A stretch of 64,000 bases of DNA from Flectonema sp. DT1601 (lineage: Eukaryota), in the NCBI GenBank assembly GCA_964019425.1, contig OZ025787.1, positions 682,001-746,000 on the forward strand. Reading direction: 5' to 3'. The notes beneath the pieces are model-generated. The model was not told the DNA's origin. It worked only from the letters and a program-made list of their open reading frames with translations, and did no database searches. Of the stretch, positions 1-64,000 are shown piece after piece. Within the stretch, counting starts at the first letter, position 1, and each line of letters begins with the position of its first letter. The translations under genes were made by a program, and so were the position numbers.

Positions 1-1132
1 CATCACAGGGTAGAATTGCAGCACATTACAGAGATAAGTTCAATAAAGAACTTGATTGCTTTGGATTGATTCTTTTCAAAAGGAAACCTCAGCACAAGCA
101 GCAACCTCTGTCGAGTTTGAATTACTTTTCCAAATCCTGGCCTCTTACCTTCTAGCCTGGGGAATGTAAGAGAAGAGTTAGAATTAACATTCATCGTTAG
201 TGATATCTTCTCAACACCTGCACCCCTCCAAACTGTTGTGTATTCATCATTTGTAATAAAAGATCCCAACATTGAATCCATTTTCCACTGCCAGTATTTC
301 TCATTGCCATCGGTTGTTTGCTTCGGTCTCTTTGTCTGTCTCTCTTCTTTCTAAGTTTTTCATAACCAATGCGTAGTATTCTTTATTCGGTGTAGCATAA
401 AGTGATTATTCCTCTTTCTTTATTAGACGTGAATAAACAGACTGCAGCATCTGTTGAAGAACTGCACACAGTGTGAAAGACTCCTGATGTTGATCCTACA
501 ACAGATTGGGATTCATCCTCATATCCACATGTAATAAACCTCACTTGATACGTCCCCCATCTGAGATGTTGGATACATTCTTGGCGTATGGAATCGAGTT
601 ATCAATTTCAAACAATCGTGAGACGAGCAATTACGTATGCTTGACAATAGCTACTTGATAGTTTTTCCATATCACTTGGAGGATGTCGCTGTAATAGAAA
701 ATACTCAGGTACTTGAATGAACATTGCACAACAATAAGCCACTGCTTTACAGTAGGCCTTGAGTGAGGCCGGGTAATTCCATAAATCAAAACATATACAG
801 CAGACTAAACGCTACATAAGTGTAAAAGAACGGTACTTGGTTGCTCCTCACAGGTTGTGACTCTGGGAAGCAACAATAATAGATTTCGTTTTTAAGCAAT
901 AATAGAATAGTAATCCTGACAACACCAAAACATATACTTCAAGACTTACCAGAATTGACCCCTTGCCCGCAGCTCGCATGAAAGTCGAGTGAAAAATAAT
1001 AAAAAACCATTCAGATTAGCCTTATATTTTGTTGAACGCAGACAAAATCCTGTCGCACGGGGAAAATAAATCATGACCATAAGAAATATCGGCTTTCAAT
1101 CTGAATAGTTTCTTCCCTGACTACGTCGGTAC

Positions 1133-1210
1133 AAAAAAAAAAAAAAAAAACATTTGCTGCTTATTAGTTGGGCACGCGTTTATTATCTTTTTTTAAAAAA
1201 AAAAAAAGAA
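1133..1210 (-). promoter_or_regulatory. Poly-T (minus-sense) tracts downstream of the stop; possible 3'-processing or trans-splice polypyrimidine signal
   Basis: A-runs on + at 1133-1150 and about 1195-1207. On the minus strand T18 is followed by GTACCGACGTAG. The function is inferred only. Confidence 0.3.
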
Positions 1211-1619
1211 AGATCGTTATAAATATGGTATACTATAATAGGAAACAAGTAAACAAAACGAAGGACGACGTTTTTAAATAGTATGAGTGGCTGGACAAAA
1301 AAATTCAAAACTATAATGTGTGTTTTGTAAAGCAAAATTGCCTGACAAAGGCATAAAGTGTAAATGTAGTCCAGCAAGCTCGGATAAATATAATTTTTTT
1401 AACGGTTTATTCGTACAAAACAGAAACAGAACAGTGCAAAAGCTCGATCATGGTCGCAGTGAAGAATTATTTCAAACAAAATAAAACACCTAACGAATAC
1501 ATAAAACAAACTGTGATCGGGTTTCAAAAGAACTCCACTGTAGACCACTGGGCTAAAACGCCGACAATTATCTTCGAGAGGGGTCCGAAAAGAATAAATT
1601 ATAATAGAATTGCACCCTA

Positions 1620-4600
1620 CTAATCCACAGGGACAGGGGAAAAGTTCGATTGTCGTCCCGACGCGCAACTTGGTGACAACGGTGGAGACCAATCGTGGAT
1701 TTCGGAAGTAGAAGGGATGCTAACTCGGGAAACAGAGGAGGGGTGGGCCCCTCGAGACCCACAACTTGGAGATATCGGTGGTGACCAATCATGAACACCA
1801 GTTGTCGGAGTGACACTACATTGGGGAGGTGTGGATGAGTTGTCGGATCGTAGAGTGTGTATTTGATCACGCAAAGCGAAGCATTCCGTTGAGGGTAAGA
1901 ATTGACCAAAGTGGGAAGTAATTGGTGAAAGTGGTGGAGAGTAAGGGGTGAGCGGATTAGACAGCAGGACACTGTTTTCCCCAAATTGAGAACTCACACA
2001 AACGAGAGGACTATTAACCTCAACCAACAATGGGTTCGGTTCTAATGTTTCACCATAGCAAACTGGCCACCACTCCCCCAGCTCGTCCTGGGTAAAATTG
2101 CGACGCTGCGTTGAGTGCGTCTTGTGAGCTTTGTCGCAAAGGGCCTGGAGAATAGCAAAACGATTTTTAGCGTGTTTGGCATCCCTACAGTACTCTGACC
2201 AGTAACCGTACAAAGCCGTAGAATCTAAGAGTCTATTAGTTAATCTTTTATTTCGATAATTTCGTTGATTGATATCAACAGCCAACCAATTCTGCCTTCG
2301 TCCCATGTCACGAATTTCTCTCCTGACATCTGTCCTACTTTGCAAACAGTCAGGTTTCTTCTCATTCCATTTTAATATTGCGTAGTCGCGTATTTCTTGA
2401 CAACTCATGTTGCCGTCACCGTCTTTGTCCACAACCGCATAGATTTCCTTCAGGACCTCTCTGACTATGTTTATCACAAATGTGAGCAACACGATGACAT
2501 TTATTGCTAATATAAAATATGTCAGCAGATCTTCCTCCATCTTACTTAAGTCAGCAAAGTAAAACAATCCTAAATTAAGAGTCGTCATAATACAAACAAG
2601 AGAGAGGCTCTCCAACTTCCAAAGAACAACAAACTTAAAAGGACGTAGAAGCACATTCAGAGATAAGAAGAACGCTATTGTCCACATGGCAGCCCACATC
2701 TGGTATTCAGCATTTCTAGCGAGGAAAACGACTATGAATACAATAAGCATTTTCCTTATCATAATAATCATCTCCCAGTACCACCTCTTTAATCTGTATC
2801 CAGAGTATAAAAACCCTAACGTTGACATAACTTCTTTCGTACAAAGGGCATCTAAATTCCGATACAACAATGCAAGTCCCGCCAATGGTAGTCCAAATCC
2901 GTACAGGAAGAAGAAGAAGAATGATAACGTGCGGTACGTCTTGTATTTCGACTCTTCACAATCAATACTTGGATCTTCCTCAAGAAAGCGATGGCAGCGT
3001 TCCAGATCAACACAAACAGCGTCTGTGCATGTCAGCATCATGGCTAATTCTTTCATCAGGGAGGGATATATCAAGAAAATTATAACTAAAACAGTTACGG
3101 TATACACATCCATCGAACGTAAACCAACCGTCCCGCCTTCTTCTGCAAGCGGTGATAGCTTCGCGCGGGGCTTAAGTCGGATGTGGTTTGCTGCTTCGCC
3201 ATGCGAGTGAATCCCCTTATCACAAGCCTCACAGTAAAACTTATCGTGGTGAGCACAGTACCAGACAGCAAAGTCTTTGTTACAAAGATCGCACATCTCA
3301 GTTACGATTAAGTGCTTGTCTTGGTTTATGAGACGTTTCATTCGCTTTTTATCAGCCTCAAGGCGGGTCTGTAAATCCTCTTCAGTTTCGTGACTCTGTC
3401 CGATGAATGATCCCATCCCGGACTGATATCGAAGAGAGTCGTCTCTTAGTGGAATTGGAGTCTGACTTGGCACAGATGATGGTACTTGTGATCTCGTCTC
3501 TTGACTCGTTGCTGTTTCTGACATAACTGTTAAGCGAAGTTGGATTTCACTGTCTGTGAATCCCATTTGTTTCCACTTCAAGTACTTATCAGCTATCCTT
3601 CTCATTCTTGAAGCGGCGTATAATTGTTCGTATGAAAGGGTTCGAGCGAGAGTCTCAATTCCGTAAGCTGCTGTTATCCCATCAGCTGATGGCAGCGCCA
3701 CCATCTTTGGTCTCGCTCTACCAAATTCACCTCTGACGTAGTTAGAAAAGAACTCCGCAAACATCCATCTGGGAATGTCATTTGAAGGTGACAGAATATC
3801 AGAAGACTGCCTACCTTGATAAGGAGTAATATGAACCAACTCTGGTGCACGCGTAGGTGACCTGGGGGGTGTCAACGGAGCTGTACTGGTATTCCAGATT
3901 TTTATAGTTCTGCTAACTGCATCTATCTTCTCAATTGTCCAGACTCCGTCAGTTTTTACAGCTTTCAAGTAATCACTTGTTCTCCCAGAAAAGGATTGCT
4001 GCATTGACATGGTGCTGTGTTCCGCCAGAGCCTTTTCCCGCTTTACTGAGATGCTCAGATTAAGTGACGGATCGTACACGTCGCCTGTTGAATCAAAAAA
4101 GACTTCCCAGACGATGCCATGATCAGAACGCTCTACAAAATCTGAATCTCGAAAGTCAAAATGTTCGTGGTGCTTGACGGGGTACGGCGGGTAAACCGCA
4201 CAAGCAAGACGAGTTAAGTAAGAACCTCTCCCATCCATCGTTTCACCATCGTGTTCCTCAAGGATATCTTCGATAACTTCATCTTCCTCCATGTTATCAA
4301 TTTCGTATGTGATGATGTCTTTCTGTTGAGTGGCAGCGGATTCCCCCCGCTTTTTTTCTTTGTCCCTACTCGCTGGTAAGAAGCAATCGTGGAGTAGGAC
4401 ATCCAAGTCTTCTCTTGTTGGAAGGATTCCCCTATCTGTGTACGGTAATTTTATTGCTGTGAGTAGTTTGAATCTGGCAATGCAAGCCTCCAGTAATTCG
4501 TCTCTGAATAGAGCAAGAATTCTGTTATTGTTCAGCTCATGCTCAGGATGGTCACAAGTGATCCACTGGTTCATAACTAATTCTTGCAACTGGTCTTGCA

Positions 4601-5072
4601 CTCCAACACAACCAACTCCGGGAGTTGGGAAGAGTTGTTCGAGTATACAGCAGTGTTCACATAACCAGCAGCCGTGCTTGCCCAGTGTAAAACGAGCCTC
4701 AAATCGAGGTTCTCCAAACTCATCTCTTGCTTCTATTCGATAAGGTGAGTACTCTGTTTTAACAGTTGAATCTGGTTCACTCAAATCGGCCAGCGTCTTG
4801 AAAACGTTGTCTTTTGGGCTGGCTAATTCCCTCATTTGGATTGCTATTGTTTTTTCTCCATGTGAAAGTGAACTGTGCTCGTACAGTACAGCCCTCAAAT
4901 CCTTTCTGTCTCGTTCATTAACACACCAATCGTACATCCAGTGATAAGGTGACTGACACTCACATGCTGCTTCTTCAAATTCTTCTTTCATATCAACTTT
5001 TATCGATGCCTGAGTCAGTAGCTTCTTTAGAGCGAGGATCACACCTGGTACTACTATCACACAAACTGGAGC
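1620..5072 (-). CDS. Exon E (terminal): TM3, ~640-aa loop with B-box, six further TM helices, EF-hand, Ser/Pro-rich tail
   Basis: The 1146-aa ORF extended by 4 codons to the acceptor. Motifs YPSL..C...DPSIDC, YGFGLP, GFLYSGY...YWE...RK, Q, PF, ESLSL resemble protist multi-pass 'GPCR-related'/TRP C-terminal-like (PF06011-like) proteins. Confidence 0.88.
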   Translation of the reverse strand, partial: APVCVIVVPGVILALKKLLTQASIKVDMKEEFEEAACECQSPYHWMYDWCVNERDRKDLRAVLYEHSSLSHGEKTIAIQMRELASPKDNVFKTLADLSEPDSTVKTEYSPYRIEARDEFGEPRFEARFTLGKHGCWLCEHCCILEQLFPTPGVGCVGVQDQLQELVMNQWITCDHPEHELNNNRILALFRDELLEACIARFKLLTAIKLPYTDRGILPTREDLDVLLHDCFLPASRDKEKKRGESAATQQKDIITYEIDNMEEDEVIEDILEEHDGETMDGRGSYLTRLACAVYPPYPVKHHEHFDFRDSDFVERSDHGIVWEVFFDSTGDVYDPSLNLSISVKREKALAEHSTMSMQQSFSGRTSDYLKAVKTDGVWTIEKIDAVSRTIKIWNTSTAPLTPPRSPTRAPELVHITPYQGRQSSDILSPSNDIPRWMFAEFFSNYVRGEFGRARPKMVALPSADGITAAYGIETLARTLSYEQLYAASRMRRIADKYLKWKQMGFTDSEIQLRLTVMSETATSQETRSQVPSSVPSQTPIPLRDDSLRYQSGMGSFIGQSHETEEDLQTRLEADKKRMKRLINQDKHLIVTEMCDLCNKDFAVWYCAHHDKFYCEACDKGIHSHGEAANHIRLKPRAKLSPLAEEGGTVGLRSMDVYTVTVLVIIFLIYPSLMKELAMMLTCTDAVCVDLERCHRFLEEDPSIDCEESKYKTYRTLSFFFFFLYGFGLPLAGLALLYRNLDALCTKEVMSTLGFLYSGYRLKRWYWEMIIMIRKMLIVFIVVFLARNAEYQMWAAMWTIAFFLSLNVLLRPFKFVVLWKLESLSLVCIMTTLNLGLFYFADLSKMEEDLLTYFILAINVIVLLTFVINIVREVLKEIYAVVDKDGDGNMSCQEIRDYAILKWNEKKPDCLQSRTDVRREIRDMGRRQNWLAVDINQRNYRNKRLTNRLLDSTALYGYWSEYCRDAKHAKNRFAILQALCDKAHKTHSTQRRNFTQDELGEWWPVCYGETLEPNPLLVEVNSPLVCVSSQFGENSVLLSNPLTPYSPPLSPITSHFGQFLPSTECFALRDQIHTLRSDNSSTPPQCSVTPTTGVHDWSPPISPSCGSRGAHPSSVSRVSIPSTSEIHDWSPPLSPSCASGRQSNFSPVPVD

Positions 5073-8000
5073 CTGTTGGAATTTATTTGAACATGCGTCA
5101 GCATAAATGAAAAAAGAAATCCCCTAATTCTTGCAAAAGGTAAGCGAGGAGGATAGGCAGCCTGGTAAAAATAGAACTCACATACCAGCATCCACGCATT
5201 GAACTTGTTGTAGTGATCCAGATTGTCGACTACACATTGAAGAGAAACAACTTTTGAAGTTGGCCCCGTTTTTATTTCCCCATCAAGGAATGATTGCATC
5301 GCTTCTCCCCAACGTACACTGAAGTCACCAGCGAGTGCACTAACATGAAGATGGTTCATAAACATTTTAATCATCACAGATGCGACAGGTGTTTCCTTCA
5401 CAGTCGAACCAAAATTAATATTCACCGCCACTAGAATGAGGACAATGATAATCAGTGCCAAGCATATGATTGCGATCATTATATAATTTGTCAAAACGGG
5501 ATAACATGCAACACATTCATCACCATTCTTTCCATAACCGTCTGGTGCAATGAGAGTACTTTCACGAGAACACAGAGAACAAAATGGTCCAGTGTGTCCT
5601 TCATTGCATTGTGTTTCAGATCTGATAGAGTCAGGGATGTTGATATCACCGAGTGGTGCAGCTTGACAACCAGCTTCACACTCGTGTGATTTGTATGTCA
5701 CTGGTTCCCTCCAATAACCTGCCTTGTTTACTAATATTGTCCCTCCATTACATTGTAACCCTGCTTCACACTCACCACACTGAGTCAAACAGAAGTAAGG
5801 ATCTGCAGAGGAGACGCCCACCAACGCCTGGCCACCTACAGGGTTTCTAGGCCCGAATAATACTTCGCCTAATAGGTGATTCCAGCAACCGTATTCAAAT
5901 GAATAAGCAAACTGGTTACAACCTGCTTCTATTGAAGTTGAAGTACAGCAATTCTTTGGAATGACTGTCGTGGACACAGAGGATGCCGCATTGATGGCTA
6001 ATTGAGACGACAAGTAGTCAGCACTTTGAGTATCTGCTGAGAACGATAACTTACACGACATTCCGTTCCAAACTTTAAATCTCCTTAACGTGAATCGAAT
6101 TAGAGTTGAGGAGCCACTCTCAAATGTGCTGTGTGACATAAAGCCAACCTCAGTCTGAGAGAGTACATAACTGCATGCCATATTTTCTAACTCCAATCTT
6201 CGATTTACGTCTTCCCAGTTTTCACCCCTCCTTGCGTAAAGAGCCGGCGATGTTTTCGGGTCACGTAGTTCTTTCACTTCTTTATCTAGCCTTACGTAGA
6301 ATGTCACACCTGACTCCGCCTCTACTTCACTTCCCTTGAGAACATTTCCAGCAAAGTCAAGAACCTGCACTATGTACTCAATAGTCTCAGAAAGATAATT
6401 TGTGACATCAGTTTTCGGCTCTGCCGCCCATCCCAAGTGGTGGGCTGATCCAACTGTCACATGAAACCTGTTTGTTAGTTTGTTTTGCTGAACTTGTAAA
6501 CTACTTCTCTCTTTGTTAAGTAGAAACATACTGTTGAATATGACGATATCCAAAAGCTGATCCAACTGCACACTTCCACGAATCGACGTATGGTAGCTGT
6601 TTATTGGCAAAGTTTAAAGTTGCGGAAAAAGTAATTCAACCGAAATAGTAAGAAGCAAACAAATAACATACTCCTCCGTAAAACGAATCGAGGCCAACGC
6701 AATTGTCGCGATTGGTGCAGGGACCAGCACATGACGGAAGCAAATCGAGAGAAGTTGAGATGTCGATTACTTGAATACCGTAGTCTCTAGCTCTAGGAGC
6801 ATGCAGGTAGAAAGTAATGTTGGCAGTACCATTGTGAATCATTGCTGAATCACCATCGGGGAATTCAACGCATTCGTTGGTAACATTCAGGCAGTTGTGA
6901 TGTTGTAGAATGAGAGGGCCATCCCAGTGGTTGCTGTCGGTAGTACTTCCTTCGATAAAAATCTTCACTCTTCTGTCTGTTTCAATATATCTGTTTAACA
7001 AATCATTTCCAACAACGTCTTTAATAGTAATTATAACAACAACAGGACCAACCCTCACATCAGATCTTAACGTTGAAGGAATTCGAGCAGTGCTGCCGGT
7101 AATTCCGAGCTGCGCAGCCTTCCCAACCTGACTTGGTCCTAAGACTGGTTCAACTTCACCAAGACCAGCGTTGCAGTTATTCGAGCTGAGGCAGTTTGAT
7201 GCCACAGCCACCGTAGTTGTTGCAGCGCTGCTCAGTACACCCTGGACACTGGCACTACCGGTGTTCTGCAAAACTTCAACCTGCCGTGCAGCTGCCCCCG
7301 TGCACGGTGACGAGTCCAGTCTTTTTCCACTATCACAGCAGCTTCTTCGATCCGCCAGATTATAACTTGGGAACAAGTTCTCGCACATATATTGACAAGT
7401 TGGTAAGATTGTACTAACAGAACAGGGGTCTCTGAGGACAGCGGGTACTTCACATGAAGTAGAACTACCGTTAACGTAAAAATTGTAACCGATACGGAGG
7501 CGTTCATCCGAGTACCCACTCAAAGCAAATGTCAGATAGTCGCCATAAATAATGAGATGCTTACCATAGGCAGTAGTCCCTTCGTTCTGTCCGAACGAAG
7601 GCGGATCGAATTCACAAATCTTACTACCAACACAGCCAGAAACACATCTGGAAGTCTCAATTGGGTTAGGCAGCGATAATGGAGCAATGTTGTAGTCGTA
7701 TCGATCAAGGGCAGTGCCGTAGAATTCGAATGTCACATCATACGACTCACCGAACTGCGCCCAAATGGACATCTGAGAACCCGTCGTACTGCTCTCTCCG
7801 TAGGTTGCAATACCAAAAGCGTTGAATTTAGGATCGTACCTTTGGCGTAATATCTTTGCCTGTGGTGACACATCTAACAGCCCTGGTGTATTCCACAAAC
7901 AGAAATTAACGCCGTCCTCTAATAGCGAACTGAACTGTTGACTGCTGCTACTTTGGACACCCCACATACCACTATCTCCCAAACGAGGGCATCCTGTCGC

Positions 8001-11000
8001 CAACTGCGCGCAATTTGCGACGTCTCTGATGCATCTTGGCCATGGGGATATAGACTTAATTCTAACGTATATGTCATGATTACTAGTAAAGTCACTCACA
8101 GGATTATCACTAATATCTAACATTATGAAAGAAGGCTGAGTCGTCAACGGTTCTTCCCTTGTCAGAGTTCGTGTAGGGATGCTTCCACGGAATCGAACCT
8201 TATTAGGAAGTCCCTCAATAATTTTAATGGTCACCTCAGCCGGCTTGATAGCAGAACCAACAGGAACGATTCGAAGGTTGTAGCGCCCAGCTGTTGGATA
8301 TTTCATTCTGATGATGGGATAGGTTCCAATATTGCTGTAGAATGTGAGGATTTGAGCCTGACGAGCAGTACTACCTCCGACTTCTAACAGGGGTGATATT
8401 CTCTCATTTTTAATGGAAGCGAGTTTAATGCTTGTTGAATTCAAGACGACTTCTACTCTGACTGTGGTACTGCTCGGGTTGATCTTTTCGAAACTGTTCT
8501 CATTTTGTAGTAGCGTTTCGTAGTCGGCTACCCACGCTCCTCTCCATCCGTAGACACCCGTACTTTCATCAACTAAAGCTACCCGAAGAGAAAAGTCTTT
8601 ATCTTCAGGATTTAATACTTCGAGCTTCCTGACAATGTCTGAGTGTTTCCATTCCTTCTCAACATCAGTCCAGAATTTCCCTCCTGCGAGTGTGACCCAC
8701 TCTGAGCTTCGCAATAGCGATCCCTCATTCAGAACTGACCTGGCAAGATGTAGTACAGAATAGTTAAAAACTTCATGTCGAGTCTGATCATGGAGGTAGT
8801 CATTAGAAGTTAGTCTCCTGATACCGAGAGCTTCTTTAGAATCTAATTCAACAAGTTGAGCTCTGTAGGTTTCTTCAGAAAGAGCTTTGGTGTAAGGTGA
8901 AAATTCTTTTCGATGAGGAGGTAGAAAAACTTCAGTATTCCACATGCGTATTTGAGTTGGGGGTCCGACGTAGCGGTGGTAGTAATCAATTTTAACAAGA
9001 GATTCGTTGAATGCCTGAACACCTTCTAGTTCTCGACAGTTCGCGTTATCTGAAGCATCTCCTCCAGAAGTGAAACATCTCAATGCTGGTGACACCAAAT
9101 TCATCTGAGGCCGACTGCGAACTTCTGCAGGAGGAAGATCGCATTCCAAAGTGCAACTGTCAATGAATGCCGCCTTCACCATTGAAACCAGGGATCGATC
9201 TTCACGGTTTTCCGTTGCCTTGCGAAACACGCAATAATATTGTCCAATAGGTTTATTAGTGTCGGAAACATTATAGAATTCCCATCCCTTTATTGTTAAA
9301 GGAACTGATGTTGTAGCAGGTTGTTCTTCAGGTTCAATCCAAGACAGTCTTCTAGAACCAACATAACTGTAACTACAGTCAGATATTGTCATTCGATGTT
9401 TTTTAGTCATTAATGAGATTGGTTCAGATCCTCGTGTTTGAACTGTAAATATCAGCCAGAAGAACATCTTCTGTAATGTATAAGGAGTGGTACTTCTATC
9501 AACCTTGTACTGCAAACCTCTACCACCTCCTCCTGAAGTGGAGGTGATAGTCAGGCGATCAAACTGATGAAGGATGAGGCTGCTGAGTACTGACGTTCCA
9601 AACTCTAACACCAGCTGATATTTTAAAAAGTGAATCTCACTATCAGTGTTTATTTCTGCTGTGACGTAGTACTGTTCATCATCATCTTCAATAGTGTTTC
9701 CTGCCCTGTCCATCAACTTGAATACTGGTTGTGTTCTGAGAGGGTTCCTGTTGTCACTGTAAGTCGAAGGTCTTGTTGCAAACTCCAGCGAAAATGGATC
9801 ACCTCCCGAAACATGAACGTGAATGGAGTCGACGAGTTGTTTAAATGAGAACGTCAGAGAGTAAACACCTTCCTTGGGAGTTTCAAAAGGGATAAATGAA
9901 TACGTGGCAGTACCGTTTTCAATAACAGCAGGTTCTATCGATCGCGGAGTGAAGCGGATGTTGCTGTCAATTCGCTCCCAAAGCCCAGTTACGTATGGTG
10001 ACGGGTCTGCTGGCCAAATATCACCCAAGACATTGTTGCGGATGTCTCGCAAGGTGAGATCGACACGGGGGAGGTGTTCACCAGAGCGGATTTTAACGAG
10101 TTTCCCACCATCACGACATTCTGTGCGTCTTTTGCCACAGATGACGAGAGCTTGCAATGACTTTGCAGGACCGACAGAGTTATAAGTTGTCACAGTACCA
10201 ACGATGTCGGAATATATCTGACCGTCCATTGTCAACTCAACTGTGGAAGTGAAAGGAACATCATGCGCCGGTTGTAAGCAGAGAGCCTTCATCGCTGTTA
10301 AGAACGTACCGTGAGATTCCACACCGTTAATACGACACCTCATAGTACTCGTTTTTAGAAAACCTGACCCTGACACTGTAATAACTACGTCAGAGAATGA
10401 TGGTCCATAACACCCTCCAGTTTCCCTCCGAACAATTATCGCCTCATTGTGATCACCCTTCTCGTAGAATGTTTCTGGTCCAGCTATAGACACCGTATCG
10501 GATATGGACTTCGACTTCCTGTCGAAGTGAGTGATGATGTGGTCCGTCGGATATTCCCCTTCCTCAACATGTGGGAATACCCAACTTCCAAATGTTGTTT
10601 TTGCTCCCAGATGAAGTATTGTTGGTGTTGATATGAAGCTCGCTTCGAGTCCTGATTCTGTCCAGCGGCCACGGTCATCAGCAGAAAGCTCTATTTTCAG
10701 TGATTGACAAGGGATGTATGTTACTGGTTCTCCTGTTGTACAGGCTACTGTTGTTAGAACTCCAGTTGATAGATATGTGCATGTAGTTGATTGTGTTTCC
10801 CCAATGATCATGATTGGCTTTGAGTTACTCTTATCAGGGAATCCGTAACCAGTAAGCTCCACTACTGTTCTTGCTTTCTGAGCATCCACAAATGTTGGTG
10901 TAACAGAAACAATATCGTACATATTCGCTACGAGTATTGCTACTCCATACTCTTCATTACTCACAGCAATGAATGCTGCTCTTCTGAACTGGTCAACTTC

Positions 11001-14000
11001 AATGCCGACGCAGATGCAATTTCTGGTCGTCTTGTCTTCTGACAGAACTCTAGTTGAAAGGGTTTCAAACTTAGAGATTGTGAGTAATATCAGAACAGAT
11101 CCCGTGGATTTTGTTCCGATCGAGAGATAGAGATTTCCCAAGGACTCATCAACACCGACTGCAGTAACTGTTGTTGTGAGGTGTGAGCCTTTAATTCGTT
11201 TCCAAGAATTGGTGGTAGTCAACTGTTTCTTTAGCTGAGAGCTGTCGAGTCTGTAGACGATGTAATGCTCAGGGTGTAAGATGGATGACAAGATTCTAAT
11301 AAAAAGTATTAAACCATATATTGAATCAGGTGAGCGAATCATCTTCTCAACTTTAACACATTGAACCTCACCAGAGTCACAGATACCGAGTGGCATTTCA
11401 AGTACAATACGATAGGAAGCTTCTACTCGTGTGGGTAAAAAAGTTTTTTGAATAATAAATTCCTTTAAGTGATTCACTCCCACGATAGCAAGAAAAGGAG
11501 CGCTGAGGTCATCATGAACATAAACGGTGTCAATAACAGATGTCAGCGCATTGAAGCTGATTAACTCTTTTTCTAAGCGATCCACATAAAAGCTCCCATC
11601 GTGACTAAGTACAACTTGCCTAACGTGGTATGCTGCAGGTGTACCCTGCCTGCTAGACAAGACCAGGAAGGTGAATTTTTGAAGATTCTCAGAAAAGACC
11701 CACTTGGCTATCGACACAGATACACCAATCTGATTGAATTCCAAGATATCCAACCTGACAACACAGGGGACTGGATAATAATATTCTGGTCTTACAGCAA
11801 CTGTACCATCTGAACATAATGAGCAATCTATGTATGTATTATGAGCTTCACACACCGAGCTGTTTACAAAGCGAACACAGTTCCAAGAAGCGTGCAGGCG
11901 AGAGACAACTACCCCTCGTTCCCCTTTAATAGAGATTATCTCAGTACCTGGTGGGCATTCAATAGCGACACCTCCCTCGTCTGATTGTTTATCACAAGTG
12001 AGTAGTTTATTAAATGGGTAGTCAGGGAAACCGTTGTTTTTTGGAGTCAACTCCATATCCGCAGAGGCGATACTACGAGCAACATATGGTATGCTACCGT
12101 TGACGATATAATAAATATACTTCCCAGAGTGAATTATTCCAACTACTTCACTTCCAAACACCTCCTCATTACGAGTTCGTGCGTGCACTGACCACCTACT
12201 CACATAGTGTGAATCTCTCCACGCCACAGAACTATCGAATGTCTTAGACCACATGTGAATTGGGATCTCAATACTGTCAGCATGTGATACACTAGTACTG
12301 GATAACAATATCTCTCGTTCATCAGCGCTGGGATGTGGTTCGTGGAGAGAACCCGATGTGAGCCGGAAAGCGCTTTCCACAACCCAAAGAAGGGCGCCAC
12401 CATCTCCTTCTCTTGCAGACTCCAACAGTGGTGGACGGGGTGGACTTGCCGAGAATGGGATTGAAATCTTTCGTTCAGTTACTGTTTGTGAGAAGAGACA
12501 ATTTCCATCATTTAAAACATAACCCTCAGAGCATCGATCACACTGAGAACCAGCCCAACCAATATCACACTGACAACTACCCGAGTCATCACAAACACCA
12601 TTTTGATAACAACGGCACTCGTCGATACAGTTGGGGCCCCAATACCTTCGATCACAAGTAGAACAGTTTGTAGAGGAGTCCCAGTAGCCATTAGTTCTGT
12701 CTTGATAACAAAAACATGGAAAACTACTTACAAATAGTAAACACGTACCATGAGAATTACAGAGAACTTCGGCATCACACTCAACACAAACGTCAGAAGC
12801 AGATGCATACGAACCTGCTCCACAAACGCAGTCCTGATTTAAGCAAATACCCCGCCGTTTAACAACACAGTCATGAAAACAATCCAACAGGCATGTGTCT
12901 CCGTAGAAACCATCTTTGCAAATATCACAATTTACACCTGCCCAGTTACTATAACAAGTGTCTGCTATGCAATTTCCACTTTCCCGATCACACGTTCCAT
13001 GCCTACAGCTGCAGTCATCAATGCAACTTGGACCAGACTTTCCCCGATAGCACACGTCACAGTTTTCTCCTGCCCAGTATCCACTCTTATCGAAGTTACA
13101 TTGGCAGTAACCATCCTCTGTACACTTCGCATTTCCCGTGCAAGAACATTCACGCTCGCAGAAGAGGCCAAAAAAGCCTTCAGGACATGCACATTTCTCA
13201 ACCGTATTGTCAACTGTTAAATCATTAGTGCAATGTCCCCTGTTGCAAATGTCGTTTGTACATTCCGTAAGTTTGTATGTCTGACAGTTAGTGTTGGTGG
13301 AAGTGAATCTGGCATCGCATTCGTTGCAAAACTTCCCTCTCCAATATCCCAACTCACTGTTTCCGGCACAGGAACCGTACTTTTGCTGATCACTAAATCT
13401 CCCAAAAGGAAACACCGTTGGAGTTAATTTGTATTCTGAAGTTGAGAAGCCGAGGATCCTAACAATAGTAAAGGCGCTGTTTAGCGGAGTAATGAGTCGA
13501 ACATGTTCACTCCTTTCAGAGCTAACAGATACCCAAGCAGCTTGCAACTGAATCTTATTAGCAGCTTCAGGAGAGAACTTTATTGTACTATACAACTGAG
13601 TGGCAGACAGCTGATAACTATCTTCGAGGGGTTTTATTGAACGCTCCGAAGAAAATATTTCTCCTGAGGTCTGAGCTGCCAAATTGCTAATGGGGCGGGT
13701 GTCTGCAGTCTTTGTCATCCTGATGGTGAGTCTTGGAGTATAATTATTGTTACCGACAGTCCTGGAGCCAGCATCTCCCACTCCGAGTCGCCTGCACCCA
13801 GACAGTTTAGAGCATTTTTCTTTCCATTCAGGAGAATACTCGCGTGGATAGAGTAATGTCATACAGCTGGGGGCAGCTTGCATCGGGATCGCAACCTCTC
13901 GCAGCGCGAGTGTTACTGTGAGTGCTTTGCTGCCTGCTATAGATGTAAAGAAACTAGTTACATCTAATATACGTTTGTTCCCAGAAACACTTGGAGTGTT

Positions 14001-17000
14001 GGTAGTGTATTCGGTTATTTTTGTCCAAATCAACCCCTCCGCTTTTGAAGCCGTTAGAGCTTCTTCCGGTTGGATTTCACTTTCGCCCTGCAAGTGGTAA
14101 AGTGCGACTGTGGTCGAACATGTCATCTGATCTCCTCCGGTTGCCTCAAAAACTTCAAAATGAATTTCAGACACCTCCTGCGGTATCGTCAAATCCCTCC
14201 ATTGAAATACCCCAGCACTTCCTTTAGATATTCTGTATGGAGAGAATCCACGTCCACAACATGAAACTGGTCGATTATCATGAGTGCAGAGTTGTCCCAG
14301 GCAATCTGTTACATCGGGTAGGCTATGATCAAATGAAAGAGATGTATCAGCTGATAACAGGATCACAGATACTTCATTTGTGTGATGCGTATCACAAGCA
14401 TCTCCGCCAGTGTGGAGGGGACACTTGCACTTCCCAGATCCGAATAGCCCATCATCACAAAGGAAGCCTGAGCAGATTTGATTTAAGGAATTCGCAGGAC
14501 ATCTTATGTTACATTTATGTCCGTAGTATCCGGGTTTACAATTTTCACAAAGTTTGCGAGGCGGCACAGTTTGCTCGTTCCATATGAACATCGTTTTCGG
14601 CCACGTAGATCTAAAGCCAAAGCCACCAGACTCATACCACTCTGAGCTATCGCGAGGGTCAGTCAGCTGCCAAATACTGTGATAGCCAGAGTACCACCAA
14701 CCGTTGGGTTGTGACCACTGCTGTGTAAGTGAATACTTGAGTAACCCCGTATAAGTTGTTATTGGATACTCAGCAGCACAACGCAAACACCCTCTGGGTT
14801 GCTCTACAACTGCACTCAGCTGACATTCAGCATCTCCTTCAGCACAGACATATCCAGCAGTGAACTTTCTATTTATATCACTAGGCCACTTTAGGCCCTG
14901 AAATGACTTGACGTTAAACGATTCACTTCGGCAACATTGCACTTGTGGTACTCCCATTCCACTGATGCTGCTCACAGATTGCAGCGATTTCATCACCCCA
15001 TTCGATAAGTCAATCTGGTGTAGGTATCTCTTGCAACCTTGAAACGCTGGGATGTTAATTCCTGTCAAAACTTTTAAAATTGTTCCACCGGCAGTCTGAA
15101 CATCTTGGATCCTGCCTGGTGGGTAGCAACTTGACTCGGAATCAAGTCTCAAGGCATTCTCTGTTTCAGTAACATCGTAACTGTAGAAGAGGAATAAACC
15201 TTTTTGTTCCCAAGAAGTCAGATCATATATTCCTGAGACATTCCACGTTGAAGTCTTCGAACTTCTCACATCATAGTGGACTAAAACTTGTTTTTCTGAT
15301 TCTCCGTACTGAGGGACTGGGTAGGGTTCACCAGAAGACGTCTTTCGCTTAACATGAAAACCGTAATTAGTAATACCTGAGCGGTGCATGACTGTGAACA
15401 GCCCATAGCTAACAGGTATGGTCCAAATCGGGTCCCGCAAGTCGGCAGTTTGTTTTGAATTAAATAGTTTCGTCACAATTGTTGTCGGCAGACCACTCCA
15501 CTCGTAAAGCACAACAGATCCTCTCTTGTCGGAAATGCATTCGAACGATTTCTGATAATCGTACTTTCGTCCTGGGCAATCCTGCTCTAAACAAAACTCA
15601 TCGTCTAAGAACGTATCATCCCCAAGTGGCATGATTAATTTATTGTTAGCAACAACAGGTTTTGAAAACCCTTTGTTGAGAGGCGGTATAAACGGCTTGA
15701 GCTGACGCACTCCATTAACAGATTCAAAAAGTTTCACATTCTCGACCTGATTCGAAGCAATCCTCCACGAGTACAGCTGCATTCCAATTTTGCCGTTTCC
15801 GTAGTAGAAATAAACAAAGTCCTTTAACCTCACAAAACCAGGATGTCCCTGTACGTGTGAACACATGTCGGGAACTGTACCTTCTGACTTGACAAGCTGG
15901 GTTGCGATTGCTGGTGCTTGAAGGTCAACCATCCAAATTCCGAGGTTTGCTGCAACGAGATGCCTTCGACCAGGTTTCTTACCAGCGTACCCAACAGAGT
16001 CAGGGGAGAACTGACCGTCCGGATAGACGTCTAACTTTTCCTCTGCCATCATCAAGAGCCACCTGTTAGCCACTAAGGTCACGTAGTGAGGGAATATCAC
16101 GTTCGCTGCAACAACTGCTGGTTGTCCTGTCGGGACATTATTTAATCCCGCAGCTAAGAAATACCTCCAAAGCTGTGGGACTGCTGTCGATTTGACAACT
16201 CCAGACGGGTCACCTCCTCCGGAAACTGCCGCAAACAGTAACATCTCACTGTGGTACTCCGACGCAAAGTTCGGAACTGCTTGCAATTCTTTGGCGCGGG
16301 TATAGACTCGCAAACCTGTCAGCGATTCCGTAGAATCTTTTGAGGGGTAAGTCGAGGATCCCAGCGGGTTGTTAATTTCAAAAGTGCGCTCAGAATATGA
16401 AAAGTCAGTAGTTTTGTATAAGATCTCACGAGATCCCTGAAATATCTCATCAACACCTCCCCAGATAGAACCACAAGGAGCTGCTGATCCTGATTGAGAA
16501 CTCCAGTCAGTTGTGGCTAAGAAGTAGAGTAAGCTTCCTACTTGAACGTAATCCGAGGGGTCTTGAAAAGCTGTTTCAGAATTGTAATCACATCCTGGGG
16601 TTGGATCTCTGGGACCCTTAGAAGGTCGATATCTCTTCGTATCCTTCCAAGACGATACCTCACTGGGAGTATCTGTAGAACGCATTACAAAGTACGGTTG
16701 GCCATCCTGAATAAGTGACATTTCCCTGTCTTCACTTGCAGTGTACAACAAAGAGGGTTTTGATGGAGCATCTCGCTCCAGTATTAGTTCCGCATTGGAT
16801 ACGTCCCCAGGGAGGGGGACAGTACCTAGAGTGTTGGATTCAAATGTGACTGCGAAGGAAAGATCGAATGGACTACTTTGCAAATTAGCTGCAAAACTAT
16901 TAATAAAATCTGTAATGTCAACAGTGACAACTCCAACATCTGAGAAGCTGCTTGCCACGCCAGCTGGCTTAAAAAATCTACGGGAGTCGCGTGTCCATCC

Positions 17001-20000
17001 GAACACTGATTCGTAGTCAACTCTTAACTTTTTATTATACTGACTGTCTTCCCAGTCGTATTGTAGAACAACATTACTAACACAGATGTGATCATTACAT
17101 ATTCGGGACTCTGACTTATCATTCTTATGTTGAATGTGAACACATTCACAAGTATTCTCTACAGACTTATGTAGTCCCTGTCCACATGTTTCCCCAGGTT
17201 GCAGTTCGATACCACAAACCTGAACCCTTCCATCACTCCGTGATAGGATGCATGCTCCCCTCGCACAGACATATCCGACACTGCATTGACACTTTAGTGT
17301 CGCAGTGTTCCATACTGAATTCACTACACAGTTAGATGACACTGTCTTCACGTTAAATGCTTCACAAGGAGTGCGATCAGACAACACTGCAGCAACTTCT
17401 ATATCTTCCGCATCAGTGGGTTGTGTTGCATATAAAACTAGTTTCTGAGATTCAGACACAACTCCCGAAAGGATTCCATCGATTCTTATTAAAGCACGAC
17501 GGGTCTTACCGAGGACAGGAATTCCTTTCCATTTCAGCCACGCGTTCTGATATATTTCAGACTTCACACTGCAAGGGTGAAACACTCCAGATGGGTTAGT
17601 GTATAGGCATTCCTGAGCTCCAAAGATGTCTGCGCCTCCCATGAAATTACACTCACCAGCGCAGCTGGGATCTGAAGGGTCACACGAACTCGAAGTGCAA
17701 AACGAATTCGAGTGTTCCCAGTAACCACGTTGTGGGTCTGATGAACAACTACTACATTGCAAAGGAAGAACAGCATCACATAACCCGTGACCGTTACAAC
17801 AGGAAGTACTGCAGTCAGAACTTGAATAGCCAGGATAGCACAGACAAGAAGTTTCAAAACTTTCATTTATAATACATTCACCTCTTCCATTACAAGGAAC
17901 CCTTAGACTTCCTGACTCGAGTTGACTACCCTCATCCTGACCAGGACATGATTTAAAAGCGACAAGGACATCAGAGTCACCTGACAGACTAACTATTTCT
18001 GCATCAAAAATCGTCTCTCCCAACGTGTTGAAAGCGTAAAATGTCTGCCCGCCAGTCTCTACCTTACTCGAAGATATTTCAATCGCGGTTCCGAGTGAGA
18101 ACTGCTTACACTCTTGTCCAGTGAATCCTGGCTTGCAGACTTGGCAATTTGACCCAGTTCGTTGATCGTAATAGCCGAGTTCTTCAGAAGCGTGGCAGTC
18201 ACATTTCGTAGGTTTCTCGTAGAGTGATGTAAACTGTTGATTCGTATGTTCTGTACATAAAGCATCTCCAGCACAACAAAGACCATTTCCATGACAACAA
18301 GGTTGGAACATGTTAACAGAAACCTTAAGTCTTGCATGATTCCGTACAGTTACTGAGAGTGATATCCAATTCTTGTTAGGACCGACGTGCAGTGTGCAGG
18401 TAGTTGATAACGATGTCACATTGCATATTTTATTACACTCATTGAAGTCGTCTGCTTCGAGAGAACTTTCTGGACAGGTTGCCGTCGTGACGTGAATTGC
18501 TTCCGATGTATCAGAAAGTCCAGTTTTTACATGAATGAATTTAAGGCGGTACCATCCTTGATGTGATATTCCAACAGAATTAATATTTATATCAGATACT
18601 CTCTCAGATATTATCGTTCCGTGGAGATGTCCGATAGGAGTCGCATCGCTATCAATGCAGTCATTCTCGTCAAGGAAGTAATCTTTAAAATTGCGTTCAT
18701 TCCCACCAAGCACTAATTCTTCAAGAAGGCTCCGCGCTTCTAACTGCTCTGCTGTTAGTGGAGTACTACACTTCTCAAGTCTGACGGATATGTAGTCGTT
18801 GCTCAGTACAACTTTTCTTCCGTGAACGTCTCTCATTTCTAAAGTGTACTTCAGAGTGTTGATATCAGAAGTCGGAACACTCATGGATTTGTTGTGGCCA
18901 GAGAGGATTTTGAATGAGTGCGGCATTGATAGCGACTCGGCACCTGGCAAGTCATCCCGAAGGACTGACGATATTAGAACTTCCTCCTGTAGTAGTTGGC
19001 CACTTATTACAGTCTGAGTAATAACCATATATTCAGAGAAGAATAATGTCGGATAGTTTGCAAAGTGTTCTCCAAACTGAGAAGGGTTAGCCACACCCAC
19101 AAGCTTTCCAGCATTTGTGAAATTAAAGCTCTCCGACATTGAAACAGAAGACATGATATCGTTGACGTATAATACTTTCCACCAATCAGGTCTGGGGTAG
19201 TGACTCGGGTACTCAAAGGTATCCTTGTGCTGTTGTTTAATAGCGTCCAGTATCTCAATTCCGCATTGACACCCTTCTGTTTCGGCAGCAGGAACACCAC
19301 CACAACAATACCAAATGTAGTTGGGAAACTTTCTTATTTCATTTCGAGAGAAGAGGTACAAAGCTATTGAATCTTCCTCAACAACCATCGCATCCCAAGA
19401 ATTGTCATCGAGACATCCGGAAGCAGCTTTCAATCCATGAGCAGCTCCACATAATGATGTCGGATCATAGACAAATCCAGCGTGAAGAGAATTCACTCTC
19501 TTCAACCCAAGGAATGATGGCAAGTCATAGTTCTTCGGGATCGCTGGAACTCCGAGTAGGTTGGAGAAATCAGCAGACAGCGTCTCGTCGAAGATCATCG
19601 GGTTTCCACTGGCGGTACAAATCCGCTTATTGTCAGGCGGGTCACCGAAGCTCTTTGAAATTATTAAAAAGTGACGTCCGCGAGACGTCCCTTCAGAGGC
19701 ATCCCTGGGATCTCTGATGTAAAGAACTGATGAGAAGTCTTCTGAAAACATGGGACCAAATATGGCTCTGCAATGAGACAGTTTGTACGATTCAAAATAT
19801 GAAGCAATTGTAGTTTGGCACGCTAAGGAAAATGCCGACCCACGAAACTCATAAACAAACATCAAAGCGCCACGCAGTACATGCAGGTAAACATGTTGAG
19901 ATTGAAGTATCCGAGTACACGAAACAGGAGAAGGAGTTGGAGGATATCCATAGTACACTGTGTCTATAGAATTAGGACTGAGTGGAATATCTGAATCTTG

Positions 20001-23000
20001 AATACTATTAACACCATCAGTGGCTCCAAGAGAGTCTTTAGCAGTAATTGTGAATGACTCGATGTCGGATGAACTCTCTATCTGAATTGTTACCTCAGAA
20101 GGTCCTGAAGCTGCCCACGGAGGTGGAGTGTACTGAAGATTGGTTACGGGAAGCAGCACCTCATAGTGGTGACTTAGTGGGGCAAAGGTTTCATTGCAAA
20201 ATTGACCAAAATATCTCGCTTCAGTTTGTGGACAAATATCACAAGTCCTACCTGTCCATTCACCCAGACAGTCACAACTATTACCAGAAATGCTGAGGTG
20301 ACCTTGGGCGACACCACCAGAGTTTATTTTACACTCTAAAGTACAACTATTTTCAGAACCAGGCTTTGGATGAGGGAATCTCCCTTCAGCACAAAGTCGG
20401 CAATCTATCGCACCATCGAGGTTGACTCCTCCAAAGCCGGGGTCACACTGGCAGGAGTCTGAAGGAATTGTTTTTCCTTCTAATTCACTGAGCCAGGGTT
20501 CTTGAAGAACACAGCTTCCGTGAGTATTGCCATCCACACCAATGCCGGAACAGGTGTCAGGACACTCTTTCCTCGGGTAGCAAACTCTAAGAGAAACACT
20601 ATTCTGTTCATGAGGACCAGCTTCTAATGAAATAGAAAACGACCCGCAAGCGTTCAAAATAGAAGTTTCATCACCATCACCTTCAAATACTGACCTGTAG
20701 TGATACTCTGAGCTGTTGGCAGAGCGATCCATGTTTGGAGTTCTTCCAATCATGATGCCCATTCGAATAGAACCCTTGGCAGCTATCTTCTCAACTAAAA
20801 TAGTTTTCGGTCGACCGTCTGAGATTTCCGGAACATTCTCACCAGTGGTAGCAACTGCACTGAGTGAGATTGTTTTTACTTCGTAAGGTTTCAACTCGAT
20901 TTCCAAGTGATCACAATACGAGGACAACACCTCCTCAAATCCTAACGTTTCCCGATTAAAGAGATACTGAGTGTCAAAATCACTAGTACACGGAAGCTGC
21001 GCACAGGGATCACACAATGCAAGTTGACCAGCATCATCGAAGTTTATAGGCATTAAACATTTATCACCAGAGACAGCTTTGCAAAGTGGATCAGGGACAG
21101 ATCTTCCTAATTCTATTGTTGTCGAGTACTCAATAGAGCGAACCCTCGGACGGAGTGATGAAAAAGCTGTTGCTGATATTGGTAACTTTGTAACGTAATC
21201 TTGAAACAGGGAGAGGGCCTCAGAAGCCGCATCAAAATCCATTTCAAACCGAACTTCAAATAGAGACCCCCCGTCTTCAGTACCCGTGATGGTGTCTCCC
21301 AAGTCTGCTCCAATCACATCAAAATCAATTTCGTTATATCCTCGGCATTCGCGTAGTGGTGTTTGGTCATCTTGTCGGAAGCAGGCCTTCCATATTCTCA
21401 TTGTGGCATCTCCGAAGGGATTGTGTAGCAACTTTTGAGTAATCAAAATATCCTGCAGGGAATCTCTTATACTACGAAGTGTATTCACTCCATTCATCGA
21501 TACGACTGAGTAAAGGTTTCGAATCATCGAATTCAGAGACGGAGCACTAATGTCGAATCGAAAACCAATGACAAGGTCCACTCTGACTCCAATCTTTTTC
21601 TTACAAACACAGGGATTCCGTACACTGCAGGTTTGAGTCGCCGCTCGGATGCATACCGTACCCGTGTCTACGCAGGTTTCTGGACACGATCCAGTCTGGT
21701 AAGAGTCACATGAAATATCAGATTTCTGATACCAAACTTTCACTGTAGACATATCAATACTACAATGTGGATATGGATTTATTCCTTGATATCTTCCAGC
21801 GTAGTACTCTAAAGGAGAATCACCAAGTGAATATCCCTTAAGGAGACAGACTGCGTGTCTGCACTCCGCCTCAGATGTGACATCGTCTGCTGCTAAGTGT
21901 GGAACCCTAGAAATTCCAAAAGGTGGAGATCCGACTTCGTAGTTCGGGTACCCAGTCAGAGATCCACATCGAGCACCGCTCGTACTCAAGAAATAAACAT
22001 CATCTTGAAAAAGAGAAGTTTTACAGCTCCGGGTAACTGTGACCAGTGGTCCCAGAGGTCTTTTGCACAGGCAGTAGTGTCCTGACTGAGCTCCTACTAT
22101 GCAAGACTTACTGCTCTCAGCGATTAGAGATGCTGTTGTGAATACATTTGACTGGTACGATGCAATACAACCTCTCGGGTAGTCAGCAAGTCTGGGAAAG
22201 TTTGATAAGATCCATTCTACATCTGAGGTTTGACAAAGTGCTTTCTTACATTCCTCTGATTTAGTGATAGTAATAAATCCAACAGATTCACAAGACGGGT
22301 AATCAGACATGATGACGTAGTCGTAAGTAGATGGAAGTTCTGAATGGTCTTCAATAAATCCAGATACACTCTCTTCGAATGATGGACTCGCTAATAAATT
22401 ACACACTGGCATGAAAGGAGGTTTTGATTCACAAGTAGATACACAAGGAAGTCCTTCGTGTTCACAAATACCTCCACTACTCAGCTCACACTGTTGAACT
22501 TCCAGCAGTGTCTGCTCTCCGTCTGCTGAAATCGTAAATTTACAAGAATCTAATGAACAGGAGTCCGCAACACTACAAGGTTCATATCTGTAATTCCAAC
22601 AGGCAGTTGAATAATCTCCATTGTGAAGTGATGAGGTAATTGGATTGATACTCGCACCCCTTTCAATTCTGGTGTACGTTATCTCACCCTCTGGGGGAAG
22701 AGTTGTTGTCTTTGAATCTGTTACAATTCGACACCATGGGAAGTGATACTCTAATCCAATAATTCCACACTTAGTCTTTCCATGTTTTGTACCATAAGCT
22801 CTACACTGTTCTTCAGACGTGACAGTTATCTCAAATACGGATTGTGTTCGTCCATTACTATCAACACATCTACCAGTTCCAATATAAGAACCAACTACAA
22901 TATTTCCATCCATTAACGGACCAGGTGTTGGGGCTGGTGTTGGGACAGGTGTTGGAGGATCTTTAAGACAGAGTCCTTTATCTTCGTCTTCTCCTCGACA

Positions 23001-26000
23001 GGTTCCAACTCTAAAGTTGAGGTTATTAGTGCAAACGCAGATATCATGATGTAGGAATGGAGAAGAATAAACTTCAATATTAGTATCTGTTGTAACCGAA
23101 GCACAGATACCTCCAATTGGTGGATGGTCACACCAACCTCTACGAGCCATTAACCAACATCTGTAGACTGAGTCAGGACAGACCACTTCGTGGATATCTT
23201 CAGGCTCATCAATGCATCGACAGCCACATGTAAACTCACCATTTATCAGATTATCAGTTTCCTTACAAAGGACACCTTCAGCACATGGTTTCAAACTGCA
23301 GTCAGTAGGACAACTGTTACACAATATAGGACACTTCTCATCAGCTGTGACTCCCGCAGGGAATGTGAGGAACTCTGAGCTACCCCACGCTCTACTTAAG
23401 TCTGTTCCAGTCCCACATAATGGAGTAAATTCATCGAGGCATCTCTTATCATCTGTACACTCATAAGAGACGCATGGAGGGTACAAACAGTCGATTGTTT
23501 TTGTGGAAACTGCATAGTCCTGACACTTGGTTCCAAATGAGATTGCTTTTGCCGTAGTTGGCGGGCAAGTTGCAAAACAACTCTCACCGGCAGACAAACA
23601 CTCTTCTGTACAGAGTGAGAATATCGCACTCTGATCATTGAAAGGCAGGGGTATCTCACCCAGACAATTACTTAATGTCGTAGGTTTGTGCAACGAGCAG
23701 CATCGACTGGCGTCTGCAGAAACGTAGTCTGCACAGTTCTGAGCTGATTCTTGTTGTAATTGACACTGACTGAAAGCATTGTTCTGAATTCTAATTCTCA
23801 TTAATGGTCTCTGACGAGACTTTCCATACCCCGCTTCGCTTGAAGTACACCAATTACATGTACCTGCACACAACGTGTTGTGATAGTTGTAGAAAACAGT
23901 CTCTGTTAAAGTTGTTGTTGCGAGAACTGGGACATTACTTGGAAGGTCTAAAGAGGTATCTCTGTTAAGACAGATTTTGACTATTAAATTTAAGTTCCCA
24001 TCCCAGCGAACAGGAGAGTAGAGTTCCAACTCCGTCCAGTGGTTCCCGGGACTGATCGTAAAATCATTTTGGATAGTAGTCGTAACAAACTTTATATCAT
24101 CTTCTGGAATAGGATTTATTGATCTGATTTGATCTGTTGATGTCCAGCCGATTGTAATTGTGTAGTTTGTTATAACTCTTTTAGATACCAAATTAGTTAC
24201 ATAAAATCCAATAGAAGTTATCTCTTCTCCAGACTTGAGACCTGCTAAGATAAGATCTTCTTTCGCCATTACAATCTGCATAAGCTGCTTGTCGGTTGAG
24301 AGGGCGAATGGCGAGACAACAGAACTCGAGAGCGCTTCCGAAGACGCATTCGTTCCCTGCAGAACTGCATATTTGCTCACCCTCTGTGGCGGGCAGTAGT
24401 ATCCAGCTGATTTGCATTCCGAAGGGCAAAGAGAATACATTGTGTCGGTTGCTAGCAGTGAGTCAGGGAATACACCCATACAGTTTTTAAGCTGACCATC
24501 AACTCTGCAACAACTCTCAGGAGATGCGTCAACGAACTGTTGACAAGTCAGCTGTGATCCCAACACATTAAACCAGTTACACTTTTCATAGCTACTCGGA
24601 CACGTAAGCCCGAAACTGTCACAAGCATCTTGACACAAAAAGAAAAGTGAAGAATGTGATTCCCAGGAGTGGCTTCCCTGACAGTCACTCAGTTTCTTTG
24701 TACAGCACAACTGCGGATCAGACTGAAGGTACTTCAGACATGTGAGGGTCGGATCACTAGTATGCTCTCCGTCAATGTCACACTTCTGAAAATCGCTCAG
24801 TAAATTAATTGAACTCCCACAAGGGGGGCTTTCACACTTAATTGACTGACCGCTACACGCGGAATGTGTGTTTGTAAGTAGTGGGTCTTCTGTACAACAC
24901 CAATGACCTGAATAGTAGTTGTGAGGGTAATCACCAGGGCATTCTCCTACAGTGGTAGCAGCTCCATAAGCATCCTGGTTGCTGCAACCGACGGTATCAA
25001 AATTGTCCGAAATCCGAGTTGCCCGAACTGAACACCAGCCTGCTGTTCCTGTGAGGATAGTTCTTTCCGAGTTTACCGTTAAAACAGATAAAGTGCTGAG
25101 CACAGGTGTGCCTACTTCAAGTCCATCCCAGTGGATAGACAGCGGGTTAGTTAAACCAAATAATTGTGAGAAGGTACCATCAGATGTGACTACTGATCCA
25201 TACTTTGTAATAGTTATAACTTTAGAAGTCTGCTGTTGGCAATTAGAAAAGGAGACTACGAAGTCTCCCGCAACATGACACCAAGCCGGCTTCACTAAAC
25301 AAACATTAGAATGAGAATCCCAATGGCAATCAGATATTAAGTTACAAGGTGATTCAGACAACGTATCCGGACAGGAAATCACTTCGCAACAGGTCGACGT
25401 GTCACACCCATTTTCTAGACACGTAACGCCAGCTTTCGAAGTCGATACTGGTTTTATAAAACAAACTTTTTCACTGGCAGTAGTTCTCTTCATCAACTCA
25501 GGCACTGCTGGCTCTCCAGGAGTCACCGTAATGGGAACAGACACAAAATGAGACCTTTCATTTCCATTGTTGTTGTAAATGGTGCAGGAGAGTGCTGCCA
25601 TGAAGTCGACTTCGAACGCTACACAACCGCCGTCCATTTGGCAATAATCCAGACATTCAGCAATACGACCAGGCTTTCCAACTGAAGATAAAGTAATCGA
25701 ATAATGTGAGACAACTCCATCGACTGAGGAAGTACAGCCTCCATCCTCAGACACGAAATTCCGAGCAATTGGAGCCGCGATTGGACAGCCTGCGAAGCTG
25801 TCGCAAGTTCGACAGCACATCTTCGCACTGCAAACACCATTTGGACAGCTGATTGAGAAAGGATTCAGAAATGGAGAGCAGCCTGCTGCTGTTGTGTCAA
25901 AGTCAGAACAAGTGATGGGATCACCAACACATAACCCGAATAGGCAACGATCATTCTTAGTTGCTGAGTTTTGATCATCACATGCGATATTAGAATCTCT

Positions 26001-29000
26001 TTCCATTTGTTGACACTCTCCTCCACCTTCAGATCCAGAGCACTGAGCAATGTGACACTGAGATTGAGATTGACAAAGTAGTCCTGAGCACGTGACTTCA
26101 CCAATACACTCTCCAGAGAGACATCTGTCATTTGCTGTTGAAATACTTGAGTCATCACAAACAGTGTTATCAGGTTCTATTTCTGAAGTACATTCTCCTG
26201 TCTGAATATCACAGCTGTAGGTAGTGCACTGCATTCGCTCCGGACACGCTATGATTGTACACCAGGATACGCAAGTCGTATCGTCACCAGAAGCATCAGC
26301 ACCCGGGTTAGAAGTCTGGTGAGACAAACAGTTAACACAATTATGAAATGATACGTACTGACCAGCAGCACACAGAATTGGGTTACAACTTCTGTCAGGT
26401 TCCGCAGCGAGGTATCCGCCAGGACTTGTCGTACCGGATGGACACGGAGTACAGAAGTGACCAGTGACGGTATAATTAGCACCGCACACAACAGGGAAGC
26501 AGTCAGTGTTTCCATTGACCACCTGCGGACCTTCAGAAATCTCACCAGGTGGACACGTGGTACAAGTAGACTGAGACACATGTTCAGCTTCACTGCAAAC
26601 AACAGACTCACATTCAGTATCTCCGAGTGAAGCATCAACTCCCTCAGCGTTGAAGAGATTGCTGAACGTTCCCTCAGGACAGGATTCACAAGTACCTGAA
26701 CGGGCTCTTTGATTTAAACCACAGATGACTGACGTCACAGGTGTTCCAATAGTGGCTGTCGGTACCTCTTGGAAACCGTTGGATGCGAATTGCTGTGCAA
26801 ACTGTCCATCACCGCTATTTATATCTTCTTGAAGTGTTGTTGTCATCGTTGACTCCAATTCACTTGAAATTGATGAATCAGATGACACAGACGACGACGC
26901 CACAACGAACTCCGTAGCTAAGGAGCTGATCTGACCTCTGTGAACTGATTGCTGTTTGTTTAATGTCACGAACGTCCTCTTCGCTGGAGATGAGGAAGAG
27001 AATCCACAGACAGTACTGATACCCAATTCAGAATGAATAGAAACACAGTTCGTCCTAACAATGCAATCACGAAGACCGTGAGGTTTGCAACCAAGAGATG
27101 CACTGATACCCTCTGTGATTGACCTCAAGAAACCATCGGAGAGAGCAACATTGTTTTCGGTAATAGAAAATTGGTTGTCAAGTGAGACAGTCTTTCTACA
27201 AGCTGCTTTCGACCTTCTTCCTATTCCAGTAAAACCTTCTGGACAGACACAATACCAGTCACCAAGATTAGTGACTGCGGTATTGCTGTCACTACAGAGT
27301 TGCTCCTGACAGATATTTGAGAAGGTCACACACTCATCTAATTTACATATTGCTCGTAAGGAATTAGAGTTTACTGATATCTGTTCTTGATCTCCAGGAC
27401 ACAAACATTGGAAAGTCCCCAGCGTCATAAGATCAGAATCGACGCAGTCTTGGTCTTGACAGACTGACGAAAACTCAGTATGCTCACATTCATCAACTTC
27501 ACAACGAGCTGGACCTCTAATAACATTCTCACCTGCTGTTGGAAACAAACACTCACAGTACCAGTCTCCCTGAGCGGGGTATGTCGGAGTTGGATCAACA
27601 CATCGTTGATAAGAACCACACAAAGCTTCGCTATCTGAATTACATTCATCAAGAGAACAACTACTTTGAATTACTCCTGTCGACGCTGTTCGAACGCAGT
27701 TGTCGCAGGTACAAGTGCATAAAAAGTCATCTGTAGACCAGTGAACATTCCGAGGGTTTTGATCAGTACAGGTCTGACCAGAAATGGATTCTACTCCACA
27801 AGGGAAAGCATCACCCTCAGCAGGAATACATTCATTAAGAATAGAATCACTGTAACAAGTGTTTAAATAACAGTCCTCATAACACAGTCTGCATGAGATG
27901 GAGGATTGTTGTTCCCAACATGAAAGGCAATTACTACTACATCCTTTACAGATGTATCCAGCGAAATAAGGAGACTCACAATCCTGACCATCGTAATTAG
28001 GATCCGACAATGAAGACTTTTGTAATCCTTCTCTTGAAAATCGGAGATTCCAATCACAAATACCATTCGATAGATGAGACTTGTCAACACACAATCCCTC
28101 ATTGTCTAGTATCTGTGATACTTGACATCCAATAAAGCAGTCTGATTCTTGACATGCTACTCTACAAGGTGGACATGCATTCAAATCACCGACAGAACAA
28201 AGCTCACAAGAGTTGTCTACTGAGCAAGACTGTCTTGAACATCGCAGTGCCTGCTGCTGTGTCGCCTTGATGATTGTTTCAGTTACAGAAATAGTCTTCG
28301 TAGCGGTAGGAAATATGTCACATCCATCCATACAAAACCCGAGATCATCAACAAAGATAATCGCACCCTCAGAAGCAATGAAACCAACGTGATAGACTTC
28401 CCCAGTAGTGGTGTAATTAACGCAGAATAGCTGCAGACACTTCTCGGAGGTTTCGAAACCAATGGTTTCCGAAGTAGCAATCTGCATCTTATCAAACAAT
28501 AAAATATCAACAGAATCAGTTCTAGTCTCTGCCGCAAACATTAGTTTCAGTCCCGTGACTGGGTGGGGACCAAAACTGATGAAGGTCATATCTGTGGTTA
28601 TGAGTAATCCAATCGTGTGGTCAATCTTTTCATTTAAAATCCCATTCTCAATAAATCTGATATTCCAATGTTGAAGTGCGTTTCGAGACAGCAGTAAACC
28701 GGAAGCAATTTGCTCCCCCGAGAGTCCTAAATAGTCGAAGTGCATATCCTGAAACCCAGGGCGGAAGTATGGTACAATTCCTCCATCAAAAGAGTATTGA
28801 ACATTATCAACAACAGACATCTCTTGGTTACCTTCACTAGACGTATGTGAAACAAGAACTGCTTTATTAAAGGAATCACCAACACCATTTTCAAGACTTA
28901 GTGAAATTGATATCGTAGTAGTTAATGGATTTGGGTACTCTGAGCTGCTAACTACCAGACGGTCAGAAGAAACATCAAAAACAGAATACTCACTAAGAAA

Positions 29001-32000
29001 CCTTCCTCTAGTATCATAAAGTAATAAGTCGTACCTCACAGAAATAGGTTCGTTTCCAACAAAATAGACGTCAAGAGAGATGCTGGTGACGGGGAATACA
29101 AAATCCATTGTAAAACCTTCAGCTGTAAGTCCTAAAGTCATATCAGGTGATTCAGATATCAGACTTGATGTTATCATCGAAGAATAAAGTTCTTCACCAT
29201 TAGTGACGGGTGAGCTACCTATCGTCCCATCCTCAAAGGAAATAGTGAAGACTCCTGTTGGTACTCCTGCACCAGAATTGTCAAAGTCGTACTTCAGGGT
29301 TTCCAAAAAAACTGTTCCAGAACTCGATTGTATTGTCAAGGAGTCATAACCTCCGTTAAAATCATTAAAATGACCCTGAAATACATCCTGTCTGTGTTCT
29401 ACAGGTACTACTCGAACCGATTCAAACCCAACCTGAACTCCCAACAAGTGCTTCGTTAAAATCAAATTCGACTCAACGCTATTTGAATAAACTGAAAAGG
29501 TCAGAGAAGTAACTTCCAAGTCGAATACTATTTTCTGAGAGTCAGACAACATCCATGCAATATTACCATCTAAAGGTGATGATGAGAGAAATCTATCTCC
29601 CGTAATGAGTGTGATGCCGCTCAGCTTGAATTCATCGTATACGAAATTAGTTATTGTTTGTTGCGTCTGAATAGCTCCCCTTCTTCCTAACGCTGATGTG
29701 AAATGAGCTACTTGAACACCACTAAAGCTACTCACTAATCTGATATTATCAAACGAGTATCTCAGTGATCCAATCAGTAATTGAGATGATGTTGACACAG
29801 TAATTCGGTTAAAGAACTGATCAGTGTTTCTGAACCAACCACATCGCCATCTTCCTTGAGAAGGATCCCCACAACTAGTAGAAATCAATACTTCTTTAGA
29901 CTGCAGAAGATCATTAAATAAAAATACTTCAATTGTGATTGTCTGTTCCGCTGTAGACACAAATCGAATTATTGCATTCGACAAGATGGTTTTAAATTGA
30001 AAAGTTTGATCCAAGTCGGGAGTTACTACGATGTACGTACCGCCATCGTGACTTTCAGAAGTAGTAGTAACGATGTCATTAGAAGATGAAAACAACACCC
30101 AATTACTTTTATATAAAGAGTCTTTTCTGATTAAGTCCCTCAAGTCCGGAACAACATTTCCAATCGGATAAATTCTCTCGGCCTCAGCGAAAGTTATTTT
30201 CATCTGGTTGAGGAAAACTGTTCCCACAACTGATTCCGGCACGCTTATCGTAAAAAGATTGACGTCAGTTGCGAAGACGGTAAAACACCGCAGACTTGGC
30301 AGTTCGTAACATGTTTCTGATAAACTGATTGTGACTGACTTCACCAGAGTTCGGTCTTTAAAAAACTCAATTATGACGCCACCCACATCATTAGCAGAAA
30401 TCAATTGCATTGAAATGGCCGTGGGCATCTGATGCAAGAACCTCACTGTAGTAGTTGTGGTTAACTGTGCTGCAGGAACTGTACCAACGAGAGATATTTG
30501 GATAGTTTCTGGTGACAGGGAGACGTAACAATTTGTAAGAGAAAGGTCAGAGACTGCAATGGAATTGCCTGCATTAAAAATTCTGAAATTGACTGTAAAC
30601 TCACCTTGAGAAACGGGTGTCAGTTCAGAACCATCATAAGAGTACATCAGACTGTTGATAAATATATCACCTGCTAGTTGGGGTTCAATGAAAACAGCAA
30701 CAACATTGTGAGCTGCCGTCAGTGATAAGCGACCACAGTACTTATTTTTGTTACTTCCACATGTCTGTGATATGAAGTGCTGCTCCGTAGTCCCCACACC
30801 ACTACTTGATAACACTCTAATAGGAACCTTTTGAACTGATTTCGTTGATATTAATATCTCAGCAGACGTAACAGACGTGAAGTCGAACACCAATCTCAAC
30901 CCTGTTGATGGATATAAGGTACCAATACCTGACTGATCAATACCTCCAACAGTATTGTACTCTCCAGAGATTTCGTATATGAAATCTGATTGAAGTTGAG
31001 AGGAATCCCAAAGTGTATCTGATTGAACAATCTGAGTAAACACTCCTCGAGGTCTAACAGATAGTTTTGTAAAAGTGTATCGAATTCTCGACATTATAAT
31101 ATCCGTAGAGGCTGGTGATTGAATAAGAAGTTGATCAACGTTACTGGAAGTGACAGTAACGCACATCATTGGAGATGAGTGTAATTCACAGGGAGTTACA
31201 ATAGCGAGAGTCTCACTGTTGAATAGCGACCTCCGTCTGTAAGTAACAATTACTTCTTCAACTGTTGACACTTCAGCAGACAATACGAATATGAAATCAA
31301 GAACGGGAACCTTTCCAGAAGCCGACTGGTCATCAAATGTCATCGTCAGCTTCTCTCCTTTTGGTATTAAAATACCGAAATCGACACCTGAAAAGTCAAT
31401 CTTTGTTTCAAAAGTATTTGAAGTCACTAAAACCTGAATAATCCAACTAGAAGTCCATTCCTCCTCACTGAAGGTTGTTGGCGGAACAGTCAACTCGAAA
31501 GCTTCGTTTTTCGGTATCACATTGCTGCCATCAAAGGAGTACGTGAATTGTGACACAACTGATATTTCAGTGACCGTAATCTTCAAACAGTCAAATCCTC
31601 CTTCTGGAAAGTGAAAGAACTTTGAAAACATCAAACTACTACCAGAGTCTTCATTAATAGAAATAGTTGTGGTTGATATTAATTCACCCCTCAAGAGAAG
31701 TACTACAACACAATCTGATTGTCTCAAACTGCTCAATTCAAATTTCAATTCCGTCACCTCAACATACGTAAATATTACAACGTGTTCACCGACTCCTAAC
31801 TGCCATCCGATATTTCCTTCGTAGTCAAGAGATGTGGTGTAGTCAGATGAAATGATTGCATTTATTAGTTTAGAAGAACCTTTAAATGATTCCTCATGAA
31901 AGATAGTAGTTGGGAATTGTAGAGACAACACACCAACAGGAACAACATCAGTACCATCAAAAGAGTAATTCAGATCATCGACACACAGAGTTGGACTGTC

Positions 32001-35000
32001 AAACTCTAAACTGATCTTATCAAATCCACTCCCCACAAAGCTACTCGCGTAGAATGTTGTTCCTTTATACATTGCATTGAGTATGATTGTTTCTGTGGAG
32101 GAACTCTCTTTATTAAATTTTGTAATTATGACGTTTGTGTTTGCAACGTCGGAGTACATTACCATCCTAAAGTTAGTTACTGTCACATACGCGAAAGTTA
32201 TTACTTTGGTGTCAGACAGTTCCCAGCAGTTGCTGTCGTACGGATTAGCAGAACTGAGAGTCTCAGTTGTGATTCCTAAAGACCCTCTGGTTGACATATC
32301 TTGAATGAATTGACTGAAGAAGGCATTCGATTGGAAAGACGATTCCTCGCTAAAAGATACATCAAATTCTCCTTCCAAAGAAGCTACTGTTTCCGGAGGG
32401 TTTGGAGAGAATGCGTACCACAAGTTGTCCACGTAGCAGTTAGTGGTGTCCATGCTGCTTCTTTCGACACGAAATCGATCAAAACCAACATCATTACTCA
32501 CAATCGTTGAACAATATCCAGAACCCGACTCCACGCAGGGTATCGTCATATCGTAGCTTTCTTCATTCAATAATATTTCATCAATAAAGCTTTGAGTAAC
32601 AACAGTAACAACATCACTACAAGAAATAGTAAACCTAATCCTCGATACGGTAGATGGAATTCTCAAAGAAGAATCTGCAGTGGGATTCGAACCAAACAAC
32701 ACTTCAAAGTTGTCGAATTGTTCAATAAGCCAGGCTGGAGACGAGTCATATGTCGAACTAGTCAGAATAGGAGTAATGACTTTCTGATCATTAGCAATCA
32801 ACTGATAGATGTAATGAGATTCTACGAGAGATGTCTGATCATTAAAAGGTACTTTTAAAATGTTGTCGCCTAAGCTGACTGTGACATCACTTTCAAATGT
32901 AAAGATAACATCGTCGATAAATATATTTGTTGACGAAGTTGGTTCAACCTCAACCTGATCAACGTCATTGAGAAGTATCTGAGTACAGTACCCAACTCTT
33001 CGAGTACCTCCTGAACACTCACAACAAGCTTCAGCAGCTGTAAATTCATTGCGAAATGCGTCATTCTGACCATCAGTGGCGCAGAGATTATCAGAGGCGT
33101 AAGTCAGACAAGTCCTCCCAACAGAGTCAACCCAGGCGCCTTGTAAGTTGATACATCTAGAGTCGCATGGGTAAGAGTCCGCACGACTTTTTGTCGTTTC
33201 TGCAACAACTGTTCCGTCAACAGTTCCGAGTACCCGAAACTCAAATTGTTCCTGAAAACAAATTACCACCAGTCTGAGAGCCCGAACAGGATAAAACATG
33301 AAATCAATTCCTGCAGGTGAGCCTACCAATCCTTCAAGTGCGTTATTCCCCCTGTTATTTCTGTTAGTTAATACACCATGCCAGAGGTAAACCCACAAAG
33401 ATTGATAAGAACTACTGTCTATTACATTACTAAATGACAGATACAGTCTTCCCTTTGGAATAACAACAGCCGTTGGATCGAATGAGAATTGAACTGAATT
33501 GAGGAACAGCTGATCAGTTCGAATCCAAACAGCTGTCGAGAAAATTCGAATCTCATCCACGTCCGTTAGGACGAGAGAGTCGCAGTAGATGAGATCAGTA
33601 CACGGAAGTCCAATAATTCCATTCAGAGATACTTTCTGATGACCTCTGCGGTAACCTTCAATAGCGTAACTCCTTTCAGAGATATCAGAATCTCGTGTAA
33701 TAGAAACGACCACAACAATCGTGTGGGCTACATCGTGATTAGGAAATGTTACTATTACTTTATCAGCAGAACTCCCAGAATTTGGAATCTGGACTGCAAC
33801 AGCAGGAGAACCATCCCAAGAAGAACCTTCGACTGGTTTTAGGTCAGCGTTGTTGTTTATAAGAACTAAAGAATTCACAGTGTTGAATCTCTCAGTTAAA
33901 ACCCCAAGAGGTCGAAGTACAGAATTATCGAAAGAATAGAACACATGAGACACACGCACTCGACTTTCTGATGTTTCTATTTCAATGAAATCGACAGGAG
34001 TGTCATCAGGAAGATAGAATTGAAAACATCTGAAGGATTCGTCAGAACAGAAGTCTTCTACGTTTACAGTACTTTCAAAGACAAGTGTTCCTAATCTCAT
34101 GGTAGTTACTTTAACTGTTGCTACTCTCTCTGATGAAAGTAGAAACTTTATCCCAGTTAGAGGAATGAATTCAAACGAAATTCTAAAGATTTCATTAGGC
34201 GCTATCTCAACAGCTTTATTCTCTCCGTCATACGCTGCAGTTACTTTCACTTCTGAAATAAAATTAATACGACGATGAATTGTATAAAAGTCATTGTTGT
34301 GAACAACATCTCCGATCTCATAATCCGAAAATAAAAGAGAGAGTACACCAGTTGGTATGACAGCAGTGTTTTGATTGAAAGAGTATTGAATGTCGTCAAT
34401 CACAACTTTAATACTTTCACCTAAAAATGTTGAAGACGATATTAAAATAGAATCAACACCAGTACCTTTGTAAATGATGTTGACACCGAACAAGTTTTTG
34501 AAATATGAGAACTCTGATGTGATGAACAACTCTCTAGTTGATACTGCTTTAGCGTAGTTAAGAACTTCAATTTCAACTGAAGGAGAACTAGTGTACAACA
34601 TAATAGAATACTCATAAACTGTTTGATGAGAGAATACAATTTGTATCATTTCAGAAGATACTTTCCAACCTGGTGACTGATAAGGAGTACCATCAGTTGT
34701 TACGATGACACTAGTTGATACTCCAATACCTAACTCAACACTACCGATGTGTAATAAATATCTTTTCTTGTTGAATGCATCAGATGGTACTTCAACATCC
34801 CCTTCAGGTATTTCCAGATCATTAAAGTTCAGTACAAACAATCCTCCGTTGTCAGTCGGGAGAGGGATCTTCTCTGCACCCGCAAAGCTGTAGCTGATGT
34901 CGTAAATTTGTAATTTTGGAGGAACTGAAACACTCTCAGTTGGATTGAAAGTAATCTCAACACCAGTAGCATATAAAAACATGTTATCAAATTGACTTGT

Positions 35001-38000
35001 GAGTGTCGAACACCACCAGTCAGACTCATCAGTTGCTAACGACAGGTAGCTGCATGGTAACAACTTAAATGAATTCGAAAGAGAAAATGAAACAGTTCCA
35101 TCAAAGAACAAGAACGTGAGAGATAAAGACTCCTCAAGCATCGCAGTATACTCATCAGAAGGTATACTTCCTCGGTATTGCGATATCTCTATCAAAACAA
35201 CAGATCTCAGAGAAGTAATAGGAAGTTTGTAATTACTTTGTCCGAATGAATAAGAAAGAACACTTTTCATATCATGAACCCATGTTGGTTTATTATAATA
35301 AGAATGTAATCCACTAGAAGATGGAATCTCAGACACAACACGAAAGGATTCAATGTTTATTAAATATGAACCAGAATGAACATCTTTATTAAACAACACG
35401 TCAACTCCAACAAAATCAATCACAAACTGCTGAGTTGGTAACACAACTGTTCCATCATAAGAGAATACGAAGTTGCCTAAGAATGCGGATCCGATCACGG
35501 GTTGGATGGAAATTATTTCAACGTCCTTCTCATGAAGTAGTACACACCAAGCAATTGGTCTGCTTGACTGCGACGAACAGTCAGATATGAATTCACTGTT
35601 AGCATTCTCACTACCATTAGAAGGATCGTACGAATAAACAGACATCTTCTTAACTCCAAATGACGTCGTAGAGACAGTCAAACTAAAAGCCTCGCTGTAG
35701 ACATATATTGTCGAAAATAATTCTGTCATTGGCGCGAACATTGAGCTGAGCAGTATAGCGTCACCTTCACTCGCTGAGAATTGTGAACTACCTGACAAAA
35801 GATCAACGAATATCTCGCTTGTTAAGACTTGGTACAAATTATAATCATTCCGAAACGAATCTAAATCAACGTAGTCAGCAGCGTCTACTACTCTGACACC
35901 ATTAAATGGAAGTGCTGAAGTACTATCAAATGAGTATCTGACATTATCAACTGTCCAGACGTCATCTTCAGAACTCGACACTATTATTACGATGCTGTCA
36001 AACTCTCCATTCGATAAGTGTTCGTCTGCAACAAATGACGAGCAATAAAAACCTAACTGATGACCACACTGAATGACTAAACTCTTTTCTATAGTCCCCA
36101 CTAGATGACCATAACGATATGTTTCAATCACGAATGTAGAAAACTTCGGAGCCGTACTTGAGACATCCACAACCATCGACTTCACCAACAGCTGATTAGA
36201 AAAATAGAATTCAACTCCACCGTTAATCACTAAAGCTTTTGATCCATCATAACTGTTGGTTGTTATTGTGTTCTTTGATATATCAACTGAGTGATCTCCT
36301 TGATTTCGGGTATTCAGTAATGGATTCTCCCCAACTTCATCTGCGTTGAAATCTATTATAAATAGTCCTTCAGGAACCAACGGAGTACCATCAAATGAAT
36401 ATGATAGCTCTGAAATACCTAACAGTTCAGAACTTGATAACTTCAAACAATCATAATCACCAATTACATACAACTCGTAGCAGTATGAGGTTTCTTCAGA
36501 ATTAGAGCATCTCGTTGATGGTGTATGTGTGGTGGTGGATATCAAATCACCTGATTGCAACAGTTTTATTGTCACTACGACTTCTGCCGAGCTGCTATAG
36601 ATTAGAACTCTCAATCTTTTAATTGAAAGGAAACTGAATATTATAATCACTTCCTGATCGAATTCCCATCCGTTACTCGAAACGAAGTTACTCTCACTCC
36701 CAACTGTTCCTATAAAATTAATTAGATAATCGTCAGTATCGTAGTCAGTGGGAGTAAATGATGACTGTTCTTGATTCTTAAATACAATTCTCACAATATT
36801 TTTTGGAATCACACTTTCAATCTCATCAAACGAATATTCCATCGAAGCAAAACAAACATCAGGAGAGTCAACAGGGACGGTTATTATCATCTTATCAAAT
36901 CCTACTTCGCTATATGACGCTGCGAATTCATTTTGACTTAAATACCCGCTTTTAATTGGCAGGTCAATCGAATGTAGAATTAACCCACGGCGTGTTGTCG
37001 ATACCTTTACAATTACTTCTTCAGATGACCACAGTATTACTCTAAAACTTGATACTTTGATAAACCCAAATGATAAAGTCATCACCGTACTTTCTGATTT
37101 GTCTTTACCGACAGCTATGCAGTTTGTTTTGAAATAATTTATATCATTCCTCAACGAAATTGATTCTGATTCTACACCAAAAAAATATGAATCCCAGAAA
37201 AAGTTAGCCGACAAACTACCCGGAATTTCTTTATTTAAATTTAATTTAAATCTTCCAGAAGAACTAACCAAAACAAAAGGGTCAAATGAGAACAAAATAT
37301 CCTCAACAAATAAAGTTTCTTCATCATCACTTCCTTCAATCTCAAGTTTGTCATGCAATCCAGTAAGAAATGTCCCGCAGAAATTAGTACTCCCACAAGG
37401 GACATCTATTACTTGTTTTACTACCACACTCGAATTTCTTTGATGCTGAATCAGAATTACTTCCCTCACAGTTGTTGCAATCAGAGTCAATCGTAGCGAA
37501 TACACATTCAGCGGAACAGCATTAAAGTCATCGATTGGCAGTCCAAACTTTACAATACCACCCACCTTGCTAACCTTCCACATTCTTGAATCACTTAATA
37601 AACTTCCTGTTCTATTCACAATTATCGGATTTGGACCAAATTTACTAATGAAATGAGAATTTCCAAATGACGACGAATGAATAAACAATCTGTTGAAATC
37701 CAATTTATATGGATTGTCAGTGGGGTTCACAGAAGTACCGTCGAACGTGAAGACGACATCGTCAATGTAGATCTCGTCTCCGGAGGACACCGTGACAGCA
37801 TCGGCACCGGTCCCAGTCAACTCGACACAGTAGACGTCAGGAGCGGTCCCAGCATTGCACGCACAACAAGCCTCGGACGCAATGAACGTGTTTCTATACG
37901 CCTCATCCACACCGGCATCACCGCAACTCTCCGCGGTCTCATAGTACACGCAATTATCCCCTTGGTTGTCGGTCCACTCCACCCCCGGTGACAATTCCAA

Positions 38001-41000
38001 GTCAGAGCAGGGAACCGACGGTGGCTTGACAATGTCGCTGCCTCCGCACACAGCAGCATCATCCCCAGTCACAGCACCCGATGACACAACAGCGCCATCA
38101 TTGGTGAAGGTGTACGAGGCAGAGAAGGTCGGAGAAAACGAAACAACAACGAACCTGAAGGTTGACATCGGGAAGAACATCGTGCGGAACACGAAATCAC
38201 CAGAAGCATCAACGGCAACCGACAGACTGTTGTCGAATGAGAAATCAGAATGCCTAGCCCCCCACTCATAGATGTGATTTCCGCGATATCCGGAACCGGA
38301 TTCCACATCGTCAAATGTCGCAGCCAACCTCCCGAGAGGAACAACCGCCGTGCCGTCGAAAGAGTAACTGAGATCATCGACATAAAACGTATCCCCGGAA
38401 GGGGTGATCACAATCGTATCAAACGGACTCCCGTTCACAAACGAGTCGCAGAACATCCCCTCGCCGCACGGAATGCTGGCCCGAGTGGTGACACTCTCAA
38501 CCACGATGTCCTTCAACTTCGTCACAACCTCATAAGAGCCCTCACTGCCAGCAGAAACGTCCATCTTGAAGTCCGTCACAGCATACCCACTAAAGAATAT
38601 GTGCACCCCACCGGCTCCAGGGGGAATAACGAGGGAAGGCGACGCCGCGTAGCTCGACGAGCTGATTTCTCTCGAACCCGACAGCGTCAAGTGACTACCA
38701 GCCACATGCTGAGGTACCTCCCCAACCCCGTCGCTGTAGCTGTTGAAATCCTCAGAAACCAAACCGACAGGAATCAGATCGCTTCCGTCGTACGAAAACA
38801 CGACAGAAGTCACCCAAATGTGTTCATCAGCATCGGGGATGCTGGGCGTGGTCAGGGAAACGAAGTCTACGTCAGTCTCAGTGACAAACTCGTAGCAGTA
38901 GAACGACTCCGCAGCCGAACAACGGTTTGCGATGGAAGGGGAAGCAGTCTCCACAACAACACCCTTGTTCCTCAGTGTTACCGATATTGTGCGCAACGGA
39001 GCCCCTCCCTGCTCCAGCGACGCAAACTGAATGCGAATTCCCCTCGTGGAACGAAAGGAGAACGAGATGCCAACCTCCGCATCAGACGGGAGTTCCCAGC
39101 CTCTGCGAGTCACAACAGCACCGCTCGCCACATCGAACAGCGCATAGCAATCAGATACAACGCTGGATACTCCGATCGCTCCAATTGAATTTACCATGTA
39201 CTTCAGATTATCAAATGTGGTGTGGTCAAAGTCTGATTCGAAAGGCAGTGTCAATCTCCCCTGCGGGATCACAATCGAGCCGTCGAACGAGTAAAACACG
39301 TCGTCGACGAAAATCGTCCCGACAGTCGGGACAGTGAGAATCAGCTTGTCGAACCCTGAACCCACCCAAGTGTGCGCGTACTTCGAATTCAAACCTGATT
39401 CGAACAGGGTGATTGTTTCCGAAAGTAGAACAGAGTCCTTCCGCATTCCCTCAATCGCAACCACGATATCCGTGTCCGACCAGATCGTTACGCGAAAGTT
39501 TGAAACCGGCATGAAATCAAACGACATTTCCTTCCGCGTGAAAGGCTCGATCTTCCAAGACTGAGTGTTCAATCCAGTGTCACTTCCGATAACTTCCGTA
39601 TGATCGCCAAGACGGTTGATGTACTGCCCGACAAAGTCTGTCGACTCGAACGTCGTGCCGTCTACCAAGTCAAAATTGAGCATCTTCACACCATCGGTCA
39701 GTTCCATGCCCCCCTCATCAAATGAGAACCAGATCGTATCGATGTGCAAATTGCCAGCTGCTTCATCGGCACCAGTGATGCGAACCTTGTCAGCTGAACC
39801 CACCACGAAGGTGGAGCAATACCAAGAACCTTCGCCAGTCACGCAAGGTACATCAAGCGTCTGCGTCACTACCTCAGTTGAGGACCGGCGATGCTCCGCC
39901 ACTGTCACCGCCGTCACAGATTCCGATGCAACAGTAACGCGAAGGTGCCAAACATCCAGAGGAATGGCGCGATGCTCATCAATCGGGAGCCCGAATTCGA
40001 ACTCGGCACCAGAAGCGGAGGACACTGTCCAGCTGTTGCTTCCGTCGTAACGGGTAGCTACGCCGCTGGATACGATCCTCGTCGGACCGATTGCGTGCAC
40101 AAAGTGGCTCTCGCTGAACTGCGTACTCGTGAATGAACTCAATCCGTTGAAATCCAATTTATATGGATTGTCAGTGGGGTTCACAGAAGTACCGTCGAAC
40201 GTGAAGACGACATCGTCAATGTAGATCTCGTCTCCGGAGGACACCGTGACAGCATCGGCACCGGTCCCAGTCAACTCGACACAGTAGACGTCAGGAGCGG
40301 TCCCAGCATTGCACGCACAACAAGCCTCGGACGCAATGAACGTGTTTCTATACGCCTCATCCACACCGGCATCACCGCAACTCTCCGCGGTCTCATAGTA
40401 CACGCAATTATCCCCTTGGTTGTCGGTCCACTCCACCCCCGGTGACAATTCCAAGTCAGAGCAGGGAACCGACGGTGGCTTGACAATGTCGCTGCCTCCG
40501 CACACAGCAGCATCATCCCCAGTCACAGCACCCGATGACACAACAGCGCCATCATTGGTGAAGGTGTACGAGGCAGAGAAGGTCGGAGAAAACGAAACAA
40601 CAACGAACCTGAAGGTTGACATCGGGAAGAACATCGTGCGGAACACGAAATCACCAGAAGCATCAACGGCAACCGACAGACTGTTGTCGAATGAGAAATC
40701 AGAATGCCTAGCCCCCCACTCATAGATGTGATTTCCGCGATATCCGGAACCGGATTCCACATCGTCAAATGTCGCAGCCAACCTCCCGAGAGGAACAACC
40801 GCCGTGCCGTCGAAAGAGTAACTGAGATCATCGACATAAAACGTATCCCCGGAAGGGGTGATCACAATCGTATCAAACGGACTCCCGTTCACAAACGAGT
40901 CGCAGAACATCCCCTCGCCGCACGGAATGCTGGCCCGAGTGGTGACACTCTCAACCACGATGTCCTTCAACTTCGTCACAACCTCATAAGAGCCCTCACT

Positions 41001-44000
41001 GCCAGCAGAAACGTCCATCTTGAAGTCCGTCACAGCATACCCACTAAAGAATATGTGCACCCCACCGGCTCCAGGGGGAATAACGAGGGAAGGCGACGCC
41101 GCGTAGCTCGACGAGCTGATTTCTCTCGAACCCGACAGCGTCAAGTGACTACCAGCCACATGCTGAGGTACCTCCCCAACCCCGTCGCTGTAGCTGTTGA
41201 AATCCTCAGAAACCAAACCGACAGGAATCAGATCGCTTCCGTCGTACGAAAACACGACAGAAGTCACCCAAATGTGTTCATCAGCATCGGGGATGCTGGG
41301 CGTGGTCAGGGAAACGAAGTCTACGTCAGTCTCAGTGACAAACTCGTAGCAGTAGAACGACTCCGCAGCCGAACAACGGTTTGCGATGGAAGGGGAAGCA
41401 GTCTCCACAACAACACCCTTGTTCCTCAGTGTTACCGATATTGTGCGCAACGGAGCCCCTCCCTGCTCCAGCGACGCAAACTGAATGCGAATTCCCCTCG
41501 TGGAACGAAAGGAGAACGAGATGCCAACCTCCGCATCAGACGGGAGTTCCCAGCCTCTGCGAGTCACAACAGCACCGCTCGCCACATCGAACAGCGCATA
41601 GCAATCAGATACAACGCTGGATACTCCGATCGCTCCAATTGAATTTACCATGTACTTCAGATTATCAAATGTGGTGTGGTCAAAGTCTGATTCGAAAGGC
41701 AGTGTCAATCTCCCCTGCGGGATCACAATCGAGCCGTCGAACGAGTAAAACACGTCGTCGACGAAAATCGTCCCGACAGTCGGGACAGTGAGAATCAGCT
41801 TGTCGAACCCTGAACCCACCCAAGTGTGCGCGTACTTCGAATTCAAACCTGATTCGAACAGGGTGATTGTTTCCGAAAGTAGAACAGAGTCCTTCCGCAT
41901 TCCCTCAATCGCAACCACGATATCCGTGTCCGACCAGATCGTTACGCGAAAGTTTGAAACCGGCATGAAATCAAACGACATTTCCTTCCGCGTGAAAGGC
42001 TCGATCTTCCAAGACTGAGTGTTCAATCCAGTGTCACTTCCGATAACTTCCGTATGATCGCCAAGACGGTTGATGTACTGCCCGACAAAGTCTGTCGACT
42101 CGAACGTCGTGCCGTCTACCAAGTCAAAATTGAGCATCTTCACACCATCGGTCAGTTCCATGCCCCCCTCATCAAATGAGAACCAGATCGTATCGATGTG
42201 CAAATTGCCAGCTGCTTCATCGGCACCAGTGATGCGAACCTTGTCAGCTGAACCCACCACGAAGGTGGAGCAATACCAAGAACCTTCGCCAGTCACGCAA
42301 GGTACATCAAGCGTCTGCGTCACTACCTCAGTTGAGGACCGGCGATGCTCCGCCACTGTCACCGCCGTCACAGATTCCGATGCAACAGTAACGCGAAGGT
42401 GCCAAACATCCAGAGGAATGGCGCGATGCTCATCAATCGGGAGCCCGAATTCGAACTCGGCACCAGAAGCGGAGGACACTGTCCAGCTGTTGCTTCCGTC
42501 GTAACGGGTAGCTACGCCGCTGGATACGATCCTCGTCGGACCGATTGCGTGCACAAAGTGGCTCTCGCTGAACTGCGTACTCGTGAATGAACTCAATCCG
42601 TTGAAATCCAATTTATATGGATTGTCAGTGGGGTTCACAGAAGTACCGTCGAACGTGAAGACGACATCGTCAATGTAGATCTCGTCTCCGGAGGACACCG
42701 TGACAGCATCGGCACCGGTCCCAGTCAACTCGACACAGTAGACGTCAGGAGCGGTCCCAGCATTGCACGCACAACAAGCCTCGGACGCAATGAACGTGTT
42801 TCTATACGCCTCATCCACACCGGCATCACCGCAACTCTCCGCGGTCTCATAGTACACGCAATTATCCCCTTGGTTGTCGGTCCACTCCACCCCCGGTGAC
42901 AATTCCAAGTCAGAGCAGGGAACCGACGGTGGCTTGACAATGTCGCTGCCTCCGCACACAGCAGCATCATCCCCAGTCACAGCACCCGATGACACAACAG
43001 CGCCATCATTGGTGAAGGTGTACGAGGCAGAGAAGGTCGGAGAAAACGAAACAACAACGAACCTGAAGGTTGACATCGGGAAGAACATCGTGCGGAACAC
43101 GAAATCACCAGAAGCATCAACGGCAACCGACAGACTGTTGTCGAATGAGAAATCAGAATGCCTAGCCCCCCACTCATAGATGTGATTTCCGCGATATCCG
43201 GAACCGGATTCCACATCGTCAAATGTCGCAGCCAACCTCCCGAGAGGAACAACCGCCGTGCCGTCGAAAGAGTAACTGAGATCATCGACATAAAACGTAT
43301 CCCCGGAAGGGGTGATCACAATCGTATCAAACGGACTCCCGTTCACAAACGAGTCGCAGAACATCCCCTCGCCGCACGGAATGCTGGCCCGAGTGGTGAC
43401 ACTCTCAACCACGATGTCCTTCAACTTCGTCACAACCTCATAAGAGCCCTCACTGCCAGCAGAAACGTCCATCTTGAAGTCCGTCACAGCATACCCACTA
43501 AAGAATATGTGCACCCCACCGGCTCCAGGGGGAATAACGAGGGAAGGCGACGCCGCGTAGCTCGACGAGCTGATTTCTCTCGAACCCGACAGCGTCAAGT
43601 GACTACCAGCCACATGCTGAGGTACCTCCCCAACCCCGTCGCTGTAGCTGTTGAAATCCTCAGAAACCAAACCGACAGGAATCAGATCGCTTCCGTCGTA
43701 CGAAAACACGACAGAAGTCACCCAAATGTGTTCATCAGCATCGGGGATGCTGGGCGTGGTCAGGGAAACGAAGTCTACGTCAGTCTCAGTGACAAACTCG
43801 TAGCAGTAGAACGACTCCGCAGCCGAACAACGGTTTGCGATGGAAGGGGAAGCAGTCTCCACAACAACACCCTTGTTCCTCAGTGTTACCGATATTGTGC
43901 GCAACGGAGCCCCTCCCTGCTCCAGCGACGCAAACTGAATGCGAATTCCCCTCGTGGAACGAAAGGAGAACGAGATGCCAACCTCCGCATCAGACGGGAG

Positions 44001-47000
44001 TTCCCAGCCTCTGCGAGTCACAACAGCACCGCTCGCCACATCGAACAGCGCATAGCAATCAGATACAACGCTGGATACTCCGATCGCTCCAATTGAATTT
44101 ACCATGTACTTCAGATTATCAAATGTGGTGTGGTCAAAGTCTGATTCGAAAGGCAGTGTCAATCTCCCCTGCGGGATCACAATCGAGCCGTCGAACGAGT
44201 AAAACACGTCGTCGACGAAAATCGTCCCGACAGTCGGGACAGTGAGAATCAGCTTGTCGAACCCTGAACCCACCCAAGTGTGCGCGTACTTCGAATTCAA
44301 ACCTGATTCGAACAGGGTGATTGTTTCCGAAAGTAGAACAGAGTCCTTCCGCATTCCCTCAATCGCAACCACGATATCCGTGTCCGACCAGATCGTTACG
44401 CGAAAGTTTGAAACCGGCATGAAATCAAACGACATTTCCTTCCGCGTGAAAGGCTCGATCTTCCAAGACTGAGTGTTCAATCCAGTGTCACTTCCGATAA
44501 CTTCCGTATGATCGCCAAGACGGTTGATGTACTGCCCGACAAAGTCTGTCGACTCGAACGTCGTGCCGTCTACCAAGTCAAAATTGAGCATCTTCACACC
44601 ATCGGTCAGTTCCATGCCCCCCTCATCAAATGAGAACCAGATCGTATCGATGTGCAAATTGCCAGCTGCTTCATCGGCACCAGTGATGCGAACCTTGTCA
44701 GCTGAACCCACCACGAAGGTGGAGCAATACCAAGAACCTTCGCCAGTCACGCAAGGTACATCAAGCGTCTGCGTCACTACCTCAGTTGAGGACCGGCGAT
44801 GCTCCGCCACTGTCACCGCCGTCACAGATTCCGATGCAACAGTAACGCGAAGGTGCCAAACATCCAGAGGAATGGCGCGATGCTCATCAATCGGGAGCCC
44901 GAATTCGAACTCGGCACCAGAAGCGGAGGACACTGTCCAGCTGTTGCTTCCGTCGTAACGGGTAGCTACGCCGCTGGATACGATCCTCGTCGGACCGATT
45001 GCGTGCACAAAGTGGCTCTCGCTGAACTGCGTACTCGTGAATGAACTCAATCCGTTGAAATCCAATTTATATGGATTGTCAGTGGGGTTCACAGAAGTAC
45101 CGTCGAACGTGAAGACGACATCGTCAATGTAGATCTCGTCTCCGGAGGACACCGTGACAGCATCGGCACCGGTCCCAGTCAACTCGACACAGTAGACGTC
45201 AGGAGCGGTCCCAGCATTGCACGCACAACAAGCCTCGGACGCAATGAACGTGTTTCTATACGCCTCATCCACACCGGCATCACCGCAACTCTCCGCGGTC
45301 TCATAGTACACGCAATTATCCCCTTGGTTGTCGGTCCACTCCACCCCCGGTGACAATTCCAAGTCAGAGCAGGGAACCGACGGTGGCTTGACAATGTCGC
45401 TGCCTCCGCACACAGCAGCATCATCCCCAGTCACAGCACCCGATGACACAACAGCGCCATCATTGGTGAAGGTGTACGAGGCAGAGAAGGTCGGAGAAAA
45501 CGAAACAACAACGAACCTGAAGGTTGACATCGGGAAGAACATCGTGCGGAACACGAAATCACCAGAAGCATCAACGGCAACCGACAGACTGTTGTCGAAT
45601 GAGAAATCAGAATGCCTAGCCCCCCACTCATAGATGTGATTTCCGCGATATCCGGAACCGGATTCCACATCGTCAAATGTCGCAGCCAACCTCCCGAGAG
45701 GAACAACCGCCGTGCCGTCGAAAGAGTAACTGAGATCATCGACATAAAACGTATCCCCGGAAGGGGTGATCACAATCGTATCAAACGGACTCCCGTTCAC
45801 AAACGAGTCGCAGAACATCCCCTCGCCGCACGGAATGCTGGCCCGAGTGGTGACACTCTCAACCACGATGTCCTTCAACTTCGTCACAACCTCATAAGAG
45901 CCCTCACTGCCAGCAGAAACGTCCATCTTGAAGTCCGTCACAGCATACCCACTAAAGAATATGTGCACCCCACCGGCTCCAGGGGGAATAACGAGGGAAG
46001 GCGACGCCGCGTAGCTCGACGAGCTGATTTCTCTCGAACCCGACAGCGTCAAGTGACTACCAGCCACATGCTGAGGTACCTCCCCAACCCCGTCGCTGTA
46101 GCTGTTGAAATCCTCAGAAACCAAACCGACAGGAATCAGATCGCTTCCGTCGTACGAAAACACGACAGAAGTCACCCAAATGTGTTCATCAGCATCGGGG
46201 ATGCTGGGCGTGGTCAGGGAAACGAAGTCTACGTCAGTCTCAGTGACAAACTCGTAGCAGTAGAACGACTCCGCAGCCGAACAACGGTTTGCGATGGAAG
46301 GGGAAGCAGTCTCCACAACAACACCCTTGTTCCTCAGTGTTACCGATATTGTGCGCAACGGAGCCCCTCCCTGCTCCAGCGACGCAAACTGAATGCGAAT
46401 TCCCCTCGTGGAACGAAAGGAGAACGAGATGCCAACCTCCGCATCAGACGGGAGTTCCCAGCCTCTGCGAGTCACAACAGCACCGCTCGCCACATCGAAC
46501 AGCGCATAGCAATCAGATACAACGCTGGATACTCCGATCGCTCCAATTGAATTTACCATGTACTTCAGATTATCAAATGTGGTGTGGTCAAAGTCTGATT
46601 CGAAAGGCAGTGTCAATCTCCCCTGCGGGATCACAATCGAGCCGTCGAACGAGTAAAACACGTCGTCGACGAAAATCGTCCCGACAGTCGGGACAGTGAG
46701 AATCAGCTTGTCGAACCCTGAACCCACCCAAGTGTGCGCGTACTTCGAATTCAAACCTGATTCGAACAGGGTGATTGTTTCCGAAAGTAGAACAGAGTCC
46801 TTCCGCATTCCCTCAATCGCAACCACGATATCCGTGTCCGACCAGATCGTTACGCGAAAGTTTGAAACCGGCATGAAATCAAACGACATTTCCTTCCGCG
46901 TGAAAGGCTCGATCTTCCAAGACTGAGTGTTCAATCCAGTGTCACTTCCGATAACTTCCGTATGATCGCCAAGACGGTTGATGTACTGCCCGACAAAGTC

Positions 47001-50000
47001 TGTCGACTCGAACGTCGTGCCGTCTACCAAGTCAAAATTGAGCATCTTCACACCATCGGTCAGTTCCATGCCCCCCTCATCAAATGAGAACCAGATCGTA
47101 TCGATGTGCAAATTGCCAGCTGCTTCATCGGCACCAGTGATGCGAACCTTGTCAGCTGAACCCACCACGAAGGTGGAGCAATACCAAGAACCTTCGCCAG
47201 TCACGCAAGGTACATCAAGCGTCTGCGTCACTACCTCAGTTGAGGACCGGCGATGCTCCGCCACTGTCACCGCCGTCACAGATTCCGATGCAACAGTAAC
47301 GCGAAGGTGCCAAACATCCAGAGGAATGGCGCGATGCTCATCAATCGGGAGCCCGAATTCGAACTCGGCACCAGAAGCGGAGGACACTGTCCAGCTGTTG
47401 CTTCCGTCGTAACGGGTAGCTACGCCGCTGGATACGATCCTCGTCGGACCGATTGCGTGCACAAAGTGGCTCTCGCTGAACTGCGTACTCGTGAATGAAC
47501 TCAATCCGTTGAAATCCAATTTATATGGATTGTCAGTGGGGTTCACAGAAGTACCGTCGAACGTGAAGACGACATCGTCAATGTAGATCTCGTCTCCGGA
47601 GGACACCGTGACAGCATCGGCACCGGTCCCAGTCAACTCGACACAGTAGACGTCAGGAGCGGTCCCAGCATTGCACGCACAACAAGCCTCGGACGCAATG
47701 AACGTGTTTCTATACGCCTCATCCACACCGGCATCACCGCAACTCTCCGCGGTCTCATAGTACACGCAATTATCCCCTTGGTTGTCGGTCCACTCCACCC
47801 CCGGTGACAATTCCAAGTCAGAGCAGGGAACCGACGGTGGCTTGACAATGTCGCTGCCTCCGCACACAGCAGCATCATCCCCAGTCACAGCACCCGATGA
47901 CACAACAGCGCCATCATTGGTGAAGGTGTACGAGGCAGAGAAGGTCGGAGAAAACGAAACAACAACGAACCTGAAGGTTGACATCGGGAAGAACATCGTG
48001 CGGAACACGAAATCACCAGAAGCATCAACGGCAACCGACAGACTGTTGTCGAATGAGAAATCAGAATGCCTAGCCCCCCACTCATAGATGTGATTTCCGC
48101 GATATCCGGAACCGGATTCCACATCGTCAAATGTCGCAGCCAACCTCCCGAGAGGAACAACCGCCGTGCCGTCGAAAGAGTAACTGAGATCATCGACATA
48201 AAACGTATCCCCGGAAGGGGTGATCACAATCGTATCAAACGGACTCCCGTTCACAAACGAGTCGCAGAACATCCCCTCGCCGCACGGAATGCTGGCCCGA
48301 GTGGTGACACTCTCAACCACGATGTCCTTCAACTTCGTCACAACCTCATAAGAGCCCTCACTGCCAGCAGAAACGTCCATCTTGAAGTCCGTCACAGCAT
48401 ACCCACTAAAGAATATGTGCACCCCACCGGCTCCAGGGGGAATAACGAGGGAAGGCGACGCCGCGTAGCTCGACGAGCTGATTTCTCTCGAACCCGACAG
48501 CGTCAAGTGACTACCAGCCACATGCTGAGGTACCTCCCCAACCCCGTCGCTGTAGCTGTTGAAATCCTCAGAAACCAAACCGACAGGAATCAGATCGCTT
48601 CCGTCGTACGAAAACACGACAGAAGTCACCCAAATGTGTTCATCAGCATCGGGGATGCTGGGCGTGGTCAGGGAAACGAAGTCTACGTCAGTCTCAGTGA
48701 CAAACTCGTAGCAGTAGAACGACTCCGCAGCCGAACAACGGTTTGCGATGGAAGGGGAAGCAGTCTCCACAACAACACCCTTGTTCCTCAGTGTTACCGA
48801 TATTGTGCGCAACGGAGCCCCTCCCTGCTCCAGCGACGCAAACTGAATGCGAATTCCCCTCGTGGAACGAAAGGAGAACGAGATGCCAACCTCCGCATCA
48901 GACGGGAGTTCCCAGCCTCTGCGAGTCACAACAGCACCGCTCGCCACATCGAACAGCGCATAGCAATCAGATACAACGCTGGATACTCCGATCGCTCCAA
49001 TTGAATTTACCATGTACTTCAGATTATCAAATGTGGTGTGGTCAAAGTCTGATTCGAAAGGCAGTGTCAATCTCCCCTGCGGGATCACAATCGAGCCGTC
49101 GAACGAGTAAAACACGTCGTCGACGAAAATCGTCCCGACAGTCGGGACAGTGAGAATCAGCTTGTCGAACCCTGAACCCACCCAAGTGTGCGCGTACTTC
49201 GAATTCAAACCTGATTCGAACAGGGTGATTGTTTCCGAAAGTAGAACAGAGTCCTTCCGCATTCCCTCAATCGCAACCACGATATCCGTGTCCGACCAGA
49301 TCGTTACGCGAAAGTTTGAAACCGGCATGAAATCAAACGACATTTCCTTCCGCGTGAAAGGCTCGATCTTCCAAGACTGAGTGTTCAATCCAGTGTCACT
49401 TCCGATAACTTCCGTATGATCGCCAAGACGGTTGATGTACTGCCCGACAAAGTCTGTCGACTCGAACGTCGTGCCGTCTACCAAGTCAAAATTGAGCATC
49501 TTCACACCATCGGTCAGTTCCATGCCCCCCTCATCAAATGAGAACCAGATCGTATCGATGTGCAAATTGCCAGCTGCTTCATCGGCACCAGTGATGCGAA
49601 CCTTGTCAGCTGAACCCACCACGAAGGTGGAGCAATACCAAGAACCTTCGCCAGTCACGCAAGGTACATCAAGCGTCTGCGTCACTACCTCAGTTGAGGA
49701 CCGGCGATGCTCCGCCACTGTCACCGCCGTCACAGATTCCGATGCAACAGTAACGCGAAGGTGCCAAACATCCAGAGGAATGGCGCGATGCTCATCAATC
49801 GGGAGCCCGAATTCGAACTCGGCACCAGAAGCGGAGGACACTGTCCAGCTGTTGCTTCCGTCGTAACGGGTAGCTACGCCGCTGGATACGATCCTCGTCG
49901 GACCGATTGCGTGCACAAAGTGGCTCTCGCTGAACTGCGTACTCGTGAATGAACTCAATCCGTTGAAATCCAATTTATATGGATTGTCAGTGGGGTTCAC

Positions 50001-53000
50001 AGAAGTACCGTCGAACGTGAAGACGACATCGTCAATGTAGATCTCGTCTCCGGAGGACACCGTGACAGCATCGGCACCGGTCCCAGTCAACTCGACACAG
50101 TAGACGTCAGGAGCGGTCCCAGCATTGCACGCACAACAAGCCTCGGACGCAATGAACGTGTTTCTATACGCCTCATCCACACCGGCATCACCGCAACTCT
50201 CCGCGGTCTCATAGTACACGCAATTATCCCCTTGGTTGTCGGTCCACTCCACCCCCGGTGACAATTCCAAGTCAGAGCAGGGAACCGACGGTGGCTTGAC
50301 AATGTCGCTGCCTCCGCACACAGCAGCATCATCCCCAGTCACAGCACCCGATGACACAACAGCGCCATCATTGGTGAAGGTGTACGAGGCAGAGAAGGTC
50401 GGAGAAAACGAAACAACAACGAACCTGAAGGTTGACATCGGGAAGAACATCGTGCGGAACACGAAATCACCAGAAGCATCAACGGCAACCGACAGACTGT
50501 TGTCGAATGAGAAATCAGAATGCCTAGCCCCCCACTCATAGATGTGATTTCCGCGATATCCGGAACCGGATTCCACATCGTCAAATGTCGCAGCCAACCT
50601 CCCGAGAGGAACAACCGCCGTGCCGTCGAAAGAGTAACTGAGATCATCGACATAAAACGTATCCCCGGAAGGGGTGATCACAATCGTATCAAACGGACTC
50701 CCGTTCACAAACGAGTCGCAGAACATCCCCTCGCCGCACGGAATGCTGGCCCGAGTGGTGACACTCTCAACCACGATGTCCTTCAACTTCGTCACAACCT
50801 CATAAGAGCCCTCACTGCCAGCAGAAACGTCCATCTTGAAGTCCGTCACAGCATACCCACTAAAGAATATGTGCACCCCACCGGCTCCAGGGGGAATAAC
50901 GAGGGAAGGCGACGCCGCGTAGCTCGACGAGCTGATTTCTCTCGAACCCGACAGCGTCAAGTGACTACCAGCCACATGCTGAGGTACCTCCCCAACCCCG
51001 TCGCTGTAGCTGTTGAAATCCTCAGAAACCAAACCGACAGGAATCAGATCGCTTCCGTCGTACGAAAACACGACAGAAGTCACCCAAATGTGTTCATCAG
51101 CATCGGGGATGCTGGGCGTGGTCAGGGAAACGAAGTCTACGTCAGTCTCAGTGACAAACTCGTAGCAGTAGAACGACTCCGCAGCCGAACAACGGTTTGC
51201 GATGGAAGGGGAAGCAGTCTCCACAACAACACCCTTGTTCCTCAGTGTTACCGATATTGTGCGCAACGGAGCCCCTCCCTGCTCCAGCGACGCAAACTGA
51301 ATGCGAATTCCCCTCGTGGAACGAAAGGAGAACGAGATGCCAACCTCCGCATCAGACGGGAGTTCCCAGCCTCTGCGAGTCACAACAGCACCGCTCGCCA
51401 CATCGAACAGCGCATAGCAATCAGATACAACGCTGGATACTCCGATCGCTCCAATTGAATTTACCATGTACTTCAGATTATCAAATGTGGTGTGGTCAAA
51501 GTCTGATTCGAAAGGCAGTGTCAATCTCCCCTGCGGGATCACAATCGAGCCGTCGAACGAGTAAAACACGTCGTCGACGAAAATCGTCCCGACAGTCGGG
51601 ACAGTGAGAATCAGCTTGTCGAACCCTGAACCCACCCAAGTGTGCGCGTACTTCGAATTCAAACCTGATTCGAACAGGGTGATTGTTTCCGAAAGTAGAA
51701 CAGAGTCCTTCCGCATTCCCTCAATCGCAACCACGATATCCGTGTCCGACCAGATCGTTACGCGAAAGTTTGAAACCGGCATGAAATCAAACGACATTTC
51801 CTTCCGCGTGAAAGGCTCGATCTTCCAAGACTGAGTGTTCAATCCAGTGTCACTTCCGATAACTTCCGTATGATCGCCAAGACGGTTGATGTACTGCCCG
51901 ACAAAGTCTGTCGACTCGAACGTCGTGCCGTCTACCAAGTCAAAATTGAGCATCTTCACACCATCGGTCAGTTCCATGCCCCCCTCATCAAATGAGAACC
52001 AGATCGTATCGATGTGCAAATTGCCAGCTGCTTCATCGGCACCAGTGATGCGAACCTTGTCAGCTGAACCCACCACGAAGGTGGAGCAATACCAAGAACC
52101 TTCGCCAGTCACGCAAGGTACATCAAGCGTCTGCGTCACTACCTCAGTTGAGGACCGGCGATGCTCCGCCACTGTCACCGCCGTCACAGATTCCGATGCA
52201 ACAGTAACGCGAAGGTGCCAAACATCCAGAGGAATGGCGCGATGCTCATCAATCGGGAGCCCGAATTCGAACTCGGCACCAGAAGCGGAGGACACTGTCC
52301 AGCTGTTGCTTCCGTCGTAACGGGTAGCTACGCCGCTGGATACGATCCTCGTCGGACCGATTGCGTGCACAAAGTGGCTCTCGCTGAACTGCGTACTCGT
52401 GAATGAACTCAATCCGTTGAAATCCAATTTATATGGATTGTCAGTGGGGTTCACAGAAGTACCGTCGAACGTGAAGACGACATCGTCAATGTAGATCTCG
52501 TCTCCGGAGGACACCGTGACAGCATCGGCACCGGTCCCAGTCAACTCGACACAGTAGACGTCAGGAGCGGTCCCAGCATTGCACGCACAACAAGCCTCGG
52601 ACGCAATGAACGTGTTTCTATACGCCTCATCCACACCGGCATCACCGCAACTCTCCGCGGTCTCATAGTACACGCAATTATCCCCTTGGTTGTCGGTCCA
52701 CTCCACCCCCGGTGACAATTCCAAGTCAGAGCAGGGAACCGACGGTGGCTTGACAATGTCGCTGCCTCCGCACACAGCAGCATCATCCCCAGTCACAGCA
52801 CCCGATGACACAACAGCGCCATCATTGGTGAAGGTGTACGAGGCAGAGAAGGTCGGAGAAAACGAAACAACAACGAACCTGAAGGTTGACATCGGGAAGA
52901 ACATCGTGCGGAACACGAAATCACCAGAAGCATCAACGGCAACCGACAGACTGTTGTCGAATGAGAAATCAGAATGCCTAGCCCCCCACTCATAGATGTG

Positions 53001-56000
53001 ATTTCCGCGATATCCGGAACCGGATTCCACATCGTCAAATGTCGCAGCCAACCTCCCGAGAGGAACAACCGCCGTGCCGTCGAAAGAGTAACTGAGATCA
53101 TCGACATAAAACGTATCCCCGGAAGGGGTGATCACAATCGTATCAAACGGACTCCCGTTCACAAACGAGTCGCAGAACATCCCCTCGCCGCACGGAATGC
53201 TGGCCCGAGTGGTGACACTCTCAACCACGATGTCCTTCAACTTCGTCACAACCTCATAAGAGCCCTCACTGCCAGCAGAAACGTCCATCTTGAAGTCCGT
53301 CACAGCATACCCACTAAAGAATATGTGCACCCCACCGGCTCCAGGGGGAATAACGAGGGAAGGCGACGCCGCGTAGCTCGACGAGCTGATTTCTCTCGAA
53401 CCCGACAGCGTCAAGTGACTACCAGCCACATGCTGAGGTACCTCCCCAACCCCGTCGCTGTAGCTGTTGAAATCCTCAGAAACCAAACCGACAGGAATCA
53501 GATCGCTTCCGTCGTACGAAAACACGACAGAAGTCACCCAAATGTGTTCATCAGCATCGGGGATGCTGGGCGTGGTCAGGGAAACGAAGTCTACGTCAGT
53601 CTCAGTGACAAACTCGTAGCAGTAGAACGACTCCGCAGCCGAACAACGGTTTGCGATGGAAGGGGAAGCAGTCTCCACAACAACACCCTTGTTCCTCAGT
53701 GTTACCGATATTGTGCGCAACGGAGCCCCTCCCTGCTCCAGCGACGCAAACTGAATGCGAATTCCCCTCGTGGAACGAAAGGAGAACGAGATGCCAACCT
53801 CCGCATCAGACGGGAGTTCCCAGCCTCTGCGAGTCACAACAGCACCGCTCGCCACATCGAACAGCGCATAGCAATCAGATACAACGCTGGATACTCCGAT
53901 CGCTCCAATTGAATTTACCATGTACTTCAGATTATCAAATGTGGTGTGGTCAAAGTCTGATTCGAAAGGCAGTGTCAATCTCCCCTGCGGGATCACAATC
54001 GAGCCGTCGAACGAGTAAAACACGTCGTCGACGAAAATCGTCCCGACAGTCGGGACAGTGAGAATCAGCTTGTCGAACCCTGAACCCACCCAAGTGTGCG
54101 CGTACTTCGAATTCAAACCTGATTCGAACAGGGTGATTGTTTCCGAAAGTAGAACAGAGTCCTTCCGCATTCCCTCAATCGCAACCACGATATCCGTGTC
54201 CGACCAGATCGTTACGCGAAAGTTTGAAACCGGCATGAAATCAAACGACATTTCCTTCCGCGTGAAAGGCTCGATCTTCCAAGACTGAGTGTTCAATCCA
54301 GTGTCACTTCCGATAACTTCCGTATGATCGCCAAGACGGTTGATGTACTGCCCGACAAAGTCTGTCGACTCGAACGTCGTGCCGTCTACCAAGTCAAAAT
54401 TGAGCATCTTCACACCATCGGTCAGTTCCATGCCCCCCTCATCAAATGAGAACCAGATCGTATTGAGGTGCATGTTACCAGTTTCTTCGTTAGCACCAGT
54501 GATGCGAACCTTGTCAGCTGTACCCACCACGAAGGTGGAGCAATACCAAGAACCTTCGCCAGTCACGCAAGGTACATCAATTGTTGGAGTAATTACTTCA
54601 GTTGATGATTGAAGAAAAGTTCGTAGTCGAATCTGAGTTATAAATGGAACTGAAACAGTCACGCGGAAATGCTGAATTACTAAAGAAAGAGAAAAGTCAT
54701 CGATTGGAAGCCCAAATTCCAATTGAAAACCCGTCATGATTGATGACTCCCACTCATTAAAAAGATCGCCGTTGGATACGATCCTCGTCGGACCGATTGC
54801 GTGCACAAAGTGGCTCTCGCTGAACTGCGTACTCGTGAATGAACTCAATCCGTTGAAATCCAATTTATATGGATTGTCAGTGGGGTTCACAGAAGTACCG
54901 TCGAACGTGAAGACGACATCGTCAATGTAGATCTCGTCTCCGGAGGATACCGTGACAGCATCGGCACCGGTCCCAGTCAACTCGACACAGTAGACGTCAG
55001 TTGCGGTCCCAGCATTGCACGCACAACAAGCTTCATTGGCAGTATAAACATTTCTATAATATTGACCATCAGATTCACATATTCCAGGTTCACTATATGA
55101 ATTACAGTTTTCACCACGGATATCTTCCCATTGGTTTCCAGAAGCAAATTTTAAGTCTGAGCAAGTGACAGAAGGAGGCTTGATAACAGAACTACCTCCA
55201 CAAATAAAAGCATCTGCTTCAGTAACATTTCCTATTGCGATAAGAGTTCCATCGTTTTCAATCTCATAGGTGGCGACAAATGAAGCAGAAAAAGATATGA
55301 TGTAAAGTCTAAATGACATTGGCATGAACATGGTTTGAAAATAAAATGAACTTCCAGAAGTAACAACGACAGAATCAGAATTGTCCCATGAGTAGCCTGA
55401 GAGAGTAGAACCCCAATAATATATAAATTGTGGTTGGTAGGCTGAAGATGATTCAATTCTCGTAAAAGACGCAAACTGCCTCCCAACAAGAACTGCAGAT
55501 CCTCCATCAAAGGTGTAAAATATATCACCAATATGTAGATCTCCCTTATTAGAAAGAATTTCTATTTCGTCAAAAACATCGTCAGCAGATGAGACGTACG
55601 TGTCACACACAAAACCATTGCATGGAATGGCAGCAGTAAAGGTTCGTTGTTGTTTTTGTCGTTTTTTATATTTATTGAAAATTGTGTATTGACAATTATC
55701 TAAAGACGCACAGGATACCGTTAGACGAAGAGAGGTCACTAAGAAACTTCTAAATGATAAAACTGATGATTGTCCCTCAGAAATAGAAAGAGAGCTGCGA
55801 GAGTTGTAGTCTTCAGTAATATCACGAGAACCCGACACTAACACGTGAGAGTCATGAATAGCAGTGTTGGGAATTGTATTAGGTCCCAGTTCGTAGTCTT
55901 TAAAATCAATAGTGTACAACCCTAACGGGATAATATTTGAACCGTCAAAGGAGAATGATATATCAATAATCATTATTGATGAATCAGTTGTTACGATTTC

Positions 56001-59000
56001 AATAAAACTGACTGATGACAAGTCAGTATCAACAAACTCATTACAATAGTGAGAAGTCGAACACTCGAGTGATATTGTTATTAAAGTCTCAACAGAACTA
56101 TAACGGATTAGAACTGACGATGATTTGATTGTTGACGAGAATTGAATTCGAATTCCTGAGATGTCAAGAAATGAAAAACTAATAACATTAATCTCATCTG
56201 ACAGCAACAACCATCCCATTTCAGTTGCAGTAGCAGTCTCAACGATTCCTCCAGAGAGAGATTCAGATCCAATGACGTCAATCAAAAACGAGTTGTAAAA
56301 ACTTCGATAATCGAAATTGCCATCAGAAAAAGATAGTTTCAACATACCACTCGGAACAATCGGACTATCAATTTCATCGTGTGAAAAAGTAATTTTATTT
56401 ACGTAAATATTCTGATCTCCAATAGGCTGAATTACTATCCTATCAAACGATTCTTTAATTCGAATAGTAGCGGCAAATAGAAAACCAAATATTGTTGAAT
56501 TCCTTGAGACGAGTTTAACGTCAATAGTTTTATCAGATTCTGATAATTTGAATAAAACAATAAGTTTAACATCTATTGCAGATTCTCCCCAAATGGTCAT
56601 TCTAATATCTTTAAATTCTAAGTATGAAAATGATAATACTTTTGAACTAGAAATCAACCAGCTGTTCGAAGACGCTGCTCCTTCTAATAAAGTTACCGTC
56701 TCTAAACCATCCCCTAGTGAGTTGACATACTGCTCCTTGAAATCATTTTTCTGGAAGGAACTGAGACCCTCAAAATCAATAGCATGCGGAGAGTCACTAG
56801 GAAGTCTCAAAGAATTATCAAACGAATAAAACAGGTCATCGACGTACAGTACAGGTGATACTTCACTATTTGAGGATATTGTCACTTCATTCATACCAAT
56901 TTCATATTCGTATGGAGTTACGTAACTCGACAGGACGAATGTTGCACAGAAGCCAATCCAGTCAAAGAAACCAACATCACAAGGGACTTCAAGTGTTTTA
57001 TGTTCAAAAACTGGATTTAGAACATCATAAGGACGTCTAATTCCTGAGACACTTACGTCTGCGAAGAAGTTGCTAGCGACAGTAAGACGGACTCTTCTCA
57101 CGTACATCCGAGAAGATGGAAGAGGACTTGAGAGACCGAATACAATACTACCACCTGTGAAGGTCCAAGAGTTCGTACCATCATATCGACCAGTCTCACC
57201 GATAGCGATAGTGGTTGGAGATATCGTTAGTAAGACTCCCAATAGATAATCATTTTTAAAGATATCATTATTAAAGTCAACTCTGTAAACACCTGCAATC
57301 CAATTGATCGAATTATCTCCGAACGATATGATCACATCATCGACGTAAATAGAAGAAACATCTACAGTCACAGACACCTCATCAAATACTGTATTAGATA
57401 TGTGTGCAATTGAGCAGAACACTTCATGTAGAGAACCTCCACCACAATCACAGCAAACTTCTGTTGCAATATAAATATTTCTTTTTGACTCGTCATCTCC
57501 TTGAGTGACGCATCTGTTTATAAAAGAGTACCAATGGCAATCGTTACCTGATGAGTCAACCCAGTCAGGATCTAAGTCTGTGCATGTTTGTCCATTCGTA
57601 TTACAGATGTAGCCGGTTGTTTCATCGACTTCAACCTCTGATACGAGACTTTGTTCTAAGTACGTTCTGATAGTTGCGTTGTATGAATTCATTAACGATC
57701 CGATTGTAAATCTGATACTTCTCGCAGGGAATAATGGTATTAATGTTAACATACTCGAATTAGAAACAAAAAGAGAAAATGAATTATCAAACGACTGCTC
57801 CTGTACCGAAGAACCTTCCCAAGAGTACAAGAAGTCTTGTATGTAAGAATGTTTATTATCCGTGGAGATGTCATCGAATGTATACAAATAACTCTGAGTA
57901 AATCTAAGAGAAGTCTCATCAAAAGAGTACGAAATATAATCAATATAAGCACCCTCACTGAAGTACTCGACTTCAATACGATCTGATAGTGTATTCTCCC
58001 TAGAGAAGAATGCACAATACTGCTCGTTTACTTTAGGACCAGAATGCTGATCTACATAAAGTAATTCATGATCTCTTAAGAGCATCGTAATAAAAACTGA
58101 TTGGTCTACTCCGCAGACTCTAAATTGAATATTAGTAATAATGTTGTTGTAGAACCATAATAATAATTTATTCCCTTCAGTTGGTATCAATAATGCTGGT
58201 GAGTCATCGTTTCCTAACACTATGTCTGTTGATCCTTTGATGAAAAGAGGAGAGACTTGTGAGTTCGAGAACTCGCCTACACCAACACCGAATTGGTTAA
58301 AGTCTTCTTCTAAGACACCAATTGGGACTATCGTCATGTTGGAATCAAATGTGTACGACATTTCAGTCAGTAGAATAGTTCCCAGGGAAAGAATAGTATT
58401 GATAGTGAGTGATGTGAAGACCTCATCATTTTGATAAAGAAGTTCAGAGCAATAACGAGAAGGAGTTACTGAGCAGGGTATATTAATTAACAGTCGAATA
58501 CTAACATTTGTATTACTAAAGTGATTTAGAATCACATCTACTTCTGTAATCTCATCAGCTGTGAATTGCATTTGAAGACCAGAAACCTCTTTGAAAGAGA
58601 ACGCAATACTGGTAGTCCCCAGGGCTGTAACATCCCATCCATAAACTGGTACCACAACACCGTTCATCACATCCAACACGTTGTGTGCGAATGTTCTCGA
58701 ATTCGAAGACGGAGGTGAAGCTCCAAAGTGATTTATAAGATATGAGTCTGTACTGAAAAGTGTGTTTCCAAAACTCTCTTCGACATCGGCAAATGAAATT
58801 GTCAGAATTCCAGTTGGGACAACACTTGAACTATCATATGAGAATGAAAATTCATCGATAAAGAAATCAGACTGGGAATCGAACTGGAGAAACTCGAAAT
58901 TTTCCTCAAGCTCGAGTTGGAAACCAAACATACCAAACATTGGTTTCGGTGTCATAATTGTGGACTCTGACTGTGAACCTTCCGTTGCTATGATTGTGAT

Positions 59001-62000
59001 GGGATTTTGTTCTTCACTCCAAATTGTGATTCGGAAGTTGGTAACTGACAGCCAACTAAATGAGATTGTTTCATTTCTTATTTTCCACATCACCGTTCCA
59101 ATAGTCGGGTGAACTTCTAAGGAATCTCTCGCTCCCAGTTTGCTGATAAAATAATTATCGCTGTAAACATTTGGAGGAAATGGACTTTCGAGATCTTCAA
59201 AATTCACATGAAATGTACCCACGGTAGATCCAACATCAACTGACTTAAAACTATAACTGAGATCATCTAAATAAAAGTAATCCACGTCACCAGATATTCT
59301 GGTGATCGAAATCTGTTCAACGTTTTTGATTGAAATCCTTGCGCAATATCTATCACTGAACTTAAGCACATCACAAACAGAGGATGTTGCTAATTGCTGT
59401 TCTGGATATGTGCTGGCCCCTATCTGTCCAGATAAACTTAACTGCAAAGGAACTGAAGATGAAATGATTGCGGTCACATATCTGGCAGCCATTAGGACGT
59501 TTTTTCCACTTGCAACTTGACCAAACTTAATCGAAAATCCCACACTGGAATTCCAAGCCACTGATCCATGATAACCTTCTCCCGTGTCCTGAGGACCTTC
59601 TCCTAACTGAAGGATAAAGTTGTCACTGAAGGCATCGGAGTCAAATGTTTTTCCTCCAAAATCGTTGAAATCGATAAAATATCTTTCTGAAGGGTTCACT
59701 GAACTACCATCAAAAGAATAAATAAAATTATCAATCGATAAATGCTTCTGAGGTGACTGCTGAATTATGAACAACTCCTGCACACTTTCACTAACAGAGA
59801 TATCAATACAGTAAACTGTTCGAGTAGTACCTCCATTGCAAGAACAACAAGCTTCAGAAGCTGTGAATGAGTTGCGATACTCATCAGAGTTTCGAACCAA
59901 ACAAAGTTCTGAGTTGTACATATCACAGTTCATTCCAACGGAGTCTACCCAGGTTGTGTTATCGTTGTTTGTTAAATCTGAACATTCAATTAAAGTATTC
60001 TTTACAACAGAACTCCATCCACACTCATAACTATCTTCTGATGATGAATACACTCTTGGTGTCATCGTGGAATGATCATCTGCTGAGATATTAACAAAGA
60101 AAGGAATCTCAGGACTGGACACAACAAATTGCATTGCAGTAATAGGAATGAAGATCATCTTTATATCACCATCCACTGTCGAGTCAATTCCAACTGACTT
60201 CGTATTATCAAACGAGTAGTTTGATAAGTATGGAATCCAATTAAAAACTATTCCATTCTCAAAGTTGGGATTTTTTTCATCGAAATCCAATTCAAGTTTT
60301 CCAGTCGGAACTACCTCAGTAATAAAGTCAAAGCTGTACACCAAATTACTAACGACTGCCGTCCCATTTGGCGACGATATTATTATTTTATCTATTCCGT
60401 GATTCAATTCCTTATGTGAGAATGCATAAGTGTGACAGCGCATTGAAGCCGCTTTTGAACACCAAACTGTAGGCGTTATTGATGAATTAGCGTGCGGGTA
60501 ATCTTTAAAATATGAAAAAACAGTAAAACTTGTTCCCGTCGTTGACACAGTAAACCGAATAGAAGAAACAGTGTAATCATTAAATGTAATAATAGTCCTA
60601 CTTCCTGTTGATATGTGTAATCCAAGTGAATCATCGTAAGTAGCGGCTATGGATCTTGATTCGGTAAATTGAATAGTGTTCTTATTAATTAATGTGTTTG
60701 GTAAGATACCCTCCACGTGATGTTCGTTAAAATCAAATGAAAACAACCCAACTGGAACAATATCACTGCCAGTGTAAGAGAACCAAACACCCGTCACAAA
60801 AACCTTTGATGTCGTAGTGATTCGCAGCATGGTCACTCCAGGAATTCCACTCACTAGTAGTTCACCACAATAATGTGATGAAAAACATGCTGTAACAACT
60901 GGTACTACTACAGAGTAAGTCGCATAATGAACTGTGACACTCGCACCTCCCTCTGTTGAGGACAGGGCTATCTTAAATCCAGTGATGTCAATAAAATTAA
61001 ATGAAATTACATTCAGATTAGAATCACTCAACTGCCAACCCTTATCAGTTGGGGTAGCTTGTTGAACAGTTCCACCTGTTAATAAGAATTCTTCTAATTC
61101 ACCGATGATGTTAATGGCAAAGTTTTCATAGAAGATTCCGCTACTAAACAAACCTACTTCATTAAACTTGATATGAAGTAGTCCAACAGGAAGGACATCT
61201 GATCCATCAAACGAATAATGAAAATTACTAACGTACACAAGGACTTCAGGGGAGATTCTAATAGCGTCAAACAGATATCCATTCGCTTGTAGAGTGTAAG
61301 CATAGTTAGGTCCGTCAAATACATCGTTATCCTATTTAAGTAGTTGCGTTTTCTTTTTTTTTTTTTTTTTTTTTTGTAACTGAACAATGTAAGAAATAAA
61401 ACCATACCCGCTCAATAAGATTCACTGTGACGCTGTACACTTCGATAGTTCCTTGCATCATAGAAAAGGAAACAGCAACAGCTGCATCTGCCCAAAGGGT
61501 TATTCGAAAATTAGAAACCATCATATAACAAAAGGATATCACTGTAGGTGATTGGACTGACCACACGCCTCCCTTGTTTCCTTGGTTACTAACCATTTCA
61601 GATTCAGAACCGATGCTACATAAATAATTATGAAAGAAGTCAAACTGTTGGTCTCCTAATCGTGAGATGGCGAATTCAACTGACAGATGACCATCAGGAA
61701 GAACAAGTGAATCATCAAATGAATAAGACACGTCATGAACGTAAACCGATCCTATTCCGTTAGTATGAAATCCAACAGATTCAACTGCATCAGAAATAAT
61801 AATCGTCGCACACTCACCACCTTCAGGATGATCAATAGAACAGAGTGCTCGAAATGATATCAAATCATTAAAGGTTTTGGTATTTGGACGTGATTGAATC
61901 CATTTCCCTAAATATAATGCAGCCACTGATAAGCTTCTTACAGTTAACCTAACTCTTCTTGCAATCCACGGTACTTGAATATAGAAAGAAGCATCCTTGA

Positions 62001-64000
62001 CTGATATACCAAAGTTTATAACACCACTTTGTGTTACCCAAGCATTAGTTCCATCTGCTGCTATTCCGAGTTCGAATGATGAATCAAAGAGAACATACGA
62101 GTCTACGAGAGATGAATAGACTAAGGAGGAAGGCATTCCTTTGAATCTTAAAAAAACTGCATCCACTGGAGGACCATTTTGTGGAATAAAATTATACACC
62201 ATATTATCAACGTAGATGATATCATTTGATGTTATTCTTATCTCAGGTAATGATTTAGATAAGACAGTTATCGAAACACAGTAGACGTTTGGACTACTTC
62301 CTGCTCCGCAATCACAACAGGCTTCAGTTGCGATGTACGTTTTTCGATTAGATTCTTCTAATCCTTCAATAAAACATTGATTATTATCTAAATAGTAATA
62401 ACAATCATCACCGTGAATATCCTTCCAAGGTTCGTCTCCATCTCTTAAGTCAGAACATGGAACGTATTTGGGTTTCGTAACAATGAAACCTCCGCAGACG
62501 AATGAATCTGTTTCCGTATATAAATTAGATTCAAATTCGAAAGAGAATGATTTATTGAATGAGAAGACAACAAACGATAAATCAGAAATATATCCATATT
62601 TTGGAAGTATTAAAACATCAGTACCTTCAGTAGAAAAACTATACTCATCCACGGCGTATGAAAACGGCGCGACCGTTCCCATCTTTTTGACGATGTTTTG
62701 TTCGTCAAAAACAGTCGACGGATTGAATTCTAAGAATTGACGATAAGCGACAATTGGATTACTTCCATCAAATGAGAAAGTAATTTCTTCAACAAACCAC
62801 GGCCCACCAACAGCTTTAATTGTGAAACTTGTAATCTCATTTGGGTTATCAACACTCAAGTATGAAACTCCTTCTCCGATATTTGATTCGCAATCTGATG
62901 ATGACCACGATTGTTGAGATATTACTTTACCGCGGAAAAGTGTAGTCAAATCAAAAGTAGAAAACGGACTGACAGTTGTGGCGTAGAATCTCAGGTTACT
63001 TACAGGTGCACTAATCGGACCAAAAGTAAACTGAACAGTCTCACCGTCAGCTATCAACAACGAAAGGGTTCCCGTTGCTTCAGATGCTTCAATCCTACAG
63101 CTACTGACGAAGATCTTCCCACCATCAACAGGCTCTTCAACATTAGAACCCGATGCGAGTTCTTGCCCTTCTTCGTAAGAAGTAAAAACAACAGTTTGAA
63201 GACCCGAAGGTCTTAAAACTGTATCATCAAAGGTATAGTACATCTCACTGAGCACAACTGTTTCTGTTGACTCCAATGTAAAGTAAGTAATTCCAACGGA
63301 TATGTAAAGTTCTGCACAATAAAAGCCTCCAGAACTTCCACAAGTACTAAGAAGATCTATTTGGTGGACTACTGTTTCAGAATCATCACTGTAAGCAGTT
63401 AGTGTCACAAAGGACTCAACTGTGCTCACTAGAACGATGAAAAGCTCTTTGATGGAAATAAAATTAAACGACACCCCTGAAACTATTGTTGGAGGCAATT
63501 CCCAACCAAATAAATTATCGAAAACAGCAACAACATTCTGAGGAACTCCAACTTTACCAACAGAGAATATCATGTGACTGTTATAAAAGTCTTTTGGATC
63601 AAAGCTACCCACTTCAGTAAATAATAATCGTTGAATTCCATTAGAAACTACCGAGGGAACGGTAAACGAGTATTTCAAACTATCAACAAATACAGTACCT
63701 GACTCCACAGACATTGTTAACCAGGTGATGTCATCAGTTAGATATGCGTAGTAAAACAAGTTGGGGGCCCACTTGGCTTGATGAAGAACAAAGTTTTCAT
63801 TATTCACTATAACTGTTGCTGGTGATGTGCTTGTGAAGATTACTCGCAGATTCAGTACAGTCAGATATGAAAAGCAGATGTCGTACTCTTCCTCACCTCC
63901 GAGTTTCCACTTACCATCTAAAATAACCCCACCTGATGAGGCTATTGCAAACTGATTAATGTAGTCGGAGTTGAAATTATTTGGAGGCGGGCCGTCAGGC
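1620..64000 (-). CDS. Giant multi-exon gene, 5'-truncated: join(complement 63999-61408, 61331-6672, 6596-6532, 6467-5186, 5072-1620); at least 20,683 aa; multi-pass membrane protein with a huge repetitive Cys-rich ectodomain
   Basis: Four same-strand ORFs are joined in frame by four GTATG...AG introns. The frame stays open from 63999 (PDGPPPNNFNSDY...) with no stop, so the start codon is outside the window. Codon count is 864+18220+449+1150, plus the TAG stop at 1622-1620. The domain pattern continues across the junctions. Confidence 0.92.
1663..1795 (-). repeat. Duplicated tail motif HDWSPP(I/L)SPSC
   Basis: Two copies visible at both DNA and protein level, plus a third partial YSPPLSP near 1922-1945. 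Confidence 0.85.
2394..2429 (-). other. Canonical EF-hand loop
   Basis: DKDGDGNMSCQE has D1, D3, D5, G6 and E12, and is flanked by helical segments just after the last TM helix. Confidence 0.8.
3178..3293 (-). other. B-box-type zinc finger
   Basis: CDLCNKDFAVWYCAHHDKFYCEACDKGIHSHGEAANHIR fits Cx2Cx8Cx7Cx2Cx4Hx7H. Confidence 0.85.
5073..5185 (-). other. Intron 4, 113 nt, phase 0, GT-AG
   Basis: CTG|GTATGT...GCTGAC...TTCCAACAG|GCT. Splicing gives FNAWML-APVCVIVVPGVILAL, a complete TM helix. Confidence 0.9.
5186..6467 (-). CDS. Exon D: last Ig-like module, juxtamembrane Cys-rich domain, TM1-TM2
   Basis: CGECEAGLQCNG...GYWR...CNEGHTGPFCSLC...GY...CVAC followed by hydrophobic YIMIAIICLALIIIVLILVAV. 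Confidence 0.9.
6468..6531 (-). other. Intron 3, 64 nt, phase 2, GT-AG with CTAAC branch-point motif
   Basis: CA|GTATGT...AAACTAACAAACAG|GTTTCAT. The spliced CA+G forms Gln, followed in frame by FHVTVGSAHHLGW. Confidence 0.88.
6532..6596 (-). CDS. Exon C: 65-nt mini-exon (LPYVDSWKCAVGSAFGYRHIQ + CA)
   Basis: Bounded by AACAG and GTATGT. It restores the frame between exon B and exon D. Confidence 0.85.
6597..6671 (-). other. Intron 2, 75 nt, phase 0, GT-AG
   Basis: GGA|GTATGT...CAATAAACAG|CTA. It is AT-rich and contains the TGA that ends the long ORF. Confidence 0.88.
6672..61331 (-). CDS. Exon B: 54,660-nt uninterrupted coding exon (18,220 codons)
   Basis: The 18,200-aa ORF in the track, extended to the acceptor at 61331 and trimmed at the donor at 6671. 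There is no stop in frame. Confidence 0.9.
6780..10925 (-). other. Alternating IPT/TIG-like and bacterial-Ig-like domains (membrane-proximal stalk)
   Basis: IVSVTPT...VELTGYGF; VITVSGSGF...CRIN...CLQP...VELTMDGQ; LSWIEP...LTIKGWEF...TLECDLP; GDPFSLEFATRP...TQPVFKLMDRAGN; GLPNKVRF...TQPSFIMLDISDN. Confidence 0.65.
12500..13400 (-). other. Laminin-type EGF repeat cluster (others at about 14390-14560, 17620-18310, 20190-20560)
   Basis: Repeated CxxxGxC...CxC...GYWxGxxCxxC motifs. Confidence 0.8.
25460..25760 (-). other. PAN/Apple-like domain (a second candidate lies at about 22600-22890)
   Basis: ECLDYCQMDGGCVAFEV...CTIY matches the CxxxCxxxxxCxxFxx...C pattern. Confidence 0.65.
25925..26250 (-). 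other. Two Cys-rich CDDxxxxTxNDxCxxGxCxG repeats
   Basis: CDDSSISTANDRCLSGECIG and CDDQNSATKNDRCLFGLCVG. Confidence 0.75.
26271..26725 (-). other. Four ephrin-receptor-like (GCC2/GCC3-type) Cys-rich repeats
   Basis: CxxCPxGTxS pattern: CESCPEGTFS, CTTCPPGEIS, CTPCPSGTTS, CVNCLSHQTS. Confidence 0.7.
27198..27830 (-). other. Four calcium-binding-EGF-like repeats
   Basis: DEC...C...QxCxD...GD(W/F)xCxC repeated, for example DECVTFSNICQEQLCSDSNTAVTNLGDWYCVCPEGFTG. Confidence 0.75.
37692..54463. repeat. Near-perfect coding tandem array, period 2454 bp (818 aa), about 6.8 copies
   Basis: Identical ORF translations in several frames recur every 2454 bp (37817, 40271, 42725, 45179, 47633, 50087, 52541). 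Identity starts at about 37692 and breaks at 54464. Confidence 0.98.
37850..38012 (-). other. Six-Cys module CxDx(6-8)WxDxxGxxCxxYx(4-5)C...RNxFxAxEACCxCxxG (example copy; 12 in window)
   Basis: Copies near 62300-62460, 59830-59990, 57440-57585, 55010-55165, seven in the array, and 33005-33160. Confidence 0.9.
61332..61407 (-). other. Intron 1, 76 nt, phase 0, GT-AG, contains A22 on the sense strand
   Basis: CGG|GTATGG...CTTAAATAG|GAT. Splicing removes the in-frame TAA and gives ...NLIER-DNDVFDGPNYAYTLQANGYLFDAIRISPEVLVYVSNFHYSFDG, which completes a repeat domain. Confidence 0.92.
61408..64000 (-). CDS. Exon A (partial): diverged super-repeat unit with beta-sandwich domains and a Cys module
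   Basis: Open frame 63999-61408 ends ...VNLIER just before the GTATGG donor. It carries the same xxVDDxxYSFD and EACCxC motifs as the main exon. Confidence 0.9.

Follow-up and report, generated by a model that had tools for sequence, protein, structure and literature searches.

A predicted giant surface protein, probably of a diplonemid, joining carbohydrate-binding-like repeat modules to a nine-helix, Pkd2-like membrane domain

Introduction

Polycystin-1 (11 transmembrane helices) and ADGRV1 (seven) each have a long ectodomain, built of repeats, attached to a multi-pass domain; both have GAIN/GPS, and mechanosensing has been proposed for both. Dumpy of Drosophila is a ZP-domain matrix protein, EGF-based and single-pass. 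It is reported to be a tension-bearing extracellular protein of 2.5 MDa (PMC6331135). Fungal TRP-like proteins, including a homologue of Trp1322, were retrieved via PF06011 (PMC8618638). For S. pombe Pkd2 nine transmembrane helices are predicted (10.1101/2022.08.11.503631), and passage of calcium on stretching of the membrane is reported in vesicles (PMC9727806). In Chlamydomonas, PKD2 is described as a channel attached to extracellular polymers, the mastigonemes (MST1; PMC10846610). Giant proteins of the Omnitrophota are reported with up to 85,804 aa, numerous transmembrane regions, periodic CBM-like folds, and SecA-like and hydrolytic domains; a role in prey adhesion has been proposed for them (West-Roberts et al., 10.1101/2023.11.21.568195). 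PKZILLA-1 is reported to have 45,212 aa.

The window, i.e. the whole stretch of 64,000 nucleotides of Flectonema sp. DT1601 analysed here, is predicted to encode on its minus strand a protein of at least 20,683 aa. Our preferred reading, to which a probability of about 0.45 is given for the mechanism as a whole, is a surface protein whose modules grip glycans and whose nine-helix, Pkd2-like domain gives rise to a calcium-linked signal. That the protein serves as a surface tether is probable.

Gene structure

Six-frame translation yielded four long ORFs on the minus strand, at 61339-63999, 6639-61331, 5060-6613 and 1623-5123 (887, 18,231, 518 and 1,167 codons in transcription order). The first-pass annotation had spliced these into one coding sequence of at least 20,683 aa that is open at the window edge, and frame and splice signals agree with it: the spliced frame of 62,052 nt encodes 20,683 aa and a stop at 1620-1622, with a computed mass of about 2.27 MDa, and is still open at position 63,999. 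The features of the gene and protein are collected in Table 1.

Table 1. Features of the giant gene and its predicted protein (window positions; aa counted from the window edge)
Feature	Position	Strand	Basis or remark
Exon 1 in window (aa 1-864)	61408..63999	-	Jelly-roll modules; open at edge; start upstream
Intron 1, 76 nt, GTATGG...TAG	61332..61407	-	GC 0.21, contains A run
Exon 2 (aa 865-19,084)	6672..61331	-	ORF, splice sites
Intron 2, 75 nt, GTATGT...CAG	6597..6671	-	Splice signals
Micro-exon, 65 nt	6532..6596	-	Frame with consensus donors
Intron 3, 64 nt, GTATGT...CTAAC...CAG	6468..6531	-	Splice signals
Exon 4: stalk end, Cys knot, predicted TM1, TM2, start of TM3	5186..6467	-	Alignment, AF2 of Papus relative
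Intron 4, 113 nt, GTATGT...CTGAC...CAG, splits TM3	5073..5185	-	Alignment with relatives
Last exon (aa 19,534-20,683 and stop): end of TM3, predicted cytosolic loop of ~630 aa, TM4-9, tail	1620..5072	-	
~74 CBM-like beta-sandwich modules, 140-200 aa each (aa 1-11,867)	28323..63999	-	Internal-repeat profile, AF2
Perfect tandem array, 2,454-bp (818-aa) unit, 6.83 copies, 34 modules (aa 3,154-8,744)	37692..54463	-	
Stalk (aa 11,868 to about 19,430), Cys-rich EGF/TNFR-like stretches	5492..28322	-	Pfam, homology
Laminin-type EGF cluster in stalk	12474-13373	-	Pfam
IPT/TIG domain in stalk	10206-10406	-	Pfam, above cut-off
Predicted TM1	about 5417-5491	-	AF2 of Papus relative, alignment
Predicted TM2	about 5315-5383	-	AF2 of Papus relative, alignment
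B-box-like zinc finger (aa 20,126-20,163), predicted cytosolic loop	3183..3296	-	PF00643, E 2e-4, 21.7 below 24.1
Predicted TM4-TM9	2457..3116	-	PF06011 (TRP-like) similarity over TM6-9
Single EF-hand directly after TM9, loop DKDGDGNMSCQE	2385..2453	-	Pfam, 18.0 below 25.4

All four introns have the donor GTATG[GT] and the acceptor [CT]AG. They are AT-rich (GC 0.21-0.38), and a YTRAY branch motif is found in two of the four. Because the minus strand of the window holds just 19 copies of GTATG[GT], 14 of them within exon 2, the four copies at the ORF boundaries are beyond chance expectation. The donors agree with the (G)/GTATG consensus published for three diplonemids (PMC12621601). The micro-exon is needed as a fifth exon in the model because skipping it with the same splice sites breaks the frame; protein alignment alone does not favour it (score 2,434) over some non-consensus single-intron options (up to 2,443). 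For intron 4 an acceptor at 5124 was rejected, as the acceptor at 5073 gives a gap-free alignment with 27 more points. The relative P0006 seems to run into the last exon at the same point.

Exon 2 comprises 54,660 nt, i.e. 18,220 codons, without a stop. A chance ORF is excluded, since a stop-free run over 12,300 non-array codons has a chance probability of about 1e-244. The ORFs could in principle be separate genes or a product of chimeric assembly, and among the records found no relative was seen to span intron 1. However, the module crossing that intron is of type 2 (score 140) and fits the order of the super-repeat described below, modules and stalk lie in one uninterrupted exon, and two transcript-derived relatives (P0003 and P0007) span introns 2-4; separate genes or a chimera are thus highly improbable. 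The four ORFs and the micro-exon very likely form a single spliced gene. The splice signals and these relatives likewise support the proposal that a very large ectodomain and a multi-pass domain bearing a B-box and an EF-hand belong to a single polypeptide. A signal peptide upstream of the window would direct the secretion of the giant chain. For positions 1620-11000 no sequencing run was listed, a result with no bearing on expression.

Tandem array and copy number

The perfect tandem array contributes 5,590 aa, about a quarter of the protein, and the length of 20,683 aa includes its 6.83 copies as assembled. When compared with itself in shifted position, the array shows zero mismatches over 14.3 kb, as would also suit a copy number made by the assembly. 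GC3 is 0.61 in the array unit versus 0.31 on the upstream and 0.33 on the downstream side, and it changes sharply at the edges, a jump that over-assembly cannot create; a genuine array of several copies subject to GC-biased gene conversion would fit this pattern. The order of the modules stays in phase across both array edges.

A second contig, of 406,208 bp, agrees in every residue over aa 897-5,073 and disagrees within the array. Beyond aa 5,073 it holds two pieces, with 830 and 464 identical residues, that end in what read as neighbouring frames of the unit, three apparent frameshifts (indels) inside the array and nothing further downstream. The frameshifts may be sequencing errors or mark a broken allele. 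At least 3.4 contiguous array copies are present on this contig, and it probably carries 4.3. Exon 2 contains seven in-frame stretches of 39-123 nt that are AT-rich and resemble introns, and these would be compatible with alternative splicing; for cleavage of a precursor, no furin-type site (R-x-[KR]-R) was found in the 19,434-aa ectodomain. A real gene with no membrane-anchored form of 20,683 aa, whether by assembly-made copy number, cleavage or alternative splicing, is thus judged improbable, and with the array collapsed to one unit the protein still has at least 15,911 aa.

Ectodomain

An internal-repeat profile tiles aa 1-11,867 (reversed-protein control at most 4.5 bits), with 72 full modules above 10 bits and two below. 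The modules are ordered in a super-repeat of five types with a period of about 815 aa, and every fifth module bears a Cys-rich insert of about 60 aa. Exactly two Cys are found in 26 of the 45 distinct modules, 8-9 in six and none in another six; the region is therefore lightly, not richly, disulfide-bonded. Per 1,000 residues there are 12-26 Cys up to aa 12,000, 79-94 in aa 12,001-14,000 and 43-53 in aa 14,001-18,000. The first-pass annotation had described about 19,400 aa of disulfide-rich modules; this does not apply to residues 1-11,867, which are predicted to form jelly rolls.

The AF2 model of the module, based on an alignment of 36 modules, is all-beta with a pLDDT of 92.4. Among the 48,161 chains searched, the top structural match was 9q5u (Z 11.9, rmsd 2.9, 132 aligned). 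Structures of DUF4465, CBM8 and CBM22 were tied near Z 10.5, e.g. 4jqr (DUF4465; Z 10.8, rmsd 2.8, 134 aligned) and 7t7z (CBM8; Z 10.6, rmsd 2.8, 120 aligned), followed by 9hmu, a DUF4465 structure with B12 (Z 10.1, rmsd 2.9, 125 aligned). Most of the top matches are either carbohydrate-binding modules or parts of enzymes that act on glycans, and Foldseek concurs. The fold of the module is thus predicted to be a CBM-like beta-sandwich jelly roll.

This fold is shared by proteins that bind ligands other than glycans: the DUF4465 structures are tied with the CBMs, gingipain adhesin and reelin are among the lower-ranked matches, and the nearest named Atlas clusters are PEP-CTERM and DUF4465 proteins (below 0.9). 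The giant protein might accordingly be a receptor or adhesin for a protein or a small molecule, acting in cell-cell recognition, aggregation or capture of vitamin B12. Since the top structural matches are mostly of the carbohydrate-binding or glycan-active kind, we consider this rather unlikely and retain glycans as the preferred ligands. As a lead, the Atlas neighbours of the module are small unnamed proteins (scores 0.91-0.93), those with a recorded taxon being bacterial. With no Trp and six Tyr, the modelled module shows no obvious aromatic platform of the classic kind for a sugar. An acidic motif stands near the end of 18 of the 45 modules, and 34 have F[DENS] close to their start; together these would form a putative site that resembles the structural calcium site of such domains. 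No named CBM family matched at the Pfam cut-off across the modules, a PDB sequence search with the modules gave 0 matches at E<=10, and Pfam returned nothing meaningful for five of the Cys inserts.

Searched against 1.84 billion representatives, the module profile gave four matches, three of them strong. P0009 is a transcript of Diplonema ambulator with 28 module stretches; P0010 has 29, a hydrophobic, signal-like N-terminus and Cys inserts every ~820 aa; P0011 is a second record of the array of the same giant gene. P0012 (E 1e-8), a repeat protein unlike the module, was treated as spurious. The module was thus otherwise found in the records of two other species only. For D. ambulator, homology supports the transcription of arrays built of this module. 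Between closest neighbouring repeat copies dN/dS was 0.30/0.81 over 342 codons, with dS inflated by the GC3 shift; two of three sub-segments were also measurable, and three more distant comparisons were saturated. It is proposed that the reach of the modules grew by repeated duplication of the five-module unit, the perfect array arising last.

In the stalk, Cys-rich stretches lie at aa 11,900-14,100 and 16,900-17,200, and from aa 15,112 on it is homologous to a protein of Papus. Pfam hits, namely laminin-type EGF and one IPT/TIG, cover a minority of the stalk. A PDB sequence search with three stalk segments gave one EGF match altogether, and NCBIfam on 37 segments gave one match below cut-off.

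Membrane domain

About eight clear membrane segments are seen by hydropathy from aa 19,435 on. For the Papus relative, AF2 with 18 sequences gave a model with nine long helices at matching places, in line with the ~9 membrane passes proposed earlier; the mean pLDDT of the model is 57.4 (TM4-9 about 75-85, TM1-3 about 45-70). Three helices are followed by a long loop and then by six more. The predicted topology has the N-terminus outside and the C-terminus inside; with the N-terminus so placed, the B-box loop and the EF-hand tail would be cytosolic.

PF06011 matches the membrane domain at model positions 273-401 of 426 with E 2.7e-5 and 23.6 bits, below the gathering threshold of 28.5. The match is below cut-off in most relatives too; P0017 reaches 28.5. 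The top Atlas cluster for the domain (score 0.92) bears PF06011 in 42% of its members. The membrane domain thus resembles PF06011 (Pkd2/FLC) and appears related to it by sequence, yet it falls outside formal membership. No Pfam match to the lipid-binding TRP_N (ML-like) domain was found in exon 4 before TM1, where a Cys knot is located. The fold prediction that had been recommended as a check gave the confident, CBM-type result for the module described above; Foldseek with the low-confidence Papus membrane model found no match at E<=0.001. A VIA fold search with the same model retrieved generic helical bundles (best Z 8.6), and a PDB search with the TM profile retrieved weak EF-hand proteins only (best E 0.25).

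The B-box and EF-hand of the first-pass annotation are present as motifs, both scoring below the Pfam cut-offs (Table 1). The B-box has the ligand pattern C-x2-C ... C-x2-H ... C-x2-C ... H ... H; its Cys pairs are kept in close relatives, and some relatives are without one ligand. One EF-hand was seen in the giant protein. Its 12-residue loop, DKDGDGNMSCQE, has D1, D3, D5, G6 and E12, and the canonical loop D-x-D-x-[DS]-G...E occurs in 7 of 14 aligned rows.

Relatives

A search with the membrane region identified two relatives among 1,187 longer candidates and five among 3,880 candidates of similar length, one of the five being the window's own protein. A profile of the membrane domain, run against 8,000 candidates, yielded 14 proteins, and a metagenome scan six weak, distant loci. 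The named relatives are from Papus ankaliazontas, D. ambulator and D. papillatum; a named kinetoplastid relative is more distant. Together with the presence of introns, this makes a diplonemid source likely. P0003 (P. ankaliazontas, EukProt, EP00760_P007634), with 5,132 aa and a hydrophobic, signal-peptide-like start, is colinear with aa 15,112-20,430 in six segments (best E 6e-67). P0007 (D. ambulator, Trinity-named) aligns with aa 18,410-20,579 in one segment at 31%. Homology thus supports the assignment of the last 5,500 aa to a euglenozoan protein family transcribed as a unit across introns 2-4. Among the proteins searched, up to ~5,000 aa in length, no relative with both modules and membrane domain was seen: the two D. 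ambulator pieces, one with modules and one with the membrane domain, are separate records, and the 5,132-aa Papus protein has no jelly-roll module. Such giant genes are missed by standard searches because the collections searched appear to end near 5,000 aa.

The nine-helix domain is retained by the closer relatives, most of which also have the B-box and the EF-hand. TM4-9 is the best-conserved part, with 40-66% identity among the eight closest other matches. Some distant relatives carry Ephrin_rec_like/DUF7630 ectodomains, a WW domain (P0002, P0020, P0021) or a weak TIR_2 (P0023), which points to a broader family among protists whose ends can be exchanged.

These data bear on whether the giant protein is a purely structural tether or coat filament, with the nine-helix domain serving as an anchor only and the B-box loop linked to the cytoskeleton, without ion flux or signalling. 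Giant repetitive extracellular proteins can bear tension, as reported for Dumpy (2.5 MDa; PMC6331135), and the PF06011 match is partial and below cut-off. The conservation of TM4-9 nevertheless exceeds the need of an anchor, the EF-hand loop is kept in half of the rows, and distant relatives bear signalling-type cytosolic domains. A passive tether is therefore held to be unlikely, and a tether that also signals is preferred. The giant gene is best read as a lineage-specific extension of an uncharacterised euglenozoan family of nine-pass receptors.

Proposed function

Diplonemids are abundant ocean protists, and little is known of how their food is found and held. In the preferred reading, the modules would bind polysaccharides of prey walls, biofilm, substrate or other cells multivalently and with low affinity, at a distance from the cell roughly estimated at some hundreds of nanometres. 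Algal or plant polysaccharide is a plausible ligand because the diplonemid surface appears to be carbohydrate-digesting, its membranes being reported as enriched in carbohydrate-degrading enzymes (PMC12697944). Force or ligand would be transmitted down the EGF/IPT stalk, and calcium might enter via the membrane domain or a partner. The EF-hand could then provide feedback, and the B-box could recruit partners. The stronger form of this idea, a one-chain diplonemid mechanosensor of more than 2 MDa, possibly the longest multi-pass membrane protein of a eukaryote, in which a lectin-like filament, its length tuned by expansion of the five-module super-repeat, gates a Pkd2-like calcium channel, within a protist nine-pass family with swappable ecto- and cytosolic domains, is regarded as doubtful.

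The combination of CBM-like modules and a Pkd2-like membrane domain is a testable candidate for attachment and sensing, and it indicates that a branch of nine-pass proteins akin to PF06011 has been overlooked in protists. The protein also bears on how large a chain the ER can translocate and how long an mRNA can be, here more than 62 kb; a survey of UniProt reports that signal peptides are rare in proteins above 20,000 aa (PMC11573180).

Comparison with known systems

The fungal TRP-like/FLC proteins (PF06011: S. pombe Pkd2, Trp663 and Trp1322, A. nidulans TrpR) share with the giant protein nine predicted transmembrane helices, with N-terminus out and C-terminus in, and partial PF06011 similarity. 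S. pombe Pkd2 is reported to have about 710 aa and a lipid-binding domain of 147 aa outside (10.1101/2022.08.11.503631), whereas the giant protein has an ectodomain of more than 19,400 aa, a B-box loop of ~630 aa between TM3 and TM4, and an EF-hand after TM9. The membrane domain and the B-box-like motif are present in all three of Papus EP00760_P007634, D. ambulator EP01059_P021623 and D. papillatum DIPPA_32898; stalk and EF-hand are shared with the first two. Compared with the complete Papus protein, the giant gene has an N-terminal extension of about 15,000 aa or more.

Polycystin-1 and ADGRV1 are three to five times shorter, and the nine helices predicted here differ from the 11 of polycystin-1 and from the seven-helix domain, preceded by GAIN/GPS, of adhesion GPCRs. 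No Pfam match to PKD, REJ, GAIN/GPS, PLAT or PKD_channel was found at E<=0.1 in 18 segments that cover the protein without redundancy and in 36 stalk windows, nor one to the adhesion GPCR features 7tm_2 or GPS. As a tethered receptor the giant protein would work much as polycystin-1 does, but it lies outside both the polycystin-1 and the adhesion GPCR families.

In the openly accessible literature that was searched, no account of the protein or its family was found, which agrees with its first description as an undescribed receptor, and no eukaryotic combination of jelly-roll super-repeat, EGF/IPT stalk, nine-pass Pkd2-like domain, B-box and EF-hand. The CBM-like ectodomain, the perfect array making up a quarter of the length, the relation to PF06011 and the closer size comparators had been overlooked in the first-pass annotation. 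Its own comparators, titin and PKZILLA, are indeed not described as membrane receptors, and both titin and PKZILLA-1 are longer than the giant protein; bacterial giants with many transmembrane regions and Dumpy, a giant extracellular protein of similar mass, are closer to it than titin. The Omnitrophota giants differ in being bacterial, and homology to them was not detected. Chlamydomonas PKD2-MST1 is a functional analogue of tether plus channel, but consists of two proteins with a true TRPP channel, whereas tether and membrane domain are here in one chain. Given the Omnitrophota giants and Dumpy, size with membrane attachment is not unique, and because giant multi-pass proteins have already been predicted in bacteria, the novelty lies in the eukaryotic architecture.

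Features of the gene

The coordinates of the additional features are collected in the table. At the left edge of the window lies a 115-codon open frame, which shares its strand with the giant gene and may belong to the gene that comes next.

Features in and beside the giant gene
Feature	Window (nt)	Protein (aa)	Strand	Pattern
Open frame	6-350		(-)	
Two Ser/Pro-rich copies, end of C-terminal tail	~1640-1800		(-)	HDWSPP-x-SPSC
Second Cys/His cluster, cytosolic loop	~4590-4690	19,668-19,712	(-)	C-x2-C-x2-CC ... C-x3-H
Perfect array	37692-54463			
Upstream neighbour of array	54767-55034			
Cys-rich insert, ~60 aa		525, 1325, 2121, 2932, 3742-8650 (array), 10264		W-x-D-x-x-G-x-x-C ... EACC-x-C

GC3 is about 0.6 inside the perfect array and about 0.3 outside it, the step falling at the array's edges. 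The upstream neighbour is 98% identical to the array unit, as if it had been partly converted toward it. The records P0011, P0014 and P0015 all derive from one 406,208-bp contig and constitute a second record of the gene; its upstream part is identical to the window gene, and three apparent frameshifts lie within its array.

The missing N-terminus may be modelled on P0010, a 4,881-aa ORF on a 21-kb contig, which has a signal-like start followed by about six super-repeats. Its end looks like read-through of an intron that holds an A run. The Cys-rich insert, for which Pfam gave no meaningful match, is also found in P0010; the module array of Diplonema ambulator is without it.

Comparison with related proteins

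The loop Cys/His cluster is conserved in P0003 (from Papus ankaliazontas), P0007 (from D. ambulator) and the records P0005 and P0006, and could form a further zinc site beyond the B-box-like motif. In the paralogous subfamily formed by P0002, P0008, P0020 and P0021 the B-box is interrupted, and three of the four members carry a WW-like domain in the loop. The C-terminal 300 aa of P0013, within the D. ambulator module array, include a putative CUB-like segment, judged by its motif. P0023 and P0025 are distant, nine-pass-like relatives, among which are found a weak TIR_2 match C-terminal to the membrane domain or Ephrin_rec_like repeats ahead of it.
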